Notes under the pieces: generated by a model | Seen by the model: the letters and a program-made list of their open reading frames with translations, nothing else | Told to the model about the DNA's origin: nothing | Databases searched by the model: none | DNA from: a virus | IMG/VR virus record: IMGVR_UViG_3300035018_000013 | Span: 18,054 to 82,053 of that record | Direction: 5' to 3' (one strand) | Length of the DNA: 64,000 nucleotides | Program-made: the position numbers and the translations under genes | In this document: in pieces, positions 1 through 64,000 of the stretch | Numbering within the stretch: the first letter of the stretch is position 1 | How the letters are laid out: every line of letters starts with the position of its first letter

Positions 1-3
1 GAT

Positions 4-276
4 TTGGAGTGCGATTACGTTGATCCGGCGCTGGGGCGATCGCTGGTTGAACATCTGAAAAGCTATTGGCTGATTCGCCAATTGTATAGATACGCCGATG
101 GCTACGAAGCCAACAAAATTAAGGAGATTTTAGAGCCGCAAAAATTCACGATTAAGGACTGGACTTGTATTGCTAAAGTCTGTGGATTTGGAATGTCTTG
201 GTCTTATCGGCAGATTGAACTGGCTGAGGCGGGTCTGATGAACAGCAGTTTCAAATCAAGGAATGAGGCTAGTTAA
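4..276 (+). CDS. Hypothetical protein, frame open to the left edge
   Basis: No stop between position 1 and 4 in frame; stop overlaps the ATG at 276 (TAATG coupling). Confidence 0.55.
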   Translation: MECDYVDPALGRSLVEHLKSYWLIRQLYRYADGYEANKIKEILEPQKFTIKDWTCIAKVCGFGMSWSYRQIELAEAGLMNSSFKSRNEAS

Positions 277-2027
277 TGTTAGGAAACATTATTGACACTG
301 TTCAAGGCTTAATATCTCCCCAGATGCGGGAATACAATAAAGCCCTACGAGAGCATCAGTCAGGTGGACGAATGGGCGGTCGAGGCACTGGCTGGGAGGC
401 TCAGTATGGTCTGCCAAGCTTGGACGAATTGACCGCCACAGAGGAACGAGATAACCGCAATTGGTTGATCAAATTGGCGATCGTCAGTTCATTAACATTC
501 ACCACGTTTCTGTCCCAAAGCTTTCCCGGTTCCCTCAAGACGGCTTCTCTATTTTGTGCCACCGTCTTATCGGGAGTCTTCTATCTTCAAGAGCAGTCAC
601 AGGGATTGCGCGAACGACGGCGATCGCTCTTTAACCTTGCCGAGCTTCGCAAAGATAGACGACAACACGCCGCCACCCACCAGCAAGTATTCGATCGCAA
701 GATTGCTGATATTCGTTCCTACAACCGTTTAATTGCACTAGGAAATACGTTGCCTGTGGGTCAGCGGATGGCTCTGTTTCAGGAGTTAGGGCTTGAGGGT
801 TGGGTTCCTGAAAAGTGGGTTCCGGTGCAGGCACGATCGAGCAATCCTCAGTTCTTAGGAGAGTTGCCGAATCAATCACTAGAACTACCCGGAAACAATG
901 TTGATCCGGTGCAAGCGGCAGGTGCTATCTATCGAGAAGCCCTGGGCAAGCATGGTGAGCGAAATAACTTCTTTTTCTTAGGCGGCATGGGCGATGCCAA
1001 AACATCGACAGCTCACTTCATGCTGTGGAACTATATCAACGATGCAATACTAACTGCTCATGGATCGAATGGAGCGATTAGTCCGCCTGTGATCATTGTC
1101 TTTGACCCGCACTACGGACGAAATAACAACGTTAAATTTCTTTCAACTTGGTGCGGACTGCCGCGCGTTAAGGCGTTGCCTCGAAATTTAGAAAACTGTG
1201 CGTTTAAGGGGAGCAGTGAAACCCTACTACCATTTCTCCAACTAGTAGCAGATGAGTTTGAGTATCGTAAGAAAAACGATCTTGCGCCAGATGAGCGACC
1301 GCCAATTCTCGCCGTTATTGACGAGTTCAGCAATTTGATGATGGAGCTTGAGGTTGAGACGCAAGCAGAAATTGGCAAAATTTTCAGAAAATTGGGAACC
1401 GAAAGTAGGAAGTTTGGTGTGAACTACTGGATCGTCGGACACTCTTGTACCAAAGGTGAAATTGGGCTAGATCGAGTCGTTCTCAGAGGTTGTGCGGCGA
1501 TCGTCGGCTACAAGATTTTGACGGATAGTTCTCAAATCTCTAATCTTCCTCACAAACTACTTGACTCAGGTGTTGCGGAGGTCAGCGATCGCAACTTGAG
1601 AGGATTAAAACTTACAGGATTCGCTACCAGTCTAGGGGAATCGCCTTATATCCCGCCTTCTCCCCTCAATACTATTGAGATGGAATTCAAGTGGGGCGCA
1701 GCAGGTCAACCCGTTGGAGAGGAACCGCCAGCGGCAGAAGAGAGCGACGATCGCGGTATTTCCAAAGAAGCTGACGAGGAATCGCCACGGGAGAGCATGA
1801 AGCGCCTTAGAGAAGCGCTCGTAGCAATGCGCCAATGGTGGGATGTTCAACCGGGAAATCCTACTGATGAGCAAGTTGTTATTCTTTGGAGTCGGTTTAG
1901 CGGTGACCCTGCCGCAGCCGCTAAAGATTCCCTGGTTCAGATTCGCGGAGTGATGGGGTTAAGTCAAGAGGTGTTTGATCAACGAATTGAAAATATGAAG
2001 CGCCAAGAGGAGCAGATGGATGGGTAG
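276..2027 (+). CDS. FtsK/HerA/VirD4-like P-loop ATPase with N-terminal membrane helices
   Basis: Two hydrophobic segments near aa 63-103; Walker A variant FFLGGMGDAKTS; Walker B ILAVIDEF; SRKFGVNYWIVGHS resembles the FtsK/HerA GRKxG...TQ motif. Confidence 0.65.
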   Translation: MLGNIIDTVQGLISPQMREYNKALREHQSGGRMGGRGTGWEAQYGLPSLDELTATEERDNRNWLIKLAIVSSLTFTTFLSQSFPGSLKTASLFCATVLSGVFYLQEQSQGLRERRRSLFNLAELRKDRRQHAATHQQVFDRKIADIRSYNRLIALGNTLPVGQRMALFQELGLEGWVPEKWVPVQARSSNPQFLGELPNQSLELPGNNVDPVQAAGAIYREALGKHGERNNFFFLGGMGDAKTSTAHFMLWNYINDAILTAHGSNGAISPPVIIVFDPHYGRNNNVKFLSTWCGLPRVKALPRNLENCAFKGSSETLLPFLQLVADEFEYRKKNDLAPDERPPILAVIDEFSNLMMELEVETQAEIGKIFRKLGTESRKFGVNYWIVGHSCTKGEIGLDRVVLRGCAAIVGYKILTDSSQISNLPHKLLDSGVAEVSDRNLRGLKLTGFATSLGESPYIPPSPLNTIEMEFKWGAAGQPVGEEPPAAEESDDRGISKEADEESPRESMKRLREALVAMRQWWDVQPGNPTDEQVVILWSRFSGDPAAAAKDSLVQIRGVMGLSQEVFDQRIENMKRQEEQMDG

Positions 2028-2406
2028 GAAGAAAAGTTCAAAAAATCAAGCTTTTGATGATGCAACCGCTCGTCAGCAAAGACAACAGGCATTTAATATC
2101 ATGCTTGGCTTCGACCAAGCACTTGAAGGGTTCTCAGAGCAGGAAAAGCAGGATATTCTTTTGTTCGGCGAGGAGCTATCTCAGGAAGCTAAAGAGCATC
2201 AAGCAAGGCTTTTAGTAGAAGCTCTAAAGGAGCAGCAAGAGCTAGTAACGATGGAATCTGAGTACCAAGTTGCTCGAGGTCAGTTCCTTCAAAACTTTCC
2301 CCAGTTTGAAGCAAAATTGAGAGCGATCGAAGATACAGGAAGGCGGCGACGGGATGCAGGATTAATGCAGGGCTTAACCCAAGGAGATATTAGTAAATGG
2401 GTTTGA
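2020..2406 (+). CDS. Hypothetical coiled-coil protein
   Basis: 8-nt overlap with the ATPase gene; Q/E-rich helical sequence. Confidence 0.6.
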   Translation: MGRKKSSKNQAFDDATARQQRQQAFNIMLGFDQALEGFSEQEKQDILLFGEELSQEAKEHQARLLVEALKEQQELVTMESEYQVARGQFLQNFPQFEAKLRAIEDTGRRRRDAGLMQGLTQGDISKWV

Positions 2407-2486
2407 CATGGATGCCAAAAAATGCCAATATATACCCGTAGCGTGAAGAAATTAATTTCTAGCAAATTGAAGCCTCCCGTTGCACG

Positions 2487-2521
2487 AACCCTGCCCGCCT
2501 CGCTAAGGATGGTGCAGGGTT
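2487..2521 (+). terminator. Possible stem-loop/terminator
   Basis: AACCCTGC...GCAGGGTT inverted repeat followed by a T-rich tract. Confidence 0.4.
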
Positions 2522-2542
2522 TAGTTATTTCTAGGAGGCTGC

Positions 2543-2905
2543 GTGAGCAAACAAGTTACTAGAGACGATCGCTTTGATGTGCGCTATGGAAAAAGATGGC
2601 GATACAATCGCAAGTGGAAGCGATCGGCTCATCTAATGACGGGTGGTATCTGCTGTCTATGCGCCAAAAATAAAAGTGAAACTCTGCATCACGTTCGTTA
2701 TGTTGACGATGCAGGAAAGCCATTAGTCGATCGGGAGGTGATAGGGCGAGATATTTTTCCTGTGTGTGAGTCATGCCACGATCGCATCCTACACTCGGCA
2801 TCAACATGGCATCGGGATAAAGTTGATCCAGTTTGGTTAAATCAAAACTTGCCAGAATATCAACTGCTGCTGAAGTCTCGATTCAGGCAGCTAAAGAAAC
2901 CTTGA
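2543..2905 (+). CDS. HNH endonuclease-like protein
   Basis: CCLC...TLHHVRY...PVCESCH zinc/HNH pattern; GTG start. Confidence 0.7.
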   Translation: MSKQVTRDDRFDVRYGKRWRYNRKWKRSAHLMTGGICCLCAKNKSETLHHVRYVDDAGKPLVDREVIGRDIFPVCESCHDRILHSASTWHRDKVDPVWLNQNLPEYQLLLKSRFRQLKKP

Positions 2906-3217
2906 AATATCCACACCCCGTTCAGCAGCTCGCCTAAATCCTCGCTCAAATGCCTGCTGCCCACCGACAACCGATCGGACGATATCAGGCTGAAGAGAAG
3001 GGTAAATTGTGCCGAGCCAGCGAGCGGTTAAACCAACTCTCATCGTGGCTTGTTCGATTTCTTCAAGGTCGTTTTGGAGTTGCATTACTTCCTCCATGAA
3101 CCTGGCGGCATTGACCCGCGATCGCTTGTCCATAGCGGCATAAGCCTCATACTGTAATTCAGGGGGCAGTCCATAAATTTGATCCATTAACCACTGGTCA
3201 AACATCTTTAACCTCAA
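2891..3217 (-). CDS. Hypothetical protein
   Basis: Helical, protein-like 108-aa ORF convergent with the HNH gene. Confidence 0.5.
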   Translation of the reverse strand: MRLKMFDQWLMDQIYGLPPELQYEAYAAMDKRSRVNAARFMEEVMQLQNDLEEIEQATMRVGLTARWLGTIYPSLQPDIVRSVVGGQQAFERGFRRAAERGVDISRFL

Positions 3218-3342
3218 CCGATATCGCCGTTGATGCTCATCCTATCATTGGCATCCAAGAAATCAAGCTGAAGGCGCGATCGCCCTCCTCAGCAAGTTCA
3301 TGTTCTCCAAAATTGGTACCGTAACTGATTACGGTACCAACA

Positions 3343-3927
3343 TTAAATTCGTTCCACTCGCCACGATACCTCACGCCCCCACTGCCCCACTCGTACAAAC
3401 GCAAATCCATCCCTCAAGAAGCGATCGCCCTTTGGAGCCACCCCTACCATCTGCTTTACCTCACTCGTTCGCAATATCAAGTTCTCCCGACAGGCTTTAG
3501 CCAGAGCATCAGCACGAGCAAGTGGGTCAAGAGGTGGGACAAACCGCTGGGCGATCGCCTGTAGCATCCCCAATACAGTAGTCTCGAAAGAATGTTCCAG
3601 AACGAGTTCAGAACGTTCAGAACGATTAGATTTTAAGTTCTGAACTTGTTCGTGAACGTTCTGAACAAACGAATTTGAATCTAAATCAGGAACTAGAGAT
3701 GCTAAAAACTTGTTCAAGTATTCTTTACCCTGCCCTTTAGCCTGATGATATTGAGCGACCAGGTTAGCTTGCTCTGGAGTGATATAAGCCTCTAAGCCAT
3801 CTCTGAAGGGAGTGATGCCGAGCCTTTTAAAGTACTCAACGTAAAGCGTCGTCTTTTTATGCTGCTGAAGTAAATCGGCTACAGGAACGCGATCGACTTG
3901 TGCTGGGATAGAGTCAATAGTTTGCAT
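3343..3927 (-). CDS. Putative DNA-binding protein (HTH-like N-terminus, coiled-coil centre)
   Basis: TTLYVEYFKRLGITP...YITPEQANLV resembles MerR/KfrA-like cyanobacterial DNA binders; gene contains and is preceded by repeats. Confidence 0.55.
   Translation of the reverse strand: MQTIDSIPAQVDRVPVADLLQQHKKTTLYVEYFKRLGITPFRDGLEAYITPEQANLVAQYHQAKGQGKEYLNKFLASLVPDLDSNSFVQNVHEQVQNLKSNRSERSELVLEHSFETTVLGMLQAIAQRFVPPLDPLARADALAKACRENLILRTSEVKQMVGVAPKGDRFLRDGFAFVRVGQWGREVSWRVERI
3594..3666. repeat. Six GTTC-N(1-2)-GAAC palindromic repeats inside the 3343-3927 gene
   Basis: Copies at 3594, 3606, 3615, 3637, 3648 and 3658. Confidence 0.9.
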
Positions 3928-3957
3928 CGTTCGTGAACGTTCGTGAACGTTCAGAAC
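3928..3957. repeat. Three tandem GTTC-N(1-2)-GAAC repeats abutting the start codon
   Basis: cgttcgtgaa-cgttcgtgaa-cgttcagaac directly upstream of the ATG at 3927. Confidence 0.9.
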
Positions 3958-3986
3958 TATAGCAGCTTTTAGAAAGACAGAGGCAC

Positions 3987-4009
3987 AAATCCGTCAGACT
4001 GACGGATTT
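3987..4009. promoter_or_regulatory. Perfect inverted repeat AAATCCGTCAG-A-CTGACGGATTT
   Basis: Read directly; related to hairpins at 38967 and 54225. Confidence 0.6.
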
Positions 4010-4274
4010 ACCAACCTGGCAACGGCATTCCGATCGCCCATCCCTGCACCCAGTCGCATCATGCCTCTGCCGCAAAAGAATTCTTCAGCCTGTGGCGATT
4101 CAGCATTGTTCATGCTGCAAGGTTCCCTCTGCCTCCTCCATTAAATTAAAAACCGACAGCTTTACTAGAAGACTGTCGGTAAATCGTGTGTTTCCTGTTA
4201 ACGACTCGGCTAGAGTTGAGTCAGCCTCTTTTGTAGCAAAAAGCTACTGACGATCGCATGATCTAAAGAATCCC

Positions 4275-5249
4275 TTAAGCATTCTCTAAAAGCAGTTTTC
4301 CTTTTGCTTGAAGCTCTGTCGGCAGCATTGTCAAAATTGATTCAATGAATCGGCATAGTGCGTCACTGTATTGCGTTTTGTCTCGTAGTCCAGTTTCGGT
4401 CTGGAAGCATTTCTGCTTGAGTTCACTTAGCTCTCCCTCCAATCGTTTACAGCGTTCCTGCACGATCGCCAGTTTCGATTCACAAACCGCGACCCTTGAG
4501 GTATCTGCGTAGCAGCCTACCTCTTTTGTCATCTCTTTAGGGGCAGGTTTTTCAAGCGTAGGCGGTTTCTCTGGCTGCACAAACACTTCGGAATAAAGCA
4601 TGGGCAGTTTGCGCTGCGAGTCAGCAAGTTCAACCACCACATGATTCTTTTTTACCTCAAGGACTGTGGCGGCTTGCCCTTGAAACTCTCCGGCTGCAAT
4701 ATTAATTTCCGCTCCAATCTCTAAGCGCTCTTGAGAAACTGGCTTAGTTTTGTAGATTAACGTTTTTGCTGTAGCCCGATCGATCGCCCGCCCTTCCCGC
4801 GCCAAGGCTAGAGCCTGATCTCTCACTTCCTCTGGCACCGTTGCCGCCGATAGCATCCACAAGGCTGAAGGCGCAATATCAAAGTGTCCAACGATTGGAC
4901 ACTTTCCAAAGCGCTCATAAGCAGAAATGTAATTATAAGCCTGGGCACGGCACCAGCCCTTGAGCGCACACCAGCCATCAAACCCGCCTGGGCGAACATA
5001 TCGAAGGCGATCGCGGACGTTCACAAGACGTTCACCCACTTGAATCACTTGGCTAACGTAGCGATTGCCCAAATCTTCGACCTGAAGCAACAGTACCGTA
5101 ATTTCTATTTCCACCCTGTCTAACCATTTGCGTGTCTTCTCGTCCAATGCTCCATAGTCAAACTCTTGTGCGTCCTGAGTTTCAATAACCGCGCCCCCTT
5201 GCGGGTATCTCGAAGAGTGTGCCATTCCATTACCATTTTTCTGCAACAA
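4275..5249 (-). CDS. DUF3102-like DNA-binding protein with KOW-like domain and coiled-coil tail
   Basis: VIQVGERLVNVRDRL...GFDGWC...AQAYNYISAYERF...PSALWML pattern; IAAGEFQGQAATVLEV is KOW-like. Confidence 0.6.
   Translation of the reverse strand: MLQKNGNGMAHSSRYPQGGAVIETQDAQEFDYGALDEKTRKWLDRVEIEITVLLLQVEDLGNRYVSQVIQVGERLVNVRDRLRYVRPGGFDGWCALKGWCRAQAYNYISAYERFGKCPIVGHFDIAPSALWMLSAATVPEEVRDQALALAREGRAIDRATAKTLIYKTKPVSQERLEIGAEINIAAGEFQGQAATVLEVKKNHVVVELADSQRKLPMLYSEVFVQPEKPPTLEKPAPKEMTKEVGCYADTSRVAVCESKLAIVQERCKRLEGELSELKQKCFQTETGLRDKTQYSDALCRFIESILTMLPTELQAKGKLLLENA
5191..5215 (+). repeat. Small dispersed repeat copy 1 (GCGCCCCCTTGCGGGTATCTCGAAG)
   Basis: One mismatch each to copies at 13575-13599 (reverse) and 50587-50611. 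Confidence 0.85.
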
Positions 5250-5254
5250 CGCAT

Positions 5255-6178
5255 CTAGAATGCCCCTGCCGCAATCATCCGAAACCTCAGCCAGTCGATT
5301 CCTTCCTGGATTAGTTCTTGGGTCTGCTCAACAGACAATCCTTGCTGAGTGGCGATCGCCTCGTCAGGCAAGTTGTCCAAAAAGCGGCTCATGAGGCAGG
5401 AATAGTAAGGCTCGGATAATAACGAGAGATGCTGGCGTAGGGCTTTAATGCGATCGCTTGCCTCATCTGCCTCACTCGCATCACAGACGGCAAAGTGATG
5501 AGTGTTCTCTTCGAGAGAAACAACAGGCTTGCGGTGCATTGCCTGTTTAATCGTCCCCCACGTCCTACGGGCTTCCGTCTCGCTGGAGCATCTCGGCTTC
5601 TTCAGGAGAAGGGACACCGCAATTTCGTCAATGGATTGATTTCTACCAGCAGCTATAAATTCACGATGGATTTTCGCCACCGTGCCATGAAATTCAATCC
5701 AGCGGCGCGGAATTTTGTAGCTACCGCGCCAGTTGTCTCGCAGGAAGTGCAATATCTCACCTTTGATATAGAGCACAGCAAATGAACTAAATGCCACGTT
5801 ACGCGCGGGATCAAAGCGTTGAATGGCTTTGTCTAGCCCAATCACACCGCACTGAATTAACTCATCCAAGTCTTCGCCACAACAATCTTTAAGTTGGGTG
5901 GCGATCGTCACCACTAGCCCGTTATTTTGCTTGATCAAGCTGCTTCTCAAATGCTTGACCTTTGGCGAGTCTGTACCCTTCGCTCGATGATACGCCTCCA
6001 GCATTTCGGCATTGTTCGTTTTTTTAATTACCATTGATGAGTTTTGCCGAAGCGTCCAGGAATTTACTACTTCTAAAATGGGAAAAAAAGTTGTCTTTTC
6101 TATCAGAATTGCAAAAAAATTTTCCTCAACAAATTCCGCCGCAGACTCAAGGTATTTAACCGAGAGCAGTTCTTCCAA
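5255..6178 (-). CDS. Sigma-70 family group 3 (SigF/SigB-like) RNA polymerase sigma factor; ATG at 6034 is a likely start
   Basis: Region 2: LIKQNNGLV...DLDELIQCGVIGLDKAIQRFDPARNVAFSSFAVLYIKGEILHFLRD; region 3 IDEIA...PVVSLE; region 4 present but atypical. Confidence 0.9.
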   Translation of the reverse strand: MEELLSVKYLESAAEFVEENFFAILIEKTTFFPILEVVNSWTLRQNSSMVIKKTNNAEMLEAYHRAKGTDSPKVKHLRSSLIKQNNGLVVTIATQLKDCCGEDLDELIQCGVIGLDKAIQRFDPARNVAFSSFAVLYIKGEILHFLRDNWRGSYKIPRRWIEFHGTVAKIHREFIAAGRNQSIDEIAVSLLLKKPRCSSETEARRTWGTIKQAMHRKPVVSLEENTHHFAVCDASEADEASDRIKALRQHLSLLSEPYYSCLMSRFLDNLPDEAIATQQGLSVEQTQELIQEGIDWLRFRMIAAGAF

Positions 6179-6635
6179 TTTTTTGCAATCGTTCCAACGC
6201 CTTCGCCATATCGTCTAGGGTTTGGTAGCTAATCGCTTTCTCTTCATCGCTCCCATTCCCCTTTCTTGCGTCCTCAATTTGACCTTGTAGTCGAGACGAG
6301 AGCAGTATTAAACCTGCTTTAGCTGCGTTGTAGCACCTTGCATCCCACTCCGCTAAATCGCCTGCTAGTGCGGTTGATTTTTGTTCTTGACGCTTATTAG
6401 AAACAGTTTGGAGGTATCGCTCTGCCTCAACTTTCCAATTCTCTGAAGCCGCTTTTTCTCGCAAATAAGACGGTGCGCAACCGTGCGTCTCTGCAAGCTG
6501 CTCAAGAGTCGGTCGAGACGCTTCATCCGGTGCGTGGATGTATTCCTCTTTAATCTTCTGCCAGTTGTATTTTGCCAAGGAGTTCCAAAACCGACACCGT
6601 GTCGGATCTTGTCGGAAAATTCCCACGATCGCCAC
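6156..6635 (-). CDS. HTH protein resembling terminase small-subunit N-termini; TTG at 6578 is a likely start
   Basis: KYNWQKIKEEY...TLEQLAETHGCAPSYLREKAASENW. Confidence 0.6.
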   Translation of the reverse strand: MAIVGIFRQDPTRCRFWNSLAKYNWQKIKEEYIHAPDEASRPTLEQLAETHGCAPSYLREKAASENWKVEAERYLQTVSNKRQEQKSTALAGDLAEWDARCYNAAKAGLILLSSRLQGQIEDARKGNGSDEEKAISYQTLDDMAKALERLQKIGRTALG

Positions 6636-6805
6636 CCAACGCCGTTTCTATCCTTCTAGTCGTTATATAGACAACCGTTTTTTCGATCGTGATGCGTGGC
6701 ACTGATACGACTCACGCTCACTGTTCAGCAACACGCATCACAAAACCATTGCCGCTCACCGGAATGCTTGGAGAGGATTAGTTTAACAAGCAAAGGAGAC
6801 ACGAA

Positions 6806-6955
6806 ATGCACACCCAACAAGAACTTCAAGCCATGACCGTTGAACAACTGATTGAAATCTACATTCAAATGGGTCTGCGCTCCACTCGGATGAACAAACA
6901 TTTCATCGTTAAGGACTGGCTGATTGAAGACATCTTGCGCGGTGCAGGCATTTAG
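6806..6955 (+). CDS. 49-aa Rho_N/HeH-like helix-extended-helix protein (not in ORF track)
   Basis: My translation: MHTQQELQAMTVEQLIEIYIQMGLRSTRMNKHFIVKDWLIEDILRGAGI; GGAG Shine-Dalgarno upstream. Confidence 0.6.
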   Translation: MHTQQELQAMTVEQLIEIYIQMGLRSTRMNKHFIVKDWLIEDILRGAGI

Positions 6956-7016
6956 TTCACTCTCACGCTTTTATTTCACGTTTCTATCCAGTTCTAAACA
7001 CATACAGGAAACAACC

Positions 7017-7949
7017 ATGTCTTACACCATCAAACAACTCAACAACTTCAACTCCGCACAACTGAACGCGATCGCCATTGACCTAAACCTTAATCTTTAT
7101 GGAGCTAAGAAAACCAAAGCCCAACTGATTAACCTGATTTTACAAGTGCAAGATAACCCTGAATTGCAAGTTACGTTATCCGCTGAAGCATTTCAACCTA
7201 ATACTTCTGAACCAAAAGCGTTTCAACTTGCCACACCGCAACACACCCGCGAACAACTGACCGTGCGCGAAATGACCAAGCCTAAACTACAGGCGATCGC
7301 ATCTGGTTTAGAGATTGAGTTCCAATCAGACTGCACCAAAGCTCAGTTAGTTGATTGGATCTTGTTTGCTCAAGAGCAAGTAGAAGTTGCTGAAACTCCA
7401 GAAGTTCTGGAAGAAAACTTGAACGAGGATTCTTCGGAACAAGTTGAAGTTGAGAACGAGATTGAGTGTGAAGTGGAGGTTGAAATCGAGGATGAGGACG
7501 ATGTAGACCAAATTGAACTCAGCTACCACGAACGCTTGGTGATTTACCTGTACGATCGCGCTCAACACGATGATCAGGATGCCAAGGTTCTGCTGGCTGG
7601 ATTGGGCGATTACATTCAATCTTTGAGCGCCAAATCTGCTAAAGCCATCAAACCTCGCAAGCCCTCTGGTGCTCGTGTAAATGACCCTGCTGCCAAACTG
7701 GCGATCGCCAAAACCTGTTGGGATGCAGTCCAAATCCATGGCTCCGTCAAACTAGCGGCGGCTGATTTGGACAAGTCGCCCCATTACACCAAAGTTCTGG
7801 CACAGGCTTACGCCCTCTACCAGGAGTCTGCGATCGTTCGTAATGCTTATGATGCGGGTGAGTTAGGCTGGACAAAACTGTACAACCTGGCATTCCGCTT
7901 CAAGAAGTCTGATACTCTCGAATCGGTTGAAGCTCAACTGGCGGCATAG
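7017..7949 (+). CDS. Protein with two Rho_N/HeH-like domains, acidic linker and helical C-terminal domain
   Basis: LNNFNSAQLNAIA...TKAQLINLIL and VREMTKPKLQAIA...TKAQLVDWIL; very E/D-rich linker; ATG at 7017 follows AGGA. Confidence 0.7.
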   Translation: MSYTIKQLNNFNSAQLNAIAIDLNLNLYGAKKTKAQLINLILQVQDNPELQVTLSAEAFQPNTSEPKAFQLATPQHTREQLTVREMTKPKLQAIASGLEIEFQSDCTKAQLVDWILFAQEQVEVAETPEVLEENLNEDSSEQVEVENEIECEVEVEIEDEDDVDQIELSYHERLVIYLYDRAQHDDQDAKVLLAGLGDYIQSLSAKSAKAIKPRKPSGARVNDPAAKLAIAKTCWDAVQIHGSVKLAAADLDKSPHYTKVLAQAYALYQESAIVRNAYDAGELGWTKLYNLAFRFKKSDTLESVEAQLAA

Positions 7950-8289
7950 ACTGCCAAACTCGCGCTGACACCAGCGCGATCGCCCTTTCATCTCGCACGT
8001 TAATCCATACAACCTCTAAAACCCCACTTTGCAAGAGATTGCAGTAGTGGGTTAATTTTTGACGAATCTCTGACGATTGACAGATGGGCGATTTAGGTAG
8101 CTCCAACTGGTCAGCGATCGCTACAGGCACGATGCCCGCCACCAAGTCGCCATAGTTGTACACGGGGATAGACTCCCCCTGAAACTGTACCCGCTTACGA
8201 ATTGCCCTAAGATCGCCCCTCAGAGTCTTGGTGCTGACCTGATTCACTGGTTTTGGTTTAGCCATAGCTTTAGTGTAATTTTCATCCAA
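7900..8289 (-). CDS. Tandem Phd/YefM-like DNA-binding protein, candidate repressor; ATG at 8265 is a likely start
   Basis: VSTKTLRGDLRAIRKRVQFQGESIPVYNYGDLVAGIVPV plus a second unit SSEIRQKLTHYCNLL...VVWINVRDERAIALVS. Confidence 0.6.
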   Translation of the reverse strand: MDENYTKAMAKPKPVNQVSTKTLRGDLRAIRKRVQFQGESIPVYNYGDLVAGIVPVAIADQLELPKSPICQSSEIRQKLTHYCNLLQSGVLEVVWINVRDERAIALVSARVWQSMPPVELQPIREYQTS

Positions 8290-8302
8290 CCTAACACGAC
8301 AG

Positions 8303-8386
8303 GATACAAAAGAAACACTATTGACACTTGATACAAAACCAGTGATAGTTTAAAAATCGAATTCGATAAATCAAAAGTCGAATTCG
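8303..8386 (+). promoter_or_regulatory. Sigma70-type promoter with operator-like repeats in a divergent intergenic region
   Basis: TTGACA 8321-8326; GATAGT 17 nt later or TG-n-TAGTTT; GATACAAAA direct repeats at 8303 and 8330; ATCGAATTCGAT 8356-8367 and TCGAATTCG 8378-8386. Confidence 0.6.
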
Positions 8387-8468
8387 GGTTTAGGATTTTA
8401 GCTCAACAAAAAGCGATCGCTAGTTTTGCCAACCCCGCGATCGCCTCTAACACTCAATCAGAAAAGAA

Positions 8469-9758
8469 ATGCAAGACTTAATTGAAACAGGGCTGAGCGA
8501 GGAAGTCAAACCTCCGCCAGACCATCCACGAAAGAACCCGCTGATTGGAAGGCTAATCAGCGATCGAGAAGCGAGTGATACCGCAGCCACTCGAACCCAG
8601 CTTGAAAAATTTGACGACATTCAAACCGCTCACCGGAACTTAGACCCACTGCGAACCGATGAGATTTACCTATTCGGCATCTCGGTAAATATTGGAGTTG
8701 GACGGCTCACCATTGACTGTGGTGAGATTGAGATTAACCCCGAACTGAGCGAGGCGATCGCGTCTGCTAATGGACGTTTTACCATTACCTTACCTATCTT
8801 CAAAGACCTGCTGAAGAAGGGCAGTAAGCTAGCAACTCGTCGCCGGAAGATTCAAAAGTTTCTACGGTTTGCTAACCCTTATTGGTACGTTTCAAAAAAA
8901 GATCTGGTTGCAGTGCGTGACGAAATCTTCAAGACCGTTGAAAGCGATCGTGATCAAGATAAGGGAATGTTGCAACTCTTGAATGAGTTGAAAGCAGAGG
9001 CGATGGCAGGATACGACAACGCTTTCGCTGATTTCCTTTCGGAGCTAGAAGCCGTATTGCTGAAGGCAAGTCCATTTAGCCGCGATCGCATTGATGAACT
9101 GCTAGAACGCTATGCCGAGCAATTCCCAACCCGGCAAGAGGTGCTAGAGAATTTCAACGTTGTGTTGGAAGGTCCGATCAAGATTCCAAGTCTGGTGGAA
9201 GAAGCCACTCGCAATGCTGACCTGGCAGAGCAGTTGGAACGAGAAGAACAGGCGCAGTTGAAGCGAATGAAAACTGAGCAAGCTGTCAACGTTCAGGTTA
9301 AAGAGCAGGCAGCGATCGCAGAGCTGCAAGCCTACTGGATTAAATCAGTTCAAGAATCCTTTGCCGTGGGAATTCGCAATGCTCAGGACGATGCTTATGG
9401 ATTAATTGCTGACCTGTTGAGCGCGATCGAGCAGGTTGATGATCCGGCGCGGGTCAACGGCAATCTCAAGAAACGGTTGGACGGCAAACTTCGTGACCTG
9501 GAAACAGCCGTCAATCAGGTTGCTTCTGTGAATGAAGGTGGACTGGATACCAGCCTCCAAAGCTTTGCTGAGCAGGTACGACAGCTCAAGGTTTTAACGA
9601 CTTCGGCGGTTGCTCCAGAACGGTTGCAGGAACGGCTAGAAGACTTGCGATCGCGCATGACCGAGGAGCTTGAGCAGGTTTTTACCAGTGATAAAAGAGG
9701 GCACAAAGCCCTTGCTAAATGGTTAATTTACGAGGAAGAAACTGATGTCACACTTTAG
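8469..9758 (+). CDS. Coiled-coil protein, DUF3150-like (tentative), first gene of the AAA operon
   Basis: Long ORF with a 14-nt overlap to the next gene; helical; family call is a loose resemblance. Confidence 0.65.
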   Translation: MQDLIETGLSEEVKPPPDHPRKNPLIGRLISDREASDTAATRTQLEKFDDIQTAHRNLDPLRTDEIYLFGISVNIGVGRLTIDCGEIEINPELSEAIASANGRFTITLPIFKDLLKKGSKLATRRRKIQKFLRFANPYWYVSKKDLVAVRDEIFKTVESDRDQDKGMLQLLNELKAEAMAGYDNAFADFLSELEAVLLKASPFSRDRIDELLERYAEQFPTRQEVLENFNVVLEGPIKIPSLVEEATRNADLAEQLEREEQAQLKRMKTEQAVNVQVKEQAAIAELQAYWIKSVQESFAVGIRNAQDDAYGLIADLLSAIEQVDDPARVNGNLKKRLDGKLRDLETAVNQVASVNEGGLDTSLQSFAEQVRQLKVLTTSAVAPERLQERLEDLRSRMTEELEQVFTSDKRGHKALAKWLIYEEETDVTL

Positions 9759-10200
9759 CCAAATCAAGACCAAGATGACCAATGAACGGGCGATCGTCGC
9801 GGCGTTGGAAGAGATGGGTTACAAGGTTGAGGTTCATCAAACCGCTAAGAAGCTCAACAGTCGATATTCGGCTGCACGGCGGCAAAAAATGAAGGCAAAC
9901 ATCATTCTTCGAGAAACAGCCGTTGATTTTGGCTTGCTCAAAACTGAGGATGGCACCTATGAGGTGATTGGAGACATGATGTATTTCCAGATTCAGATGA
10001 TCGCCCAGTCGCTGCCGATGCACTATGCCAAGCAGGTGATTATTCAGCAGGCGGAAGAGTTAGGAGATGAATATGTCGTTGTCCCAAACTTTGTAAATAG
10101 CCAGCTTCAGGGCTACACCATCACCGTCGATAAAACACCCCAACTGGCGATCGGGCAGTCCAGCGTGACCAATCAAATATTTGTCGGAGGGTCTTACTAA
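9745..10200 (+). CDS. DUF1257 / Ycf35-like protein
   Basis: N-terminus MSHFSQIKTKM...ALEEMGY; DFGLLKTEDGTYEVIGD. Confidence 0.85.
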   Translation: MSHFSQIKTKMTNERAIVAALEEMGYKVEVHQTAKKLNSRYSAARRQKMKANIILRETAVDFGLLKTEDGTYEVIGDMMYFQIQMIAQSLPMHYAKQVIIQQAEELGDEYVVVPNFVNSQLQGYTITVDKTPQLAIGQSSVTNQIFVGGSY

Positions 10201-10397
10201 TGCAGATTATTTTCACCATCGATGCTCAGGGCAACATTACCAGCGAAGTGGAAGGCGGCGATGGTACTAATTGCCTGGATGCCACCAAGCCTTACGAAGA
10301 AGCTCTTGGCGACGATAAACCCAAGCGAGAAATGAAAGCTGAGGCATCGCAGTTGAACGCGATTTCCCTCACAACTAAAACTCAAGTGCGTTTGTAA
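10200..10397 (+). CDS. DUF2997 family protein
   Basis: IIFTIDAQGNITSEVEGGDGTNCLDATKPYEEALG; coupled to the DUF1257 gene. Confidence 0.85.
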   Translation: MQIIFTIDAQGNITSEVEGGDGTNCLDATKPYEEALGDDKPKREMKAEASQLNAISLTTKTQVRL

Positions 10398-10461
10398 GAA
10401 AAAGGGAGGTCACTCAGCCTCCCCCAATGATTTTGTATGTAGCAAACAAGGATTTTAACCC

Positions 10462-12225
10462 ATGACTGCTTTCAATCGTATTCGAGATTTCTTTGGTGCA
10501 GCATTACCCGTCGTCGCACTGGACTCTCCTAGCGCTGAAGAACTGACCACCATTGAAAAAATTCATGTCGAGGTGGGCAAGCGGCTAAAGCTGCCCGTCT
10601 ATGTCTTCGACCTGGCAGCCGGACTGCGCCAAGTGGTTTCGGTTCAGGAAGCCACCTACTTTTTGGAAGATGGTAGCGAGTTTGAGGGCGAAGTATTTCA
10701 GCACTCTACAGGGTTTTGGACGGGCGATCCTGAGAACGGTCTTGAGGAAAAGCAGCTTCGCCAAGAAAACCGCAACGTTAGCGGTATCGACCTCAAACCG
10801 ATCGCCACTCAGTTCCGCAATCCGTTAATCGATATCTGCAAACACATTGAGCAGTTCGATAAAAAAGGGATCTTCGTTCTAATCGATTTGCATCATTTTC
10901 TAAGTGGCGATCGCACCGTTTGGGAGTTCCGTCGCTCCATCAAACACCTCGCCACAGCACTGAAACAATCCCATAAGCGGGTGGTGTTGCTAGGCAGCGA
11001 TATTCGGCTAGATGCCGATTTCTCTGGGCTGGTTTACGACGCGCATAATATGTTGCCTGAACTGGCAGAGATTCAAGAGGCAGTCAACCTTTGCATCAAC
11101 GATATGGAGCAGGAGTTTACGGCGATCGGGGGCAAAAATAAGTTCAAGGTGCAGCTCGACGGCGAGGAACGGGAGGCGATTTTTACAGCCTGTCGAGGGT
11201 TAAGCATTGAGGAGGCATTGAACGCACTGCGAATTGATATGCGATCGCGCCGTCGTGTCGATGGAGCCACAGCAGCAGCCGTAACATTGTTCAAGATTGA
11301 GAAACTGGAGAAGCTGAACATTCGCTTTTCTCATCCTCCAGACGTTGTGCCAGGTGGAGTTCAGGAGTTCAAAGCATGGGTGCAACAGCGAAAAAGATTG
11401 TTCAATGCAGTCGTATCTAAGCAGCCGATCAAGCTGAAATTACCCGTTCCTAGAGGTTGTTTAATTGTTGGGCCATCAGGAACAGGTAAGAGCCTATTAG
11501 CAAAAACTTTGGGCAACTGTTGGAATATCCCCATTCTGCAAGTCGATATTGGTTCATTTTATTCCAGCCTGGTAGGAGAAACCGAGGCGAACTTTAGGCG
11601 GTTTACGCGCATGGTGGATCACATTGGACCTTGTGTTGTACTGCTGGATGAGGTTGAAAAAGCGCTCGCTGGCGTTGGCGGGCAAAGTAACGACAGTGGC
11701 GTGAGCCAGCGACTGTTCGGTTCATTGCTGACCTGGATGAACGATAAAACCTCACCATGCTTTGTCGTGGCAACTGCCAACAATATTGAAGCGCTGCCGC
11801 CCGAATTCAAGCGTAAAGGACGCTTTGACGAAATCTGGTTTGTGGACACTCCTAACCAGGCAGAGCGGCGCGAGATTCTGACCGTGCATCTCTCCCGGCA
11901 TGGTGTGGAGATGAGCGATCGCCACCTCGATATCCTCGTCAAGCTCACTGACGAATTTGTTGGGGCAGAACTGGGGCAGGTGACCAACGAAGCTGCGATC
12001 GTTGCCGCCGAAGCTGGACGTGATGAGATTCTCTTGTCCGACATGGAAGAGGCGATCGCTCAGACGGTTCCATTGGCGCGATCGCAGGCTGACACGTTGG
12101 CTAATCTGAGGGAATGGGCAACGACAGCGGCTCGTCCTGCTAGTAAGGCTGAAGCAGTGCAGGAGGCGATCGCCCAGCCTATGAACGGCAAGCGCGGTAA
12201 GCCTCAGATGTTGATCGAAGATTAA
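10462..12225 (+). CDS. Ycf46-type AAA+ ATPase
   Basis: PRGCLIVGPSGTGKS; LLDEVEK; VATANN; FKRKGRFDEIWFVD; degenerate N-terminal AAA domain. Confidence 0.9.
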   Translation: MTAFNRIRDFFGAALPVVALDSPSAEELTTIEKIHVEVGKRLKLPVYVFDLAAGLRQVVSVQEATYFLEDGSEFEGEVFQHSTGFWTGDPENGLEEKQLRQENRNVSGIDLKPIATQFRNPLIDICKHIEQFDKKGIFVLIDLHHFLSGDRTVWEFRRSIKHLATALKQSHKRVVLLGSDIRLDADFSGLVYDAHNMLPELAEIQEAVNLCINDMEQEFTAIGGKNKFKVQLDGEEREAIFTACRGLSIEEALNALRIDMRSRRRVDGATAAAVTLFKIEKLEKLNIRFSHPPDVVPGGVQEFKAWVQQRKRLFNAVVSKQPIKLKLPVPRGCLIVGPSGTGKSLLAKTLGNCWNIPILQVDIGSFYSSLVGETEANFRRFTRMVDHIGPCVVLLDEVEKALAGVGGQSNDSGVSQRLFGSLLTWMNDKTSPCFVVATANNIEALPPEFKRKGRFDEIWFVDTPNQAERREILTVHLSRHGVEMSDRHLDILVKLTDEFVGAELGQVTNEAAIVAAEAGRDEILLSDMEEAIAQTVPLARSQADTLANLREWATTAARPASKAEAVQEAIAQPMNGKRGKPQMLIED

Positions 12226-12229
12226 AATC

Positions 12230-12263
12230 ATTGGGGTCAGGGTTAGTAAAATCTGACCCCAAT
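12230..12263. terminator. Stem-loop after the AAA operon
   Basis: ATTGGGGTCAG...CTGACCCCAAT, 11-bp perfect inverted repeat. Confidence 0.55.
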
Positions 12264-12321
12264 AAAAGGTTTTGAAGTCATATCACTGAGGAAAATGAAA
12301 TGAAAAGCATAAGGCTAAAAA

Positions 12322-12528
12322 ATGGAACAACAGAGCTTCAGCAAACAGTATGTTAAAAGCATTGTTAATCTACAGTCTCAGCACTTGTGTCACAGCGTTG
12401 AAAATAAGATGATTTGCAGAGGTGGGCGCGATTTAATGCTGCGAGTCATGTTTGTTCAGAGATTGATTGAAGCGCCGACTGATGAGGCGTTTGATACAGC
12501 ACGAAAAGAACATTTAGAGCAGAAATAA
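12322..12528 (+). CDS. Hypothetical protein
   Basis: ORF ending 2 nt before the DUF488 gene. Confidence 0.45.
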   Translation: MEQQSFSKQYVKSIVNLQSQHLCHSVENKMICRGGRDLMLRVMFVQRLIEAPTDEAFDTARKEHLEQK

Positions 12529-12530
12529 TT

Positions 12531-12926
12531 ATGAAAACTAGCTACTATGCCATCACGCCCGACACGACACTAGGCGCGATCGCCATCAGCCTTTACCCAC
12601 CGCCCAACACTCGCTACCAGCAATACAAATGTCTGGCTCCAACCAAGCGCCTACTCAGCGAATATAAATACGATTTTCTAGACGAGGAGGGTTACACGAA
12701 AATTTATCGTACTCAGTTAGCAGAACTTGATCCGATCGCCGTCTGGAACGTGCTGCACCAAATCGCCGATCCACTTGGCAAGGTTGAGCCAATTCTGTTG
12801 TGCTACGAGCGATCGGGTTCATTCTGCCATCGGCGGATCGTTGCCGATTGGCTTGGTGCAGCAATGAATGTAGAGATTCCTGAGTTTGAAAAGCCGTCTT
12901 CAATCAAACAGATCTCGTTATTTTAA
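12531..12926 (+). CDS. DUF488 family protein
   Basis: AISLYPP...LAPT...ILLCYERSGSFCHRRIVADWL. Confidence 0.8.
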   Translation: MKTSYYAITPDTTLGAIAISLYPPPNTRYQQYKCLAPTKRLLSEYKYDFLDEEGYTKIYRTQLAELDPIAVWNVLHQIADPLGKVEPILLCYERSGSFCHRRIVADWLGAAMNVEIPEFEKPSSIKQISLF

Positions 12927-13264
12927 GGGGGGCAGCGAACCTCCGCCCCACACTCCCCATCCTCAAATACTCCCACCCGCACCGATCGCCCCGGATAGCG
13001 ATCGGTGATTTGTTTGAGCAGGTTTTCTGCCATGTGTTCACAACTTAATCCGCCCATTTCTCCCCCAGGAAAGTTGGTGCGGCAGAAATCTAAGAAATCA
13101 TGGAACTCTACTTCTCTGCAAGAATGATGCAGCTCTAGCTTCACCTCGACGTGAAAGAGATGGCGATGGCGTTGGGCAAGGTAGGCGCGATCGCCCGTTG
13201 CATCCTGCCAATGATGGAAGCCAGGGACTTGAAAGCGGATAATAGCTGAAGATTGAGTTTTCAT
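12923..13264 (-). CDS. dpdL: QueD-like T-fold protein with DpdL signature (putative CDG decarboxylase)
   Basis: FHHW...YLAQRHRHLFHVEV matches LxxxHRHxF; SCEHMAE and VFEDGECGA are T-fold motifs. Confidence 0.7.
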   Translation of the reverse strand: MKTQSSAIIRFQVPGFHHWQDATGDRAYLAQRHRHLFHVEVKLELHHSCREVEFHDFLDFCRTNFPGGEMGGLSCEHMAENLLKQITDRYPGRSVRVGVFEDGECGAEVRCPP

Positions 13265-13286
13265 AATTTAGGGAGAAAAATTGTAA

Positions 13287-13484
13287 GTGGAACTCCAAAA
13301 CATTTTGAATGAGCGGTTTAAGACTTATCAGGATGCGATCACCAAGCATGGTCAAGAGTGCTTACTGATTCATGAATTGCCAAAAGAACCCGTAGGTTCT
13401 GTCAATCCCGTTAGTCATTTTTCAACGACTAGACTGCAATTAATCCCCTCCCTAGATGGATGGCAATATGTGGTGAGCCAGTAG
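13287..13484 (+). CDS. Hypothetical protein
   Basis: GTG start with upstream GGGAG; lies antisense between dpdA and dpdL. Confidence 0.4.
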   Translation: MELQNILNERFKTYQDAITKHGQECLLIHELPKEPVGSVNPVSHFSTTRLQLIPSLDGWQYVVSQ

Positions 13485-13574
13485 GGCGATCGCCCCTAGT
13501 TGGCAACACGTCTGAACAGCCAATGCAGTCCTATTTGGAGAAGATGTTGTCTCATTTGGAGAAGAGGGCGTGCT

Positions 13575-13599
13575 CTTCGAGATACCCGCAAGGGGTCGC
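13575..13599 (-). repeat. Small dispersed repeat copy 2
   Basis: Reverse complement GCGACCCCTTGCGGGTATCTCGAAG. Confidence 0.85.
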
Positions 13600-13609
13600 G
13601 CTATTTTTG

Positions 13610-14569
13610 TCAGGCTTTTGTCGGGTACAGCTCGCAGCCCAACGCTTTAAGTGACTGAATATGATGCCGCCAGTTCAGCATATTCATCCGGCTTTCATAG
13701 GCTGCCAACTGTACCGCCTTATCTGCACCAACTGCCGACTCATGATCACTGCCTAATTCATATCGAAAGTCCAGTGGATAGGGCGAGAACGTTTTGCCAT
13801 CACACCGGGCTTTGTGGCTATCTGCCCAACGAATACCCACCAGCCAACTCGACGAGTCACCAGAGTTAATAGGCATGGCGTTTAGCCACTCATTCGGCGT
13901 TAAGCCCAGCAAATGAATCCACAGATGCGGATATTTGCGATGTCGTTCCCAAGCTGTGGCTACCAGTTGCTTGCGAGTTGCTCGGTCAGCCTGTACAACG
14001 TTGCCGAAGCAGATGCGATCGTAGCGCTCGGCAAGGTAATCAAAATAGTCCCACCCATCGTTAAACGGGTGATAAACAGGAATCGGTCGCAGCCCCATTC
14101 CTTCCAGCTTCGCGCGGGTTTTAATTTTGTTCTCCCGTCCGCCCTGGTCTAGTTCAATGAAGCCCCAGCACTTATCGCCTAACCGTCGATAAATGGCGAT
14201 GTACTGTTCTAATAGTTCATCAAATCCGTCGATTTCATTTGGTGGCAATGCCAGCGCTTGATCCATGTTGCAGCCGTGAGCCTTGGCGTGTTGCTGGGTC
14301 AAGTGGAAGATGCCGGAGTCGATGAAAACCTTTTTGCCCCGATCGCACCATTGTTCAATCAAATCGACGGCACCCGCATTTTGCAATTCATTCACCGCAA
14401 TCAGCAGATGATCATAGAGCGGTTCAGCTAGTGCCAGCCGCCCTGTTCCTGATGCCAGGAAGTAAACATTTTCTTCAGATGGGTCAAAGGTGCCACCGCC
14501 TGTTTTAAGCACGTTGGACACTGCCCACCCCCTTGACGTTCTCGTATTGGTCAAGGATGTGCCCAGCAA
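13610..14569 (-). CDS. dpdA: DpdA-like tRNA-guanine transglycosylase paralogue (DNA deazaguanine insertase); GTG at 14512 is a likely start
   Basis: TGT-fold motifs in order: VFIDSG, FIELDQ, PIPVYH, ICFGN, IHLLG, SGDSSSW; no C-terminal Zn site of tRNA TGTs. Confidence 0.8.
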   Translation of the reverse strand: MLGTSLTNTRTSRGWAVSNVLKTGGGTFDPSEENVYFLASGTGRLALAEPLYDHLLIAVNELQNAGAVDLIEQWCDRGKKVFIDSGIFHLTQQHAKAHGCNMDQALALPPNEIDGFDELLEQYIAIYRRLGDKCWGFIELDQGGRENKIKTRAKLEGMGLRPIPVYHPFNDGWDYFDYLAERYDRICFGNVVQADRATRKQLVATAWERHRKYPHLWIHLLGLTPNEWLNAMPINSGDSSSWLVGIRWADSHKARCDGKTFSPYPLDFRYELGSDHESAVGADKAVQLAAYESRMNMLNWRHHIQSLKALGCELYPTKA

Positions 14570-15374
14570 TGTATTCGTCAGGCTGCACCATGACCAGCGA
14601 TCGCTCTTCTGCCTTGAGAGTCAGTGGGACAAATGGACCGGGATAGGGTGCGAAAATCGCATCTTCTTTCAAATAGCCAGTCCACTTCTGCCAATCAGTC
14701 ATGACATCAGCCACAACCATAATGTGCCGACCCAGGTTCCAGACATCGCCCTTATTAACCTCGTGGCGAGGGTTGGCGATCGTGATTTCTGTCAGTGCCA
14801 GCAAGGAGCCGTCTGATTTCTGCCCTGATTCCTGATGGTCGGGATCTGCTGATTCATCATCTTCAGGTGATCCTGAGTTTTGAGAGGTGTGATTGCCCCC
14901 TGCTGGTGACATGGGCGTGCCATTCTCGCCAAATATTTGTTTATCCTGAAAGTTCAGAACTCCCAAGTTGAAAATGCTGTCACATTCCTCAAGAGAAAAC
15001 CCAGTCAAATCTAAGTCAAAATCAAGCTCCTGTAGAGCTTCTAGTTCCACTTTGAGCGATTCGTAATTCCAATCTGAAATGCCCACCTTATTATCGGCAA
15101 TGCGGCAGGCTTTCTTCTGTGCCGGGGTCAGGTCATCCCGAATGATCACCGGAACTTCTAGTAAATCCAGCTTGCGGGATGCCAGGTGGCGACCGTGCCC
15201 TTTGAGGATTACGCCGTCCTCATCCACAACGATCGGCACATCGAAACCATATTCGATGATTGACCCCGCGATCGCGTCAATCTGGCTCGGTGGATGGAGT
15301 TTGTTATTCAGAGGATAGGGCGTAATCTTATCGATCGGCACCCAAATAATTTCAGGAGAGAACTGCTTAGCCAT
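14505..15374 (-). CDS. ParB/Srx-like N-terminal domain protein coupled to dpdA
   Basis: IDKITPYPLNNKLH...SIIEYGFDVPIVVDEDGVILKGHGRHLA...ACRIADNK; GDVWNLGRH linker as in ParB-methylase fusions. Confidence 0.85.
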   Translation of the reverse strand: MAKQFSPEIIWVPIDKITPYPLNNKLHPPSQIDAIAGSIIEYGFDVPIVVDEDGVILKGHGRHLASRKLDLLEVPVIIRDDLTPAQKKACRIADNKVGISDWNYESLKVELEALQELDFDLDLTGFSLEECDSIFNLGVLNFQDKQIFGENGTPMSPAGGNHTSQNSGSPEDDESADPDHQESGQKSDGSLLALTEITIANPRHEVNKGDVWNLGRHIMVVADVMTDWQKWTGYLKEDAIFAPYPGPFVPLTLKAEERSLVMVQPDEYIAGHILDQYENVKGVGSVQRA

Positions 15375-15434
15375 GCCGCAGCCTCCTAGTTAGAGTATTC
15401 ATTTCTTACCTCGTAGATGCGCTCTAAAATTCCC

Positions 15435-15878
15435 TCAGCGAACCAGGCTTGTGACCCGTTCAGGCGACTCGAAAACATCTACTCGCAGTAATTTAATATG
15501 GGGGTCAAGCTGAATTTTGGCAAAATACAGGCACAAATCTTCTGTAGTGCCGCCAGCCAAATCTTGATGATCATTAATTAACTCAGGTAGCTCAGAACAA
15601 GAATACTTGAGCAAGTTTTCTTGTTCAATCATGTCTAAGCCATACATACCAGAGATGCTTCTTTCTGCTTGCAAATGCAGCGTCACCCGAAAATCATGCC
15701 AATGGTCATCCTGCCAAATGGGCGGGTTAAAGTGCCTGCGCCTGAATGAGTGGCTAATCTGATAGTGAAATATCACAGGGCACTCATGGGCGCAGCCTTG
15801 AGAATAGGGTACGGAAAGCCCTCGCAATGCCTCTGGGTAGTGCGATCGCGCCTTAAAGCTTGGCTTGAAGTTTTCCAT
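15435..15878 (-). CDS. queD: QueD-like 6-carboxytetrahydropterin synthase (atypical, no active-site Cys visible)
   Basis: H-x9-HWH triad, TTEDL (PTAEN-like), VFESP; coupled to queE. Confidence 0.65.
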   Translation of the reverse strand: MENFKPSFKARSHYPEALRGLSVPYSQGCAHECPVIFHYQISHSFRRRHFNPPIWQDDHWHDFRVTLHLQAERSISGMYGLDMIEQENLLKYSCSELPELINDHQDLAGGTTEDLCLYFAKIQLDPHIKLLRVDVFESPERVTSLVR

Positions 15879-16510
15879 TACTGCACCCCAATAAACTTAT
15901 GGGTTTGCAGACTTAATCTAAACTTAGGATGCTGTTTGAGCAGGTCTAGAGTAAGTGGCAGAGTGCGATCGCGCTCATTCCATTCAGGTTGCAAACAAGC
16001 ATTCCGAAGCGCAAGGTGCTTGTAGTAAAAATCAACTTCTTGCCCGGATGAAATCACAATCTTAATTTCATTAGCCCGCTGCCACATCTCTGAATGAACG
16101 GGATACTTCGGAGATAAATGCTGCTTTGGAGAAAGCGTCACCCATGTCGGATTTGGAATATTCTGCCAAAAAGCACCAGAGGTTTCAATCTGCACTTGTC
16201 GCCCAGTCGCGGCGATCGCTTCTACCAACATCGGCAGTTCTTTGTGAATGAACGGCTCCCCGCCAGAGATAACAACATGGGGCGATCGCAGTTCGTTGAT
16301 TAATCCTGCGATGGTGCGATCGCTTCGAGGTGTACTTTTACCGCCGTCTGCATAACCTGTGTCACACCAAGGGCAAGCAACAGGGCAACCTGCCAGCCGA
16401 ATAAAATCAGCGGGAGTGCCAGCCCAATAACCCTCACCCTGGATTGTTTCAAAGAATTGCTCGTGAATTGGCAGAGTAGTCTGCTGCGTAAATAGAGTCA
16501 AATTTTTCAT
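15878..16510 (-). CDS. queE: 7-carboxy-7-deazaguanine synthase, radical SAM
   Basis: [33 protein letters not shown]; VVISGGEP; IETSG; LSPK; LQPE; LSLQTHK. Confidence 0.95.
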
Positions 16511-16576
16511 AAACCGTTAATAGATGCATGGTGGATCATTCCCTAGTGCATTCTTAAACAAGTTCAGGATAAACCT

Positions 16577-16774
16577 ATGGATACTCCCGTTGAATTGTCA
16601 CTAGAACAGAAATTTAGTCTGCGATCGTTTGAGACTCAGGTAGAGCGAATGAGCCATGAACAGGCGCAGGATTTCCTGGTTAAGCTCTACGAGCAAATGA
16701 TGGTCAGGGAAACTATGTACAAAAATTTTCTTAAACATGAATGGGGGATTGGAGAGCCTAAAATTAATCCCTAA
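16577..16774 (+). CDS. nblA: Phycobilisome degradation protein NblA (host-like copy)
   Basis: PVELSLEQKFSLRSF...MSHEQAQDFLVKLYEQMMVRE...LKHEWG. Confidence 0.95.
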   Translation: MDTPVELSLEQKFSLRSFETQVERMSHEQAQDFLVKLYEQMMVRETMYKNFLKHEWGIGEPKINP

Positions 16775-16826
16775 CTCTAATCCCAGAACCGAAATACTTG
16801 AGCAATTTTTCTATTGCTAATTCGGC

Positions 16827-17348
16827 ATGATAATTTTAGTTATGCCACTAGAGTTATCTCGCTATCCTAAGGACTGGAAAAGGTTCTCTCATAGGCTAAA
16901 GCAACAGGCAGGTTGGCAGTGCCAATGGTGCGATCGCCCCTGTCGTCAGCCCCAAGAATCCTGGTTACAGTTCAAACTGCGCGTCTGGTACGCGTATCCC
17001 TTATACCAGGCGACTAAACTCTACTGCGAAATTGACCAGAACGCCTACTATTTTTTGCTCTCGTTGGCACATTTGGATCAAGATCCTGGCAATAGTCAAC
17101 CTGACAATCTACGTTGCCTTTGTCTGCTCTGCCATCTCAATTACGATCGCCAATTCTTCCACTTCAACCGCCAAACTAAACAAGAGCGCCGAGGGCAACT
17201 TAACTTCTTCAAGCCTGAACTGCTTTTTGCCCAGTCGCTAGCGGGCAAAGGTAAAGACCCCTCTCGAATTCAGCTTGCCATCCCTAAAAAAGAAACCCCA
17301 TCACGGGGAGCAGCCGTGATGAGGAATTGCCAGTCTAGCCGTAAATAA
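16827..17348 (+). CDS. HNH endonuclease; ATG at 16842 is a likely start
   Basis: YPKDW...AGWQCQWC...LSLAHLDQDPGNSQPDNLRCLCLLCHLNYD. Confidence 0.8.
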   Translation: MIILVMPLELSRYPKDWKRFSHRLKQQAGWQCQWCDRPCRQPQESWLQFKLRVWYAYPLYQATKLYCEIDQNAYYFLLSLAHLDQDPGNSQPDNLRCLCLLCHLNYDRQFFHFNRQTKQERRGQLNFFKPELLFAQSLAGKGKDPSRIQLAIPKKETPSRGAAVMRNCQSSRK

Positions 17349-17826
17349 TGTCGTCGTAATTCACGGTAATTTTGAGCTTGGTATCGCCCTCATCCCCGTT
17401 ATCGGCGTTCATATCATAGGCCGGAAATTCAATCTTGCTAGGGAAGCAACCCTTGAGCATGAGCTTGATTTCGTTTGTCCCGGTGCCCTCATGCAAGCGC
17501 TCATAATGGATGGTAACGTTTCGCTTGTAATCAGGATCAACGCCGTCATTTTTGGCTCCGTCCTTGCACTGGTTAAACCAGGTGATATAGGTATCCCGAT
17601 CGGTCGCCCGTGCAAACTGACATTCCAGCGCGTAATCTCCAGCTCGAACCCGACCACCGGGAACCCGTGACTGGTCAGCCAGGTTGATCACGCCAATTTC
17701 CATAGAAATCGCGTCACGAGTCAGGGGCAAAAGCGATCCCGTTAGTGTCGCTTCTGGCAAACCAGCAACGACCATTCGCTGTTTAGCCTTGGGTAAAATG
17801 TTGTGTTCTAGCGTACCTTTCTGCAT
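17335..17826 (-). CDS. Tail tube protein (T4 gp19-like)
   Basis: YITWFNQC...DYKRNVTI...LKGCFPSKIEFP...KITVNYD; follows the sheath gene. Confidence 0.8.
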   Translation of the reverse strand: MQKGTLEHNILPKAKQRMVVAGLPEATLTGSLLPLTRDAISMEIGVINLADQSRVPGGRVRAGDYALECQFARATDRDTYITWFNQCKDGAKNDGVDPDYKRNVTIHYERLHEGTGTNEIKLMLKGCFPSKIEFPAYDMNADNGDEGDTKLKITVNYDDIIYG

Positions 17827-17860
17827 AACTGTTTACCTGTGAGTAATTTAGAAAAATTAA

Positions 17861-17900
17861 TTAATTCTTGGATTGTTTTTTATCGCAATCCAAGAATTAA
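17861..17900. promoter_or_regulatory. Perfect 15-bp stem-loop between sheath and tube genes
   Basis: TTAATTCTTGGATTG (17861-75) and CAATCCAAGAATTAA (17886-900), 10-nt loop. Confidence 0.6.
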
Positions 17901-17907
17901 CAAGTGA

Positions 17908-20900
17908 TTAGAGCAGCGAACCTGCCAAAGAATTTCCGTACTGGCTGACGAGAATATCTGGGCTGAGGTTGATGCCTAGCTCCTCGACAATCCCGGTCGG
18001 GATATATTTCATGTAGATGTGCAATTTGCCGTTAATGATATCGACCAAGCCGATCGAGCCATCTTGAGTGACCGCGCCACGAGGCAAGCTACCTTGAATC
18101 TCAACCGCTTGCCGGAAGGTTAAATAACGGGAGAAAACACCCCGGTTATATTCCTGCTCAGCAAAGTTATTGAGGATCATAATGATTTGATCTAAACGAT
18201 CGGGCTGATTCGGTCGGAAGATCTGCTCTAAAAGTTCTTTCGCTTCCAGAAACACCCGCACATAGTTAGATTGAATGCGACGGATATGAATGAACTCATA
18301 CAGCGGCGACAGTGACGGCGATCGCGCCCCAAACACCACCGAGTTGCCGAACATTACTTTAATGCTCTGAATGCCCGTCATGTTCAGTAACGCTTCGTCT
18401 TGAGCCTTTAGCTCGACAGGTAGCTTAATCACCCGCGACATTTTGGCGCTCACCCCTGCAAAAGGTACGTGGTAGCCTTCCGCGATCGAGGCATAGTTAG
18501 CTTCGCCTCCAAGAATCTCCCCGGTCAGTGAAATCAGGCGATCGCCATTCCCTAAAGGAGAAGAGATAAAGCCATAGCTAGGAAACGCCACAGACAGCGA
18601 ATCACTGCGCCCTAGGTACTGATTGACAAACACTTCGGCAGTCGAAGCGGACGTGTAGTTACTGGGAATCTCACCTCGGAACTCATAGGCATTTTCCACG
18701 GCGTAGGTCGTGAATGCTTTCTGCACCACAACATCAGAAATACCAGGAAGTGCCAACTTGACCAAGCCCAGATTCTTACCCCATAACGCGCCTTCAATCA
18801 CGTTGTTATCCAGGTCGGCATAACGAGTGAAGTTATAGGGAATCAGCCCTGCTAGGTTGCCGTCGTAGCCCCGCTCTAAGAACTGAGGGAACGAAACCAA
18901 AAAGCGCTTGTTAACCTGCGTCATACCGAGCAAGTTATAACCCTGTCCTACTTCCATGTAGCCAGCTTTAACCGCTTTAGTCAGCGCTGGAACGTTAGAT
19001 GGGAATGCAGTTTCGAGCGTAACTTGAGTATCAGTGACGACGACGCGAACCTTACGAGCGGTCTTTGAGACAGGATCATAGAGATAATCACCCTTCTTTA
19101 GAACCGATCGGAAGTTGCTATTAGTACCTGTTACAGTCACGCCAGCCGAACTGATTGTGCCTTCCAGGGTTAACGGCTCAGCCGCGCCCGTGACTCGCAA
19201 ATACGATCGCGCCACTTCATAAGGGCTAGGGTATAGCAGCTTGCCAACCGTGTCCAAATGCTTGAATTCACCCACACTGTAAAGACGGCGATCGCTTAAC
19301 GCAACGATGACCCCAGAGCCGTTAGAGGGGCGAACGTCTGCACCCGCGCTCGTGGTATAAGCAGAGTCCCAAACCGCATCAGCCGTAATCCAGCGCTGAT
19401 AGTTCTGGCTGCCAGTTCGATAGGCAATATTGTTGCCGTCATCGTTCACCAAGGGTTCAACAAATAGTGGATCGCTGGGGTCAAGGCTGGCATCAGGCAC
19501 TTGATAAACCTGCGAACCATTGAAGCGCACCGATAGGGAAAAGTGAGTGAGCGGATACTTTGTACCCTGTCCCACCTCAATGCTCAGACCTTCGTTGCCA
19601 ACCTGGCTCAACTCAATCATTGCCGATAGGCTTTGCTTGGTTAGCTGCGCGTCCGTAAAGTCATGACGGAAAGGCTTTTCAAGCTTTACAGAGGTAGTTG
19701 AAACGACTTCTACAACCTTGACCGCTTCTCCCGCTCTGGCTGGATCGACGATGTAAGCACCTGCCTGTAGTTCAGCGGTAAACAGAGTATCCGTTCCCTC
19801 TACTAGCAGGTTGTCCACTTCCAGGATCGCCGCTGTTAATGCGATCGTGAAACCAGAAGCCAAAGTCAGATGAGTCGCGTCGGTAATGGCGGTCACAACT
19901 CTAGATTGGCGATCGCCGCCCACCATCGTATAGATCGCATCACCGATCGCCAGTTCATTCAAAAACTGTGTCCCAGTTCCAATCACTTCCAAGTTGTCGA
20001 TCTGAAGTGTGACTGCCCCACTATCTGAAAACGCTTCAGATACTGTTGCCGTTGTATTGCTCGTAATCGAGTCCACTACACGAGCTTCCCCGTTCACGTA
20101 CACGTTAGAGCCGACGACTAACTGAGTGGAGAACTGTGTCCCAACGCCTGTAATGACGCGATCGGTAACGGTGACAGTGCCGGAAACATTCTTGAACAAT
20201 GCAAAGGTTGCTGTTCCAGTTAGATCGGCGTACCGCTCGTAAGAACCTGTCCCGCTTAAGGTAGTCGGACCCGATACGCCATCCGCAACTAAGGAGTATT
20301 GAGAAGCGATCGTGAACACGACCTCACCCGATACCTCGGCGGCTTCCGTGTTGGCAATCACCTGATATCGCTTGCCGCTGCCGTTGGTAAATTCGACTTC
20401 TGCACCGACAAATTCATTTGCCCAAGTGTTAGGCGCAATTAGGGTGAAAGTGGTGGCAGTCGCGTAAATAACAGGGCGATCGCCTAGCTTGTTTTTCCGT
20501 CCACCCCAGCGTCCTTCGTTGGCTGCCGTAATTCTCAAGGCATCGGCACCGAGAGCATTTTTCAGCATGATTTCAGCCTTCCGAGCATGGGGCAATTCCA
20601 CTCGGATTAACCAGAGTTGACCCGCGCCGCCGCCTGTTGCATAAAAGCCCTCGATCGCGTCTGGCATCAGGTGAGAACCATCTGCAAACAGGTGCCAATT
20701 CGGATCACGAGGATCGCCGCAAACTTCCTGATAATTAGACTTAGAAGTGAATGGCAACATCACGCCCATAGGGGCACGTTTCATCACTCCGGTCATTTGG
20801 GTGCAGCCGAATTTTGGAGCACTCAGTGCATTACTTCCCGCTCGTTCAATCACACGAACGCCGGGTTGTCCTTGCCTTGCTCCAAATACGCGCACAGCTT

Positions 20901-20913
20901 CTTGTACTGGCAT
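17908..20913 (-). CDS. Contractile tail sheath protein with inserted beta-domain repeats
   Basis: N-terminal GQPGVRVIE; C-terminal sheath core (LALPG, AVAFP, VVFGARS, EFIHIRR, YMKYIPTGIVEELGI); 1001 aa. Confidence 0.85.
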   Translation of the reverse strand: MPVQEAVRVFGARQGQPGVRVIERAGSNALSAPKFGCTQMTGVMKRAPMGVMLPFTSKSNYQEVCGDPRDPNWHLFADGSHLMPDAIEGFYATGGGAGQLWLIRVELPHARKAEIMLKNALGADALRITAANEGRWGGRKNKLGDRPVIYATATTFTLIAPNTWANEFVGAEVEFTNGSGKRYQVIANTEAAEVSGEVVFTIASQYSLVADGVSGPTTLSGTGSYERYADLTGTATFALFKNVSGTVTVTDRVITGVGTQFSTQLVVGSNVYVNGEARVVDSITSNTTATVSEAFSDSGAVTLQIDNLEVIGTGTQFLNELAIGDAIYTMVGGDRQSRVVTAITDATHLTLASGFTIALTAAILEVDNLLVEGTDTLFTAELQAGAYIVDPARAGEAVKVVEVVSTTSVKLEKPFRHDFTDAQLTKQSLSAMIELSQVGNEGLSIEVGQGTKYPLTHFSLSVRFNGSQVYQVPDASLDPSDPLFVEPLVNDDGNNIAYRTGSQNYQRWITADAVWDSAYTTSAGADVRPSNGSGVIVALSDRRLYSVGEFKHLDTVGKLLYPSPYEVARSYLRVTGAAEPLTLEGTISSAGVTVTGTNSNFRSVLKKGDYLYDPVSKTARKVRVVVTDTQVTLETAFPSNVPALTKAVKAGYMEVGQGYNLLGMTQVNKRFLVSFPQFLERGYDGNLAGLIPYNFTRYADLDNNVIEGALWGKNLGLVKLALPGISDVVVQKAFTTYAVENAYEFRGEIPSNYTSASTAEVFVNQYLGRSDSLSVAFPSYGFISSPLGNGDRLISLTGEILGGEANYASIAEGYHVPFAGVSAKMSRVIKLPVELKAQDEALLNMTGIQSIKVMFGNSVVFGARSPSLSPLYEFIHIRRIQSNYVRVFLEAKELLEQIFRPNQPDRLDQIIMILNNFAEQEYNRGVFSRYLTFRQAVEIQGSLPRGAVTQDGSIGLVDIINGKLHIYMKYIPTGIVEELGINLSPDILVSQYGNSLAGSLL

Positions 20914-20928
20914 AATATTAGTCCTGGT

Positions 20929-20944
20929 AAAAAATCAATTGATT
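20929..20944. promoter_or_regulatory. AAAAAATCAATTGATT motif upstream of the sheath gene
   Basis: Exact copies also at 30394, 38948 and (reverse) 41181; variant at 36776. Confidence 0.6.
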
Positions 20945-20971
20945 CTTGAAGTAACTTGATTTGGCGCTTGT

Positions 20972-21370
20972 TTAGGCTGCGGTTAATTGCTTGTTGCCGC
21001 TGCTCAAAACGCCCTGCTCTCGGATGAGGAGAACCCGCTCAAAGGGCGATCGCTTGCCACCTTGAAGCACAAACTCAGAGTTAGGCAGATTGTTCTCAAG
21101 CTCAACCGCATTCAGTTTGGCGTGATCCGCTGCGAGCAAGGGATCTTCCTCGTCCAGAATGATCGCGCCTTTCATTAGCGATTGCTTGTAAGGAAGCGTC
21201 CCAATGAAGATTTGACAGAGATTGATTTCATCAAAGGTAAGCGCGATAAACTGAGTGCCTAAAAAGATTTCAGATTCATCGGTGCTGCGATCGCCCGTAA
21301 AATCTTCTGGCACTGGGATTTGCAAAGGCTCTCTTCCCAGCCTTAATGCAACTTGCTGTTGTGTGGGCAT
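20972..21370 (-). CDS. Hypothetical protein
   Basis: ATG at 21370 preceded by AGGAG; the longer track start runs through a hairpin. Confidence 0.6.
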   Translation of the reverse strand: MPTQQQVALRLGREPLQIPVPEDFTGDRSTDESEIFLGTQFIALTFDEINLCQIFIGTLPYKQSLMKGAIILDEEDPLLAADHAKLNAVELENNLPNSEFVLQGGKRSPFERVLLIREQGVLSSGNKQLTAA

Positions 21371-21390
21371 GAATTCTCCTACAGATAGAC

Positions 21391-21419
21391 AAAAGAAAGC
21401 CACACCTTGCGGCGTGGCT
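21391..21419 (-). terminator. Intrinsic terminator candidate
   Basis: Minus strand AGCCACGCCGCAAGGTGTGGCT followed by TTCTTTT. Confidence 0.5.
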
Positions 21420-21589
21420 CTCCAAAAACTTGTGATTTGATTCAGATTACTCTGAGGATGTTGCCATTCTAGTCAGCTTTTATTGATAGTGATGTGACTG
21501 TTTCCATATTTCATGAAACTTCCGTAATTCTGCGGAGTCATCAGTCGGGGATAAAATTCTCAAAATCCCACCCTAGCCTTGTCACAAAA

Positions 21590-21817
21590 TCATTCACTGT
21601 CGCCGGATATTCTCAGTAGTTGGGCGATCGCGTCTCTGTGCTGATCCTCTACCTGCAACCCTTCGCCAGGAAAGGTGACTCTTATCTCTACTGAGTCCCC
21701 GTCTTCAATCATGGCGATCCGAGCCTCTGCCAGCTCTTCGTCTCGCAGCCCAAGGCTTTTTTTCACAAACGACATAATGCTGTCGTCCAACTCTGCTTCT
21801 ATTTTGGGGTTTTCCAT
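21590..21817 (-). CDS. Hypothetical acidic protein
   Basis: In the late-gene direction, protein-like composition. Confidence 0.55.
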   Translation of the reverse strand: MENPKIEAELDDSIMSFVKKSLGLRDEELAEARIAMIEDGDSVEIRVTFPGEGLQVEDQHRDAIAQLLRISGDSE

Positions 21818-21836
21818 TCTGCCTGAGATCCTTTTT

Positions 21837-22907
21837 CTATATAGTAGGGCTGATCTCTGGTGTCTCCACTCCAGTCACAATCCCGGAAACTTTAACGCGA
21901 TCGCCAATCGAAAGATTAATTAATACCATGGTGAAGCTCATAGAAGGCAGTTGAGCTTCAATGATGCTCATATCTAAATCGTCTGCCCTGATGTGATTGG
22001 AAACGATTACGCCTGTATCAGTTCCATAGGTGGGAGCGTGAATCTTGTTAACCTCCGCGATTAACCCAATTAAATGCTCTGTGGCGGCTCTAGTATCTTG
22101 TAAGTTTTGACCCATAACACAGACCTCGATCGGTTGGTCGCAGATCTGCGCGTGTTGCAGTAGTTGCGCCTGGTTCGCTGGCAGCCTTAAGCTTTCGTAA
22201 GTTTCTATATTGCGATGATTGCGGCTATCCATCAGTCTCAGAATTACGCAGGGTGTTTCTTCAATTTGAAATGGCTGATTCCCTTGAGCGACAAAGGTAG
22301 GCAAATTGTATTCAAACATAATGAACGATCGCCCCCGCACGTTAACTGTCTGAATCTGTGCCACGCGATCGGGGTTAACATCAGGAATCGGGTCGCCCGT
22401 TGAACCATCTAGCCAGCGGTTAAAGTTGACGGGCTGACTAGAAAATAATTTAGGGATGCTGAATTCCATGAGATAAGCCAGCAAATTCCCCGGTGCATAG
22501 TAGCCAAATTTAAGCTCTGAGAGGGGAGGGGATGAGCGATCGCCCAATCGTTCCAACCTCAATCGAAACCGCAGCGGACTCGCCCAATTTGCCGCCAGTG
22601 TTGCCATTCCCTCTCTAATCTGTTCCGGCGTACTGAACCCGCCCAACTGCCATGAGCCAGCCTGAAAACTCCATTCCTGATTGCCCTCATCCACCAGGGC
22701 GATCGTGATACCCTCTTCCTGCGGCTTAATCTCAAAACCTGCATATTTTAGGGCTAACTTCGCTTCAAAGGGTGGCGTGGTCAGCGTCCCCATATCGCCC
22801 GTCAGTTCTAATCTGCCCTTGCTGTAGTTGTAGCCTAGCCCAGAACTTTCAGTAATTTGAGGTGGTTTGAGGGCGATCGTGTGGATGAAGAAATGCATGG
22901 GAGTCAA
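21837..22907 (-). CDS. Putative tail completion/terminator-region structural protein
   Basis: Lies between neck genes and sheath; 4-nt overlap; function inferred from synteny only. Confidence 0.5.
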   Translation of the reverse strand: MTPMHFFIHTIALKPPQITESSGLGYNYSKGRLELTGDMGTLTTPPFEAKLALKYAGFEIKPQEEGITIALVDEGNQEWSFQAGSWQLGGFSTPEQIREGMATLAANWASPLRFRLRLERLGDRSSPPLSELKFGYYAPGNLLAYLMEFSIPKLFSSQPVNFNRWLDGSTGDPIPDVNPDRVAQIQTVNVRGRSFIMFEYNLPTFVAQGNQPFQIEETPCVILRLMDSRNHRNIETYESLRLPANQAQLLQHAQICDQPIEVCVMGQNLQDTRAATEHLIGLIAEVNKIHAPTYGTDTGVIVSNHIRADDLDMSIIEAQLPSMSFTMVLINLSIGDRVKVSGIVTGVETPEISPTI

Positions 22908-23413
22908 CGCCTGAATAATTGCTTAAGTTTGATTTTTTGAACGCGATTCGTGTTCCTCAAAGACTTATCCCACACGCCTCGCCCTGGAATTCTAATAGTC
23001 GTTTTACTGGGCTTAAAATAAACTTTATACCGTCCAAACCAGCGCCGCATCCTCGGCGTAATCTGAATCGTTGCTCCAGAGTTCTGAACTTTAGTAATCA
23101 TCGTCGGTCTGCCGTTAGGGATGCCCAGCAATGATTTAGAAGCGTTCCCCATTCGCTTATGTCGCACCTGAATATGCTTGCGAATGCCTGAGCCGTTGGG
23201 GTTGCCCCGCAGGGTATAAAGATGGAGGGTGAGCGATCGCAATCTCGGTGAATGCTTGCCTCTGCCCTGCGTCCTCAAATGATCCAACATATTGTTATTC
23301 ATCAGCTCAGCTCCCTCCCTTGCCCATTGCTCCCCCTTATCTGGAAGGGCTTTAAGGCTTTGCAGCTTTTGATAAAGCTTGTCCCATTGCGATCGGTGTG
23401 AAAAATTGGGCAT
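22904..23413 (-). CDS. Neck/virion morphogenesis protein (HK97 gp10 / Mu gpG-like)
   Basis: Basic; ITKVQNSGATIQITPRMRRWF...TIRIPGRGVW pattern; start chosen at MPNFSH to avoid overlap with the divergent gene. Confidence 0.6.
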   Translation of the reverse strand: MPNFSHRSQWDKLYQKLQSLKALPDKGEQWAREGAELMNNNMLDHLRTQGRGKHSPRLRSLTLHLYTLRGNPNGSGIRKHIQVRHKRMGNASKSLLGIPNGRPTMITKVQNSGATIQITPRMRRWFGRYKVYFKPSKTTIRIPGRGVWDKSLRNTNRVQKIKLKQLFRR

Positions 23414-23450
23414 GATTCTAGAATTATTGCTCAGTATTATCAGCTTACCC

Positions 23451-24119
23451 ATGGCAAAGAAGGAACCCGTTAATCTCGAAGTCCCAAAGAACCTGGTCTT
23501 TAGAGAACAGCTAGAAATCCGCTACGTGCTAGTAGATGATCTCATTCTGCTAGATCAGAATCCCAAGCTGCACGATATTGGCAAGCTGGTAGATTCGATC
23601 GTGGAAAATGGATTCCTTGACCCGCCCAAATGGGATACGAAGCTGAACGGCGGCGCGGGCGGCATCATTGAAGGAAACGGGCGATCGGAAGCCCTCAAAT
23701 GGATGCAAGAGCAGGGTCGAGAGATTCCTAGAGGCATTGCAGTCAATGAGCAAAACCTGTGGGCGGCACCTGTTATTTTTGGTTGCGATGCCCGTTCTGA
23801 GATTGCAGCAAAACGATATGCGATCGATCACAATAATCTCGTTATGGCAGGCGGTAACTTTTCCGCCCTAGACATGAGCCGTGCCTATGATGCCGAGTCT
23901 TACATCGCCATGCTTCAAGAGCTTGATCAGCAGCAATTTTTGCCCCTAACGCTAGATGGTGAGGACTTAGAGCTTTTGCTAGGGAAGCTGGAGGGCGATC
24001 GCGCTGCTGGAAATGGTGACGACGATCTGCCTCCAAATCATGAAAATATAAATGAACCTAAATTAGGCAAAACTAATTGCACTTGTCCAAGCTGCGGTTT
24101 TGAATGGGAGAAAGATTGA
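23451..24119 (+). CDS. Second ParB/Srx-like protein with C-terminal CxxC zinc ribbon
   Basis: LVDDLILLDQNPKLHDIGKLVDSIVENGFLDPP...IIEGNGRSEAL...AIDHN; CTCPSCGFEW. Confidence 0.75.
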   Translation: MAKKEPVNLEVPKNLVFREQLEIRYVLVDDLILLDQNPKLHDIGKLVDSIVENGFLDPPKWDTKLNGGAGGIIEGNGRSEALKWMQEQGREIPRGIAVNEQNLWAAPVIFGCDARSEIAAKRYAIDHNNLVMAGGNFSALDMSRAYDAESYIAMLQELDQQQFLPLTLDGEDLELLLGKLEGDRAAGNGDDDLPPNHENINEPKLGKTNCTCPSCGFEWEKD

Positions 24120-24503
24120 TCAATCCGGCAATATCACGACTTGGTGTAACACGACTGCCCCTCTACTTCTCAACCCCATTTGATACACCACAGAATACCG
24201 CTTCCCTTCATGCACCAAACGACACCCCGGCTTAAAATCCTCTAGAGGCATATCGTGAGCGGCAAGGTAGCAGATCATCTCACCTGCCTGACTGTTGCCG
24301 CCCTTAACCGCAATTTCCTGATGTCCCTTGGGTGTCACAGGTGGAACAATATATCCCCGCACCTGCCGAGCGATCGCCTCTAGCTTATCTGCCACGCCCA
24401 AATCTCGATCGCCCGGAATCAGAACGCCAGGAATCTCCAAGGTAAAAACTTGCCCCACCTCGTTAATTAAATCAATTAATTCAGCTTCAGAGAACAACGT
24501 CAT
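24120..24503 (-). CDS. Putative head-closure/head-tail joining protein
   Basis: Size and position; FKPGCRLVHEGKRYSVV beta-barrel pattern. Confidence 0.55.
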   Translation of the reverse strand: MTLFSEAELIDLINEVGQVFTLEIPGVLIPGDRDLGVADKLEAIARQVRGYIVPPVTPKGHQEIAVKGGNSQAGEMICYLAAHDMPLEDFKPGCRLVHEGKRYSVVYQMGLRSRGAVVLHQVVILPD

Positions 24504-25102
24504 TACGCCACCCGATACCTTGATTTACCCTCGCACTTGGGCGCTTCCCTAGCCTCTACAAACTTCAGAAAAATCTCAACCAATTCAGGATCATACAAAC
24601 CCGTATCGCGCTCGTAACTCAAAAGATTAATGGATTCCTCAACCGTAAAACTAGACTTGTACGTCCGATCGCTCCTAAACGCTGTCCAAACATCGCACAA
24701 GCTAAACACCCGCACCATAAACGGAATGTGATCACCCCTTAGCCCATTCGGATATCCCGATCCATTCCAGCGCTCATGGTGGTACAGCGTAATTAACGAG
24801 GCGGATTCAATCTCTGGAATTTGCCGCACCATTTCATAGCCCAGCGTTACGTGGTTCCGCATCACCGCCCATTGGGATGCGCTCAGCCGACCGGGATAAC
24901 GCAAAATTTCATCAGGAATAAGCAGTTTGCCAATATCATGAATATACGCGCCAATCTCTAGGGATTCTATCTGCTCCATAGATAAATCTAGATACTCCCC
25001 AAACGCGATCGCCAGATCAGCTAAATCCTTCATTTTCTCAGGCGGATTTTTTACCATCATTTGCTGGCTAATTAAAGCCAAAAACGTTGCTTTATTAATC
25101 AT
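24503..25102 (-). CDS. Stand-alone HD-GYP domain protein (cyclic dinucleotide phosphodiesterase family)
   Basis: GAYIHDIGKLLIPDEIL..PGRL; MRNHVTLG; HHERWNGSGYPNGLRGDHIP; CDVWTAFRSDRTYK. Confidence 0.9.
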   Translation of the reverse strand: MINKATFLALISQQMMVKNPPEKMKDLADLAIAFGEYLDLSMEQIESLEIGAYIHDIGKLLIPDEILRYPGRLSASQWAVMRNHVTLGYEMVRQIPEIESASLITLYHHERWNGSGYPNGLRGDHIPFMVRVFSLCDVWTAFRSDRTYKSSFTVEESINLLSYERDTGLYDPELVEIFLKFVEAREAPKCEGKSRYRVA

Positions 25103-25119
25103 GGGTTTTATCTTGAGTT

Positions 25120-25749
25120 TTACCTTGAACCTGTTGTAAAAATTTGGGTTTTATATTGTTCTAGGGGTAGCATTAGGCGATCAAGTTCGGTGCCGCCATT
25201 ATTCCCAGAAGGGCGATCGCTGCCACCCACTTTATACTTTTTCTTGAGTCCGCCCGGCAACGAGATTTCTTCTGTATCTCGCACGGGCTGACTGAGCATG
25301 GCTAAACTTCCCGCAGACAGTTCAAAGACCTTAGCCAGAATCTCGAAAGCGACATCTGTAAATATCTTTGGAACAGGCTGCAAACCCGCGTTGTAAAGGA
25401 CTTTGAAACAAGTATGGGGATATTGTAAATCAATTAATCTAATATCCCCGATCGCCATTTTATCTAGTAAGGGCAGCGATCGGGGAGGCTGCCCAGGCGC
25501 GTTCTCAACACTGTTTACCGCAATGAGCGGATAATACGTCAAAAGCGCCAAAGTCGAATCGGAACTACAGACAGTTTCCGAATACTCCATTGACGCTACT
25601 CTATACCCAATCCATTCATCCATTCGGCTTTCTATCTGCTCTAAAAAGAATTCAAGCTTCTCGGTAGAAGGCATTGTTTCTTCTGTAAAAAAGCCTAACA
25701 ACAATAGTCGTTTCTGTGCTTCCAACACAGACAGATAAGCCAGTGGCAT
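25120..25749 (-). CDS. Head-tail connector/adaptor protein
   Basis: LEQIESRMDEWIGY...LTYYPLIAVNSV...KVLYNAG; downstream of the capsid gene. Confidence 0.65.
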   Translation of the reverse strand: MPLAYLSVLEAQKRLLLLGFFTEETMPSTEKLEFFLEQIESRMDEWIGYRVASMEYSETVCSSDSTLALLTYYPLIAVNSVENAPGQPPRSLPLLDKMAIGDIRLIDLQYPHTCFKVLYNAGLQPVPKIFTDVAFEILAKVFELSAGSLAMLSQPVRDTEEISLPGGLKKKYKVGGSDRPSGNNGGTELDRLMLPLEQYKTQIFTTGSR

Positions 25750-25758
25750 TCTGATTCC

Positions 25759-26103
25759 TCAAGTTTTGCGCGCACTCTTCGAGATACCTGGCGATCGCTT
25801 GGATTTAGTTATCTCAGCTTCATTATCCTGCTCATTGTCCTCTTCTTCAATGTTTTTGTCATCATTTTCATCAATAGTCTCATCCTCCTCTTTGGCTGAG
25901 TTTGTACTAGCCTCTGAAGTCGGGAGAGGATTTTCAGGAAGAGAAGTCACGATGCGATCGGGTTTGACGGCGATCGCATAACCCTTGGCAATTAACCACT
26001 CCTCTTGATCTGGGGTAAAAGATTTTGAAGACAAAGGACGCATCAAAGATACGCCCCTCACCATCATTACCTGTTGCCGCCATTTACTTGTTGCAAAAAT
26101 CAT
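25759..26103 (-). CDS. Hypothetical protein with acidic tail
   Basis: Between capsid and adaptor genes; C-terminus contains a partial dispersed-repeat copy (25775-25788). Confidence 0.5.
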   Translation of the reverse strand: MIFATSKWRQQVMMVRGVSLMRPLSSKSFTPDQEEWLIAKGYAIAVKPDRIVTSLPENPLPTSEASTNSAKEEDETIDENDDKNIEEEDNEQDNEAEITKSKRSPGISKSARKT

Positions 26104-26142
26104 CGCTTAGCGCTCAGGATAAAATTCAATCAAACCGTGTCT

Positions 26143-27207
26143 TTAAGCTGTGTACGACCAAGCCGTACCGCGATCGCAGCGGAGATTCACTCTCCAAATG
26201 CAATCGCCCTTTGTTTTCGCCTTCAGTGTTCCGTAAGCTACTAACAAACGGGACTCAGTTAGGGGAACGTTTGAAACAAAAGTGGACACTTCAAACAACT
26301 GTGGCTCGAATGTATTTTCACCACCAAAAGGAACAACTCCATGCCATTCAAGTTGATCTTCATCTAGCAACCAAAAAGGCAGGATATCAGGATCGTCTAC
26401 AGTAGCGCCAGGTTCGTCATCAATGAACGGCGACATGACGATCGGCACTAACCCGTAGGGAGTCATGAGCGCCTTCACCATCACGCCTGGGGTGAATTCC
26501 ATATCTTGCAGAATCAGGCGACGATCTTCTACCTGCTTTTGAATTTGATACCAGCCACAGCCAGATGTATAGACCGCTGTAATCTTGCGATCGTAAGTGC
26601 GGTTAGTGGTAGAGCGGGTGACATATTCCACCAATTTAGAACCCACGTTATCAGGCTCAGCCCCGGTAATATCAATCAGGTAGGGAGTCCGCCCTGCAAT
26701 GATTTGGTTGTAGATGCCGTTAAACTCTAGCGGGTTTGTTGTGGCATTCCCGACGAATAGCGCTCTCTCTAGATTCTTGGTAGCACTAGCAATCATATCG
26801 GCAGTATCGATCGCCACTTGATCGCCATAGGGACGACCTTGTTGTTCATACAGCGATCGCTCGTAATGCCCCCAAGCTTTGCGACCCATAATCGCCTTAA
26901 CTTCTTGACCCGTATCACTCAGGTTGTTACGCACACCCGTTTGATCTAAAACCGAAGTTTCCAGAGCGTTCTTGTTGGCAAATCCGGTTGACGGCAAACC
27001 TGTACGAACAATTTCCTTCACTACGTCATCAGTCGCAGCGACTTTTTTAATGCGCGACCATAGACTGACATCGCGGTTCAGGTAGTCGGTAATTTCTGGC
27101 TGAAAGTCAGAGCGATAGGTAAAGCTCCCCCGGTTAGTCGCGGCACCCCGAATCAGGTCTTGAACCTCCTGAGCAGCAGCTTGAACATTGACAAAAGTTG
27201 CAGACAT
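26143..27207 (-). CDS. Major capsid protein (HK97 fold)
   Basis: 354 aa after the protease/scaffold gene; LERALFVGNATTNPLEFNGIYNQI; TPYGLVPIVMSPF. Confidence 0.85.
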   Translation of the reverse strand: MSATFVNVQAAAQEVQDLIRGAATNRGSFTYRSDFQPEITDYLNRDVSLWSRIKKVAATDDVVKEIVRTGLPSTGFANKNALETSVLDQTGVRNNLSDTGQEVKAIMGRKAWGHYERSLYEQQGRPYGDQVAIDTADMIASATKNLERALFVGNATTNPLEFNGIYNQIIAGRTPYLIDITGAEPDNVGSKLVEYVTRSTTNRTYDRKITAVYTSGCGWYQIQKQVEDRRLILQDMEFTPGVMVKALMTPYGLVPIVMSPFIDDEPGATVDDPDILPFWLLDEDQLEWHGVVPFGGENTFEPQLFEVSTFVSNVPLTESRLLVAYGTLKAKTKGDCIWRVNLRCDRGTAWSYTA

Positions 27208-27240
27208 TTTAGATTTCTCCTACTGGTTAAAGCGATCGAA

Positions 27241-28740
27241 CTAAGCCACTCCAGTGGAGGCTTTCAAGGCGTGTAATTGATCGCGCAATGCAACGCGACG
27301 GGCGAGGGATGCCGGATCACGACGGCTTTGTAGCTCCTCTAGCTGCCCTTCAAGTTTGTAGATTTGAGCCGCTTGAGGATCGATCGCCTCTCCACTAGCA
27401 GCGGCAGAAATAGCGGTGCTGAGCCGCGCAGGTTGACCGCTGGGGTTCATCATTTCCCGAACGGATTGCAGGGTGGTTTGGCGAATCATCGCCTGCATTT
27501 CTTCCCGCTGAGTTTTTGCTTTGTTCTCAGCATCAATTGATTCTTGGGCTTTAATTGCCGCATTGCGATCGTCGGTCAATTGATTAACGTTGGTTGTGAG
27601 TCGATCGATCGTTGCTTGGGACTGGGTTTGAGCCGTAACCAATGTGCCTAAAGTCTCGGTCAAAGCTGCAAGTTGCTTAGTAATCTCTTCCACGTTCTCA
27701 TCTCCTAAATCGGGTAAATTTTCATCTTGAGTTGCTGCCGCGATCTGGGCGATCGCCGGAACTAACTCCGGTCTCTTTTCCGCTACAACCTGCGTATTAG
27801 AATAAGTCGCCTTATCCGCATACAAGATACAAGCGCCCAGCAACGTGAGCTTGTCGAGAACGTGAACCTCACGTCCGTCGATCGTCTCCACATGACCCGG
27901 TGCCAGAGCATTGATAGACGCTCCGAGCTTGTCCTTTTCCAAGCGAATTTGAGCAACCCGTTCGGGCTTGTTGTAGGGGAAAAGATTGGCTTTGACCCAG
28001 AACCCGCCGTTGCGAATTTGGGCGCTCAGCATCACGCCAACAATCTCTTCATCGGCGTGCTTACTTAAGGTTGGGTCAGCGTCCAAAGGTAGATAAGGAA
28101 CCTGGGCGATCGCTGCCTTCGCTACTTCTGTCGAAACGTACAAAGGGCGACCGGGACCAACCGACGGGATTCCTTCAGAGGGTTGGTCTAAGTCGAACAG
28201 TTTGATTTCGATCGGGCATCGGTTGTTATTAGCAGCGGCTTCAATGAAGTCCACCCCATTGCATTTCATCTGGATAAAATCGGTTTCTGTCGAAGCCTTA
28301 ATGTTCGCCTGCACCGTCATGGCGGTTTTATAGGTCGCTGCCAAATCTCTAAGAATCGTCGTCAAATCAGTGATCATGCTCTCGACTTCGGCGGGGTCGC
28401 TTTCGTCCTCACCCTCGGTCATCTCGTAGCATTCCTCAGTGAAATAGTAGGAAAACATATTGAGAGCAAGGTCAAGGCGGTTGTACCAGGTGCAGCGGCG
28501 AACGTACCGCACATAGTCCGATTCAGCGCTCAGCAAGTTGCTTTGACTGGCTTCAACTCCATCTTCATCCGTTGCTCCAGCCTCTTCTAAGAGCGATCCA
28601 ATATCGTCCAAAAAAGAAGCCATAGACTTCTGAATTGCTTTAAGCTTCTTTGCGTTTTTGCCGCTTAACATTTTGCCTGCGGCGGAGACGGCAGAAGTAT
28701 CTGTGTGTCCGAATCCGTTAAATGGTCTACGTTGTGGCAT
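27241..28740 (-). CDS. Prohead protease/scaffold fusion
   Basis: SKHADEEIVG...GFWVKANLF...LGAS...LLGACIL protease-like core; C-terminal coiled coil; between portal and capsid. Confidence 0.65.
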   Translation of the reverse strand: MPQRRPFNGFGHTDTSAVSAAGKMLSGKNAKKLKAIQKSMASFLDDIGSLLEEAGATDEDGVEASQSNLLSAESDYVRYVRRCTWYNRLDLALNMFSYYFTEECYEMTEGEDESDPAEVESMITDLTTILRDLAATYKTAMTVQANIKASTETDFIQMKCNGVDFIEAAANNNRCPIEIKLFDLDQPSEGIPSVGPGRPLYVSTEVAKAAIAQVPYLPLDADPTLSKHADEEIVGVMLSAQIRNGGFWVKANLFPYNKPERVAQIRLEKDKLGASINALAPGHVETIDGREVHVLDKLTLLGACILYADKATYSNTQVVAEKRPELVPAIAQIAAATQDENLPDLGDENVEEITKQLAALTETLGTLVTAQTQSQATIDRLTTNVNQLTDDRNAAIKAQESIDAENKAKTQREEMQAMIRQTTLQSVREMMNPSGQPARLSTAISAAASGEAIDPQAAQIYKLEGQLEELQSRRDPASLARRVALRDQLHALKASTGVA

Positions 28741-28767
28741 GGCGTTTAGTGGGGTTCTTTTGACAAT

Positions 28768-28797
28768 AAAAAAGCCACGGATGGCTAGGCGTGGCTC
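28768..28797 (-). terminator. Intrinsic terminator candidate after the portal gene
   Basis: Minus strand GAGCCACG-cctagccatc-CGTGGCT-TTTTT. Confidence 0.55.
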
Positions 28798-28891
28798 AAA
28801 GGAGGGTTAAATTTTGGATACTAACGGTCGTTTTTATATTGTTGATTTATCCTACAGCAAGCATTTTGAAACGGGTTAAATTGGGTAAGAA

Positions 28892-30121
28892 TCAAGCGAT
28901 CGCCCCTGCTTTAGGCTTCCCGCCGAACTCCTTCCCTGATTCATCCTCAAGCGGATCGAACCCCAGCTTTACCCGTCCCTCATCCCGTGTGATCAATCCA
29001 CTATCGTAGGTTTCCCGAATCTCCTGATTTCTTACAGCCTCCGATCGCGGCTCTCGGTAATCTCTAACAAATCTGAACCCTGGCAGGAAAAAATCAATCA
29101 CCTCCCCGTCATAGCCCTCATCCATTGTTTGAGCGATCGGGATAATGGCGCGCTGAAAAGTGGTGTCCGCAGAGGCTTCACTGGTCGCGCGGTTATCGTG
29201 TTCCGTGATATTGGCATCACGGCTAGTCAGGGAAAAAGCCAACATGACGACATTCGTTAAAAACTGCGAGTATTGCAGATAAAGTTGATCATCCCCCGAT
29301 GCTCCAATCTTGATCGCTGTCGCCGTCCCAACCCCGCCCATAATGGGTTTCTTCTTTTTCTGAACCACTTCCAAATCCCAGTAAGACCGGAACGCCGTTA
29401 GCTGGGTTTCGTTGACATTCCCCAAGTGTAAAAGCCATTCCTGAGCCGCCTCGCTGGTTGTCTTTTGCTGGTAGTCGGACAGTCCCAGCCAGGCATTCAA
29501 AAAGCCGTATGCAACCTCTAGAGGACTAGGGGGGACTAGCTCGTAGGAATTGACATTGTTGAGCAGCATAAAAGCATTTTCGGAAAGCAGCGATCGCGGG
29601 TTGCCGCCTAACTTGTAATCTAAGAACTTAGGCACAACGCCCTCAACGTAGGGACTCCATTTAGGGTTGATCCGAATGAATGCCGCATCACAGCTCCAGA
29701 GCCAAAAGGGGCGCTCGACCTCCCCCGGCTGGCGTTCGCAAACGGCATAGTTGAGGGTTAGCAAATCGTCAATTAATGCTGAGGTAAGCTGGCGGTAGTT
29801 GTTCAGGGTTGCCTCGGCGTTGGGGCGCTTAATGGCGCGTGTCGCGTTACTAGCCAGGGCGATCGCGGCTTCATTGGTTTTCTTGTCGGCAGGCGGCTCA
29901 ATGTGCCAGGGCATCCTCAGAACGCCCTCTGTGATTTGCTTGATGGCAGAGAACGCCAAAGCGACCTTACTGAACCGTCTGAGCTGACCTGCCTGGATGC
30001 GATCGGCGTTAGAGATGGGGCGCAGTAAGCTCTTTTCCTGAGCAAACGGATAGATCGGCAGACTGGAAAGAGCCGAGTTCTGTTTGATGGGAGTGGATAG
30101 CCGCTTGTTGTTCTTTGCCAT
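28892..30121 (-). CDS. Portal protein
   Basis: 409 aa; LIDDLLTLNYAVCE; PPSPLEVAY; GLITRDEGRVKLGFDPL. Confidence 0.85.
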   Translation of the reverse strand: MAKNNKRLSTPIKQNSALSSLPIYPFAQEKSLLRPISNADRIQAGQLRRFSKVALAFSAIKQITEGVLRMPWHIEPPADKKTNEAAIALASNATRAIKRPNAEATLNNYRQLTSALIDDLLTLNYAVCERQPGEVERPFWLWSCDAAFIRINPKWSPYVEGVVPKFLDYKLGGNPRSLLSENAFMLLNNVNSYELVPPSPLEVAYGFLNAWLGLSDYQQKTTSEAAQEWLLHLGNVNETQLTAFRSYWDLEVVQKKKKPIMGGVGTATAIKIGASGDDQLYLQYSQFLTNVVMLAFSLTSRDANITEHDNRATSEASADTTFQRAIIPIAQTMDEGYDGEVIDFFLPGFRFVRDYREPRSEAVRNQEIRETYDSGLITRDEGRVKLGFDPLEDESGKEFGGKPKAGAIA

Positions 30122-30393
30122 TAGTAATCGGGGTGGCGAGTGAATGTGGATGGGTTCTCAATCGTAACGACTCGCCCTGATTCTAGCCCTGTGAAAACTC
30201 GCCCGATCGCGTTTTGCTTGAGAAATGCTCTATAGCTCTTGGGGCTTGCCTTCTGGGTCATCAAAAAGTAGGGTAACGTTGTCCCATTGTAGATAACTTG
30301 TTTAACTTCACTGCGATCGAGAGCGTACCCAGCACTGGCAACCGGAGTCGGAATAGTGGATTTTAATCGTTGTTGAAGCGTGTTTAAGGACAT
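30121..30393 (-). CDS. Hypothetical protein
   Basis: Coupled to the portal gene; 16-mer motif abuts its ATG. Confidence 0.55.
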   Translation of the reverse strand: MSLNTLQQRLKSTIPTPVASAGYALDRSEVKQVIYNGTTLPYFLMTQKASPKSYRAFLKQNAIGRVFTGLESGRVVTIENPSTFTRHPDY

Positions 30394-30399
30394 AAAAAA

Positions 30400-30816
30400 T
30401 CAATTGATTCCAGGAATTAATGATTTAACTTCGTAAATTGGGGTATTGGCGATCGTTAGGATAATGCCCTCTTTCTCCCTGCGATCGGGCTTCCGGCGAA
30501 AATGGATGTACGGCTGTTGGATAATCTTCATGCTGTCTTGCGAGAGTATTCCGCCCTTAACCAAGCCATCCAGAATGAACTTAGCAGCAGCAGAAGTGTT
30601 GTCCCAATCCCGCCCACTGTTCTTCACCACCCACAGAAACGAAACCCAGACCTCGCCTACAAACTTGGGTGCATTAGCCGATTCGATCGCGCAAATATTT
30701 GTCCATTGCGCCTTCATCTTTGCACCGATTGACCAATGCGATCGACAGGCTCTAATCTGTTCATTCAGCCCTGGCGGAATCGGGTACAAAATCTTAACCC
30801 ACTGCGTTTGTTCCAT
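30400..30816 (-). CDS. rusA: RusA-like Holliday junction resolvase
   Basis: IPPGLN...GRDWDNTSAAAKFILDGLVKGGILSQDS. Confidence 0.8.
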   Translation of the reverse strand: MEQTQWVKILYPIPPGLNEQIRACRSHWSIGAKMKAQWTNICAIESANAPKFVGEVWVSFLWVVKNSGRDWDNTSAAAKFILDGLVKGGILSQDSMKIIQQPYIHFRRKPDRREKEGIILTIANTPIYEVKSLIPGIN

Positions 30817-32183
30817 CAGAGTGCCGCCGCTCCATCTGCTGAAACTTTGGCAACTTCAGACGTAATAAAATCCGACCATATTTTGTTCCCCTCTAATCCC
30901 GATGCTCCCACTCCAGCAACAAACTGGCTCTTGCTCTGATAGGGCGCGCCGTTCCGCAGAGCGATCGCCTGCTCTGGATTCATGCCGAATTTAACCTGCA
31001 ATTCTCCGTCCTTGACCCTTTTGTCGCCCAGTAATTTATTGATTTCTTCAATCACAAAAGCCTCTCGCGCTGCCGTATCGTCAGCTTTATCCTTCAGCTT
31101 GTCGTCAAAATAGGCTTTCCATTCCGGCGGGTCTGAACCCACTCCAGAAGGTTGCTGCAACCGCATTTTCAAGCCGCACCCAGCGATCCCGTAGAGGTTC
31201 CGAGCCGTTGCACCTTTAGCAAAAATGGCGCTCTGCTCTGTAAGTTCCTGACTGGCGATCGCCGCTGTAATGGCTTCTAAATCCCCCTTTAATTGCGGCA
31301 ATATCAGGGCTAAATCTTGAGGCAACCCCACAGCCACACCACCCATGATCGCGGTGGCTAGATTCGCTGCGTTTACGCCTACCCCATCTGTTTTGGTGGC
31401 AAGTTGGAGGGCGATCGCCTGCTTGAGTTTAGGTAGAATCTGAGTCAGAACCTCTTTAGGAATCAGCCCCGCTGTTGCTGCCTGAATTAAGGTGCTTGGG
31501 GATAGGGCAGATACAGCGTTAGCATCACCCATCTGATTCGCCTGCATTAGAGCAGTAATTTGCGAGTTCTCTGGCTCCGTTAAGCAATCTGCAAACACCT
31601 GTTGCGTTAAATTAATCGTGCCTTGGCGTTCCCGTTCCGCCTTTGTTAATTGCGATCGCAGTTTAGTTAACGCCGTCTCAGTCAAAGGCTTGGCAAAACG
31701 ATGGTCTGAAAGCTTGCCGCCTAGCATCTTAAAACCTAGATCTACCTCTGCAAAATGAAAGCCTTTTTTGTCAGGGAATGGGTGTTCAAAATGAATTCTA
31801 AACGTGTCGCAATAAACCGGAATATTAGCGATCGCTCCTTGGTTGTACAACAGTATTGGAGCCGTCCCGGTTTCCTCATCAATTTCATGAAGCGTGGCAC
31901 AATTTTCCGCCTGAGTAGAAACATCATCACTCAGGCTGTAGAACTGAAGCTTGACGCTAAACGATCGCGGGGAAACGCTTTTGAAGGTAGAACCTACCCG
32001 AATCGATCGCCCGTCTTGAGTCGTCCATTCAGAGCTTTGATCGCTGTTTACCTCGACGACAGCAACGCCCATATCTAAAGGTTGACCTTTGTAAGCCCCT
32101 GTTAGAAACGTGATGCCCACTGGGTTTAAGCTGCCTTTGGGAGCGGCTGTCGCCATGCCTGTAGAAACGGGTTCTGTTGCCAC
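30816..32183 (-). CDS. Tail tube initiator-like (CIS tube/gpU-like) protein with possible C-terminal helix-hairpin-helix
   Basis: TFKSVSPRSFSVKLQF...PILLYNQG...FAEVDLGFK; C-terminal FGMNPEQAIALRNGAPYQSKSQF. Confidence 0.55.
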   Translation of the reverse strand: MATEPVSTGMATAAPKGSLNPVGITFLTGAYKGQPLDMGVAVVEVNSDQSSEWTTQDGRSIRVGSTFKSVSPRSFSVKLQFYSLSDDVSTQAENCATLHEIDEETGTAPILLYNQGAIANIPVYCDTFRIHFEHPFPDKKGFHFAEVDLGFKMLGGKLSDHRFAKPLTETALTKLRSQLTKAERERQGTINLTQQVFADCLTEPENSQITALMQANQMGDANAVSALSPSTLIQAATAGLIPKEVLTQILPKLKQAIALQLATKTDGVGVNAANLATAIMGGVAVGLPQDLALILPQLKGDLEAITAAIASQELTEQSAIFAKGATARNLYGIAGCGLKMRLQQPSGVGSDPPEWKAYFDDKLKDKADDTAAREAFVIEEINKLLGDKRVKDGELQVKFGMNPEQAIALRNGAPYQSKSQFVAGVGASGLEGNKIWSDFITSEVAKVSADGAAAL

Positions 32184-32416
32184 TATTGCACCTCTCGATC
32201 GCTATCAAACGGAACTCGATCGAAGCACAGGCGATCGTTACTCATTGCACCATTCCACACGCCCAAATAGGCACCAAAGCAGCCACCATAACAAGCGCGG
32301 TCACTGTACTCGCCAGCGGCTTCTAGGGAGGAAAATAAAGCGCTCTTAGCAGTGCCTTCTAGATCGTGAATTGTGACTTCAAATAGTTGACCTGGAGCAA
32401 TAACTTGAGTAGGCAT
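32183..32416 (-). CDS. Hypothetical protein
   Basis: Coupled to the next gene in the baseplate operon. Confidence 0.5.
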   Translation of the reverse strand: MPTQVIAPGQLFEVTIHDLEGTAKSALFSSLEAAGEYSDRACYGGCFGAYLGVWNGAMSNDRLCFDRVPFDSDREVQ

Positions 32417-32422
32417 TGTTAG

Positions 32423-34552
32423 TTAATCGTTGAGAGGTTGAAAAGCGATCGCCCCTGTCCATAAAGCGCCATTAATAAAAACCCCAGTCGGGTTAATCTC
32501 AATGGTGGCTTGTTCTCCAGCGGTAATGGTAATGTTCGCCCCATCGACCAAAATCTTAGAGAGAACCTGTCCTTCTGGCGTTGTACCTTCGATTAAAATT
32601 CCCTGATTTTCATCAATTTTTAGACGGGCGTTATGCGCTCCTGTAACCGGGAAAATTAAGGGGTCTTGCTTTCCATTTTTCCCCTTCTTCCCCTTAAAAC
32701 TAAAACCACCTGAACCAATTCCAAAGCTCCCCCACGGCGTACTCAGACCCGCACCCGCATCACTGGCAAACACTTGGCTCACGCCCGATGCCGATCGCAG
32801 TTCAGACATCACCGCATTCGCCACCACACGAGGCGTGGGCAGGGTGCTAGGGATAGAGTGAAAGGATTGATTTAGCGCTCCCAAAGCCTCGTCTAAGGCT
32901 GGCGTTAGCTGTTCTGAGAATTGGCTCATCACTTGCTCTAGTGCGGGTAATGAGGGCGGGTTTTCGGCAAGGCTAGCTCTAAGCTGGGGAATCTCCCTCA
33001 GCGTGGGCAACGCCCGTCCCAACGCTTGAGAGGCATTAGCGATCGCCCCTTTTGCTCTCTGTCCTAAAACGTTCGTAAATAAATCCCCAATCTCACTCTC
33101 ACCCGTCACAACGCCACGCACTAATTCTGTAAATTTGGGCTTTTCTAAATGAGCCTGAATCCCTTCTGGCAGGAGCTTCCACACTTTCTCTATGCCTGCT
33201 TGCAAGTCTAAATCAGGAGTAATGGCGCGCTCCTTCGGAGATACCGCAAGGGTCGCGTCCCTCTCTACTACAGCCTGAGATAAAACCAGAGAATCAATTA
33301 ATTCCTGAACCTGACTAATGGTGCCGTGCAGTTCCAATGCCGATAAATTAGCAAAGCTCTCATAACCATTAGGCAGCACTTCGCTAAGAATCATCTCAGC
33401 TTGTAAGGTAGGCTGGTGGCTTAATCCCCGCAAAGTTGCTTCTAGTTCGTCCGGTAAAATATTTAATCCTTCGGTTTTCAAAAATTCATTAATTCTAGGA
33501 AAATCAAAGTTTTCTAAAAGACTGGGTAAGTCCCTGGCTAGACTGGCGATCGCCGGATCAAGCGCTTGTTCTACCTGACTAGAGAGCAGCTTGCCAAAAT
33601 CATCCACCGAGAATTCTTGCAGCTTATCTAAAACGTCCGCACCCTGCGCCGCCGCCGTTCCAACGCCCTTCTCTAACCTTTGAAGTGTGTTAGAAACTTG
33701 ACTCAATTGATTGTCTAGCCCTAATTCAAAGCGCTGATTCAATTCAGAGATCAGGTTCATCCCTTCACCGAGCTTTCCCGTGATCTGCTTTGCCTGATTA
33801 ATGAGTGTCCCGATCGCAGGCATTGGGGCACTCAAAACCGATTCGATCGCCGCTAAATTTAGCTCAGAGCCGAACGCTTCAGAGCGAATCACCGCTGCCC
33901 CATCCGATCCCAAAATGCTGACAGCATCCCCCGCCGATCGCTGGGTGATATCGCCCTCAGCACTCAGAACCGTACTCGCTAACGGATTTTCTATGTTCAC
34001 CGTGCCGTCCGCTTGAAGATGCGATCGCGCCCCGCCCTGAGTTTGGTTAATCACATCCCCAGCGCGAGATACCTGCTGAATTACCCCGTTAGGATATCCG
34101 TCCGTCCGTTCGGCGTTAACGTCATCTTTAATGCTCATCACCTCACCGGGGGTATGCGTTCCATGTACGCCTTTTGCCCGATTAAACATGGGGTTAGGGC
34201 GATCGATTCTACTATGCAAGCAACCCAACATAAGAAGCTGTTGAGGATTGCCCAGCATTGGTAAAAGAGCAATTTGTGTACCCGCTTGCAGCAGTCGATG
34301 GGAGCCGCCCACGCCGCTATTATTAACGAAGTCTTCTAGTACCCAAACCCATCCATCCCAACCGTTAGGCAGGTTATCAGTTGCAGAAATTAGATCGCAC
34401 TTTACCTTAATTCGCCCCAAGCCCTCTGGGTCAATATCATCATTTTCAATGCCTGTCAAAATGCCAGGAATCCAGCCGGGGACAGTGCCGTCTTTCCATT
34501 CCTGAGTATGGGATTCAATTAGATTGGGGCGTAGCAGGCGATCGATGCTCAT
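32423..34552 (-). CDS. Baseplate spike (gp5/gpV-like OB fold plus beta-helix) with long helical insertion
   Basis: DIDPEGLGRIKVKC...GGSHRLLQAGTQIALLPMLGNPQQLLMLGCL. Confidence 0.75.
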   Translation of the reverse strand: MSIDRLLRPNLIESHTQEWKDGTVPGWIPGILTGIENDDIDPEGLGRIKVKCDLISATDNLPNGWDGWVWVLEDFVNNSGVGGSHRLLQAGTQIALLPMLGNPQQLLMLGCLHSRIDRPNPMFNRAKGVHGTHTPGEVMSIKDDVNAERTDGYPNGVIQQVSRAGDVINQTQGGARSHLQADGTVNIENPLASTVLSAEGDITQRSAGDAVSILGSDGAAVIRSEAFGSELNLAAIESVLSAPMPAIGTLINQAKQITGKLGEGMNLISELNQRFELGLDNQLSQVSNTLQRLEKGVGTAAAQGADVLDKLQEFSVDDFGKLLSSQVEQALDPAIASLARDLPSLLENFDFPRINEFLKTEGLNILPDELEATLRGLSHQPTLQAEMILSEVLPNGYESFANLSALELHGTISQVQELIDSLVLSQAVVERDATLAVSPKERAITPDLDLQAGIEKVWKLLPEGIQAHLEKPKFTELVRGVVTGESEIGDLFTNVLGQRAKGAIANASQALGRALPTLREIPQLRASLAENPPSLPALEQVMSQFSEQLTPALDEALGALNQSFHSIPSTLPTPRVVANAVMSELRSASGVSQVFASDAGAGLSTPWGSFGIGSGGFSFKGKKGKNGKQDPLIFPVTGAHNARLKIDENQGILIEGTTPEGQVLSKILVDGANITITAGEQATIEINPTGVFINGALWTGAIAFQPLND

Positions 34553-34555
34553 TTT

Positions 34556-35014
34556 TTATCGCCTTGTCGTTTTATCGATAATTCTAGAATCGAAAATTAC
34601 CAAAGGATCAGCATTCTCAGCAATAACTGAAAACGACTGCCACGCCATGCGATGAAAACGATCGCCAGCAAAGTTCTCAAACGGGAATCGAGATGTTGTG
34701 ACGACTGGAGTTGTTTTACAGCGATCGCTCCTAAAAATAATGCGACGGGCAATATTTTTTGCCGGAATCTCATCTAGCAAAGGCAAAATCAACTCTCCAT
34801 TCACACCCATCATTCGCTGACCAATCACGCGCCCAGCACTGTCCACACTGGGAAAAACGACGACGCAGGGATATTCAAATTGCGTCCGCACTGAAGTGAA
34901 TGTTTTTCTCAGCCCTGCTCTGAACTCAGGCAGTAGGAGCGATCGCTCAAAATCCATCTTTTTAAGCACATCCATTTCCCTGCTAATTTCTCTTCTCCGT
35001 TTTGCTAATCTCAA
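34556..35014 (-). CDS. Hypothetical baseplate-region protein
   Basis: Between baseplate J and spike genes; start uncertain. Confidence 0.5.
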   Translation of the reverse strand: MRLAKRRREISREMDVLKKMDFERSLLLPEFRAGLRKTFTSVRTQFEYPCVVVFPSVDSAGRVIGQRMMGVNGELILPLLDEIPAKNIARRIIFRSDRCKTTPVVTTSRFPFENFAGDRFHRMAWQSFSVIAENADPLVIFDSRIIDKTTRR

Positions 35015-36186
35015 GGCATCACCTCAATTTTGATACTCTGCTGAATCTCTAAAAGGTGCCAAGGCTTGATATCTAAATCCTTTAACGGCACATTCGTTTG
35101 AGCGTGTTTAAGCTGCACCAACGGCACTGCATAAATGCCCCGCACCCGTTCCAACGCCTCAGCTAGGGATTTATTGTATTCCCGATCGCCCCACACACCA
35201 TGAGGGGGATTCAGGCTATCAGTAATAGCCGTTGCAGCTAGATTAAACGCTTCCACCTGAGAGATATCAGATAAGACTTTAATCTGAACTAGCCCATCGA
35301 TCGGGATGATTTCAGCGGGGAATACTGCCAGCCGCTCATCCTTCATTCTGCGGGGATTAATCTCAGCCTCAACCAAAGAAACATAAGTGGAAGGGTAAAC
35401 CGCGATCGCTCTTAAATCTCTAAAGAACCCGTCTACCCCAGGCATTCGCCCCCTGATCACATTCACCTTTTGCGCTCCCACTCTCAGGGCGTAGAACTGG
35501 AAATCCCTATCCGTCACACAGCGATCGCCCGTCCTCAACCAGTCGCGGGTACGATACACGGCATCAATTAATCTTTCAGAACTGCGTCCTTCTGTAATTA
35601 CGCCCTCATTTGCAGCAGTGTCCACAAAAGCCAGCGATCGGGGAATCTGCGAGAACTCCCCTTGTCTGATATTCGGCAGTTTGCCAATCTGATTTAATCG
35701 GCACGGAATCAGAACGGTATTTTGATCCAATTCCATTCGAGCGCTGCTAATCGTGTAGACCGATAAGTTCGGCTGGTAGAGACTGCGAATCTCAATGTTA
35801 ATCGGAATATCAACGGCAATATTCCGGGCGATCGCGTCTTGAGAACGGGTAAACCGGACATTCAACACAGAATATTCAGCGGCTCGTAACTGAGTGCCCA
35901 TCATCCGCAGCCACTCCAGCAACGCAGCATCAGGAACAAGATTAAACTCGTGAGCAATTAAGCTCTGAAGATACACCAGAACGCTTGTGAGAATGGCGTG
36001 AGCGCTGCCTGGAGTTTTAGCAGAGAACGGGGAAGGCTCTCCTGTGGGCAAGGGCTGAGCCAACCTATCCATGATTGCGGCATAGATCTGATCATCGCTA
36101 AAGCCATACAACTCCGGAGAAGGAATCAGGCTTGGATCAATCTGAAGGCTCTGCTCTAGCTCGTAGTAGCGATCGTAAGTGGGCAT
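35011..36186 (-). CDS. Baseplate J-like wedge protein
   Basis: SPGSAH-type N-terminus (TPGSAHAIL), FNLVPDAALLEWLRMMG, RCVTDRDFQFYA. Confidence 0.85.
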   Translation of the reverse strand: MPTYDRYYELEQSLQIDPSLIPSPELYGFSDDQIYAAIMDRLAQPLPTGEPSPFSAKTPGSAHAILTSVLVYLQSLIAHEFNLVPDAALLEWLRMMGTQLRAAEYSVLNVRFTRSQDAIARNIAVDIPINIEIRSLYQPNLSVYTISSARMELDQNTVLIPCRLNQIGKLPNIRQGEFSQIPRSLAFVDTAANEGVITEGRSSERLIDAVYRTRDWLRTGDRCVTDRDFQFYALRVGAQKVNVIRGRMPGVDGFFRDLRAIAVYPSTYVSLVEAEINPRRMKDERLAVFPAEIIPIDGLVQIKVLSDISQVEAFNLAATAITDSLNPPHGVWGDREYNKSLAEALERVRGIYAVPLVQLKHAQTNVPLKDLDIKPWHLLEIQQSIKIEVMP

Positions 36187-36190
36187 GATG

Positions 36191-36775
36191 CTAACGCCAT
36201 TTCCTCAACACAGCTAATCCGGTGCCAATCGGCACCTCTTCAATAAATCTAATGTCCCGATACTCTTTCAGCCATCGCTTTACAATTGCCTTTTCGTCGT
36301 CTCTCCGAAAGTCATCTAGGATAATCCAAGTATTCTGATGCATGAAGTCTTTCAACTTCTCTAGAGCCGGATATCTAGCCTGCGGCTGCGTTCTGGCAGG
36401 TGGGCTATCGATTAAAATCAGATCATAAAAACCCCGCTGTTTTGGTTGAAGTGGATCAAGGTTAAACCATCCATTAATCAAAGGGCAATGTACCAGAGAA
36501 CTGCTCTCTAACTGTTTCTTAGATAGGACAGCCCTAACTTGCGTCAGCCATTTTTGACTATGTTCTAAAGAAAGGGATTTAGAAATCAGTCCCTTTTGCT
36601 TTAGAGCTTCTAAATATACTGTAGACAAGCCGGAGCCACACTCTAGGACAGAATCAATCTGATTCCCTTTAATTAATTCATTAAGCCATTCAAGGCATCT
36701 CAGGCTTAATGCCCAGTTTGTAAAATCCTTCGGCTCTAATTCAGGGAACAACTGACGGAATGATTCTATAGCCAT
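36191..36775 (-). CDS. Class I SAM-dependent methyltransferase (Methyltransf_24-like)
   Basis: VLECGSGLST; SLEH; YDLILIDSPP; IILDD. Confidence 0.85.
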   Translation of the reverse strand: MAIESFRQLFPELEPKDFTNWALSLRCLEWLNELIKGNQIDSVLECGSGLSTVYLEALKQKGLISKSLSLEHSQKWLTQVRAVLSKKQLESSSLVHCPLINGWFNLDPLQPKQRGFYDLILIDSPPARTQPQARYPALEKLKDFMHQNTWIILDDFRRDDEKAIVKRWLKEYRDIRFIEEVPIGTGLAVLRKWR

Positions 36776-36790
36776 AAAAAATCAATTAAT

Positions 36791-37090
36791 CTATTTCCTG
36801 CTGTTTTTCTCCATCTCTTCACGTTGCTTTTGATAGGTTTCACTCAGTTTTTTTACGAAGTAATGTCGCCGCTGCATTGAGAGTCGATAAACCTCCTCAG
36901 CCGAACTGAATGGCGCTTGCTCTCCAGTAATTAGAAAAAACGTCTCATCATTGAGGCGATCGTCATCCGTTATCGGAATCAGCGAAAGTGAGAAACGAAG
37001 GGATATCGCGCCAGGGCACCTCCGCCTTATATTCAAATCCGCAATTTCTACAGCCCATGTCCATCTGCATTCCGGGGCCGAATGAGCCAA
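36791..37090 (-). CDS. Small tail/baseplate assembly protein; start unresolved, possible frameshift product
   Basis: RLNDETFFLI...EEVYRLSMQRRHYFVKKL resembles small tail-chaperone partners; the only ATG overlaps the upstream gene by 128 nt. Confidence 0.5.
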   Translation of the reverse strand: MAHSAPECRWTWAVEIADLNIRRRCPGAISLRFSLSLIPITDDDRLNDETFFLITGEQAPFSSAEEVYRLSMQRRHYFVKKLSETYQKQREEMEKNSRK

Positions 37091-37925
37091 GCTTGCCCAC
37101 CGCCTTCAACAGGTAATCCCGATCGCGGGCATTCAGGGCTTTAAACAAAGACTCGACTCCTAATTCAGAGATCCCAGAGCGATCGCTGTTCTGGCTTTTC
37201 CCATAGGCTTCGCTTTCAGGAATGCCGACAACGGTATGCATGAGCAGTTCATGGTTGAGCCGAAGTTTAGCCCTCTTGTCATCCTGCTTTGCCAGCCGCT
37301 TCATGTCGTACATGCGAATGGGGCGCAGAATAACGCGCTTAATCATGTCGTCAAACACCTTCGCGCCTGTTGGCAGAAACACCTCAACATGAGGACAATT
37401 CATACCCTGAGCCACTTCAATCTCGGTAGACGATAAATCTGAATACTCGCCTTCTCGGTCTTTATTGACCGTCTGACACGCAGGGCATTGACCCTGAATT
37501 TGGATCTCTTTGCCGAAGTTTTCCAACCTAAGCGAAAGCAGCATCGTGAGCGCGTCCGCGAGGTAAAAGTTCTCGAATAATGTGTTGGGTTTAACACTGG
37601 CTTGTTGGGCTACCTCCCGAACAGGAATGTCTCCAATAGTATCAATCATCCGTGCCAGAAAATGAGGCAGAATATCGGAAACCTTGTCTCTAAATCGTGT
37701 TGTCAATCCCGATAAAAACAGCTCATCTTCTCCGGTATAAGGCTTGACAGTATACGTTGTTAATTTCTCACCTTCCGGGGTAAACCAACCGATCGGAAGC
37801 TGTCCAGGAAAGGCTTTTAGTAAAACCATCTCCGTCTTAATGTCGGTATACGGGGTGGTCGGCTTCTCGTCAATTAACGCGATCGCCTCTTCAGTTGCAA
37901 ATCCTTGAGCAGCGGTCTTAACCAT
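36963..37925 (-). CDS. Tail/baseplate assembly chaperone with two CxxC pairs (T4 gp26-like)
   Basis: TVKPYTGEDE; QCPACQ; CRNCG. Confidence 0.6.
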   Translation of the reverse strand: MVKTAAQGFATEEAIALIDEKPTTPYTDIKTEMVLLKAFPGQLPIGWFTPEGEKLTTYTVKPYTGEDELFLSGLTTRFRDKVSDILPHFLARMIDTIGDIPVREVAQQASVKPNTLFENFYLADALTMLLSLRLENFGKEIQIQGQCPACQTVNKDREGEYSDLSSTEIEVAQGMNCPHVEVFLPTGAKVFDDMIKRVILRPIRMYDMKRLAKQDDKRAKLRLNHELLMHTVVGIPESEAYGKSQNSDRSGISELGVESLFKALNARDRDYLLKAVGKLGSFGPGMQMDMGCRNCGFEYKAEVPWRDIPSFLTFADSDNG

Positions 37926-38128
37926 AAAACACTCACAAGCCTCTTGTCGTTGTTTCTTAATCTTGATCAGTTTGTCGCAAATTAATGCAGGAATCGGTAA
38001 AAACTTTACGGCTAAAAGATTACAGCCTGCCGCCTCACGCTACAACGCTGATATTACCCAGAGATTGCAGAGCGAACAAACCCTGAAAACGGAATCTTAA
38101 GGATTGATCACCACCGCAGGGAAAACCA

Positions 38129-38944
38129 ATGTCAAGCTTGATTACGATCGCCCAATCCTTTCGCAGCACTGAACCTCAGCAACAAGCGATTCAGTGGTTC
38201 CAAGATTCAACCGGGAAGCAGAAGCAGCAAGAATTCGCCCTGCAATGGCGCAATGGCGAGGACAAGGGAGCAATTAGCTTTGTCGATGCCTTTAGATGCT
38301 ACAAGGCTATCGCTCATCAGAATGCTGCCCTCAAGTGGCTGGAGAGCAGCAGCCAGATAAGAACCATCATGGAACTAGAGAGGTTATGGAAAAAAATAAT
38401 TGATTCTCCCAGCCAAGATATTAGGCTGAAGGTGCCTTATTTTCAGCAGGTGGACAATAAATTTGAACCGATGCGGACGTGCAACACCTCTAGCTGTGCC
38501 ATGGTAGCTCGATTTTTAGGCGCGAAAATCTCCAGCGACGACGAATACTATCAGCACGTCATTAAGTATGGCGACACGACCGATCATACGGCTCAGACCT
38601 ATGCACTGAAGGCGGTCGGTATTCGATCGATTTGGCGGACGGATTTAGACTTCGCGGATCTAGATGGGGCGATCGCGGCGGGTCTACCCGTAGTCATTGG
38701 CATTTTACATCGAGGGACGCTGAATGCTCCCGAAGGTGGACACATGATTGTCGTGATTGGATTAACCAGCCAGAAAGACTATATCTGCCACGATCCATTC
38801 GGCAGCCTACTGGATGCCGCTGGCGGGTATACGGGTGATGTGACTAATGGCTGTGCAGTGGTTTACCCTCGCGCTGTCCTGAATCGTCGCTGGTTGGTAG
38901 AGGGCGATCGCACGGGCTGGGGTCGCTTGTTCTCCAAGATTTAG
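38129..38944 (+). CDS. C39-like cysteine peptidase with duplicated N-terminal helical motif (endolysin candidate)
   Basis: LKVPYFQQ...TCNTSSCAM...GGHMIVVIG...ICHDPFG; repeats QQQAIQWFQ and HQNAALKWLE. Confidence 0.85.
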   Translation: MSSLITIAQSFRSTEPQQQAIQWFQDSTGKQKQQEFALQWRNGEDKGAISFVDAFRCYKAIAHQNAALKWLESSSQIRTIMELERLWKKIIDSPSQDIRLKVPYFQQVDNKFEPMRTCNTSSCAMVARFLGAKISSDDEYYQHVIKYGDTTDHTAQTYALKAVGIRSIWRTDLDFADLDGAIAAGLPVVIGILHRGTLNAPEGGHMIVVIGLTSQKDYICHDPFGSLLDAAGGYTGDVTNGCAVVYPRAVLNRRWLVEGDRTGWGRLFSKI

Positions 38945-38964
38945 AACAAAAAATCAATTGATTT

Positions 38965-39000
38965 CCCAAATCCGTCACGCTGTCGGATTTGGGTTTTTTT
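38965..39000 (+). terminator. Intrinsic terminator
   Basis: CCCAAATCCG-tcacgctgt-CGGATTTGGG followed by TTTTTTT. Confidence 0.75.
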
Positions 39001-39388
39001 ATGCACTGAAAACAACCCGCCGATCGCTACTCCTTAATCGCTTTGCTGTTGCCTGATCTAGCCCATGCTTGCCTGTAGCCCGATCAATCTTCTTTCGTGG
39101 GTCTTTGGCGTTCCGATCGATATTGCTGCCATCGCCAATCAGCACGCCACCCCGTAGGCGATCGCACTCTACCAATTCCATGCCCTTGTACAAGCATTCG
39201 GATTCCTCAAAAGCTCCATTTGGGCTAAGTTCTTGATACGTTAACCTGTAGCGAACCAGCGTCCATTTGCCGATTTGTGAATACCAGAGAATAGAGAATT
39301 TCTGCCCTGGTAAAAGATTGAGATTGTTCGGGGTGGTGAAGAAACGAGGGTGAAGCATATTGTCTGAATGATGGGAAACCTGATTCAA
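38999..39388 (-). CDS. Hypothetical protein; ATG at 39358 is a possible start
   Basis: ORF divergent from the second nblA. Confidence 0.45.
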   Translation of the reverse strand: MNQVSHHSDNMLHPRFFTTPNNLNLLPGQKFSILWYSQIGKWTLVRYRLTYQELSPNGAFEESECLYKGMELVECDRLRGGVLIGDGSNIDRNAKDPRKKIDRATGKHGLDQATAKRLRSSDRRVVFSA

Positions 39389-39407
39389 ATTCTTATTTTG
39401 GAGAGCT

Positions 39408-39584
39408 ATGGAACAGCCCGTTGCATTGTCTTTGGAACAGCAATTTAACTTGCGATCGCTTGAAGAGAAATCAAAGCATCTACCCCTAGAACAAATTCAA
39501 CGGATGCTGATTGAAACGTATACTCAGATGATGCTTAACGATGCAAGGTACAAAGCTGAACTGAAAAAACAGTGGAGAATTTGA
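39408..39584 (+). CDS. nblA: Second NblA (58 aa, not in ORF track)
   Basis: My translation: MEQPVALSLEQQFNLRSLEEKSKHLPLEQIQRMLIETYTQMMLNDARYKAELKKQWRI; GGAGAG Shine-Dalgarno; 27/58 identical to the 16577 copy. Confidence 0.85.
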   Translation: MEQPVALSLEQQFNLRSLEEKSKHLPLEQIQRMLIETYTQMMLNDARYKAELKKQWRI

Positions 39585-39676
39585 GGAAACCCGACAAAAC
39601 GAATCTTGTCGGGCGCTTGTCGTTATTTTGTGAAAGGTTGCACTTCGGGTGAGTGCAAGTCAATCATATTCCAGAA

Positions 39677-41173
39677 TCAAACCATCGGCGGCTGTGGCTG
39701 CGGTAAAACATCTCTAGGATTAACCGCGCCTTGGTTGGGATCATGAACCTCAAAATGCAGGTGAATGGCATAGGCATTATCAGACCCAAACCCACTGCCA
39801 CCCCGCACCGCGATCGCTTCTCCCCCCTTCACCTGCTGTCCTACCTTCACCTTGATTGAAAGCAAGTGAGCATAACGGGTCATGAATCCAGTGGGGTGCT
39901 TAATATCAATCATCCGACCGTAGCCGCTGCCGTCCCAATCTGCAAATTCTACCGTCCCATCACCCGCTGCAAACACGTCATCACTACCGAAGCCGCCCAG
40001 GTCAATCCCTTCATGCATCCTGCCTCGCGCCGTTCCAAACTCGCATTTCTCCCCTGCCACATTGCAGTCATTCGGGTTCATTGCCCACTGTAAATTAGAG
40101 GGGCTAGCTCCCCCCGCAAACGATCGCACTGCCGCCGCTGTATTTTGATCGGGCGGCTGGCTGGCATCATGCCTAAATATCTGAGGCTTGGGTGCATTCG
40201 GGTCGGGCTGATGGGCGAATAGTTCCATTTCCAGTGTCCCACCGCAGTACAGCTTCACAGTTTCGATCGTCATTTCTCCGTCTAAACCCGTCCCAAAGTT
40301 TTTACCCTGAAATTTCTTGGTCGGTGCAAACGTGAGCAATTCTGGATATTCAGCCGGGTTTAGCCAAGTGTGCAATTGAATCACTTTTTCCCGATCGAGG
40401 GAGTGTAAGCCTAGCGCATAGGCGAGGGCATCGCCTTGAGTGGGCGGGTTAACGCTGCCACCCGCGATCGCCCGACTGCCAGCATTGCCCGTGTCCACAC
40501 AGTTCAAGCCATAGTTGCCGGGGAGCGATAGAGAAGCGATCGCATTGGGGTCAATCCCTGATTTGAATACCTCAATACCGCGATCGACACAAGGCTTAAA
40601 CACCTCTCCATAATCGTTGTTATAGCCCGTTGCAGAGCCGTTAATTCGTCGCCTGACCTCGTGCCAATCGCCAGCGTCCGCAGGTTCTACGCAGCGTTGA
40701 TCGGGGTTGTGTTTCCCCATCCAATACAGGATTGCTACCTGAGCGGCAATCTCCGGTTCATTCGCCTTATCGGGGTTGTTCACTAAATCAATGCCCAGCA
40801 AATCGCCCATTGATTTGTAGTTATAGTCCCAAGTGAGCTGGAAGTAACCCCGCCCATAATAAGGAGCGTAGGGAGCGCTGCCGCCCTCTATCTCGCTGCG
40901 GGGTACGAACTTGGGTAAAGTTTCCACATAGAACGTGGCAACGATGCCGACTAACTGATTCTTGCTCGTCAGTCCATTCGCCGCCATTGCCTTGAGAATG
41001 TAGGGCAAATTCTTTTCAACATCACCCCGATTTGCATCAGGACAAACCTTCAATATCTCCTCAATTGTGGGCGATGGAGGCGCGGCGTTGGTAACTGTAG
41101 GTGCAGGTTGAGCGGTGCTGGAAGCGGCTCCGGTAGTGGGGGCGATCGGCTGGATGGGTTGGGTGTTTTCCAC
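39677..41173 (-). CDS. Tail-associated lysin: GH19 lysozyme/chitinase plus M23 peptidase
   Basis: FYVET...YYGRGYFQLTWDYNY; HEGIDLG...YGRMIDIKH...YAHL...HLHFEV. Confidence 0.9.
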   Translation of the reverse strand: MENTQPIQPIAPTTGAASSTAQPAPTVTNAAPPSPTIEEILKVCPDANRGDVEKNLPYILKAMAANGLTSKNQLVGIVATFYVETLPKFVPRSEIEGGSAPYAPYYGRGYFQLTWDYNYKSMGDLLGIDLVNNPDKANEPEIAAQVAILYWMGKHNPDQRCVEPADAGDWHEVRRRINGSATGYNNDYGEVFKPCVDRGIEVFKSGIDPNAIASLSLPGNYGLNCVDTGNAGSRAIAGGSVNPPTQGDALAYALGLHSLDREKVIQLHTWLNPAEYPELLTFAPTKKFQGKNFGTGLDGEMTIETVKLYCGGTLEMELFAHQPDPNAPKPQIFRHDASQPPDQNTAAAVRSFAGGASPSNLQWAMNPNDCNVAGEKCEFGTARGRMHEGIDLGGFGSDDVFAAGDGTVEFADWDGSGYGRMIDIKHPTGFMTRYAHLLSIKVKVGQQVKGGEAIAVRGGSGFGSDNAYAIHLHFEVHDPNQGAVNPRDVLPQPQPPMV

Positions 41174-41230
41174 TTTAATAAATCAATTGATTTTTTAACT
41201 AATCGTGCTTAATTGCGGTGAATGTGAACG

Positions 41231-41524
41231 TTAGTCAATCGGCTCCCAATCGTCATTAATTTCCAGCATTGGTACAGTTTGATTTTTCAACTCATGCCAG
41301 CAATCGCTCAAAAACTCCCATTTACCAGCCCTGACAAACGAATGACAACGATGTGCCTCGTCAACATTTGCGTTGCAAAGCAAAGACGGGGAAAAGGTTG
41401 GCGCATCTAGATTCCCGTCAAAGCTCCATCGCTTTAAGTCAAAGGGATGCACCGTTTTGCAGCCAGGGCAGTAAGCCATCATTAAGTTGTCGCATTTTCT
41501 TAAAAATTTACCTTGTGCGCTCAT
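41231..41524 (-). CDS. DUF6527-like small Cys/His metal-binding protein
   Basis: YCPGCKTVH...WSFDGNLDAPTFSPSLL...CHSFVRAGKWEFLSDCWH. Confidence 0.7.
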   Translation of the reverse strand: MSAQGKFLRKCDNLMMAYCPGCKTVHPFDLKRWSFDGNLDAPTFSPSLLCNANVDEAHRCHSFVRAGKWEFLSDCWHELKNQTVPMLEINDDWEPID

Positions 41525-41582
41525 GAATTTCTTTTTAAGTGGTAGAGGCGATCGCTTGTATTGGCTGTGTATCTACCATGTT

Positions 41583-42089
41583 CTAGGGGTGAGGGCAACT
41601 GAATTCGGCAATGGGTTCACCACACCAGACAGATAGCTCACAGGCAACGACTACCGCTTCTCTAGGAGTCTTGTGAAGATGCATAGCCGTTATTGCAAAT
41701 TCTTCCCCCGCTCCAATTGCCGCAAACTCTGATACTTCAAAAACATTGATACCGCCATAGCTTCTGAATAAATGCCCATCAAGGGCGATAAGGTAATGGT
41801 TCTCAGGTCTAAGGCTAGAATCTCTTTTCCTTACCCAATCGTCGAACTCAAAAAGAAAATCCATCACCCCATCCATCGTTGCCGCAGCAGGTTTATGATT
41901 ACGGCTAAAGATTTGCATCAGCGAGCCTTCACAAGTCAGCCCAGTAAGACCAATAATCATCCCGTTTTGTTGGAATAGCTTGGAGCTTGCGATCGTGCGA
42001 TCGCTCATGATTCGAGATCCGATAGTGGTGATTGAATCGGCTGCAATCTCAATTCGGTCGGCGTATTTTTTGGCGGCAACTACAGTCAT
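41583..42089 (-). CDS. Ntn-hydrolase, HslV/proteasome beta-subunit-like peptidase
   Basis: N-terminal M-T-V-V-A; IAADS; IGLTG; AIGAGEEFAITAM. Confidence 0.75.
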   Translation of the reverse strand: MTVVAAKKYADRIEIAADSITTIGSRIMSDRTIASSKLFQQNGMIIGLTGLTCEGSLMQIFSRNHKPAAATMDGVMDFLFEFDDWVRKRDSSLRPENHYLIALDGHLFRSYGGINVFEVSEFAAIGAGEEFAITAMHLHKTPREAVVVACELSVWCGEPIAEFSCPHP

Positions 42090-42183
42090 TATTTACTTTG
42101 TGAATGGAGCGGTGAAGTAACGCTTAATATCATGCCCAACTCAGCACCCTACTTTAAAGATGAGTTGAGCTGATTTTACGGCT

Positions 42184-42417
42184 CTAGGGCGATCGCACAA
42201 TTCCCATCAGTTCACAAATCATCTCAGGAGAAATGTTGCTGTCATCTCTGAGATGATCAACCAAAGTCCTGTTGAGTTCGTTGCAGATAAACATCATGAT
42301 CTGCTGCGAGTCACCCCAGCAAATCGGGCTGCTATATGTACCGTCAATCACTGGACAAATCCGATACTGAAGCTGTGCCTCCTCGCAAGAACTGACCTCA
42401 AAAACCATCGTTCTCAT
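42184..42417 (-). CDS. Hypothetical protein
   Basis: Short ORF in the late-gene direction. Confidence 0.4.
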   Translation of the reverse strand: MRTMVFEVSSCEEAQLQYRICPVIDGTYSSPICWGDSQQIMMFICNELNRTLVDHLRDDSNISPEMICELMGIVRSP

Positions 42418-42434
42418 TCGTTTACCTCAACTTG

Positions 42435-44576
42435 TTAAAGATAAGGAATAGCATAAGGTGTCACAATCACGGGCTGAGAGTTGTAATTCTCCACAACTAC
42501 GCCGTTGGAATACTTGCCAGTCTCAGAACTAATGCTCACCCCAGCGATCGGATCTACAATGCCAGCAAAGTAATTGTCAGGATCAATCAGTTGCTCATTT
42601 AGAGGTTGGGCGATCGTGCAGCCAGCCGTAACTAGAGCGGAGATAGAATCGCCATAAAGGTAATTATTGACCGTATCAATCTCATAGATAATCACTTCCT
42701 CAACATCCTGATAAAGCGCCGTCCTAATGTACGCCCTTGTTTTGGTAAAAGTCAGAGCAGAGGCGATCGTAAACCTTTTACGATTCGGCAGTGTTCCTGT
42801 TGCCATTGCCGTGACTGAAATAATGGTTTGAGGATCAACCGGATCATAAGGGAAGCGAACCGAAGCCGTCCCCGGCACATTCACCCGCCCATACACTAAA
42901 ACGTCATCAATGAGGGCGTTATAAGTAGACGCGAGTTGAACCACCTGTGCCACCCCTGGTAAGCCAGTTAGCATGGTCTGCAAAACAACATAGTTTCCTC
43001 GCATCACACTAACTTGGGTGCCAGCGACAAAACCCGTCCGACTTTCGAGTGTGACTTGGTTCAAACCCGTGTCCACCCCCACGATCGCAGACTGGGCGAT
43101 CGGCGCTTGCACACCGGGAACCGTAACAGGGTTGAGGTTAATCAGAGGGGCATGGCTAGAGATTGCCACAGAATCAATTAATGTTTGATTATTAAATAGA
43201 TCCGCGATCGCTGCCTTAGCCGAATCCCCTACGTTCACCTGCCCTTCCAGCAAGGTTTTATCCAGAGCGATCAACCATTGCCAAATCCTCAGCCCTGACG
43301 AGGTAAGATCCAATGCTGCCAGCGTATCGGCTCTGAAGTTGGGCGCGTTGATCTTGGCTTTGAGAATGCCATTCACATACAGCGACATTTGCGAGTTTGC
43401 CTCAGATATTTGCAGAAATATCTTCAGATGCTCAGTCGGTAAATCATCGAGCAAGTTAACCGGAATACTGCCGACGACCATATTGAGCTTACCGTCCACA
43501 ATGCTGGCTTTAAGATTGCCAAAATCAAACAGCAAACCGTCCCCGCGCCATTCCCGCAGCTCGGCAAAAAAGCCGAAGGTTTTCATCCCGGCGATCGGGC
43601 TATGTCGCCAACTCAGCAAGGCTTTGTTCCTAATCTCAATCTCTCCATCCTGATAGACCATGCTGGTACGGAAGGGGCGTTTCTCTAGCTGCATTCCACC
43701 CCAATCAATCGAAACGGTGGATTCAGAGTAAAGCTCGATCGTTACAAGCTGGGCGGGTGCTTCTCCTAGTACAGCTTTCATTGCAGTGGTAACGCCATCT
43801 GCAAGCAATGTTACAGGCGTAACCGTGACGACGTTTGTCCCCCCTGTAATCGTGTTGTTCGTGATATCGTAAGCCCGATTATTCACAAGAATCTGTCCAC
43901 CAATCCAATCGCCAGGATTGATGGTGTAGCCACTGGGAATAGTGAGGGTGAGGGTATTTTGAGTCAGGGCCGCGATCGCATAGTTCTGCACCTGATGAAC
44001 ACTGCCAGGGAAAACGGGTTGCCGTCCAGCCGTCCTAAATGTTTTCTCAATTAACTTATAGCGATTGAGAGAATCATTTAATTCCCCCAATCCAACAGAG
44101 AAAAACGTTCCCGTTCCCGTGATTTGCAAGAAATCACTCGCACCGAAAACACCACCCGCTAGCCGCAAAATCATAGAGAGGGTGTAATCGGTGTCCGCCT
44201 CTAGCAAGAAATCTCGCTTTAAGCTTTGACTGGCACCGCTGCCGACATCCCACCGCAGGCGATCGCCCAAATAAGAAGCGTCCGGTGCAGGTGCATAATC
44301 TTTTCGCACCGTCACGTTAGAGCCTTTCAGCCAGATGCTTTGAGTTAGATCTAGGTTCCAAGTGACCAGGTTGGCGCAATCTGGCTCTAACAAAAATGAC
44401 CCATCTTCGGAATGGAAAGCCGGATAGTAGGATTGTACTGGATAAAGGTTTAAGGAACCGTCTACTGTGCGTTCCAAATTAACGGGAGAGGGGCGGCTAA
44501 AGTTCGCTACATCGCCAGAGCTGTTTAAGCTGACCAGAGAACCCCCGATCGAAAAAACGTAATCGTTATCACTCAC
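42435..44576 (-). CDS. Putative tail fibre/baseplate protein with carbohydrate-binding-like beta domains
   Basis: LLEPDCANL; IDWGGMQLEKRPFRTS (CBM-type ending); LamG-like MSLYVNG. Confidence 0.6.
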   Translation of the reverse strand: MSDNDYVFSIGGSLVSLNSSGDVANFSRPSPVNLERTVDGSLNLYPVQSYYPAFHSEDGSFLLEPDCANLVTWNLDLTQSIWLKGSNVTVRKDYAPAPDASYLGDRLRWDVGSGASQSLKRDFLLEADTDYTLSMILRLAGGVFGASDFLQITGTGTFFSVGLGELNDSLNRYKLIEKTFRTAGRQPVFPGSVHQVQNYAIAALTQNTLTLTIPSGYTINPGDWIGGQILVNNRAYDITNNTITGGTNVVTVTPVTLLADGVTTAMKAVLGEAPAQLVTIELYSESTVSIDWGGMQLEKRPFRTSMVYQDGEIEIRNKALLSWRHSPIAGMKTFGFFAELREWRGDGLLFDFGNLKASIVDGKLNMVVGSIPVNLLDDLPTEHLKIFLQISEANSQMSLYVNGILKAKINAPNFRADTLAALDLTSSGLRIWQWLIALDKTLLEGQVNVGDSAKAAIADLFNNQTLIDSVAISSHAPLINLNPVTVPGVQAPIAQSAIVGVDTGLNQVTLESRTGFVAGTQVSVMRGNYVVLQTMLTGLPGVAQVVQLASTYNALIDDVLVYGRVNVPGTASVRFPYDPVDPQTIISVTAMATGTLPNRKRFTIASALTFTKTRAYIRTALYQDVEEVIIYEIDTVNNYLYGDSISALVTAGCTIAQPLNEQLIDPDNYFAGIVDPIAGVSISSETGKYSNGVVVENYNSQPVIVTPYAIPYL

Positions 44577-45318
44577 TGAGATTACCTGCTAATTGGGATT
44601 GACGAACCACTGACTCAGCCGCATTCAGCAAAACTTTCGCTCTGGTTTCTGGGTCTAAATCTTGTAAAATAGCCTGAACATTTTCCATACCGCGATCGAG
44701 GAAAAGCACCTGCGATCGATACTCAATTTCTTTTGCTGATACCTGCGATCGGAACTCTTGGGGCACATCAAACAACGCGACTCCGACCGCTTCTGGCAAA
44801 CCCGCCTGACACGCCCATGCTCTTGCTGCAATGTACTTGCTCTCTCGGCATAGTTGCGCCTCGATCGTGAAGCTCTGGATGGAGTCGTAGGTTAATTCTT
44901 GAAGCTGAGGATATTGATTGAGAATGCGATCGCGTTCTCCGGCGGCTACGGCTAGCTCTGTGAGGATATCCTTTTCCTGCGATCGGAGTGCCAGTAAGGT
45001 TGCTTCTGAGTGGGCTAGCTTGAACTCATTCAGTTCACGAGTTGCCTCTTGAAGATTTGCCGCTGCCACTGTTCTGGGAGTGGCTTGAGCATCAATATCT
45101 TCCAGGGTTTGAGCAATTTCCGCAACTTCTACAGCGTGTTTTCGCATTTGTAAGTGCGTTTCAGTGAGCGCTGCCGAAAGAGATTTGTGATAGATTTCAG
45201 CTTGCTTTAAGCCAAAATACCAGTGAATATTTTCTTCTCTTCTAATATTCAAAAGCACTGCACCAAAGCTATTGATGGAGTGCGAGGTAAGCTGCGGTAA
45301 CGGGATGATATCGGTCAT
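44569..45318 (-). CDS. Coiled-coil protein, possible fibre chaperone
   Basis: Heptad-rich; directly after the propeller gene. Confidence 0.5.
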   Translation of the reverse strand: MTDIIPLPQLTSHSINSFGAVLLNIRREENIHWYFGLKQAEIYHKSLSAALTETHLQMRKHAVEVAEIAQTLEDIDAQATPRTVAAANLQEATRELNEFKLAHSEATLLALRSQEKDILTELAVAAGERDRILNQYPQLQELTYDSIQSFTIEAQLCRESKYIAARAWACQAGLPEAVGVALFDVPQEFRSQVSAKEIEYRSQVLFLDRGMENVQAILQDLDPETRAKVLLNAAESVVRQSQLAGNLSE

Positions 45319-45349
45319 AAATTAATTAATCCTCAGTTTCCAATCACGT

Positions 45350-46492
45350 TTACAAGCCTGCACCATAGTCGCTAACAGCGCCTTGATCTGCCATTTCAGT
45401 TGGCAATAATGAACCCAGACGGGCGATCGCTTCACTGGCAAAATTGAGCTTATCGATCGTGCGAGTACCGCGCCAACTCGTAGAAGCCATATCGCCCCCA
45501 ATCATGTATCCTGACTGGTTATTACTAGCTCCATCCGAGCAAACTTTACCCTCGGTCATGTTACCCACAACCGAGACGGTTAAGCCTGAATAAACCAGTC
45601 TGGATATTGTTGAAGCGAATCCTAAGCCACCTGCTACATAGCCCTTAACCTTGTTGCCAAAAGCGGAGTGAACAGTATGAGGGGTGCTTAAGGCTGCACC
45701 CACGGCACTGCTCGTTCGGGTTGCAAAGTTATAGCGTTCGATCGAGGTAAGCGGCTGCGCTCCGACAAATACATCAGTCGAGCCACCATAAACAAAGCCG
45801 TCCGTTGGGTTACTGGTGCCGTTATGGGAAGCTTGTCGCGCGGTAATTAAGCTTGTCGCCTGCATTGTTCCAGTGGCATAAGTGTAAACCTCTCCAGTCG
45901 CAAGTACGCCGCCGTCCGATCGCTTGGCTCCACCCATCAACACGCCGATATCTTTGTTGCCAATTCCCGCGATCGCAAACCGAGATACAGACAGGTTTGA
46001 GCCTAATCTTCGCGTCGTCATTTTCTTGTAAGAAATCTCATCCATTGCCATGCTCAAACCGCTGGCAGCAATCCCCCCAGCAAAGATACCGACCGAAGCA
46101 TCCCCGATCGTCCCCATGTAGTTCCGTAGCTCTGAGAGCCTTACACCCGTAGCTTTAGCTGATTCGTTGGAATAGTAAAAGGCGATCGTTTCAGTGCTGA
46201 CTCCATGCCCCCGACCGCCTGCGAGTATTGCCAACGTGCCCTGAATGCCAGTTAGAGGCAGCGATCGCGCTCCTACTTGCGATAAGGGCATGGGCACCGG
46301 ACGCGCCCTGGATATTTTATTCTGCACCTGAATGGCGTTCTGTCCGCCAATCCTGCGAGTGTGAGATTGCTTGAGCGCAGTATCCCTAGCCTGAACTCGT
46401 AGCGTCAAAATGGCGGTATCTAGCGCTAACAGTTCACCGTCTTGTTCATCGGCTGGGTAATCAAGCGGGTAAAGTCTAGGGTTGGCAGGCAT
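45350..46492 (-). CDS. Kelch-like beta-propeller, candidate receptor-binding protein
   Basis: About six repeats with GG pairs (IFAGG, VLMGG, FVYGG, YVAGG, YMIGG) spaced roughly 45 aa. Confidence 0.7.
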   Translation of the reverse strand: MPANPRLYPLDYPADEQDGELLALDTAILTLRVQARDTALKQSHTRRIGGQNAIQVQNKISRARPVPMPLSQVGARSLPLTGIQGTLAILAGGRGHGVSTETIAFYYSNESAKATGVRLSELRNYMGTIGDASVGIFAGGIAASGLSMAMDEISYKKMTTRRLGSNLSVSRFAIAGIGNKDIGVLMGGAKRSDGGVLATGEVYTYATGTMQATSLITARQASHNGTSNPTDGFVYGGSTDVFVGAQPLTSIERYNFATRTSSAVGAALSTPHTVHSAFGNKVKGYVAGGLGFASTISRLVYSGLTVSVVGNMTEGKVCSDGASNNQSGYMIGGDMASTSWRGTRTIDKLNFASEAIARLGSLLPTEMADQGAVSDYGAGL

Positions 46493-46515
46493 TAATTAAT
46501 TCTCCAAGTTTATAG

Positions 46516-47538
46516 TTAATCTTGATACCATTCTCTAAGGGTTAGAGTGTAGGGTGAAGCCGAGTTGCCAGTGATAGCAGCCTGCCCGTTCGTTACGGCA
46601 TAGCGATCGCACCAAATTCTTAATGAGTAAGTTGAATTGATTGTCGCTTCTTCATCCAACCAATGTCCTGAGATGCATTGGCAAGATTCTGAAACCGTCG
46701 TGCTCATAATTGCAACTCCTACTGATTTCCACAGATCATCATCTCTGAAAATAGCTAACTTAGCGTTACAGTTAGCTCCTCCTGTAATGCCAAAACCAGG
46801 AACATCAATGCTCACCTCAATCAAAGAATCACTTGATGTTTTTAGGATTGAATTAGAGGCGACAGATAGCCACGTAGCCGCAGAATGCAAAATAGGTTGA
46901 GTTCTGGAAAGTTCTTTATTTTGAATTAGCCGTAATCCCGATCGCTCTATCCCTTTACCCTTAATTGGAGAGTGAACGATTAACCCTGCACCCTTTAATA
47001 ATCTAGCGTTTGAGATCACACTACCTGGAGATTGGATTGAGCAATCTATCAGGAGCGGATACGGAATGCTGGCTACAGCGAGGCTTTTAACCTTAATGGC
47101 GTTAACGTAGAAATTAACAGTTAATCCCTCAATGGATACTTTTATTGTATCTCCAGCCACGGCAGCGCCGAAGGGAAAAGACGCATTGGCGATCGCATAG
47201 CTGTAAGATTCTCCTGAAGCATTGACTCGAATTGCCCAGCCAATTGTGTCAACAGCGTTGTCTGGGTTCGTTGCGGAGAAACCGATCGCACAGCTTGAGA
47301 GGAGTCCCGAAGGTGCATTTAACAGCGTCATTTCTACCGAACAATCACCTAATAAAATCCGTTGCTGAGATTCCGCTCCGGCATCCCATAAGATTGAGCC
47401 AGTGTTCTTGGTTAGGGTATTTCCGCTAATGCTTACCCCCGATCCATTCTGCCAGATGACATTTTCAACACTGGGTAAATTGATTGCAGTCGGAGCGATC
47501 GCCATGCTCCTAACTTGTCTTTGTCCCATTATTGCCAC
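46516..47538 (-). CDS. Putative tail fibre protein with SPRY/lectin-like beta-sandwich
   Basis: GVSISGNTLTK...WDAGAES...GDTIKVSIEGLTVNFYVN. Confidence 0.55.
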   Translation of the reverse strand: MAIMGQRQVRSMAIAPTAINLPSVENVIWQNGSGVSISGNTLTKNTGSILWDAGAESQQRILLGDCSVEMTLLNAPSGLLSSCAIGFSATNPDNAVDTIGWAIRVNASGESYSYAIANASFPFGAAVAGDTIKVSIEGLTVNFYVNAIKVKSLAVASIPYPLLIDCSIQSPGSVISNARLLKGAGLIVHSPIKGKGIERSGLRLIQNKELSRTQPILHSAATWLSVASNSILKTSSDSLIEVSIDVPGFGITGGANCNAKLAIFRDDDLWKSVGVAIMSTTVSESCQCISGHWLDEEATINSTYSLRIWCDRYAVTNGQAAITGNSASPYTLTLREWYQD

Positions 47539-48224
47539 TCCCGAATCGTGAGGACAGTACCCGCGATCGCACTGGAAAAATAAATCACTTTATCATCCTC
47601 AAAGTAATCCTGAGAGAGTTCCTCTGAGCTTGCCGGAAGTACGTCATAGCTATTAATTCCCGTTGCCACCATACCGGTAAACCAGCTATACCTCACATCT
47701 GCGATCGGGTCATTTTTAGCAGCATCAGCCCTGCACTTAAAGGCGTAACGCTTTGTCCCCGCCTGGAACGTGTAAGCGTATTGAGTGTTGGCATTGACAA
47801 GAGTGAGGTTTGTAATTGCTGGCGATGTGGCGATCGCCGTATCTCGCATAGATTGCAAGATTAGGGTTTGACTAGAAATACCAGCGGCAACAGCAGTTGC
47901 TTGAGTAGACAAATAATCAATTGATGTTTGCAAGAGAGCAATATTCCCCTCGATCGCTTGCAGCTTAAACGTAGAAATATCGCCTAGCTTAGAATTAATT
48001 TGCTGGATTTCTGGGTAAAAATTATTGCCTAGAATGCTTTGAATGATGGAGAGGTTTGCAGCATGATTAGCGATCGCCTCCATCATGGCAAAATCAGACG
48101 AGGAAAGCTGTACAGGCTTACCGCCTACTGAAGGCAAATCAGCCACAGCCGACACCCACGCCTCTAGGATATCGTGCCAAATCTCTAGATTGCCGTTAAT
48201 AGGATTGCTCCGAGTTTGCGCCAT
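47529..48224 (-). CDS. Putative fibre-associated protein with coiled coil
   Basis: Central heptads; C-terminus TVLTIREWQ parallels YTLTLREW of the neighbouring protein. Confidence 0.5.
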   Translation of the reverse strand: MAQTRSNPINGNLEIWHDILEAWVSAVADLPSVGGKPVQLSSSDFAMMEAIANHAANLSIIQSILGNNFYPEIQQINSKLGDISTFKLQAIEGNIALLQTSIDYLSTQATAVAAGISSQTLILQSMRDTAIATSPAITNLTLVNANTQYAYTFQAGTKRYAFKCRADAAKNDPIADVRYSWFTGMVATGINSYDVLPASSEELSQDYFEDDKVIYFSSAIAGTVLTIREWQ

Positions 48225-48226
48225 TG

Positions 48227-50494
48227 TTAAATCCTAAAGGTATCAAATGCAGTATTCATGCTGGCGTTCAAGCTAACATTCTCACCACCAATCCCGTTAT
48301 GGGTGGCAATGACGAGCCGCTTTTCATCGCCCTTAACCGCCAGGAATGCCACGATAATTTGAAACATGGCGCGACGATAAAGAATGGGTGTTTTAAACCC
48401 GATCGTTTGACCCTCACTTTTTAGCACTGCATTCAACGATCGCCCCGTTCCTAGCCCGGTGAGTGGGGCGATCGAGAGCTTCATGCCAGGGCGAGGGAAT
48501 GCCAGCCCTGAACCGGGAAGCAAATCGAATTCTCTAAAGGCTTCTGCACCTAGTCTTAGCTCGTTTGCGAGTCTTACGGCTGCGTCAATTTCGTAGCTCT
48601 GAATGCCGTCGCTAGTCGAGGGGAGGTGCATCGAAATGGGCGAAAACTGCACCGCCGAATCAGACCGGAAAACTGAGTTGCCGCTGCCTTGAGTATTGAG
48701 AAAACAGTAAGGCTTAGAAGCGATCGCCGCTCCCTCTAAAAACTCCAAATCTCCCAATCCCTGATAAGCGCAATACTTGAATTGCACTTGCCAAGATTCG
48801 GTATTGCGGGGCGGGTAATAGACCCAGGCTTGATAGGTTGTATTGGGTGCAACGCCTGTAATGATGGGGCGATCGATGCGATGTGGATCGCTGGCATCAC
48901 CCCGATTCAGAACGCCGTTAACGTAGGCAAAACAGCCTCGCTCGGTTGCCGGAATTCGTAACACGCCAGAAGCATCACTGGTTACGGAAGTGTGCTTATA
49001 GATGTAGTGCAGCGCCGATCGCTCTTGTCCTAAAACCGCAATGTAGTTACCATTTTGCGGGGCAATGTAGCCGTCTAAATCCTGGTCTTGTCCTCGTCTA
49101 ATATTGAGGGCATCTAAAGGGACTCCATCGAGCCAAACGTATTCGGCTTGCTCGAACGGGATGGAAAACCCGCTGCCAGCCGGGTAGACGATCGCGGGTT
49201 GAAAATAGCATTCCTGCCCTGGGGCGATCGAAGAGTTCTGAGTGCCAATCCAAATCAGTGAACCCGTCCCACCAAGGTTAATGAACTGTCCGAGGCTTGA
49301 TTGCTCGGTGCCATTCGCAGCATAGATTTTATGGTCGGTCGCTTGCTCGGAGAAGTGAGAACCTGCGGGCGCATTCGTATTTAATTGAGCAGTGACGATC
49401 GCGTTCCCGTTACCATCGTTAATCGCCATTAAAACCTGTACCGCTGTGGTTTGTAGGCTCTCCTGATTGGTGTAAGTGACGCGATCGCCATTCGGCAAAC
49501 AAACGGATTGATTAGGTGACGCGGCTGATTCCCCAGCTCGTCCGGGGTTGCCAGCCACTAAACCAGCGGTGAGGTTTTGCACCGTCCGAGAGTAAGAGGC
49601 ACCTTTTCCCGGTCTGCCCTCAAACAGTTCCAGCAAACGGCTCTGAATGTCAGCTTCGGTGATTTCGGGGCGTACCATGGCAGCAGTCGGAAGGATGTTC
49701 AAATCGGCAGTTAACGGCTCTTCCCCGTTGCGTCCCCAAGTGTATCCGCGCTCGGTGTAGTTTTGCAGTCTCAACACCTGGCAAACTTCGGATATTTCGA
49801 TAAAGTCACGGTTCAACAATGGGTACGCACCGACCACCAATTTTGGATCAGAGGCATATATTTGCAGTCCGTTTAATAGGTTCCCGGCTGCGGTGAGGTT
49901 AGTAATGGGGAGGAGGCGATCGCCCGACAATCTAGCGCTCCCATTGGTGGGGATTGGCTCTAGCGGCACCTTTGCCAGGAAAGAATCAATTGATAATTCT
50001 TCCTCACTCAGAACCAATAGCCAGTAGGCGCGATCGCGTTTCGCGTTCTCCTTCTGTGTTGGGGTGAGAACGGGCACACCGCCGCCTGTAGAGTCCAGAT
50101 AGCTAAAGGCGATTTGTCCTAGTGCGGGGTCGTGATCCTGTCCGACCATGGCACCAAAGACGATGAGGTAAAGATGATCCTGACGACGCACGAGGGAACT
50201 GGAGTTGGATAGTGCAGGGATAGCGATCGTGGTGTTTAGGGCTAGTTCGCCCGATGGATAAATCTTGCTGTGGTACGTCCCGGTCAGGGTTAAATCTCTA
50301 GAATTGGAAACAGAAAAACTAACGGATTCCCAGCCTGTAACTCTGTCTTGAATGGTTGCATAGGAAGAGATCCAAGCTTGCAGGGCATCCTCTTCTGCTA
50401 GACGGACTCTAGGATCGGTTCTACTCCGAGGGGGAACGGAATGAACGCCTAAATCATGGGACTGTCTTTGGAATGCACTATCGGGGGTTGGCAT
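48227..50494 (-). CDS. Large beta-rich structural protein (fibre/baseplate)
   Basis: 755 aa within the fibre cluster; no catalytic motif recognised. Confidence 0.55.
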   Translation of the reverse strand: MPTPDSAFQRQSHDLGVHSVPPRSRTDPRVRLAEEDALQAWISSYATIQDRVTGWESVSFSVSNSRDLTLTGTYHSKIYPSGELALNTTIAIPALSNSSSLVRRQDHLYLIVFGAMVGQDHDPALGQIAFSYLDSTGGGVPVLTPTQKENAKRDRAYWLLVLSEEELSIDSFLAKVPLEPIPTNGSARLSGDRLLPITNLTAAGNLLNGLQIYASDPKLVVGAYPLLNRDFIEISEVCQVLRLQNYTERGYTWGRNGEEPLTADLNILPTAAMVRPEITEADIQSRLLELFEGRPGKGASYSRTVQNLTAGLVAGNPGRAGESAASPNQSVCLPNGDRVTYTNQESLQTTAVQVLMAINDGNGNAIVTAQLNTNAPAGSHFSEQATDHKIYAANGTEQSSLGQFINLGGTGSLIWIGTQNSSIAPGQECYFQPAIVYPAGSGFSIPFEQAEYVWLDGVPLDALNIRRGQDQDLDGYIAPQNGNYIAVLGQERSALHYIYKHTSVTSDASGVLRIPATERGCFAYVNGVLNRGDASDPHRIDRPIITGVAPNTTYQAWVYYPPRNTESWQVQFKYCAYQGLGDLEFLEGAAIASKPYCFLNTQGSGNSVFRSDSAVQFSPISMHLPSTSDGIQSYEIDAAVRLANELRLGAEAFREFDLLPGSGLAFPRPGMKLSIAPLTGLGTGRSLNAVLKSEGQTIGFKTPILYRRAMFQIIVAFLAVKGDEKRLVIATHNGIGGENVSLNASMNTAFDTFRI

Positions 50495-50586
50495 GGTTAG
50501 AACACAAGAGGCGGCATGGGAACGATCGCAAGCGATTAAAACCGCCCACGGGCTTTATACTACCCGCGACACGGAGGATTGATATA

Positions 50587-50611
50587 GCGCCCCCTTGCGG
50601 GTAACTCGAAG
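50587..50611 (+). repeat. Small dispersed repeat copy 3
   Basis: GCGCCCCCTTGCGGGTAACTCGAAG. Confidence 0.85.
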
Positions 50612-50633
50612 CGATCGCCCTTTTGGGACGGCA

Positions 50634-50670
50634 AAAGCCCCCAGTCGATCGCGTGTCGGCTGGGGGCTTT
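50634..50670. terminator. Bidirectional-looking intrinsic terminator
   Basis: AAAGCCCCCAGTCGA...TCGGCTGGGGGCTTT. Confidence 0.65.
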
Positions 50671-50687
50671 ATTTACTTGAGGACGAC

Positions 50688-52163
50688 CTAGCTTCCGGTC
50701 GCAATGGAGATATAAGGCTCAACAGACTCAGTCGTATTGCCGATCGCAAAGAAACGATTTAGGTAGACCTGAATCGTATCGGCTGCAACGCCAGTTGCGG
50801 CACCTCCAAAGAAGGAGAACCGCATGAAGTTACCGGAAACGTCAGCGCCAGCAGTTCCAACGGGAGCAACGGCAAGCTTCTGATGCATCGGAGGTGCAAC
50901 CTGATCATAAGGCGCGCTAGATTCATTGATTTCCACAACTGCCCAAGCTAAGGAGTCAGGCATATCGTAGTAAAAATCAGTTCGGAATACGCCGTCTGAG
51001 CTGGTGACATAGCGAGTAACATAACCATTCTGCTCTGCACTCAGAATAATCATTTGATGGGTGTAAGCGTAGAAATCAGCCATTGCCGTTTTAACAGCGT
51101 CAGCCGTTGCACGAGCCGCAATATCAATCAGAGCTTGATCGACAGCGCTATCTAGGCTGGAGAGATCTCCCTGTAGGGCTATAATATTAGTATTCTGAAT
51201 ATCGTTGATTTCAGAAACACTGTCTACAACCCCAGTGAGACTGTCGATCGCGTCAAAGATTGAGCTTTCAGCCGCAGTAGCTCTAGCAATTTCTGCATTC
51301 AGATCGTTGGCGGTATTGGAAGCGTAAGATACTAATCCTGCAATATCGCTTGATTGAGTTGTATTGATAGCAACAGCCGCAGCCAGCCCAGAGGTCAGAG
51401 TTGAGATCGCGCTGGTCTGAGTTGCGTTGACGCTGACAGCCGCAGCTAGATCAGTTTCTAGCACCGAGATTGCGGTAGATTGAGCAGTGTTGACGCTCTC
51501 AATTGCAGCGATCGCGCTAGTCTGAGTTGCGTTCACTGCAACAGCCGCAGCCAACCCGGAAGTCAAAGCTGTGATTGAACTTTCAGCCGCCGTAATGCGA
51601 TCGGTGATGGTGGAGGCGATCGCCACTGTGTAGCTATTTTCGCCTGTTTGAGTGACAGTAATCGAGCTGTCGCCAGCAGACAAAGAAGGATCAGTAGAAT
51701 CGATTTTATCCCAGCCGTTGGCAGCGTTGCGAACCACAAAATCGCCCACACTGAGAGCGAATCCGAAGGCGCTAGAGCCACCGGAGGTAATGCGGAACAT
51801 ATCGCCTGTTTGGTAGGCGGTTAGCCCGGTTGCAGCGTTGGCATCCACTGCGTCGGCAAGCGCCACGCCACGATACCGAACACCACCGACTAGAGCGGCT
51901 TGAATCAAGCTATTAACTGAGGCTTCGGATAAGCCTAGAGAAAGGTTGTCAATGCTGGACTGAAGGTTCGTGTCAACGGCATTCAAGGAAGCTTCCAAAG
52001 CCGCGATCGTGGCATCGATCGCCGTTTGAGCTGCGGACAGTTCCGAGTAGGCGACCGCTTTATTTGCAACGCCACCGGAGACGGGAACAAGTAAGCCAGG
52101 AGTGCCCGTAAAATCGGCACCTTGATGCTGTTTTTGTACGCCAGGAGCAGAGTATTGAGACAT
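50688..52163 (-). CDS. Tail fibre protein with trimeric coiled-coil shaft repeats
   Basis: LTSGLAAAVAVNATQTSAI / LETDLAAAVSVNATQTSAI / LTSGLAAAVAINTTQSSDI; VGDFVVRNAANGWDKID. Confidence 0.65.
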   Translation of the reverse strand: MSQYSAPGVQKQHQGADFTGTPGLLVPVSGGVANKAVAYSELSAAQTAIDATIAALEASLNAVDTNLQSSIDNLSLGLSEASVNSLIQAALVGGVRYRGVALADAVDANAATGLTAYQTGDMFRITSGGSSAFGFALSVGDFVVRNAANGWDKIDSTDPSLSAGDSSITVTQTGENSYTVAIASTITDRITAAESSITALTSGLAAAVAVNATQTSAIAAIESVNTAQSTAISVLETDLAAAVSVNATQTSAISTLTSGLAAAVAINTTQSSDIAGLVSYASNTANDLNAEIARATAAESSIFDAIDSLTGVVDSVSEINDIQNTNIIALQGDLSSLDSAVDQALIDIAARATADAVKTAMADFYAYTHQMIILSAEQNGYVTRYVTSSDGVFRTDFYYDMPDSLAWAVVEINESSAPYDQVAPPMHQKLAVAPVGTAGADVSGNFMRFSFFGGAATGVAADTIQVYLNRFFAIGNTTESVEPYISIATGS

Positions 52164-52269
52164 AATTTTGAAGTGATTTGATAAGGCTTGAAAGCACAGT
52201 AGTGCGCCTTTTCAAGAATAAGAGCAGGATTGAGGATATCCATAGGTAATAGCGCGGGTACTACTACTT

Positions 52270-52557
52270 ATGTCAAGAATCCTTGCAAAAATGGGCAGCG
52301 ATCGCGTTCGGAAGATAAGACACATTTCTCAATGGGAACGAGACGCTCGACAGATTGGCAGTTCCATTCGGCTTTGTCGTCGAGCGAATAAGTTAAGTCA
52401 AGCAAAATTAATTGCGATCGCCGTCTCTATTCCAGGCGGTGAAACGCTCTATCGGCAACTAATTTCTAATATTGAAACGGGCATCAGACAGCCCTCTATT
52501 ACTGAGATTAAGGCGATCGCCCAAGCGTTAGGAGTGAATCATCATGATTGGATCTGA
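52270..52557 (+). CDS. XRE family HTH regulator
   Basis: IRLCRRANKLSQAKL...ISNIETGIRQPSITEIKAIAQALGV. Confidence 0.8.
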   Translation: MSRILAKMGSDRVRKIRHISQWERDARQIGSSIRLCRRANKLSQAKLIAIAVSIPGGETLYRQLISNIETGIRQPSITEIKAIAQALGVNHHDWI

Positions 52558-53221
52558 TCAGGAAATCGCCTTTATTTTTCCGGTTTATGACGATTATGAA
52601 TTAGTGAAAAGGTTGGTTCGCCAAATCCGACAGCACTATCTTAAATCAGAGCTATTCTGTATTTCCGACGGGACTGAGGATGCTAGTTTTACAGAGTTTG
52701 CGATGACTCAGGGCGTGAATTATGAACAGGGCGATCGCCTGAAGCTTCCCCAATATGGAGGGCAATGGGTAAAAAGATTAATCAATCTTTCTACTCAAAC
52801 GAAGGCTAAGCATATTATTCGAGTCGAAGGGGATACTCAAATCTGGCGGCGGTTTAAGAAATTCCCGGCGGCGGACGTGGCGGGGACGATCGCTTATAGC
52901 CACAAGATTCAGGCTTTCTACCCCAGGGGCGGCTGTGTGTACTTTTCTAGGCAGGCGATCGATAAGCTCCTTGAGAGCGTTCTGAACGATGACAGATACA
53001 AGGATGCATCAATCTATAGTTACCCTCGTTACTCAGCTTTTCGGTATGCCGAGGAACCTAGGAATGAACAGCCGATTTTACTGGGCGATCTAGTGTTGGG
53101 GGATGCGATCGCTCGTTCTGGATTAAATCTTAAAAATTGGAGTGAGGTTTCAATTCAGTTTAGAAGTGAGCCGCCTGATAACGCCGATCGCAAGTATGCC
53201 GCAACTCATCCCCACCGATAG
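52544..53221 (+). CDS. GT-A fold glycosyltransferase-like protein
   Basis: FIFPVYDD...ISDGTED...IIRVEGDT (DxD-like position)...GGCVYFSRQAI. Confidence 0.6.
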   Translation: MIGSDQEIAFIFPVYDDYELVKRLVRQIRQHYLKSELFCISDGTEDASFTEFAMTQGVNYEQGDRLKLPQYGGQWVKRLINLSTQTKAKHIIRVEGDTQIWRRFKKFPAADVAGTIAYSHKIQAFYPRGGCVYFSRQAIDKLLESVLNDDRYKDASIYSYPRYSAFRYAEEPRNEQPILLGDLVLGDAIARSGLNLKNWSEVSIQFRSEPPDNADRKYAATHPHR

Positions 53222-53308
53222 AAAAAGCGATCGAGCCATGCACCCGATCGCCTCCTTTACCGTTAACCTTAACTTGTTTGAGAATGCCCAGCTTCAAGGG
53301 CAATCGCG

Positions 53309-53797
53309 CTAAACCGGAATGCCGATATCGAACTGCTCAAAGGATTGAATGCCAATCTCGCAAACTAAGCCCTTTTGTAGTTTGACGATGAGAGAAACTT
53401 CTTTGAAATCTAGGAGCTGCGATCGCATTTTAGGGAAATACTTTTCAATTACGCCCAGCGCTCGTAAGTGATTTCGTTCCACCGTTTCATCAGGCACATT
53501 AATTGATTTGGAATCGACCATGGCACAGCCCAACATGACAATTCGGCGCTTCAATCGTTCGACTGTGATTTGCAAATCGTTGCCTGTCGTGCGGCTGAGG
53601 GTAAGGGTGAGGGCGATCGCTTCCTGCGATTCAATACTGGTTTTTACCGTGTCCCAAATAGTGCTTTTAAGACTGGTACTTAGGCTCATTTCATCAGATT
53701 TTGCCCTAGCCTTAGAACCCTTATTTACGCTAACGATCGTCGGTGCTGTCATGCTGCGGAGGTGATTTTGAGGTAACAGATACAAAGATACCCACAA
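53309..53797 (-). CDS. Hypothetical protein; ATG at 53752 is a possible start
   Basis: Protein-like ORF, no motif recognised. Confidence 0.5.
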   Translation of the reverse strand: MWVSLYLLPQNHLRSMTAPTIVSVNKGSKARAKSDEMSLSTSLKSTIWDTVKTSIESQEAIALTLTLSRTTGNDLQITVERLKRRIVMLGCAMVDSKSINVPDETVERNHLRALGVIEKYFPKMRSQLLDFKEVSLIVKLQKGLVCEIGIQSFEQFDIGIPV

Positions 53798-53883
53798 CCG
53801 ATGAACAGCCTGACTTGTGGGTTGAGTTCAATTAATCAAGTAAAGATTGGGCATTCTGGAACAGCAATCTTTCACGAGAAATC

Positions 53884-54138
53884 ATGACCACTAAAAAGAA
53901 TTTGTTCACATCTAGGACGGCATTGAGCATCTATGCCACCTTGATTATGGCGATCGCACCCACCTTAAATAATTGGGCAAGTCAATCAAAAATGCCGACT
54001 TCAGGAGAGCTTTTTCAAGTGTTGATGCTCCTGGTATCTTCTGGCGCAGGACTGATGTTCCGCTATGCTGCCAACGAGACAACGTTTACTCCTGACTTTA
54101 TGCCAGGACGGAATGCTGCCGATATTGAGAACATTTAA
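53884..54138 (+). CDS. Putative holin (two membrane helices)
   Basis: ALSIYATLIMAIAPTL and ELFQVLMLLVSSGAGLMF; charged termini; 84 aa. Confidence 0.55.
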   Translation: MTTKKNLFTSRTALSIYATLIMAIAPTLNNWASQSKMPTSGELFQVLMLLVSSGAGLMFRYAANETTFTPDFMPGRNAADIENI

Positions 54139-54224
54139 AGGACTTGTGAGGCATGAGCGCCAATCAAATTAATCGGACGGCGCGGGGCGAACGCCAAAAT
54201 AGCATATCAGGTTTTCGCACCCGT

Positions 54225-54250
54225 CAAATCCGTCACGCTGTCGGATTTGG
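54225..54250. repeat. 26-bp exact repeat of the hairpin at 38967-38992
   Basis: CAAATCCGTCACGCTGTCGGATTTGG at both sites. Confidence 0.9.
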
Positions 54251-54251
54251 T

Positions 54252-56180
54252 TCAAGCTCTAGAACCAAAAGCAAAATTAGGCTCCTCGACATACCCCGCT
54301 GCCAGCACTGCCATTTCTGCAAAGTTATCGGCATGGAATAAGTGATCAGGCGCTCCGGGAACTTGCACCCACTGTCCATCCATCCGACGATCGCTTGTCA
54401 AATAGTGATAAATCAGATTGAGATCATCACCTGGATCATAGGTTGAGCCACTGGGCAATCCCTGTTGTCCTCGGTAAATCCGAGTGCGTACAGAATCCAA
54501 TCCAAACGATCGGTGCAGGGCATAAACAGGCACCTTTTCACCCTGCACATCCCGTTCTGATATCTTAAACTTTTCGCCTTTTAGCTTGAGTTGGTCAAAC
54601 AGAAAAGTCTGTCCCAACCCTGATTCCATGTGCATATCGTGATACTTCAAATCACCGGATAAATCAATTGATAGCTTGCAGTGAGGATGCTTCCGAGCAT
54701 AGTCGGCGGCAAGCTGAATCTCTGGCTCATTATCCATCCCGATTAAGTTCACCTGATGTTCCCGCAAAAAGTCTTCACTAGGGAACCCGTGAATTTGCCC
54801 CGTCCAGATGACCTCCTTAAAAGCCTCTAGCCATTTGCGCTCCCAATCTCCTTCACGTCCTAAGTACCACTTCTGAATCTGCACCCAGTTTGCCGCCTTG
54901 CCCTGGTCTAATCCCAACACAATTAAGTCATGGGGGCGATCGCCCGGTGCCGTTCTCCCCACACAGTCCATTAATTTCTTGAGGCTAATCTTACCCCCTC
55001 CCAGTGACACAGTTTTGCCCAAGCCTTGCTGTAATTGGTCAGCCGGATCAGAGGTGTAAACGAGTTTGTAAATTCGTTCTGAAGGTCGAAATAAAGACGA
55101 AGCTAATCGGGGCAAATCGATCGCCACGGGCTTAATGACTGGCGTTTTATTCTGAGTAATCTCACGACAAAAATCAGTTAATGTTTTATTCCCAGATTCA
55201 AAAATACCTGCCTTAATTGCCTCCCAGGTTAGTTCCTGTTCGCAGTGCCTACAGCCGATATATGCCGTATCAATCATCGACTGGCGATCGCTCTCGTCAT
55301 GGCAAAACCATTCATAGGGTCTGCCCGTCATGTCTACAAATCTTTCCTCCTCCCCTTCGCCTTCACTCTCCACCATGACAGGCTTTAAGAAGTTTCCAAA
55401 AGCATCCAAGTTTTGTCTTGTGCCGCAGTGAGGACAAGTCACAAACCATTGAAACATCATGCCAGATTGCTTAATTTGGCTGTCCACAATGCCGCCCTCA
55501 ACTCCTGGCGTAGAACCTGCTCTAAATGGTTTAGTGGGCATGGTGCAAGCGGATTGGCGTTCTGTCGCAATATCGATCGCCCCTTCAGCCCATAGCTCAA
55601 TTTCATCAGCCAGAACCACGAACGCTGTGAAAGAAGACATTTTAGGAGATGCCCGCCGCTGCTCCTTATTGGCGGCTGGTAAATGTGCAGAAAAAAAGGT
55701 TAGCTCAATGCCGCCTACTGTAATTTTTTCCTGTTTATCTACATCTTTCCGGCGCGTGATATTCCAACGTGCCAGTCTGCGTTTTTTAATGGGGTCAATG
55801 TGGTCAAAACTGGGCTGTATTCTTGGGGCAACGGTGCCCCGCAGCTTGCCTTCCTGCTCAAATCCCATAGCGGCAGGGATGCAGATTTCACAAACCAGGA
55901 ACGAGGCGATCGCAATCAATGATTCGGTAAACCCAACCTGCGAAGGCTTCGTCACAATTAAGCGCTCAATCCATGGACACGCCAGAATTGTGTAGTATTG
56001 CTCCATGAAAGGCTCGTCCCATCTCAAGCGATCGCCCCCACTCATGCGGTAATGTTTTTTAATCCAGGCGATCGGGTAAGCGCTGCCCTCTGAGTACCAC
56101 CGAGCCACGCCCTTTTTTCGAGCATCAATTAAGGCTTTGCTGAATAGCTCCATCTGGCTAGAGTTTTCAGCGATCGTCAT
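54252..56180 (-). CDS. terL: Terminase large subunit (lambda gpA-like)
   Basis: VTKPSQVGFTES; VLADEIE; GSTP; VTCPHCG; LGLDQG; DHLFHADNF; start at ATG 56180 overlaps terS by 14 nt. Confidence 0.9.
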   Translation of the reverse strand: MTIAENSSQMELFSKALIDARKKGVARWYSEGSAYPIAWIKKHYRMSGGDRLRWDEPFMEQYYTILACPWIERLIVTKPSQVGFTESLIAIASFLVCEICIPAAMGFEQEGKLRGTVAPRIQPSFDHIDPIKKRRLARWNITRRKDVDKQEKITVGGIELTFFSAHLPAANKEQRRASPKMSSFTAFVVLADEIELWAEGAIDIATERQSACTMPTKPFRAGSTPGVEGGIVDSQIKQSGMMFQWFVTCPHCGTRQNLDAFGNFLKPVMVESEGEGEEERFVDMTGRPYEWFCHDESDRQSMIDTAYIGCRHCEQELTWEAIKAGIFESGNKTLTDFCREITQNKTPVIKPVAIDLPRLASSLFRPSERIYKLVYTSDPADQLQQGLGKTVSLGGGKISLKKLMDCVGRTAPGDRPHDLIVLGLDQGKAANWVQIQKWYLGREGDWERKWLEAFKEVIWTGQIHGFPSEDFLREHQVNLIGMDNEPEIQLAADYARKHPHCKLSIDLSGDLKYHDMHMESGLGQTFLFDQLKLKGEKFKISERDVQGEKVPVYALHRSFGLDSVRTRIYRGQQGLPSGSTYDPGDDLNLIYHYLTSDRRMDGQWVQVPGAPDHLFHADNFAEMAVLAAGYVEEPNFAFGSRA

Positions 56181-56817
56181 CCGGCTCTGCGTAGTCGGAC
56201 TCAAACCCCAAGGCGTTCTCAATTGCATTCGGCGGCTCCACTTTAAATCCTGCTTTTTGTAATAGTGTGGCGGCTGTGTTGAGGTTGCCGACCGCAGCTT
56301 CGCCGAGTTTGTCCCCGATCGCCAGAAACTTGGCAGCATTTAAAAACTGTTTCCAGTCGGCAGCCTTGATATTCGTGACCAATAATCCGTTCTCTTCATT
56401 GCGAGTTGTCGTCTGATTCACGATGGGCATTTTCAGCATGGTTTCAGCCTTTGCCCGAATTGCCTCATAGTGATTCCAGCGATTAGATCGCAGAACCTGC
56501 ATCTTAATATCCCACTCTCGATCTTCATCCTGTTGCTTCTCTAAATCCCATGCCTGAACCCGTTCTTCCCACTGCCAGCGATCGATATGAGCAAACCAGC
56601 TACCCGGTATCCTTGCTTCTGGTTTAAAGCACTTTTTGATGCTTTCTGATGCCTTATCCTTGAGAGCCATCTCGTTCAAATACACCGATCGCTTCGATCG
56701 CTTGCCCACCTGATTCCGATAAGCACAAAACCTTCTGAACCAGTCAGTAGGCTCATTGGGCTGCCGCTCCCAAATGGGTTCGACTAACTCTGCACTAAGG
56801 TTTACAGGCTTTTTCAC
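56167..56817 (-). CDS. Terminase small subunit
   Basis: Directly upstream of terL; WERQPNEP...FCAYRN...WQWEERVQAWD. Confidence 0.65.
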   Translation of the reverse strand: MKKPVNLSAELVEPIWERQPNEPTDWFRRFCAYRNQVGKRSKRSVYLNEMALKDKASESIKKCFKPEARIPGSWFAHIDRWQWEERVQAWDLEKQQDEDREWDIKMQVLRSNRWNHYEAIRAKAETMLKMPIVNQTTTRNEENGLLVTNIKAADWKQFLNAAKFLAIGDKLGEAAVGNLNTAATLLQKAGFKVEPPNAIENALGFESDYAEPDDDR

Positions 56818-56849
56818 GGAATTTTATCAGCTTCAGAATCAACCAACTT

Positions 56850-59800
56850 TTATCGCGCCTTTTCCAGGGTTGCCCTCAGAATATCCACGACTTGACGCTC
56901 TAGCAGGGGAGCAATTTTATCCATGAACTCGGACACGATCGCCATAGAATCTTGATTAGAGCGATCGCCCCCCTGCCCAATTACAATGTCCCCAAAATTG
57001 AGTTGTAAAGAGATAGGGGGAAGAGAACTATTGCCGCGATCGCCCACGGGAACCGGGACGGGTAGGGGAATAGGAATGGGTGGAAGTTGGGGGATGAGCT
57101 GCATTAAAGAGGTCGCGCCGCCGTTCATGCCCTCTAGAATCGGTCTGAATATTTGGGAGGCGATCGGGTTGAGAATGAATTCTCCAGGAGTAACTAATGC
57201 ATTTTGACTATCTGTACCTCCAGAGCCTTGAACTAATCCACCCTTAGCAAAGCGCTGGACGGGCGTTTGATTTTGCTGGGGCTGAGGCTGAACGCCTGAG
57301 ATTGCGGTGAAGATGGAGCCGAGAATTGGGATACCTGCGATCGCTTGCCCGATACCTTGAATGAAGGATTGAATCGCTCTAAAGGGTGCAGAAATCGCGT
57401 TAGCGACTAATCCTGGTAGGTTAATAAAGAATGAGGCAATGCCTTGGATTAACCCCACGAAGGTCAGAACGGGCTGGATTAATGCTGAGTAGAATGCGGT
57501 GCCGATCGCCTGAAAGATGCCAACGAATACGCCCAAAATGCGGACGGGAATCATCAGAACTGAAACCAGAATACCGACGATGCGAACGATACCTGCGATC
57601 GCCAGTCCCACAACTCGGATGCCCGTCGAGATCACAGAGAAGATGATTCGGATGGGCAAGAATGCCAACTCAAGCGCGGCTTTTATGACGTTTAATGTGC
57701 TAGCGCTCTGATTTGTATTCTGATTGAACATCGAGAAGAACCCTTGCACAGCTTGGATCATGGGCTGTAGGGGTGTAATAAAAGCATTAAATAAATCTCC
57801 GAATGCTCCCCCAATGTCGTTAAACGCTGCACCGATCGCCTGAATCGGTTGCATGAGAATAGAACCAATAATGCTGGCGATCGCGCCTACGGTTCCAGAG
57901 ATGATTGACCAGATACCGCCCAGAACTGAAGTGATGAAACCAAACGCGCCATTAATAACCTGCCGAATGCCCATAAAGTTAGTTTGATAGGCAACGAAGA
58001 CCAGGGATGCAGCCGCCAGGAATGCTAGGACAAATGGCAGCATCGGACCTGTTACCGCCAACCACATGGAAGATGCGGCGGTAGCGACTCCAGCGAAGGA
58101 CGTTCCGACGATACCGGAAACGGTTGTACTAACTGCTCCCCAAATCGCACTAAAGACACTTAAGCCACCAAAGATGGCGGACAGATTTAATCCCATGCCA
58201 GAGGCGATCGCAGTGACGGAGGCAAACCCGCTTGAAACAATACCGCTTGCTGTCGAGGTGATTAACGCCCAAATACCAGATATACCGCCTGCGGTCGTAT
58301 AGGTTGCAACTAGCCCCGCCCACATTGAGGACGCGGTTGCAGTAACGCTTGCGAAACTAGCTGAGACGAAACCAGAGACGGAAGAGGTAACGCCGCCCCA
58401 GGTCAGGGTGCCTAGATTCAATGATGCAAATGAACTGATCATTAGCGGCATTGTGGCAATTAAGCCCATAACGCCTGATGCTAGAGTTGCGAATCCATTA
58501 ATCGGCGCGGCTAAACCAGGGGCGATCGTGCTGAGAACCGCCGCCAGTGAACCCGCCGCATCCGTAGCAGTAGAAAGGCTTTGGGTCGCTTTTTGTCCAG
58601 TTGTGACAGCAAGCGCGGGCGCGTCGTTATTCGTTTTAATAGCTTGGGAAATACCCGATTGAGGACGAACAGGGGGGCGCTCCTGCGTTGCGATCGGGAT
58701 AGGATTAGCGATCGGGGTGGCAATATTTTGGACGGGATTTGAGCGCGAGTTGAATAGGCTTGAAGGCTGACCGATAAAGCGTTGCAAGCGGTTGGGCGTT
58801 GCCTGCGGTTGGGTGTTTGTATTTTGAGAATCAATTAATCTTTTAGTTTGAATCGAGGCAATTGATTGGGCTTGCTCTGGGATAGAAAGGGGTTGAGGCA
58901 AATTAATAGCTTGAGAAATACCCGCCGCTGATTTAACGCTGGTTTGATTTGCCGCAGCGGGGGCGTTCTTAAGCTTTTGATCGAAATTGACCAGCTCTTG
59001 AGCTTCTGGAATCGTGGCGGTTTTGCCCCGAGCTTTCATCCCGACCGCTTGAGCTAGTTTACCGATTGGGGAACTGGCGATCGCAGCTCCAACACCTTTA
59101 ACCTTGGCTTCAATCTGAGCAATGATGCCGATGAACTTTTCCAGCATTGCTCTGGGAGAACTGAAGGCAGAACCGATGACGACCCCGAAGCCTGAGAAGA
59201 TTTGCTTCAAGCCTTGCAGTAATCCACTCACCATCTGAACGGAGCCGCCCAGTGTCGTACTGATTGTGCTGGCGATCGCTTTGACTACCTGACCCGCGCC
59301 GCCGAATACCTGCTTAAATCCAGTGCCGATTCTGCTCAGGTTGCCTGTGAAGACTCCAGCAATAATATTGCCGATACCTTTCAGAATATTAATTAATCCT
59401 GAGAGGGCTTGAGTGATGCCAGAAATTAACCCTCGGATAATTTGAGCGACGGCGGTGAAAATTGTCTTTAATCCTAGGAAATTTCTAGAGACTAGGAAGA
59501 CAGCCAGCCCCACGCCTGCAAGCGCTAAGCCAACCGGGGCAAGTGCAATCAAGCTAGAGAAGCCGAAGGATGCAGCCGCTAGAGTGAGATGATTAAACGC
59601 TTTTCCAACGGTTTGACCCGCGATCGCTGCCATTCCTGACATTGCAGTTGAGAGAAGTTTTCCAGCCCCAACCCCGTGATCAACTAACCCGCCCAGGAAC
59701 CCGCCGATCGCCCCGACCGCCTTTTGCCAAGCGATCGGAATCTTGATGGTAGGCGAATGATTTAGAGCATTAATTAATCCTTGCCCTGCGTTCTCTCCAC

Positions 59801-62800
59801 CTTGAACTAACCCGCCCAACATTCCACCAAACCAACCGGAAAACCCTTGCCATGCACCGCTAATAGTAGAAACTGCTAACTGCAATGCTCCGGTCACGAC
59901 CCGCGCCATATCTGCCAGAACTCGGAAGGGATTGAGCAGGTAGGAGATTAATTGACCGAGGGCGATGAATGCTGAGCCGACCGCTTGCACGATCGAGCGG
60001 ATGCCTAGGAAGTTATTCTTGAACCCAAAATAGAGCAGAGCAACGCCGCCAGCGATCGCCGCAATGATAGGCAGGAATGGCAGCACGACTGGGATGATGG
60101 CTGAGAAGGAAGCGATCGCCGTTGTTGCAAACCCACTCATGACCGGAATTAAGGCGCTAATCGTAGTTATTGCGGTTGAGCCAAAGCCAGCAATGATAGG
60201 GGCGATCGAACTGAAACTCTTGCCAATCATGGGAATAAATGACTTTGCAGTTGTCCCAAGCCCCTTAATTCCGGGGGCTAAACCTGTAAAGAATTTCTTG
60301 GCTTCTGGCAGAGAATCAGCGAGGGTGCTGGCGGTATCAGTCAGGTCAGAGAGCATGAATAATGGTGTCGCAAGCTGCGGTGCAAAGTTGCTCAAGCTCA
60401 TGCCGATCGAGCTGCTGGTGCTACCCAGCGCGGCGGCTCCTTTACCTTTTGCTGCCGTCCTGAGATGTTGCCCGATCGCTCCCATTTTTGTCTTTGAGCT
60501 TTGCGCGGCGTGATTCATTCCGGCGGTAATGCGATCGCCAATCTGATGCCCCGTAACTCCGGCGGATTGCCTAATCCCGTCCATTTCGGCGCGAATCTTA
60601 TCCCCGGTCATTGCCCATTTCATTCTGATCTGAAAGGTCGGGCCCGGTGAAGCCTCGGCTAAATTCGATTGTAAATCGCGTCCCGCCTGCTTGCTCTTGC
60701 CCTTGAGGAATCCAAACACGCTGCTAAGTTTGTCCCCAACGCCTTCCCACAGTGCTTTAATTTTGTCCACTACGGCGGCAAAAGTGGTGGGGATGGTATG
60801 AACAAAGCTCATGAAGCTTTCCAGAATTGGCACTTGGTTAAGACTGGTTAGCCCTGTCCAAACTTCTTTAATTTTCTGAACGCCAGTGGTAAAAATTGTC
60901 CCAATTTGGTGAACAGATTGCCCAACTTTGGCAATAATTTCCCCAACTTTGGCAGGCAAAATTTCCAATGTTGCCAAATTTATAGTGGGCAATTTGAACG
61001 CTAAACCGTGCCAAATGTCTTGTGCCTTCTGGATTCCAGCGCTGAAAATGTTTTCAAATTGGGCAATGACTTGACCAATTTTGGCAGGCAAATTTGCTAA
61101 ATGTGCCAAATTTACATCAGGCAATTTTAGGGTTAAGCCTGACCAAAATTGTTGAATTTGGGCAAGGGCGCTATGAACGCGATCGCCCACTGCATTAAAA
61201 ATTGCGCCTGCCGATTGGGGTAGCACTGACCAGGCGCTTTCAATGCCAGAAGTGATGAGGCTGGCTGTTTTACCAATGCCCTTAAACGTGTTTGTGATTA
61301 AGGAGAATACTTGCTCAATCCCTTGCCCCACGCCACGAGCAATCCGCAATAAGCCCTCAAACGTCTGTCCAATTCCTGAACCAATGCGGGTAAATGCTGC
61401 CTTTATTTGTTGACCGCCTGACTCGAATGCCGTAACAACTGTGGTAAATCCTGCTCTAATCTTGAAGAAATCGCCCGTCAGAGCTGCGGGGATACCGCCC
61501 AGGATTTGAGTTAGACCTTTGGCTAGTTCGTAGGTAGTCTTAATCAGGGCGGCAACCGATTCGACCGCGCCACGCACGATATTAAACAAGCCACTGGCGG
61601 TTTTAATTAAGCCCTGAATAATTGTTCTGATGCCCAGGAAGTTAGAGGCGATCGCCAGTACTCCCAAGGCAATCCCCGCCACAATTAGAATGATGGGGCT
61701 GAGCGAAGTGAGGGAGGCTAGACCGAAGGCAAAAGCGGAGAATGTGGCAGCGTTAAACTGTCCCACTGCCCCACCGATCGCCTCTCTTAATCGTTCTACC
61801 GGGGCAATCTGCAAGGCTTGAGCAATCGTCCTGGTGAGCTGTCCCCAAGATTGAGCGATCGCGGTGCCAGATTGGGCACCTAGAGTAGCAATCTTAGTCG
61901 CTGCGCCTGCAAACCAGTTAGAAAATGCCGTCCATTGCGATCGCGCTGGGGCCGTATCTTGAGTAATTGTCTGGGTGATTGTCTGATTCGCTAACTCAGG
62001 AATCAATTGATTCTTTAATTTTGATTCGTTACTAATAGCGGTTGAGATTGGCTGAGGTGGAATGGATTGGGCAGGCGATTGGGCAGGCGATTGGGCGGCG
62101 GCTTGGACGGGGTTTTGAGGCAGGGTGGGAGCGGGTTGAGATTGGGTTTGGATCGGTTGAGCTTGGGCGGGGCTACTGGGCAGGACGGGCTTTGAAACTG
62201 GGGTGGCAACCAGTTGAGATTGGGGTTGAACAGGATTAGAACGGCTAGAGGGAGCAGACTGGATTTGATTAATGGCATTGGATTTCTGAGCCTCAAATAC
62301 GGCTTGATTAACTAGAGGTTGCTCGATCGGGGACTGTTTAACAACAGGCGGCTTAACGGGTTGAAGGACGGATTCGGCGACGTTAGACGGAGGGAGTGAG
62401 GCGGGTTCTACCTTTGGCTTCCGCCCAAAAATATTGCTGACTTTATCGCCCAGTTCAGAGAGTTGAGTAAAGGGGGATAGCAACATCTCTCGGACGGCTG
62501 TACCTGCTCCGGCGATCGCAGTGATCATGAATTTTAGACCGGAGGAAATGAGGGTAATCACCCGCTCAATCACCCGGAATGGCATCAGGAGGGTGAAGCC
62601 AAGGACGCTGGCAATCCCTTCTACTAGGGTTCTCACTCCTAGAAAATTACTGCGGAAAGCATAGGTGAGGAGGGCGATCGCGCCTACCGCTAGAGCTACG
62701 CCTGCAATGAAGGGAAGCAACGGAGCGATAACGGTAGTCCAGGCGGCGCTGGCGGCGGTTGCAACCATGGGAAAGACGGTTGAAGCCATCAGGCTTAATT

Positions 62801-64000
62801 TAGGGATGAGCTGCCCAGATAAGCCCTGCAAGCTAGAGAGCATGGATAGACCCGCACCTTTTAGAGGGGCAATTCCTTTCTTTGCCGCATCTCCCAAGCC
62901 TGCTAATTTAGGGGTAAACTCAGTAAACATTTTTTTGGCAGCGGGAATTGATTCTGAGAGAGAATCAAAGCTGCTGACTAAATCTCCAGCGATAAAGAGG
63001 GGGGCGGCAAGCTGGGGGGAGAAATTGCTTACCACGGAGCCGAGGGAAGAGAAGCCGCCGCCCACCTTATTGAGGCGATCGCGCAAAACATCCCCGAATT
63101 TGACCTTGCTTAAACTGCTGCTAATTTTGCCGCCTGTCGATTGAGCATGAGCCGATAAATACTCCATTTGCCCAGTCAGGGCGATCGCCAGCGCCTTCCA
63201 TTTTTGGCGAATTTGAAAAGTCGGACCCGGAGAATTTTCGGCAAGATTTGAGACTAATTCCTTGCCTGTCTTTTTGCTCTTACCTGTAATCCGATCCATA
63301 AACCCGCCCACCGAGCTAGTTAGACCGCTCCAGATAGCTTGGACGCGCTCGACGGCGGCGGTAAATAGCGCCGGAATCGTGTGAATGAAAGCCTTAAACT
63401 CATTCAGGACAGGAACTTGATCGAGGCGCTGAGTGAAGCTGAGCCAGCCGTGGGATACCTTTTCTAGGGTGGCTGTCACTAACCCCGGTAACTGCTCAAA
63501 GACGGCGGTTTTCAGGTGGATGGAATGAGAGTTAAGGCGATCGGTAAAGCTCCGCATCGTATCACCCGCTCGACTGGTGATGGCTGTAATGATGCTGGGT
63601 AGACGGGAGAGCTTAGCCAGATTTAACGAGATTGGGACAGCGCCGAGATGATTAGTAAAAAGATTAATTGATTCTTTTGCTCTAGCGGTAATCCCGGTGA
63701 GGATATTAGGCAGTTGGGAAATTCTAGAGAGATTTAAGACAACTGGGAGAGAAGCGATCGCCCGGATGCCGCCCGTGATCACAGACTTTGCTCGCTCAAA
63801 TAATTGATTGATTCTAGAAAATGATTGCCGCAGGGATTCTAGATTAAGGTGAAGTTTTGCGCCTGAGAATAGCTTACCAACAGCCTGTAGGACAGATGAG
63901 GCGATCGCGCCCACCCCTTTGAACGTTGAGGTTGAGACGGTTCTCACGAGGTTAAACGCCGATCGCGCTCCATCGCCTATCCGCCCAAAATCACCCCGCA
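56850..64000 (-). CDS. Tape measure protein, more than 2380 aa, 5' end outside the window
   Basis: Frame has no stop from 63947 to 64000; amphipathic A/G/I-rich repeats; C-terminal RFAKGGLVQGSGGTDS...TPGEFILN. Confidence 0.85.
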   Translation of the reverse strand, partial: RGDFGRIGDGARSAFNLVRTVSTSTFKGVGAIASSVLQAVGKLFSGAKLHLNLESLRQSFSRINQLFERAKSVITGGIRAIASLPVVLNLSRISQLPNILTGITARAKESINLFTNHLGAVPISLNLAKLSRLPSIITAITSRAGDTMRSFTDRLNSHSIHLKTAVFEQLPGLVTATLEKVSHGWLSFTQRLDQVPVLNEFKAFIHTIPALFTAAVERVQAIWSGLTSSVGGFMDRITGKSKKTGKELVSNLAENSPGPTFQIRQKWKALAIALTGQMEYLSAHAQSTGGKISSSLSKVKFGDVLRDRLNKVGGGFSSLGSVVSNFSPQLAAPLFIAGDLVSSFDSLSESIPAAKKMFTEFTPKLAGLGDAAKKGIAPLKGAGLSMLSSLQGLSGQLIPKLSLMASTVFPMVATAASAAWTTVIAPLLPFIAGVALAVGAIALLTYAFRSNFLGVRTLVEGIASVLGFTLLMPFRVIERVITLISSGLKFMITAIAGAGTAVREMLLSPFTQLSELGDKVSNIFGRKPKVEPASLPPSNVAESVLQPVKPPVVKQSPIEQPLVNQAVFEAQKSNAINQIQSAPSSRSNPVQPQSQLVATPVSKPVLPSSPAQAQPIQTQSQPAPTLPQNPVQAAAQSPAQSPAQSIPPQPISTAISNESKLKNQLIPELANQTITQTITQDTAPARSQWTAFSNWFAGAATKIATLGAQSGTAIAQSWGQLTRTIAQALQIAPVERLREAIGGAVGQFNAATFSAFAFGLASLTSLSPIILIVAGIALGVLAIASNFLGIRTIIQGLIKTASGLFNIVRGAVESVAALIKTTYELAKGLTQILGGIPAALTGDFFKIRAGFTTVVTAFESGGQQIKAAFTRIGSGIGQTFEGLLRIARGVGQGIEQVFSLITNTFKGIGKTASLITSGIESAWSVLPQSAGAIFNAVGDRVHSALAQIQQFWSGLTLKLPDVNLAHLANLPAKIGQVIAQFENIFSAGIQKAQDIWHGLAFKLPTINLATLEILPAKVGEIIAKVGQSVHQIGTIFTTGVQKIKEVWTGLTSLNQVPILESFMSFVHTIPTTFAAVVDKIKALWEGVGDKLSSVFGFLKGKSKQAGRDLQSNLAEASPGPTFQIRMKWAMTGDKIRAEMDGIRQSAGVTGHQIGDRITAGMNHAAQSSKTKMGAIGQHLRTAAKGKGAAALGSTSSSIGMSLSNFAPQLATPLFMLSDLTDTASTLADSLPEAKKFFTGLAPGIKGLGTTAKSFIPMIGKSFSSIAPIIAGFGSTAITTISALIPVMSGFATTAIASFSAIIPVVLPFLPIIAAIAGGVALLYFGFKNNFLGIRSIVQAVGSAFIALGQLISYLLNPFRVLADMARVVTGALQLAVSTISGAWQGFSGWFGGMLGGLVQGGENAGQGLINALNHSPTIKIPIAWQKAVGAIGGFLGGLVDHGVGAGKLLSTAMSGMAAIAGQTVGKAFNHLTLAAASFGFSSLIALAPVGLALAGVGLAVFLVSRNFLGLKTIFTAVAQIIRGLISGITQALSGLINILKGIGNIIAGVFTGNLSRIGTGFKQVFGGAGQVVKAIASTISTTLGGSVQMVSGLLQGLKQIFSGFGVVIGSAFSSPRAMLEKFIGIIAQIEAKVKGVGAAIASSPIGKLAQAVGMKARGKTATIPEAQELVNFDQKLKNAPAAANQTSVKSAAGISQAINLPQPLSIPEQAQSIASIQTKRLIDSQNTNTQPQATPNRLQRFIGQPSSLFNSRSNPVQNIATPIANPIPIATQERPPVRPQSGISQAIKTNNDAPALAVTTGQKATQSLSTATDAAGSLAAVLSTIAPGLAAPINGFATLASGVMGLIATMPLMISSFASLNLGTLTWGGVTSSVSGFVSASFASVTATASSMWAGLVATYTTAGGISGIWALITSTASGIVSSGFASVTAIASGMGLNLSAIFGGLSVFSAIWGAVSTTVSGIVGTSFAGVATAASSMWLAVTGPMLPFVLAFLAAASLVFVAYQTNFMGIRQVINGAFGFITSVLGGIWSIISGTVGAIASIIGSILMQPIQAIGAAFNDIGGAFGDLFNAFITPLQPMIQAVQGFFSMFNQNTNQSASTLNVIKAALELAFLPIRIIFSVISTGIRVVGLAIAGIVRIVGILVSVLMIPVRILGVFVGIFQAIGTAFYSALIQPVLTFVGLIQGIASFFINLPGLVANAISAPFRAIQSFIQGIGQAIAGIPILGSIFTAISGVQPQPQQNQTPVQRFAKGGLVQGSGGTDSQNALVTPGEFILNPIASQIFRPILEGMNGGATSLMQLIPQLPPIPIPLPVPVPVGDRGNSSLPPISLQLNFGDIVIGQGGDRSNQDSMAIVSEFMDKIAPLLERQVVDILRATLEKAR
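62065..62100. repeat. 12-nt tandem repeat (three units) in the Pro/Gln-rich tape measure linker
   Basis: GATTGGGCAGGC twice plus GATTGGGCGGCG, encoding AAQS-PAQS-PAQS. Confidence 0.85.

Follow-up and report, generated by a model that had tools for sequence, protein, structure and literature searches.

The five-gene cassette at 12923-16510 of the window (the whole 64,000-nucleotide stretch analysed, positions 18,054 to 82,053 of IMG/VR record IMGVR_UViG_3300035018_000013) is probably a DNA-hypermodification module of an integrated temperate cyanophage, which would make 2'-deoxy-7-deazaguanine (dDG) by means of a two-protein machine composed of a DpdA transglycosylase and a ParB-like protein (here DpdAx and ParBx). 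During lytic growth, host FolE would convert GTP to H2NTP, the phage QueD-like protein and/or host QueD would supply CPH4, phage QueE would form CDG, and DpdL would strip the 7-carboxyl from CDG to give 7-deazaguanine. DpdAx, its C-terminal hairpin and helix gripped by the C-terminal domain of the probably NTP-binding ParBx, would then swap guanine in double-stranded phage DNA for 7-deazaguanine after replication, and the resulting dDG would blunt restriction enzymes and other defences that read G.

Cassette layout and the prophage

The ORF list gives five intact ORFs, all on the minus strand, as a sequence-only reading of this DNA had described, and profile and family searches upheld the identities that it had assigned:

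15878-16510, minus strand: queE, 210 aa; CDG (7-carboxy-7-deazaguanine) synthase, radical SAM
15435-15878, minus strand: queD-like, 147-aa T-fold protein; probable CPH4 synthase variant in which WxxxHWH replaces CxxxHGH
14505-15374, minus strand: parB-like (ParBx), 289 aa; predicted partner of DpdA
13610-14521, minus strand: dpdA (DpdAx), 303 aa from a probable GTG; putative DNA 7-deazaguanine transglycosylase
12923-13264, minus strand: dpdL, 113 aa; T-fold QueD paralogue, proposed CDG decarboxylase

Both overlaps claimed for the cluster were found. One base (15878) belongs both to the stop of queE and to the start of the queD-like gene, and the parB-like gene overlaps dpdA by 65 nt if the latter is read from TTG 14569, from which its ORF is open (13610-14569, 319 aa), or by 17 nt if read from GTG 14521. 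The GTG is the probable start (303 aa), as it is preceded by an AAGGGGG ribosome-binding-like run and agrees with the start points of homologues; the 17-nt overlap also occurs in relative L013. The motifs quoted earlier are present in the translations (IDSG, ELDQ, PVYH, HLLG and DSSSW in the 319-aa protein, HWH in the 147-aa protein). A gap of 345 nt separates dpdL from dpdA, so the two are not translationally coupled in this prophage. The same gene set was seen again in more than 100 independent loci, indicating that the arrangement is not due to chance.

The element is 101 kb long and is integrated at tRNA-Pro in a cyanobacterial chromosome. Exact 56-bp direct att repeats lie at C28:268289, inside tRNA-Pro, and at C28:369248; a divergent phrog_1 integrase-like gene adjoins the tRNA-Pro repeat, and host genes lie beyond both repeats. 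These repeats and the neighbouring integrase-like gene bear out the description of the phage as temperate, and head, portal, baseplate, terminase and lysis genes are encoded by the prophage.

A search at Pfam cut-offs placed no queC, folE or queF within the prophage and, apart from one additional weak PF06508 match, found matches only on contigs C4 and C26, confirming that queC is missing from the cluster and from the rest of the element. The host operon queE-queD-queC-queF is complete. FolE2 is absent, and the folE match lies off the prophage, in the host, which is consistent with the earlier proposal that FolE is borrowed and suggests that the host supplies it.

Predicted enzymes leading to the free base

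QueE matched TIGR04322 (6e-40, 137 bits, under the equivalog cut-off of 200), PF04055 (5.8e-11) and phrog_2076 (3.4e-36), contains the CxxxCxxC motif (GCPVACPWC) and is 40% identical to host QueE on contig C4. The QueD-like protein is more divergent, scoring 22.3 bits against PF01242, where the cut-off is 22.4, and giving a phmmer match (8e-4) to the PTPS-like protein PDB 2dj6. Its Zn-ligand residues His43, His59 and His61 are retained, while Trp55 takes the place of the essential Cys of E. coli QueD. Members of this family are rare, at 16 among 5.8 billion proteins, and the host copy, located within the queE-queD-queC-queF operon, is 45% identical to the phage protein. The earlier observation that the CxxxHGH Cys is lacking (HWH) thus stands, but the differing chemistry suggested from it is less likely, because a similar copy sits in the host operon, and comparison of the two copies suggests that the unusual motif is probably characteristic of the lineage.

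The 113-aa protein carries LAQRHRHLF, which fits LxxxHRHxF, defined as the DpdL signature (PMC10516641). It matched ACP17 DpdL (tblastn 3e-15), phiST CGPG_00067 (tblastn 7e-4) and phrog_17812 (1.1e-15), and retains all 27 positions with a conservation of 90% or more among 63 non-redundant DpdLs, in agreement with its earlier assignment as DpdL. The role of DpdL as CDG decarboxylase is a proposed one; the authors' model places the reaction on the free base, and dDG was undetected in E. coli expressing phiST or ACP17 dpdL with dpdA (PMC10516641).

Gene content was compared among 108 loci of the DpdAx clade, 57 of them with wide flanks. DpdL was found in 86 of the 108, QueC in 9, and both together in none, which points to DpdL as filling the step after CDG that is held elsewhere by QueC. 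The make-up DpdL, QueD, QueE and FolE accounted for 46 of the 57 wide-flank loci. Within the cyanobacterial subclade, dpdL is only loosely coupled to dpdA.

The putative transglycosylase and its predicted ParB-like partner

DpdAx matched phrog_887 (5.6e-22) and had no match in Pfam or NCBIfam. Its AF2 model (pLDDT 93.7) adopts the TGT fold (Z 17.2, rmsd 3.5, 260 aligned). In profile comparison by hhalign it matched the DpdA of Iggy (99.2%) and of JenP1 (99.3%) and gave no match to the host tRNA TGT, supporting the claim that the TGT-fold protein is a DpdA and not a tRNA TGT; on these profiles, DpdAx groups with the proven DNA-acting DpdA1 enzymes, apart from the host enzyme. Insertion of dPreQ0 in DNA has been reported for Iggy DpdA (PMC10484667). 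Residues D84-S85-G86, E139, D141, H219, G222 and D238 are unchanged across 61 sequences, and the catalytic Asp motifs DSG and GDSSSW are both invariant and aligned with those of Iggy DpdA. Among 50,697 GenBank phages, there was no close relative and no homologue above 28% identity. DpdAx thus appears to represent an unclassified, DpdA1-related clade, undescribed in the literature searched. In the DpdAx tree, QueC-type and DpdL-type members are interleaved, and therefore the base preference of the enzyme is not readable from its sequence.

ParBx matched phrog_620 (2.4e-45) and consists of an N-terminal ParB/Srx domain with a conserved GxxRxxA motif (G59-R62-A65), a disordered linker and a conserved C-terminal alpha/beta domain (about 185-289). 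In its AF2 model (pLDDT 85.6), the fold neighbours of the N-domain are PadC (Z 12.2), KorB (11.8), pNOB8 ParB-N (11.7) and sulfiredoxin (11.3), and the protein probably binds NTP, whereas the best structural Z for the C-domain was only 4.8. ParBx lies directly upstream of DpdAx in 93/93 informative loci. The predicted DpdAx-ParBx complex scored 0.84 (runs 0.78-0.84; best control 0.02), a mark attained by 58 of 80 complexes with solved structures and by 2 of 110 mismatched pairs, this calibration being approximate because the prediction ran on self-made alignments. The two proteins are thus predicted to bind each other. This linkage with predicted binding, and the mutual exclusivity of DpdL and QueC, go beyond the literature searched; the obligate ParB-like partner, which the sequence-only reading did not pick out, is the most novel part of the system.

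The base probably inserted and comparison with known systems

The likely product, by analogy, is dDG. We consider it unlikely that CDG itself is inserted to give dCDG, as in Sulfolobus virus STSV-2, with DpdL acting on DNA-borne CDG or otherwise than by decarboxylation. dCDG does occur naturally in viral DNA, Cui et al. thought that DpdA3 may insert CDG as the common precursor, the decarboxylase role is only proposed, and the coupling of dpdL to dpdA is loose in the cyanobacterial subclade; however, phiST, with equal gene logic, has dDG and undetectable CDG, the presence of DpdL in QueC's slot in most loci fits a base-level step after CDG, and the authors' model has DpdL working on the free base. 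Host queC and queF could drain CDG to preQ0. Quite unlikely, too, is the reading that the phage merely raises CDG, which host QueC, with or without QueF, converts to preQ0 or preQ1 for insertion by DpdAx as dPreQ0 or dPreQ1. The full host operon, the QueC genes adjoining some DpdAx-clade members, and the insertion of dPreQ0 or dG+ by Iggy and the 9g group, the closest relatives to have been characterised, would agree with it, but it leaves a fully conserved DpdL without a role, and reliance on QueC is hard to square with the mutual exclusivity of the two genes over 95 loci.

The prophage could also be a domesticated or decaying relic whose cassette no longer works. HIP1 density is higher in the prophage than in the rest of the genome (2.1 versus 1.4 per kb), suggesting long residence, and folE is absent though it occurs in most relatives' cassettes. 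Nevertheless, the five ORFs are intact with every family-invariant residue kept, the structural, terminase, lysis and integrase-like genes and the exact att repeats are present, and the folE-less arrangement is a stable lineage trait because four other cyanobacterial elements (72-79% DpdA identity) have it, so that we judge a relic very improbable. Hardly probable at all is an auxiliary metabolic module boosting host tRNA queuosine, as proposed for cyanophage Pan1, and leaving DNA unmodified. Such genes are so interpreted in published cyanophage papers (PMC9837993), and QueE and the QueD-like protein resemble host queuosine genes, but the transglycosylase has no Pfam TGT match and its profile finds DpdA1 enzymes but not the TGT of the host, a full-length TGT (515 bits) is already present in that host, and neither the ParB-family partner nor DpdL has a part in queuosine synthesis.

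If dDG is inserted as we prefer, the predicted role is anti-restriction protection of phage DNA. The closest parallel in gene content is the lytic Bacteroidota phage phiST (FolE, QueD, QueE, DpdL, DpdA3), in whose DNA dDG was measured and CDG was undetectable (Cui, Hutinet et al., NAR 2023, PMC10516641). Both systems lack QueC and combine an LxxxHRHxF DpdL with QueE, a QueD-type protein and a DpdA-family enzyme, and dDG is the product expected of both. In contrast to phiST, the prophage is integrated in a cyanobacterium, has no phage folE, its QueD-like protein lacks the catalytic Cys, its transglycosylase is not DpdA3 (hhalign 2%), and it has a ParB-like partner gene not shown in the phiST cluster annotation. 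The closest sequence relatives of DpdAx are the DpdA1 enzymes of the 9g/JenP1 group and Pseudomonas phage Iggy (dG+ / dPreQ0), at hhalign E about 1e-20 and 22-24% identity, which is too low for subfamily assignment; the motifs LDSG, RP.P..H, H..G.T and S.DSSSW are common to them, but their clusters carry QueC or Gat-QueC and FolE, with neither DpdL nor a ParB-like gene.

The bacterial DpdA-DpdB pair of Dpd restriction-modification (Gedara et al., NAR 2023, PMC10164549) likewise joins a TGT-fold transglycosylase to a ParB-fold NTPase, and the N-domain of ParBx shares the structural neighbours reported for DpdB, namely PadC, pNOB8 ParB, Atu1540 and A. thaliana sulfiredoxin (PMC10164549). ParBx differs in having the ParB-type GxxRxxA where DpdB has DGQQR, and a small alpha/beta C-domain with no clear fold match where that of DpdB is SspE-like and helical. 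The prophage system is phage-borne, has no DpdC or restriction arm, and its base is probably DG, not preQ0. Among cyanophages, the T4-like Synechococcus phage BUCT-ZZ01 (ON615601) has a DpdL homologue (30% identity) by QueE, QueD and FolE, but is lytic, encodes folE itself, has a QueD of the canonical type and is without a close DpdAx counterpart. Its set is annotated as hypothetical or queuosine genes, DpdL being unannotated, and no paper on its DNA modification was found in the literature searched. The suggestion that such a pathway is uncharacterised in a cyanobacterial temperate phage needs the qualification that the pathway itself is already published and that a DpdL gene set is present in this lytic cyanophage; the prophage cassette adds a member to the pathway.

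The cassette and its prophage

The sequence-only reading had described five minus-strand genes of 7-deazaguanine metabolism, and our ORF listing returned five frames at exactly its coordinates. The cassette and its immediate neighbours, in window positions, are the following.

Genes of the cassette and its flanks
15878-16510, minus: queE; TIGR04322 6e-40, phrog_2076 3.4e-36, CxxxCxxC present
15435-15878, minus: queD-like gene, PTPS T-fold protein; PF01242 22.3 bits, gathering cut-off 22.4
14505-15374, minus: parB-like gene; phrog_620 2.4e-45
13610-14569, minus: dpdA; phrog_887 5.6e-22 (a "queuine tRNA-ribosyltransferase" PHROG), no match in Pfam or NCBIfam
12923-13264, minus: dpdL, 113 aa; phrog_17812
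12531-12926, plus: DUF488 protein gene; PF22751 ("active DUF488-N3" subclade) 1.5e-8
16577-16774, plus: first nblA-like gene; PF04485 1.6e-26
16827-17348, plus: HNH endonuclease gene; phrog_1571 2.3e-14

The stop of queE and the start of the queD-like gene have one base in common. TIGR04322 is the best model for QueE and scored 137 bits, under its cut-off of 200, and the CxxxCxxC is that of radical-SAM enzymes. Although the frame of dpdA extends back to TTG 14569, homologues start near residue 18-25, and GTG 14521 is preceded by an AAGGGGG run; counted from this GTG, dpdA overlaps the parB-like gene by 17 nt, the same as in the nearest relative. A promoter and terminator scan of 12300-17000 gave counts no higher than in shuffled sequence. 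The DUF488 gene converges with dpdL, whose stop it overlaps, and since none was found beside the cassette among the other loci compared, it is taken as a chance neighbour. The HNH endonuclease gene lies just upstream of the cassette, and one is also near the cassette of a relative, locus L013. The cassette was in only one sequencing run, probably the source sample, available as contigs.

In genome G000 (4.9 Mb), the window corresponds to positions 286514-350513 of C28, a contig of 520 kb. A tRNA-Pro gene lies at C28:268268-268342, and exact 56-bp direct repeats at C28:268289-268344, in the 3' part of that gene, and at 369248-369303. These att repeats bound 101,015 bp and lie 18 kb to the left and 19 kb to the right of the window, so that the whole window is inside the element. 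Host genes stand on both flanks (subtilase, sulfite reductase and BioD on the left; AMP-binding protein and glycosyltransferase on the right), and head, portal, baseplate, tail, lysis and terminase genes are found between the repeats. Together with an integrase-like gene, this bears out the earlier statement that the phage is temperate. That gene is divergent: no PF00589 tyrosine integrase was detected on C28, and the att-adjacent gene matched only the PHROG integrase family.

Other features of the prophage
C28:268461-269579, beside attL: divergent integrase-like gene, 372 aa; phrog_1 integrase family, 1.1e-6
C28:273303-277853, left arm, early region: SNF2-family helicase and PAPS-reductase/DUF3440 protein
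window ~39384-39581, plus: second nblA-like gene; phmmer with the first nblA-like gene, 1.5e-11
window 56850-63947, minus: giant ORF, 2365 aa, adjoining the large terminase gene

In the genome, chance alone would give 0.013 copies of the HIP1 motif (GCGATCGC) per kb; the observed density is 1.4, and in the prophage it is 2.1. This density and the nblA-like genes are consistent with a cyanobacterial host and long residence in it. The cassettes closest to this one belong to an Oscillatoriales MAG and to a contig of Leptolyngbya. The PAPS-reductase/DUF3440 protein could be part of another nucleic-acid modification or regulation module; considered as a QueC, it was rejected, being of a different family without a match to the QueC model. 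The prophage is complete and apparently inducible, and offers a setting in which to examine such a modification alongside lysogeny.

A distinct clade of predicted DNA transglycosylases

The protein of the 319-aa frame is a DpdA, related to DpdA1 yet too distant to be filed there. This identification rests on a tRNA-guanine transglycosylase (TGT) fold, invariant residues, a profile match to the DpdAs of Pseudomonas phage Iggy and of JenP1, and the lack of a match to the host TGT. In alignment A4 of the clade (61 sequences), D84-S85-G86, E139, D141, H219, G222 and D238 are invariant. When the AlphaFold (AF2) model (pLDDT 93.7) was compared with solved structures (VIA), the best 50 were all TGTs, and the Z. 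mobilis enzyme (2z1x) aligned over 260 residues with Z 17.2 and rmsd 3.5 Å; a profile built from the DpdA alignment found no PDB sequence, so the TGT relationship is shown only by fold comparison. By hhalign, the profile matched Iggy DpdA at 99.2% and JenP1 DpdA, a 9g-type DpdA1, at 99.3%, and the host TGT at 0.8%; the grouping with tRNA TGTs that the sequence-only reading had named as a refutation was thus not found. Iggy DpdA has been characterised as a DNA transglycosylase that gives dPreQ0. In the profile comparison with Iggy and JenP1, the LDSG block and the S-x-DSSSW block are both aligned, with the catalytic Asp motifs DSG and DSS standing opposite LDSGAF and SCDSSSW of the Iggy protein.

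The profile did not match phiST DpdA3, the 424-aa neighbour of DpdL in ACP17, or the host TGT, and BLASTP found nothing significant against phiST DpdA3, the ACP17 424-aa and 342-aa proteins or the 416-aa protein of BUCT-ZZ01, all neighbours of DpdL. PF01702 has no match on DpdA; it scores 515 bits on the host TGT. Among the proteins compared (from Iggy, JenP1, phiST and ACP17), the nearest subfamily is DpdA1, at only 22-24% identity. The family is extensive yet lacks annotation: clustering at 50% identity gave 579 clusters with E up to 0.001, and for 167 clusters E was no higher than 1e-30. No Pfam domain was present in the 120 homologues listed, and the 50,697 GenBank phage records contained no homologue above 28% identity. 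As the clade has no Pfam or NCBIfam match, mining rules that tell DNA modification from secondary metabolism by DpdA models may misfile its cassettes. The predicted activity, judged from sequence, is guanine exchange in DNA, and the cassette is very probably a DpdA-type DNA deazaguanine module.

Loci encoding the clade were taken from species genomes (26) and IMG/VR (80), and their six-frame ORFs were scanned with HMMs built in this analysis. A parB-like gene lies directly upstream of dpdA, mostly overlapping it, in 93/93 loci, namely those with at least 900 nt upstream out of 108 with a strong DpdA. Among the 108 loci, 86 contain DpdL, 9 QueC, none both and 13 neither, most of the last on short or cut contigs; as many loci are mutually related, the counts should not be read as independent events. 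In loci with wide flanks, DpdL accompanies QueD, QueE and FolE in 46 of 57 and QueC accompanies the same three in 4 of 57. The arrangement of the window (QueE, divergent QueD, ParB-like protein, DpdA and DpdL, no FolE) is found in another 4 of the 57, and all loci of this arrangement are cyanobacterial or unassigned.

In the tree of 88 non-redundant DpdAs, QueC-linked members are scattered among the DpdL-linked ones, at five or more distinct positions, indicating that the swap of DpdL and QueC was repeated. This alternation supports a position of DpdL at the step after 7-carboxy-7-deazaguanine (CDG), and the base preference of DpdA is for the same reason unreadable from sequence. In many actinobacterial loci (L020-L034, L090 and L094, of Kitasatospora, Streptomyces and Amycolatopsis), the parB-like gene is apparently followed by a tandem pair of DpdA paralogues, and in locus L066 the parB-like gene and the DpdA-QueC pair each appear twice; such a count may be inflated in high-GC DNA, where long stop-to-stop frames overlap.

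Precursor supply and predicted product

DpdL was described as paralogous to QueD, with LxxxHRHxF in the place of CxxxHGH, and was proposed as the CDG decarboxylase behind the 7-deazaguanine deoxynucleoside (dDG) measured in phiST DNA (Cui, Hutinet et al., PMC10516641). The signature given in the sequence-only reading agrees with that paper, and the 113-aa protein fits it with LAQRHRHLF (L29-AQR-H33-R-H35-L-F37). By tblastn, this protein matched ACP17 ASD50405 (3e-15) and phiST CGPG_00067 (7e-4), the two DpdLs named in PMC10516641. H33, R34, H35 and F37 are retained in all 63 non-redundant DpdLs of related cassettes; conservation among them reaches 90% or more at 27 positions, including H17, H33-R-H35, F37, S74-C-E76 and E101-D-x-E104, and the window copy keeps 27/27. 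The published DpdLs accompany DpdA, QueE, QueD and FolE in the absence of QueC; the prophage has DpdA, QueE and the QueD-like protein and no QueC, and its FolE would come from the host. Heterologous expression yielded no dDG, and decarboxylation of CDG by DpdL is unproven in the literature (PMC10516641). This chemistry, never demonstrated, is the main weakness of the chain proposed below. The strict alternation of DpdL and QueC is independent genomic support for the proposed role, and for work of the kind in which the phiST and ACP17 enzymes gave no result in E. coli, the cassettes supply numerous further orthologues.

The QueD-like protein has W55 at the position of the catalytic Cys of CxxxHGH, the motif reading W-QDD-H-W-H in a local-pair alignment. 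In an alignment with canonical QueDs, the Zn ligands H43, H59 and H61 and the C-terminal E113 and E137 are kept. Trp occupies the Cys position, and the His ligands and C-terminal Glu residues are retained, in all five phage copies (the window and four other cyanobacterial cassettes) and in the host copy, which is encoded in the following operon.

G000:C4:57832-60496, outside the window: host operon of queE, Cys-less queD-like gene, queC and queF

The host queD-like gene, with the motif WxxxHSH, shares its rare type with the phage copy, and the two proteins are 45% identical; phage and host QueE are 40% identical, and the order queE-queD is alike in both. We had expected this type to be a common cyanobacterial trait. 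This was ruled out by its count, 16 proteins in 5.8 billion, and by a sample of 150 other cyanobacterial genomes, in which neither the phage nor the host copy as query found any. The scarcity indicates a trait of a rare lineage, not of the phylum. The simplest reading of the sequences is that, in this subclade, a queE-queD pair of rare cyanobacterial type has taken the place of the customary QueD-QueE-FolE block; the Cys-less protein would in that case continue to act as CPH4 synthase.

The whole-genome search placed folE on contig C26, the sole copy and a host gene, and a tandem PTPS and tgt on C21. FolE2 was not found in the host genome. Presence of queC elsewhere in the phage, the other outcome weighed in the earlier reading, was not observed: the prophage has none and queC is on C4. 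A weak PF06508 match lies at C28:184491, 84 kb outside the prophage.

Base modification with 7-deazaguanines serves phages in escape from restriction enzymes and Cas9, and such bases are useful in DNA technology. In the proposed chain, host FolE would supply H2NTP, the QueD-like protein would convert it to CPH4 and QueE would form CDG; DpdL would then give 7-deazaguanine (DG), and DpdA, held by the ParB-like protein, would exchange it for guanine in duplex DNA. We regard the whole chain, ending in dDG, as fairly likely. If DpdL lacked the proposed activity, the product could be dCDG; the undemonstrated chemistry leaves room for this, and the alternation of DpdL with QueC speaks for a step after CDG, so we consider dCDG unlikely. 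The host operon could in principle bring in QueC and thereby lead to dPreQ0 or dPreQ1, the former being the base inserted by Iggy DpdA; with DpdL and QueC together in none of the 108 loci, this is quite unlikely.

That the prophage or the cassette is a relic is very improbable: the att repeats are exact, the virion genes are present and all conserved DpdL positions are kept. Even less credible is a module directed at tRNA, which the contrasting hhalign results for Iggy DpdA and the host TGT oppose. The chain ending in dDG remains the preferred reading. The pathway as such is already published, and the lytic cyanophage BUCT-ZZ01 in GenBank carries an unannotated DpdL set. What was found in no paper of the searchable literature is the DpdA clade, its constant ParB-like partner with the predicted complex, the DpdL/QueC alternation and the host-type Cys-less QueD.

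The proposed ParB-like partner compared with DpdB

The 289-aa ParB-like protein (ParBx) was modelled with pLDDT 85.6 as two confident domains with a disordered linker between them. In alignment A5 (53 ParBx sequences), G59 shows no variation and R62 almost none; they belong to GxxRxxA (KGHGRHLA), the nucleotide-binding motif of ParB CTPases (motif as in PMC10164549), and the C-terminal 100 residues are the most conserved part. The N-domain resembles PadC (Z 12.2), KorB (11.8), pNOB8 ParB-N (11.7), A. thaliana sulfiredoxin (11.3) and Atu1540 (7.5). The C-domain (207-289) is predicted as alpha/beta and its best score was Z 4.8, to unrelated Rossmann-like domains, so that the model gave no convincing fold match.

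A methyltransferase remnant of phage ParB-MTase fusions was suspected in the C-domain from GDVW.LG.H..ADV and FAPYPGP (in the place of DPPY). The idea was dropped: the phrog_498 match is limited to the ParB part, the fold search gave no methyltransferase above Z 3.3, and tblastn of the C-domain against GenBank phages gave nothing. JenP1 gp33, the product of a small gene overlapping the start of JenP1 dpdA, proved unrelated to ParBx. A second ParB-like gene is present in the window.

23379-24119, plus: second ParB-like gene, 246 aa; phrog_620 9.6e-16, 69.7 bits against the ParBx model

It lies on the opposite strand within the minus-strand head-tail block, with no DpdA adjoining.

Prediction of a DpdA-ParBx complex gave a score of 0.84, with a range of 0.78-0.84 over three runs, and the best control reached 0.02; the mark of 0.84 was reached by 58/80 solved complexes and 2/110 mismatched pairs, a calibration that is only rough because our own alignments were used. 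The confident predicted contacts join DpdA 249-310, a hairpin and the long C-terminal helix, to ParBx 185-272 in the C-domain. The predicted complex supports binding of the two proteins, and they would offer a defined two-protein complex to purify. The literature searched contained no paper on a ParB-like partner of a phage DpdA. Such a partner suggests why some phage DpdAs may lack activity when expressed alone.

A comparable known protein is bacterial DpdB, a ParB-like ATPase required by bacterial DpdA for preQ0 insertion, whose fold neighbours include PadC, pNOB8 ParB, sulfiredoxin and Atu1540 (PMC10164549). ParBx likewise has an N-terminal ParB/Srx-fold domain. However, the DGQQR NTPase motif of DpdB is not in ParBx, which has the ParB-type GxxRxxA, and the C-terminal domain of DpdB is helical and homologous to the SspE endonuclease domain, whereas that of ParBx is predicted to be alpha/beta. 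ParBx may work like DpdB and, for these two reasons, is not itself a DpdB. We tentatively suggest, as a possibility somewhat short of an even chance, that this widespread, uncultured clade is an obligate two-subunit DNA transglycosylase in which a ParB-family NTP-binding clamp or slider hands DNA to DpdA, docking by way of an undescribed C-terminal domain. Because DpdL and QueC were swapped repeatedly within the clade, one machine would accept DG or preQ0, and the pair would be the phage counterpart of DpdA-DpdB, arisen separately.

Follow-up and report, generated by a model that had tools for sequence, protein, structure and literature searches.

The prophage analysed here carries two different, intact nblA genes, and we hypothesize that both are functional auxiliary takeover genes. 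The most likely reading, which we hold to be reasonably probable, is that they encode two adaptors which were acquired independently, differ in when they act and/or in which phycobiliprotein they target, and are each active alone, rather than the halves of an obligate phage heterodimer. We favor two independent adaptors because the genes lie in different transcription units and because the second copy has Glu at a phycobiliprotein-contact position. Viral NblAs are known to drive phycobilisome degradation (bioRxiv 10.1101/494369; PMC12695635). By analogy with cyanobacterial and tested cyanophage NblAs, one face of each phage protein would bind phycobiliproteins, while the region of the conserved N-terminal LSLEQ-F motif would engage ClpC, and the antenna would thereby be delivered to the Clp protease during phage growth.

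The window, by which we mean the whole 64,000-nt stretch of DNA analysed (positions 1..64000), is the interior of an element of ~101 kb inserted into a filamentous cyanobacterium's chromosome, as mapped from a tRNA gene, an alignment of the att sites with the unoccupied site in a related genome (G001) and phage structural genes. The host (G000) is represented by a 100%-complete assembly of 29 contigs recovered from an 'algae metagenome' run. The one public run that contains this DNA is a DNA run, probably of the source sample. attL is a tRNA-Pro(TGG) gene (G000:C28:268268-268342; window -18,245..-18,171), and attR is a 56-nt identical copy of the 3' part of this tRNA (C28:369248-369303; window 82,735..82,790), giving direct repeats at a tRNA-Pro gene spaced 101 kb apart, as expected of a temperate phage. 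The integration site is empty in two genomes of the same genus, in which the flanks are contiguous (G001:C112 and G002:C130). An integrase-like ORF of 372 amino acids lies beside attL (C28:268461-269579), with a weak match to the phrog_1 integrase (E = 1.1e-6) and no match to Pfam PF00589. Genes for the terminase large subunit, portal, major head protein, baseplate wedge, tail fibre, a P2-I-like tail protein and lysins are present, and such structural genes are spread throughout the att-bounded element. Taken together, the element is probably a temperate, contractile-tail-type cyanophage at the tRNA-Pro of an Elainellales/Leptolyngbya-like filamentous cyanobacterium, a probability that we attach to this assignment jointly with the reading given above. 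No match was returned when 24 kb of the window were compared with INPHARED by megablast, when IMG/VR was scanned with the lysin, or when genome contigs were scanned with the terminase.

The whole ~101-kb element contains two NblA matches only, and it had been claimed correctly that both belong to one phage, since they share this single att-bounded prophage. Each of the two related genomes without the element at this site, G001 and G002, has exactly three nblA genes, orthologous to those on host contigs C24, C22 and C4, whereas the host has five; therefore, the copies in the window are phage extras. No extra nblA was found in the related prophages of three further genomes (G010, G060 and G034), whose terminases are 44–51% identical, and in a closer relative in G002 no nblA-a lies beside the homologue of the conserved neighbour orf17335, while that relative is too fragmented to assess the second copy. 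The phage nblA genes thus appear to be dispensable accessories, as they are absent from related prophages.

The novelty implied by the original prediction is unsupported, because integrase-bearing marine cyanophage genomes with two different nblA copies were already described in 2018–2019 (Flores-Uribe et al., bioRxiv 10.1101/325100; Nadel et al., bioRxiv 10.1101/494369). The present locus is a further example of this published pattern, and the marine phages are, like ours, single, putatively temperate cyanophage genomes with two different nblA genes. However, the marine genomes are metagenome-assembled, their hosts are unknown or picocyanobacterial, and integration was not seen, whereas the present element of ~101 kb is a prophage found integrated between defined att sites; its filamentous Elainellales-like host contributes three further nblA genes, and one of the phage copies is of the host subtype. 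In the marine case, G1 was active when used to complement an nblA mutant and G1b, the only second copy tested, was inactive, and the question of a heterodimer was raised (bioRxiv 10.1101/494369).

Both ORFs lie exactly where they had been placed, on the plus strand at 16577..16774 (nblA-a, 65 amino acids; hereafter copy a) and at 39408..39584 (nblA-b, 58 amino acids; hereafter copy b). Against the Pfam NblA family (PF04485, gathering cut-off 25), copy a scores 92.9 bits (E = 1.6e-26) and copy b 52.1 bits (E = 9.1e-14). Both scores are far above chance and confirm that the two copies are intact NblA-family genes, as had been proposed. The alignment of one copy with the other is ungapped (E = 4e-17) and agrees with the claimed 27 identical residues out of 58. 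Among solved structures, both copies match NblA from Nostoc sp. PCC 7120 (PDB 1OJH) best, ungapped over residues 1–57 and with the same helix-loop-helix; by sequence comparison, copy a aligns with it without gaps at E = 1.4e-24. Each start codon is preceded by a Shine-Dalgarno-like sequence, AGGA 8–11 nt upstream of the ATG of copy a and GGAG 6–9 nt upstream of that of copy b, the latter being the good ribosome-binding site that had been pointed out. The second gene had also been described as hidden below the ORF-size cutoff, which is true of the ORF list used at the time but not of the public protein collection, where the 58-aa product is already called with a PF04485 match.

Copy a is a host-like (Nostoc-like) NblA, as the original prediction had it. 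It is of the same subtype as the nblA on host contig C24, with which it shares 49 of 58 core residues, and nucleotide identity between the two is only 71%. In this comparison pS is saturated at 0.85 and pN is 0.16, values that point to purifying selection on copy a. These comparisons of coding sequence indicate a phage gene that shares its subtype with the host's own nblA and has been maintained by selection. Recent capture of copy a from the C24 gene of this host was considered and is ruled out, as synonymous sites are saturated and homology ends at the coding sequence. The only INPHARED matches to copy a are genes of the Ma-LMM01 type, at 37–38% identity, and a scan of IMG/VR with copy a gave no match.

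Copy b is more diverged, again as had been suggested: an exhaustive HMMER search of 1.8 billion representatives found no relative above ~50% identity. A word-indexed protein search returned only copy b itself, and tblastn against INPHARED gave no match. An IMG/VR scan with copy b gave a single locus, on a myovirus fragment, and the NblA encoded there proved to be of the a type. In the tree, copy b falls in a clade with P0022/P0032 (support 98/85) and P0003 (95/77). P0003 and P0032 are encoded on phage-like contigs of 64 kb and 72 kb, respectively, with tail, RecT, DnaB, integrase and terminase genes, and each of these contigs has one NblA within the 20 kb examined. By this phylogenetic placement, copy b is best assigned to a small NblA lineage present on other phage-like contigs. 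It had been set beforehand that the product of this ORF should model as the NblA helix-loop-helix, and the AF2 model (pLDDT 93.2) does so, with helices at residues 9–22 and 27–55. In an exhaustive VIA-align comparison of the model with 48,161 PDB chains, ranks 1 to 3 are all NblA crystal structures (2q8v, Z 6.9; 1ojh, Z 6.6; 3cs5, Z 5.5; rmsd 1.2–2.3 Å), Z values of modest absolute size, in keeping with a chain of 58 residues. Foldseek of the same 58-residue model against the PDB returned no match.

The N-terminal L-S/T-L-E-Q-x-F and C-terminal Y...L-K..W motifs are present in both copies. In an alignment of 78 sequences, L7, E10, Q11, F13, Y48, L52, K53 and W56, which occupy columns that are 76–100% conserved, occur in both, and copy b retains all near-invariant residues of the family. 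The two copies differ at position 51, equivalent to L51 of Nostoc NblA. According to PMC12695635, which cites Karradt 2008, L51 and K53 of the Nostoc protein are phycobiliprotein-binding positions. Copy a has Phe at position 51, as do 16 of the 78 sequences including the host copy, whereas copy b has Glu, found in four of the 78; the equivalent of K53 is kept in both. The Glu at the L51-equivalent position could make phycobiliprotein binding by copy b weaker. Strict conservation of the binding positions appears to be unnecessary, because the functional NblA of cyanophage S-TIP37 has Thr at the K53 position.

These features bear on whether copy b is a decaying, non-functional remnant, so that copy a alone matters. 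Strong divergence (at most 50% identity to anything known), a non-conservative change at a binding position and absence from related prophages would all fit decay. However, the frame of copy b is intact, full length and untruncated, its near-invariant residues are all kept, its model is confidently NblA-like, it is preceded by a good ribosome-binding site, and it sits in a supported clade of intact, similar-sized genes on other phage contigs. We therefore regard decay as very improbable. The acidic residue also recurs in other phage-borne NblAs (P0003, P0037 and P0022), of which P0037 is encoded on a contig of 85 kb. A quite unlikely but specific interpretation is that copy b represents a phage-specific NblA variant with an acidic residue 51, found on at least three unrelated phage-like contigs, whose altered target specificity or pairing with host or phage NblA might reprogram antenna degradation, possibly including its damping during lysogeny in a host with three nblA genes.

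The two genes occupy different surroundings. Copy a is divergent from a QueE-like radical-SAM gene (15878..16510, minus strand; Pfam Radical_SAM and Fer4_12), the queE of the original prediction, across a 66-nt spacer. The QueE-like gene, which has a 40% identical host paralogue on contig C4, and a PTPS/QueD-like gene (15435-15878; Pfam PTPS) are parts of a 7-deazaguanine module. An HNH endonuclease gene (16827..17348, plus strand; phrog_1571, E = 2.3e-14) lies immediately 3' of copy a. Copy b, which had been placed among lysin genes, indeed lies between a C39-like cysteine peptidase gene (38129..38944, plus strand; Pfam Peptidase_C39_2, E = 7.6e-13) and a convergent lysin gene with lysozyme-like and M23 peptidase domains (39677..41173, minus strand; phrog_181 endolysin, E = 6.4e-25, and M23-type peptidase families). 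The peptidase gene is host-derived, its product being 69% identical to a chromosomal paralogue on contig C25 and to genes of G001 and G002, and together with copy b it forms a plus-strand islet within minus-strand late genes. An unannotated ORF without a Pfam match (38999..39388, minus strand, from the ORF list; start TTG 39388 or ATG 39358) is divergent from copy b. The two nblA genes are separated by ~23 kb (22.6 kb) with about 20 minus-strand structural genes between them. They are in different transcription units, copy a beside a DNA-modification module and copy b against late structural and lysis genes.

Scans detected no sigma-70-like promoter or canonical terminator near either copy, and the 350 nt that precede each gene contain no NtcA site of the strict form (GTA-N8-TAC). 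Six nucleotides past the stop codon of copy b, before the convergent lysin gene, sequence and folding reveal a GC-rich hairpin of 8 bp (39590..39613, plus strand). It is not called by a consensus terminator scan and, with a z-score of -0.24, is no more stable than shuffled sequence; it is possible that it acts as a non-canonical terminator.

This layout, with a lone plus-strand copy b amid minus-strand late genes, its own Shine-Dalgarno sequence and a downstream hairpin, resembles that of a 'moron'. Copy b might accordingly be a modulator that takes copy a or the host NblAs as partners, or occupies ClpC, and so damps or retargets bleaching, and it could be a lysogenic-conversion gene expressed from the prophage. 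Glu at the phycobiliprotein-binding L51 position alongside an intact N-terminal motif would suit such a role, the three host nblA genes offer possible partners, and the second marine copy, G1b, was inactive in complementation (bioRxiv 10.1101/494369). However, no promoter was detected, copy b keeps K53 together with every other conserved position, and the recurrence of E51 in P0003, P0037 and P0022 is explained equally well by an adapted functional variant and by an inhibitor. We consider a modulator decidedly improbable.

An arrangement in which copies a and b together form the active adaptor has a precedent in Synechocystis sp. PCC 6803. There, nblA1 and nblA2 are chromosomal, adjacent and co-expressed, whereas the phage genes are not adjacent and differ in ancestry. 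Structure prediction of the a+b complex gave a score of 0.47 against 0.02 for the best control, which the tool grades as 'weak support', a grade described as 'more often wrong than right unless likely beforehand'. The tool also cautions that members of families with solved dimers may pass through memorisation and that a pass does not identify which family member is bound, and we do not count this score as showing that a and b bind. The three runs were consistent, with contact agreement of at least 93% and partner pLDDT of at least 74, and both copies keep the helix-2 dimer residues Y48, L52 and W56. In Synechocystis, both NblA1 and NblA2 are needed and form a heterodimer (as cited in bioRxiv 10.1101/494369). 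Set against this, the phage genes belong to separate units 23 kb apart, no second NblA accompanies the copy b relatives within the 20 kb examined on other phage contigs, and docking in the marine case did not favor a G1/G1b heterodimer (bioRxiv 10.1101/494369). A phage heterodimer as the active adaptor is, on balance, unlikely.

Independently acting adaptors thus remain our preferred reading. Phycobiliprotein alpha/beta genes occur in the host as at least three pairs, alongside core components, so distinct NblA targets exist in it. The points counted against two independent adaptors are that no promoter, terminator or NtcA site was found, that copy b has Glu51, that marine G1b was inactive, that the a+b model reached 0.47 versus 0.02, that copy b lacks a homologue close enough to gauge selection on it, and that related prophages do without these genes.

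Other phages with nblA share parts of this arrangement. Ma-LMM01 and MaMV-DC of Microcystis and PaV-LD of Planktothrix also carry host-derived nblA as an auxiliary gene and infect freshwater, phycobilisome-bearing hosts; unlike the present phage, they are lytic, with a single nblA place in each genome. As here, nblA is found in integrated phages in Microcoleus (bioRxiv 10.1101/2023.04.12.536658) and in Synechococcus AG-670-B23 (PMC12695635), although the accessible portions of these sources mention one NblA per prophage, compared with two in ours.

Viral NblA depresses cyanobacterial photosynthesis at ocean scale, according to PMC12695635. The locus described here extends the published two-copy pattern to filamentous, non-marine cyanobacteria and leaves the overall picture unchanged. 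It is also a cleaner system to work with than marine genomes assembled from metagenomes: the prophage is defined and its att sites are known, one of its NblAs is host-type and the other of a phage lineage, and the host adds three paralogues. Should the host prove culturable, both phage genes would be open to expression, to deletion and to the timing of their activity across induction.

Two plus-strand open reading frames in the window encode NblA, as the original prediction had proposed: nblA-a (16577-16774, 65 aa) and nblA-b (39408-39584, 58 aa), which in a Pfam search match PF04485 over their full length with 92.9 and 52.1 bits, respectively, both above the family's gathering score of 25. 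The previously counted 27 of 58 identical residues between the two products were reproduced by BLASTP in an ungapped alignment (E 4e-17), and the best PDB match for both is NblA from Nostoc PCC 7120 (1OJH), with the NblAs of T. vulcanus and S. elongatus ranking next. The prediction had also made the NblA fold a point on which nblA-b could fail, and on the structural side it did not, since the three NblA structures took ranks 1-3 when its model was aligned exhaustively against 48,161 PDB representatives (2q8v, Z 6.9, rmsd 1.6 A over 53 residues; 1ojh, Z 6.6; 3cs5, Z 5.5). This model, built from a 78-sequence alignment, has a pLDDT of 93.2 and consists of two helices (residues 9-22 and 27-55); a Foldseek search of the PDB with this very small hairpin returned no match. 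The description of nblA-b as hidden does not hold, because an identical 58-aa product is already present in a public protein collection, on a 520,447-bp contig and with a precomputed PF04485 match.

The window corresponds to G000:C28:286514-350513 in the genome of a cyanobacterium (G000; 4.9 Mb, 29 contigs, 100% complete), whose NblA is 97-100% identical to NblAs of MAGs named Leptolyngbyaceae and Elainellales. Its gene content is phage-like throughout, including a tail fibre (17908-20913), major head protein (26143-27207), portal (28892-30121), baseplate wedge (35011-36186), lysin (39677-41173), terminase large subunit (54252-56339) and a 2365-aa probable tape measure, together with an HslV-like peptidase, a sigma factor, an AAA ATPase and QueE/QueD-like genes. 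The ends of the element were found by searching its flanks in related genomes. Similarity of the left flank to two same-genus genomes stops at a tRNA-Pro(TGG) gene (C28:268268-268342), C28:369248-369303 is a 56-nt identical copy of the 3' part of this tRNA, and both flanks are contiguous in the same-genus genomes (G001:C112 and G002:C130), where the site is therefore empty. The element is thus about 101 kb long, and the window lies entirely within it. An ORF adjacent to attL (L009:1948-3066, G000:C28:268461-269579) matches phrog_1 at E 1.1e-6 and has no match in Pfam, where Phage_integrase misses it, making it a candidate very divergent integrase; no second recombinase was found in the scanned parts of the element. 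Just outside attR, a MITE-like repeat of about 156 nt (L010:18795-18951, G000:C28:369308-369464) directly abuts the right end, with at least 14 further copies (93-99% identity) scattered over the host genome and others in its relatives. The HIP1 octamer GCGATCGC occurs 2.14 times per kb in the prophage (G000:C28:268343-369248) and 2.22 times per kb in the window, compared to 1.41 per kb genome-wide; one lies inside nblA-b (39451-39458).

An HMM scan of the entire element found exactly two NblA genes. The host genome holds five NblA loci above the Pfam cut-off, whereas each same-genus genome holds three, orthologous to the host's chromosomal loci on contigs C24, C22 and C4; therefore, nblA-a and nblA-b are additions brought by the prophage. 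Within about 220 nt downstream of the C22 gene, a phycobilisome-protein-like frame is interrupted by one TGA and may be a decayed biliprotein gene (region G000:C22:28681-29251, L003).

More distant prophages in three other genomes (G010, G060 and G034; terminases 44-51% identical) carry no extra nblA. G002 contains a much closer relative, whose structural proteins show 80-94% identity, assembled as small fragments (contigs C257, C303, C154, C320, C250, C214 and C228; loci L124, L128, L130, L126 and L015) that break at accessory regions. In these, an M23/lysozyme-type gene comes after the orf17335 homologue where HNH-nblA-a-queE would stand, and a search of the G002 genome revealed neither a fourth nor a fifth nblA. 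Both nblA genes appear to behave as exchangeable accessory genes.

The two genes differ in ancestry. nblA-a is of the Nostoc-like subtype, as is the host C24 gene, with which it shares 49 of 58 core residues, while no relative of nblA-b above about 50% identity was found among 1.84 billion representatives; this bears out the view of nblA-a as host-like and nblA-b as more diverged. Recent capture of nblA-a from the host can be ruled out, given 71% nucleotide identity to the C24 gene, saturated synonymous sites and homology that stops at the coding-sequence limits. In this comparison, the saturated pS (0.85) and low pN (0.16) indicate long-term purifying selection on nblA-a. In the tree, it falls in the unresolved polytomy of the Nostoc-like subtype, where the host gene is its closest neighbour by path length. 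Another a-type NblA is found between the tape-measure and tail-tube genes of an IMG/VR myovirus fragment (UViG_3300022723_000164), which additionally encodes a Tad6 anti-Thoeris protein (L035:9442-9993, E 2.2e-41) adjoining an HTH regulator.

nblA-b keeps all near-invariant residues of the family. It groups first with two related proteins, P0022 and P0032 (98/85), and at the next node with P0003 (95/77), in a tree of only 64 columns that is weak overall and whose support is limited to these local groupings. The 64-kb contig of P0003 also encodes a GpJ-type tail protein, RecT, DnaB and a sliding clamp, the 72-kb contig of P0032 encodes an integrase and a terminase, and the contig of P0022 spans 988 bp and consists of small genes that overlap. 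Judged by this clade and the phage-like contigs of its members, nblA-b belongs to a phage-associated NblA lineage. The second-best match to nblA-b (P0002, E 2.5e-10), from outside the window, is 484 aa long and contains seven distinct NblA-like stretches, so that it appears to be a poly-NblA repeat protein.

Phycobiliprotein binding by Nostoc NblA has been attributed to L51 and K53 (PMC12695635, citing Karradt 2008). The K53 equivalent is present in both copies, whereas position 51 is Phe in nblA-a and the host gene and Glu in nblA-b (39558-39560). Glu occurs here in only four of the 78 aligned sequences, the others being P0003 (L036:10001-10183), P0022 (L041:374-544) and P0037 (L039:10001-10201, whose phage-like contig includes an integrase), and all four are on phage-like or phage-style contigs. 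Since P0037 falls outside the nblA-b clade, Glu may have evolved at this position on several occasions. In nblA-b, it hints at a different target or affinity.

The reported gene layout was also correct. A 66-nt spacer separates nblA-a from the divergent QueE-like gene, and an HNH endonuclease gene lies directly downstream of it, while nblA-b is a lone plus-strand gene between an unannotated minus-strand ORF and the convergent lysin. The good Shine-Dalgarno noted before for nblA-b is a GGAG site, and an 8-bp hairpin lies immediately past its stop. At neither gene did simple scans detect a sigma-70-type promoter, a canonical terminator or an NtcA box. The plus-strand C39-like cysteine peptidase upstream of nblA-b (38129-38944) shares 69% identity with a gene of the host chromosome (G000:C25:56186-56995) also present in both same-genus genomes, and is a second host-derived gene, beside nblA-b.

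The two products might form a heterodimer. Their predicted complex scored 0.47 against 0.02 for the best control, with three runs sharing at least 93% of contacts and a partner pLDDT of at least 74, and was graded as weak support by the prediction tool. The tool warns that where a family's dimers have been solved, its members may pass because the model has memorised those structures. In calibration, 51 of 78 solved complexes and 2 of 108 mismatched pairs cleared the threshold, but only 5 of these 78 scored 0.60 or below, as did all four passing mismatches. The model is read here as a sign of compatibility, not of binding, and an obligate pair is at odds with the 23 kb between the genes, their different ancestry, and the lack of any further NblA in the 20 kb retrieved around each of the nblA-b relatives.

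Freshwater cyanophages with a single nblA have been described before. Those of the Ma-LMM01 type have one nblA place each; their proteins, 37-38% identical to the nblA-a product, are its sole INPHARED matches, and nblA-b has none there. nblA is also reported in Microcoleus prophages (bioRxiv 10.1101/2023.04.12.536658) and a marine Synechococcus prophage (PMC12695635). Marine cyanophage genomes that bear an integrase and two different nblA copies have been published (Flores-Uribe et al., bioRxiv 10.1101/325100). For one MAG with two nblA copies, G1 complemented an nblA mutant while G1b failed, and a heterodimer was raised for this pair (Nadel et al., bioRxiv 10.1101/494369). Two-nblA temperate cyanophages are thus already known; here the host is filamentous and non-marine, and the phage is seen integrated. 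Our analysis confirms two nblA genes in one prophage and adds the limits of the element, the copy number of five against three in the relatives, the distinct origins of the two genes and the NblA fold of nblA-b. The case is of modest value, in that the system is tractable and Glu-51 recurs among phage-borne NblAs.

Follow-up and report, generated by a model that had tools for sequence, protein, structure and literature searches.

HD-GYP enzymes are well-known bacterial regulators. Among those with a solved structure, PmGH from Persephonella marina (PDB: 4MCW/4MDZ) is a trinuclear-iron c-di-GMP phosphodiesterase; D305, the first Asp of its DxxD motif, is a metal ligand, while D308 is the structural partner of the first His and binds no metal; either of the substitutions H189A and D308A abolishes activity, K225 is essential, and the contact made by the KPG loop runs through its main chain (PMC4159591). 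It has been reported that RxY[K/R] is the c-di-GMP specificity motif of the family, and that RpfG proteins without the first His exist, one of which, from Lysobacter, hydrolyses c-di-GMP robustly (Galperin preprint). On the phage side, our literature search found no experimentally characterised HD-GYP, and the jumbo-phage proteins proposed as cyclic-nucleotide degraders are prediction only (Iyer et al. 2021, PMC7824862). Among the validated anti-CBASS families, Acb5 cleaves cGAMP, forms a tetramer and leaves 2',3'-cyclic products (bioRxiv 10.1101/2025.07.12.664507).

The HD-GYP gene described here lies in the window, by which the whole stretch of 64,000 nucleotides is meant. It is carried not by a free phage but by a large prophage, whose host is a filamentous cyanobacterium with a genome of 4.9 Mb; the prophage lies on a contig of 520 kb and runs past both window ends, and no tyrosine integrase was found on this contig. 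The host, a member of the Leptolyngbyaceae with a 100% complete genome, encodes 14 GGDEF, 7 EAL and 2 PilZ domains together with one HD-GYP of its own. Leptolyngbyaceae is a non-heterocystous family, and the heterocyst rewiring suggested by an earlier, sequence-only reading of this DNA is inapplicable to such a host.

The gene, its fold and its place among the neck genes

The HD-GYP gene and its neighbours in the head and neck region are as follows.

24120..24503, minus strand: head-closure (Hc1-like) protein, 127 aa, downstream (PHROG 161 at E 3e-4)
24503-25102, minus strand: stand-alone HD-GYP gene, 199 aa (Pfam HD_5, AF2 fold, clade membership)
25120..25749, minus strand: head-to-tail adaptor (neck) protein, 209 aa (AF2 model matches; synteny in related phages)
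25759..26103, minus strand: acidic protein, 114 aa, between the capsid and adaptor genes (weak homologues at the same position in L010, L026, L031 and L035)
26143..27207, minus strand: major capsid protein (PHROG 752 at E 2.5e-9; related-phage homologues at 34-85% identity)
27241..28740, minus strand: 499-aa coiled-coil protein in the scaffold/prohead position (by position; homologues in all related loci)
28892..30121, minus strand: portal protein (Pfam Phage_portal at E 4e-13; PHROG 2662 at E 4.5e-18)

Judged by profile and predicted fold, the window gene encodes a genuine sensor-less HD-GYP domain protein. The 199-aa protein scores 98 bits (E 6.6e-28) with the HD_5 profile (PF13487), for which the cut-off is 27.2, and the match extends from position 21 to the last of the 170 profile positions; the HD profile (PF01966) matches at E 2.7e-14. 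The Pfam search returned these two families and no other domain, and the PHROG search gave no match. Its AF2 model (pLDDT 92.4) contains the complete fold of the family, about seven helices, and Foldseek aligns it with PmGH (4mcw) at a TM of 0.81 over 182 columns and with PA4781 (4r8z) at 0.80 over 199 columns, the matches being HD-superfamily proteins throughout; PmGH is also the best sequence match by phmmer (E 8.3e-30). Profile and fold thus place the protein in the HD-GYP family (class II c-di-GMP phosphodiesterases), and the HD dyad and GYP motif are present. The HDIGK, HHERWNGSGYP and RxYK motifs and the missing sensor domain, all of which the sequence-only reading had pointed out, can be read in the protein, and the GC content of the gene (0.46) is the same as that of the adjoining genes.

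The same reading had described the gene as wired into the head and neck genes, and the coordinates bear this out: 17 nt separate the stop of the adaptor gene from the start of this one at 25102, and its own stop overlaps the ATG of the head-closure gene by 1 base (TAATG; plus strand CATTA at 24501-24505). The adaptor label also holds, since the AF2 model of that protein (pLDDT 70.8) has phage neck/adaptor chains as its best matches, namely those of DT57C (8hqo_P), RcGTA (6toa) and the T5 portal complex, and matches phage 812 as well; for the head-closure protein, syntenic homologues are found in L011, L028, L030, L031 and L035. Going by spacing alone, the HD-GYP gene is most likely co-transcribed with the head and neck genes. 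A scan for sigma-70-type promoter sites and for terminators at the gene found them no more often than in shuffled sequence, and with this result, the 17-nt gap and the 1-nt overlap, a phage moron, that is, an autonomous cargo gene, was rejected. A GGGTA motif 22-27 nt before the head-closure start was likewise set aside, since relatives do not conserve it and each strand of the window has 46 copies. The Rfam search of the window found no c-di-GMP riboswitch and no other family, and among sequencing runs the stretch was found in one DNA run, likely the assembly source, and in zero RNA runs.

Active-site residues and the phage-only clade

The residues of the active site can be located in the window as follows.

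25034..25039, minus strand: codons E22 and K23, K23 standing in the column of the first His metal ligand (PmGH H189)
24935..24940, minus strand: HD dyad H55 and D56, within HDIGK (residues 55-59); read from the sequence, invariant in the clade
Residues 108-118, minus strand: HHERWNGSGYP, read from the sequence
24773..24781, minus strand: HHE (H108, H109, E110); read from the sequence, invariant in the clade
24749..24757, minus strand: GYP (G116, Y117, P118); read from the sequence, invariant in the clade
24683..24694, minus strand: DVWT, residues 137-140, with D137 = PmGH D305 and T140 = PmGH D308 in the phmmer alignment to 4mcw
24656..24667, minus strand: RTYK, residues 146-149 (R146, K149), the guanine-binding RxY[K/R] motif

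Six of the seven shared metal ligands are present in the window protein (H55, D56, H84, H108, H109 and D137), and the first His is missing. In an alignment of 350 HD-GYP domains, 313 have His in this column, where the window protein has K23; the absence of the upstream H-x-x-R-V ligand, noticed in the sequence-only reading, is thus confirmed. That reading also took the DxFDA motif, here DVWTA, as degenerate, which is right for the second Asp, a position that is Asp in 254 and Glu in 33 of the 350 domains and T140 here, but not for the metal ligand, which is the first Asp and is conserved as D137. The R192/D308 pair that holds the first His in PmGH is represented by D26 and T140. Among the substrate contacts, Y117, R146 and K149 are kept, and the KPG loop reads YPG. 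The missing first His lowers the claim to a canonical active HD-GYP, not domain membership.

Several observations speak against activity. The equivalents of H189 and D308, each essential in PmGH, are both missing, and that of R192 is missing too; K59, whose counterpart K225 is essential in PmGH, varies in the clade; and RpfG from Xanthomonas, which lacks the same His, is reported to be weakly active or inactive (Galperin preprint).

The window protein belongs to a clade of six phage HD-GYPs, monophyletic with support of 100/99. When 5.8 billion proteins were searched with a profile built from four members, these six scored 272-338 bits and the next match 169. The sister group (84/89) consists of REC-HD-GYP regulators of 340-363 aa, one of them from a Leptolyngbyaceae genome; seven of the eight sisters checked keep both DHCxRL and DxxDAL, and the eighth has the equivalent GHCERL. 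All six clade members have a phage context and an intact ORF. The order of adaptor, HD-GYP and head-closure gene recurs in three other related phage contigs (L030, L031 and L035), which answers the synteny check proposed in the sequence-only reading; in L034, a related phage, the HD-GYP gene lies elsewhere, and L003 is another phage contig. In more distant relatives, including L011 and L028, the junction between adaptor and head-closure gene is empty or holds another gene.

Across the six sequences, at 35-80% identity, H55, D56, H84, H108, H109, E110, GYP, D137 and R146 are invariant, and six ligands kept down to 35% identity are hard to explain without selection on the metal site. Conservation extends to the residues for binding, Y117, R146, K/R149 and I126, with Lys or Arg at position 149 of RxY[K/R] in every member. 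The equivalents of the first His, R192 and D308 are lost in 6/6; the first-His column reads K/D/D/S/S/N, with an acidic residue in the loop just before it in all six, the K59 position reads K, K, H, N, N, N, and KPG is replaced by YPG or Q(S/P)G. Between L031 and L035, dN/dS is 0.12 for the HD-GYP gene and 0.08 for the adjacent adaptor gene. By these comparisons the HD-GYP is a conserved phage gene under purifying selection, and the decay considered in the sequence-only reading is contradicted by the dN/dS value, the six-member clade and the conserved motifs.

Searches beyond the clade added little. A protein search of INPHARED (50,697 phage records) matched 31 records, 30 of them unannotated 'Bacteriophage sp.' faecal contigs, and a nucleotide search of it with the structural region gave no match; the one named phage among the matches, Microcystis phage MaAM05, was rejected as a phage precedent, since its HD-GYP match lies beside secE-nusG-rplK-rplA and a secretin in a region that looks bacterial. 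A metagenome scan with the clade alignment yielded no confirmed relative. G051, a genome of the same genus and the closest relative, has a capsid gene at 85% identity and lacks the HD-GYP, but this absence is uninformative because the adaptor and head-closure genes are also missing from its contig, which has ~1.3x coverage.

Possible functions

We consider the chances about even that the window gene encodes a functional, phage-adapted HD-GYP phosphodiesterase, likely acting on c-di-GMP and made late; co-transcription, activity, substrate, timing and benefit are what we infer. Such an enzyme would probably be what is left of a REC-HD-GYP (RpfG-type) regulator whose receiver domain was lost and whose output domain was kept, and the gene would then have become fixed between the neck-adaptor and head-closure genes in a lineage of large cyanophages. 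With no sensor, 17-nt spacing and the head-closure overlap, late co-production and constitutive activity are most likely, so that the enzyme, unregulated, would appear along with the head and neck proteins in the late lytic phase. The metal centre is remodelled: the site formed by D56, H84, H108 and H109 is intact, and the other site retains H55, D56 and D137 but not the first His or the two residues that hydrogen-bond to it. The Tyr and the Arg/Lys pair, which contact the phosphate ring and one guanine, are kept, which makes c-di-GMP the most likely substrate. Hydrolysis would collapse the host c-di-GMP pool regardless of host sensing, and a plausible, conjectural benefit is that c-di-GMP-dependent matrix, aggregation and pilus programmes would be shut down at virion release.

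Alternatively, the phage HD-GYP may hydrolyse a defence cyclic dinucleotide, 3'3'-cGAMP or another CBASS product, in the manner of Acb1 and Acb5, so that effector activation fails; the sequence-only reading had named removal of an immune second messenger as one possibility, and we regard it as unlikely. The V. cholerae HD-GYPs V-cGAP1-3 are reported to be cGAMP-specific (PMC4423081), and the window protein aligns with V-cGAP3 (5z7c) at E 9.7e-27; the same role has been predicted for jumbo-phage HD-GYPs (PMC7824862), and YPG or Q(S/P)G at the second-base pocket could alter base preference. On the other side, the cGAMP-preferring type represented by Bd2325 and Gmet_3476 carries RxxQ/N, the form linked to that preference (Galperin preprint), and was rejected for the window protein, which reads the canonical RTYK, with K or R in 6/6 clade members. 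The sister clade is likewise made up of RpfG-type REC-HD-GYP regulators, whose family has been described as one of c-di-GMP phosphodiesterases. SMODS/CD-NTase (PF18144) was not found in the host genome; in the host order 3-4 of 57 genomes have it, and in the genus 0/3, all by one Pfam model which divergent CD-NTases may escape. A single pointer exists to the weakly supported anti-CBASS reading, and it is an Acb5-like neighbour: P0002, at 49-50% identity the closest homologue, lies on phage contig L003, 68 nt from a convergent gene with a precomputed match to PF26761 (Acb5). Against this, a search of the host genome with the L003 query gave no Acb5-like gene, and histidine-kinase and receiver genes stand beside the HD-GYP on L003, suggesting signalling rather than immunity. 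The window protein shows no homology to the validated families Acb1, Acb2, Acb4 and Acb5, its Pfam matches being HD_5 and HD only and its fold matches all of the HD superfamily. The claim of the sequence-only reading that this would be an unusual class of anti-defence factor is overstated, such a role having already been proposed for the jumbo-phage proteins.

It is also conceivable, though quite improbable, that the remodelled HD-GYP is a sponge or receptor which binds but does not cleave c-di-GMP or a similar nucleotide, or that it acts by protein contacts as inactive RpfG-family members do. The lost equivalents of H189, D308 and R192 are residues that kill PmGH when changed to alanine, or their partners, and K59 varies, while the residues for binding (Y117, R146, K/R149 and I126) are kept; some degenerate HD-GYPs are known to serve as c-di-GMP receptors, one of which, DvhD (9rbz), matches the model at a TM of 0.78, and a position in the structural operon would supply the high copy number needed by a sponge. 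The known non-catalytic HD-GYPs (DvhD, HnoD and ECA3548), however, have lost HD and HHE, DvhD reading SQ and NE at these positions in the alignment, whereas the clade keeps both motifs intact and all six metal ligands invariant. Assignment to this degenerate-receptor class was therefore rejected, and the sponge proposed in the sequence-only reading is disfavoured.

That the gene is a passenger or structural accessory, either a decaying captured host gene or a virion/neck protein with an irrelevant enzymatic past, is very improbable: its place between two neck genes, atypical ligand set and absence from more distant relatives (L011, L028) would fit, but the dN/dS of 0.12, the intact ORF in 6/6, the conserved active-site motifs, the GC content equal to that of the neighbours and a confidently predicted fold that comprises a complete HD-GYP domain and nothing structural besides all oppose it.

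Beyond the favoured reading of a c-di-GMP phosphodiesterase, a bolder proposal may be made, which we hold to be improbable: the neck-operon clade would be a new type of enzyme by which phages counter defence or take over the host. Its metal centre would have been rebuilt, with the carboxylate of E22 or, in some members, His140 replacing the first His; it would be produced in virion-protein amounts, possibly within the particle, and at a set stage of infection would degrade a cyclic dinucleotide that contains guanine, be it c-di-GMP or an immune signal. The lineage is small, cleanly separated and phage-only, fixed among neck genes and under purifying selection, and it shows the coordinated loss of a metal ligand and both of its hydrogen-bond partners. 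HD-GYP function without the first His would bear on the long-running question of RpfG activity, and the locus raises the question of why a cyanophage would remove a cyclic dinucleotide during head assembly. If c-di-GMP is the substrate, this would be a takeover of host behaviour in mat-forming cyanobacteria; if an immune signal is, the enzymes that phages use against CBASS would include one more fold.

Comparison with known systems

The window protein resembles PmGH in that the equivalents of H221, D222, K225, H250, H276, H277, Y285, D305, R314 and K317 are all present. It differs in having no counterpart of the GAF sensor of PmGH and in several replacements, namely E185 by N19 (in an ungapped extension), H189 by K23, R192 by D26, D308 by T140, and K235 of the KPG loop by Y69; with E185, H189, R192 and D308 replaced, a trinuclear centre is not expected. 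The binuclear PA4781 from Pseudomonas aeruginosa (4R8Z) has an HD-GYP domain of similar size, and the E185-type third-metal ligand is missing in both, but PA4781 has a fused receiver domain; by family consensus, it presumably keeps the first His.

The RpfG-family REC-HD-GYP regulators form the sister group, and RpfG from Xanthomonas likewise has no H189 equivalent, Phe being found there (PMC4159591). Unlike these regulators, the phage proteins have no receiver domain and hence would be free of phosphorylation control, and the sisters checked keep the first-His/Arg motif and DxxDAL. V-cGAP3 (5Z7C) differs in being a host regulator with an extra, degenerate N-terminal HD-like domain.

Acb1 is a 2H phosphodiesterase, and Acb1 and Acb5 are possible functional analogues, as phage enzymes that remove a cyclic dinucleotide, with unrelated folds and chemistry. 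We know of no phage HD-GYP for which anti-CBASS activity has been shown. The jumbo-phage HD-GYPs of Iyer et al. are likewise phage-encoded, and by description the six-member clade is set apart from them by its remodelled ligands, its fixed place in the neck operon and its occurrence in prophage-forming cyanophages.

The HD-GYP gene and its surroundings

An intact 199-aa open reading frame lies on the minus strand at window 24503-25102; its product matches HD_5 (PF13487, E 6.6e-28) and HD (PF01966, E 2.7e-14), and the Pfam search finds no further domain. The AlphaFold2 model, built with 27 homologues as input, is confident (mean pLDDT 92.4) and superposes on the entire HD-GYP domain of Persephonella marina PmGH (4mcw; TM 0.81, 182 columns), as well as on PA4781 of P. 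aeruginosa (4r8z; TM 0.80). Because the model covers the full HD-GYP domain of both references, the protein is a complete domain rather than a fragment. Profile, fold and both signature motifs place it in the HD-GYP family, and the motifs quoted in the sequence-only reading are all in place: HDIGK (55-59), HHERWNGSGYP (108-118), DVWT (137-140) and RTYK (146-149). The spacing described there also holds, with 17 nt between the stop of the preceding gene and the HD-GYP start, and a one-base overlap of its stop with the following ATG (TAATG). The order of the genes is as follows.

Head and neck genes around the HD-GYP gene, with the basis of identification where there is one
28892-30121, minus strand: portal (profile search)
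After the portal, minus strand: 499-aa protein in scaffold position
26143-27207, minus strand: major capsid protein (profile search)
After the capsid gene, minus strand: 114-aa acidic protein
After the 114-aa gene, minus strand: 209-aa adaptor (predicted structure)
24503-25102, minus strand: HD-GYP protein (Pfam HD_5)
After the HD-GYP gene, minus strand: 127-aa Hc1-like head-closure protein (profile search)

The 209-aa protein has zero profile matches; the best matches of its AlphaFold2 model (pLDDT 70.8) are neck and adaptor chains of DT57C, RcGTA, T5 and phage 812, so the name "adaptor" previously given to this gene is justified.

The window corresponds to 286,514-350,513 of a 520-kb contig (C28) in a 4.9-Mb genome of 29 contigs, and the relatives of its phage genes are found in Leptolyngbyaceae and other cyanobacterial MAGs. 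The element runs past both window ends and is probably well over 85 kb; no tyrosine integrase was found on the 520-kb contig. Phage-like genes occur on either side, at C28:266514-286513 and 350514-370513, with an SNF2 helicase on the left, and a 798-aa protein with a Tail_P2_I domain and an M15-like peptidase on the right. The element also encodes a baseplate wedge protein and a large terminase (54252-56339), the latter adjoined by an exceptionally long ORF (3662 aa, minus strand) that starts outside the window and spans window 56850-64000 on to C28:354351. At 13610-16510, DpdA/TGT-like (PHROG 887, E 5.6e-22), QueD-like (PTPS) and QueE-like (radical SAM) genes suggest, by sequence, 7-deazaguanine modification of the phage DNA. 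A ParB-like gene at 23379-24119 (plus strand; PHROG 620, E 9.6e-16), which also resembles the N-termini of phage DNA methyltransferases, lies on the opposite strand, with the head-closure gene on one side and the following structural genes of the minus strand on the other, and a C39-like cysteine peptidase gene (38129-38944, plus strand) adjoins the dual-domain GH19+M23 lysin (39677-41173, minus strand).

Active site and metal ligands

Residue equivalences were obtained from a sequence alignment to PmGH combined with its mutational and structural description (PMC4159591).

Active-site residues of PmGH and their equivalents in the window protein
H221, D222 (HD metal ligands): H55, D56
H250 (metal ligand): H84
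H276, H277 (metal ligands): H108, H109
D305 (metal ligand): D137
K225 (stabiliser of the metal centre): K59
Y285 (phosphate-ring contact): Y117
R314, K317 (binding of one guanine): R146, K149
H189 (first His metal ligand): missing, K23
R192, D308 (hydrogen-bond partners of H189): missing, D26 and T140
E185 (optional third-metal ligand): absent

Among 350 HD-GYP domains taken from the nearest database matches, 313 have His in the H189 column, 287 have Asp/Glu in the D308 column and 292 have Lys in the KPG lysine column, which is Y69 in the window protein. The usual upstream His ligand is thus absent, as had been noticed; the remark on DVWTA is corrected in one respect, in that the metal-binding Asp of this motif is kept and it is the structural Asp that is replaced. 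It has been reported that H189A abolishes PmGH activity, as does D308A, and that Xanthomonas RpfG has Phe at the H189 position (PMC4159591); the closely similar Lysobacter RpfG is reportedly robustly active (Galperin preprint). The window protein lacks the full ligand set by which the family is judged, and so it should not be classed among the canonical active enzymes before it has been assayed.

Across the six phage proteins described below (35-80% identity), H55, D56, H84, H108, H109, E110 and R111 are invariant, together with GYP, C136, D137, W139 and R146, and the variable positions are 23 (K/D/D/S/S/N), 59 (K/K/H/N/N/N) and 140 (T/L/C/H/H/H). In each of the six, the loop preceding the first-His helix has an acidic residue (Glu in four, including E22 of the window protein; Asp in two), and this residue, or His140 in three members, might act as a substitute ligand.

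A phage-only clade and its genomic contexts

A profile built from four such proteins was searched against 5.8 billion sequences; six proteins score 272-338 bits, and the next, a generic REC-HD-GYP regulator, scores 169 bits. In the maximum-likelihood tree, midpoint-rooted only, the six are monophyletic (support 100/99) on a long stem, and their sister group (84/89) consists of REC-HD-GYP response regulators of 340-363 aa, one of which is encoded by a genome in the same family as the host. Since the sister regulators checked retain the first-His/Arg motif and DxxDAL, the loss of the first-His/Arg/Asp triad falls on the stem of the phage clade.

All six members have phage contexts. The order capsid, small protein, adaptor, HD-GYP, Hc1 is the same in L031, a 148.7-kb IMG/VR contig whose portal and capsid are 58% and 50% identical to those of the window; its near relative L035 and the more distant L030 have adaptor, HD-GYP and Hc1 with overlapping ends. 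In a related phage sharing a 480-aa protein (47% identity; L034) the HD-GYP gene is located elsewhere, and the nearest homologue (P0002, 49-50%) lies on L003, a phage contig bearing tail-fibre genes. Between L031 and L035, dN/dS is 0.12 for the HD-GYP gene and 0.08 for the adaptor gene, ratios that are approximate at a dS of about 1. The decay that would have counted against the sequence-only reading is thus contradicted, and the protein belongs to a phage lineage that has been conserved rather than being an isolated case.

In more distant phage relatives (capsid identity 34-42%), the junction is empty in L011 and holds a 95-aa gene in L028, while in L010, a Thermoleptolyngbya MAG locus, a 211-aa proteasome-subunit-like gene (9519-10154; PF00227, E 3.4e-5) directly follows the adaptor instead of HD-GYP; the post-adaptor position looks like a hot spot for mobile accessory genes in this phage group. 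A same-genus genome (G051), in which the phage is barely assembled, carries no weight on gene presence or absence. Roughly 5 kb downstream of its neck-operon copy, at 11499-12101, L031 (UViG_3300005673_000003) contains another HD-GYP-like ORF of 200 aa, which is more degenerate and reads HDFGQ, HHCR with an insertion, GYP and DMFDA; an equivalent of this ORF is lacking from the window. Among named phages, only the record of Microcystis phage MaAM05 (MW495066.1, 28652-41149) gives an HD-GYP match, where the automatic name is "3'3'-cGAMP-specific phosphodiesterase 3"; the match adjoins secE-nusG-rplK-rplA, a tRNA, coaD and a type III secretin, and by these neighbours this stretch of a 274-kb "phage genome" looks like bacterial chromosome and was rejected as a phage precedent.

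Substrate, proposed mechanism and known systems

The guanine-reading motif has the canonical form RxYK; a preference for cGAMP has been linked to a different form, RxxQ/N. The REC-HD-GYP (RpfG-type) family is described as c-di-GMP phosphodiesterases (Galperin preprint). Because of this motif, the RpfG-type sister clade and the host's own signalling genes, c-di-GMP hydrolysis is favoured, at roughly even chances. The host's c-di-GMP network is complete, with 14 GGDEF domains, 7 EAL domains, 2 PilZ domains (in 767- and 826-aa frames) and one HD-GYP of its own. From position, spacing, residues, clade and selection, a mechanism can be proposed in which the gene would share a transcript with the neck genes and be translationally coupled to them, and its product would therefore be made late and in quantity; no signal stands out in a promoter/terminator scan of its surroundings. 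Having no sensor domain, the enzyme would be constitutively active; a binuclear, possibly mononuclear, centre built from D56, H84, H108 and H109 plus H55 and D137 would supply the activated water that opens the cyclic dinucleotide, with Y117, R146 and K149 holding the substrate. A collapse of c-di-GMP at assembly and lysis could stop the synthesis of matrix or cellulose and the aggregation that depend on this messenger, and could alter pilus-dependent surface properties; conjecturally, either change could help progeny to leave the mat or to avoid adsorbing to doomed cells.

Hydrolysis of an immune cyclic dinucleotide comes next and is considered unlikely. cGAMP-specific HD-GYPs are reported from V. 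cholerae (PMC4423081), and Iyer et al. predicted in 2021 that jumbo-phage HD-GYPs serve counter-nucleotide defence (PMC7824862). On L003, the homologue is arranged tail-to-tail with a gene bearing a precomputed Pfam match to Acb5, a validated anti-CBASS enzyme cleaving cGAMP (bioRxiv 10.1101/2025.07.12.664507). However, the same stretch (6957-11085 of JGI metagenome contig Ga0456421_07478) also holds two overlapping histidine-kinase-like genes, one for an H-box protein of 196 aa and one for an HATPase_c protein of 183 aa (possibly a single gene split by a frameshift), together with genes for a receiver of 120 aa and for a receiver-like protein of 257 aa that has a membrane segment at its C-terminus, which points to signalling; the set looks like phage-borne two-component genes adjoining an anti-CBASS-like gene. 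Moreover, with a single Pfam model, SMODS/CD-NTase was not detected in the host genome (100% complete), and among related genomes no more than 3-4 of 57 from the order and 0 of 3 from the genus have it. Non-catalytic binding, in which the protein would hold its ligand uncleaved, is rated slightly lower again, HD and HHE being intact, and a passenger or structural role is very improbable.

A counter-defence role for phage HD-GYPs has thus been proposed before, and no experimental study of one was found in the literature searched. The window protein is homologous to none of the validated Acb families, and it is of a different type from the degenerate receptors DvhD/HnoD, since it keeps both HD and HHE.
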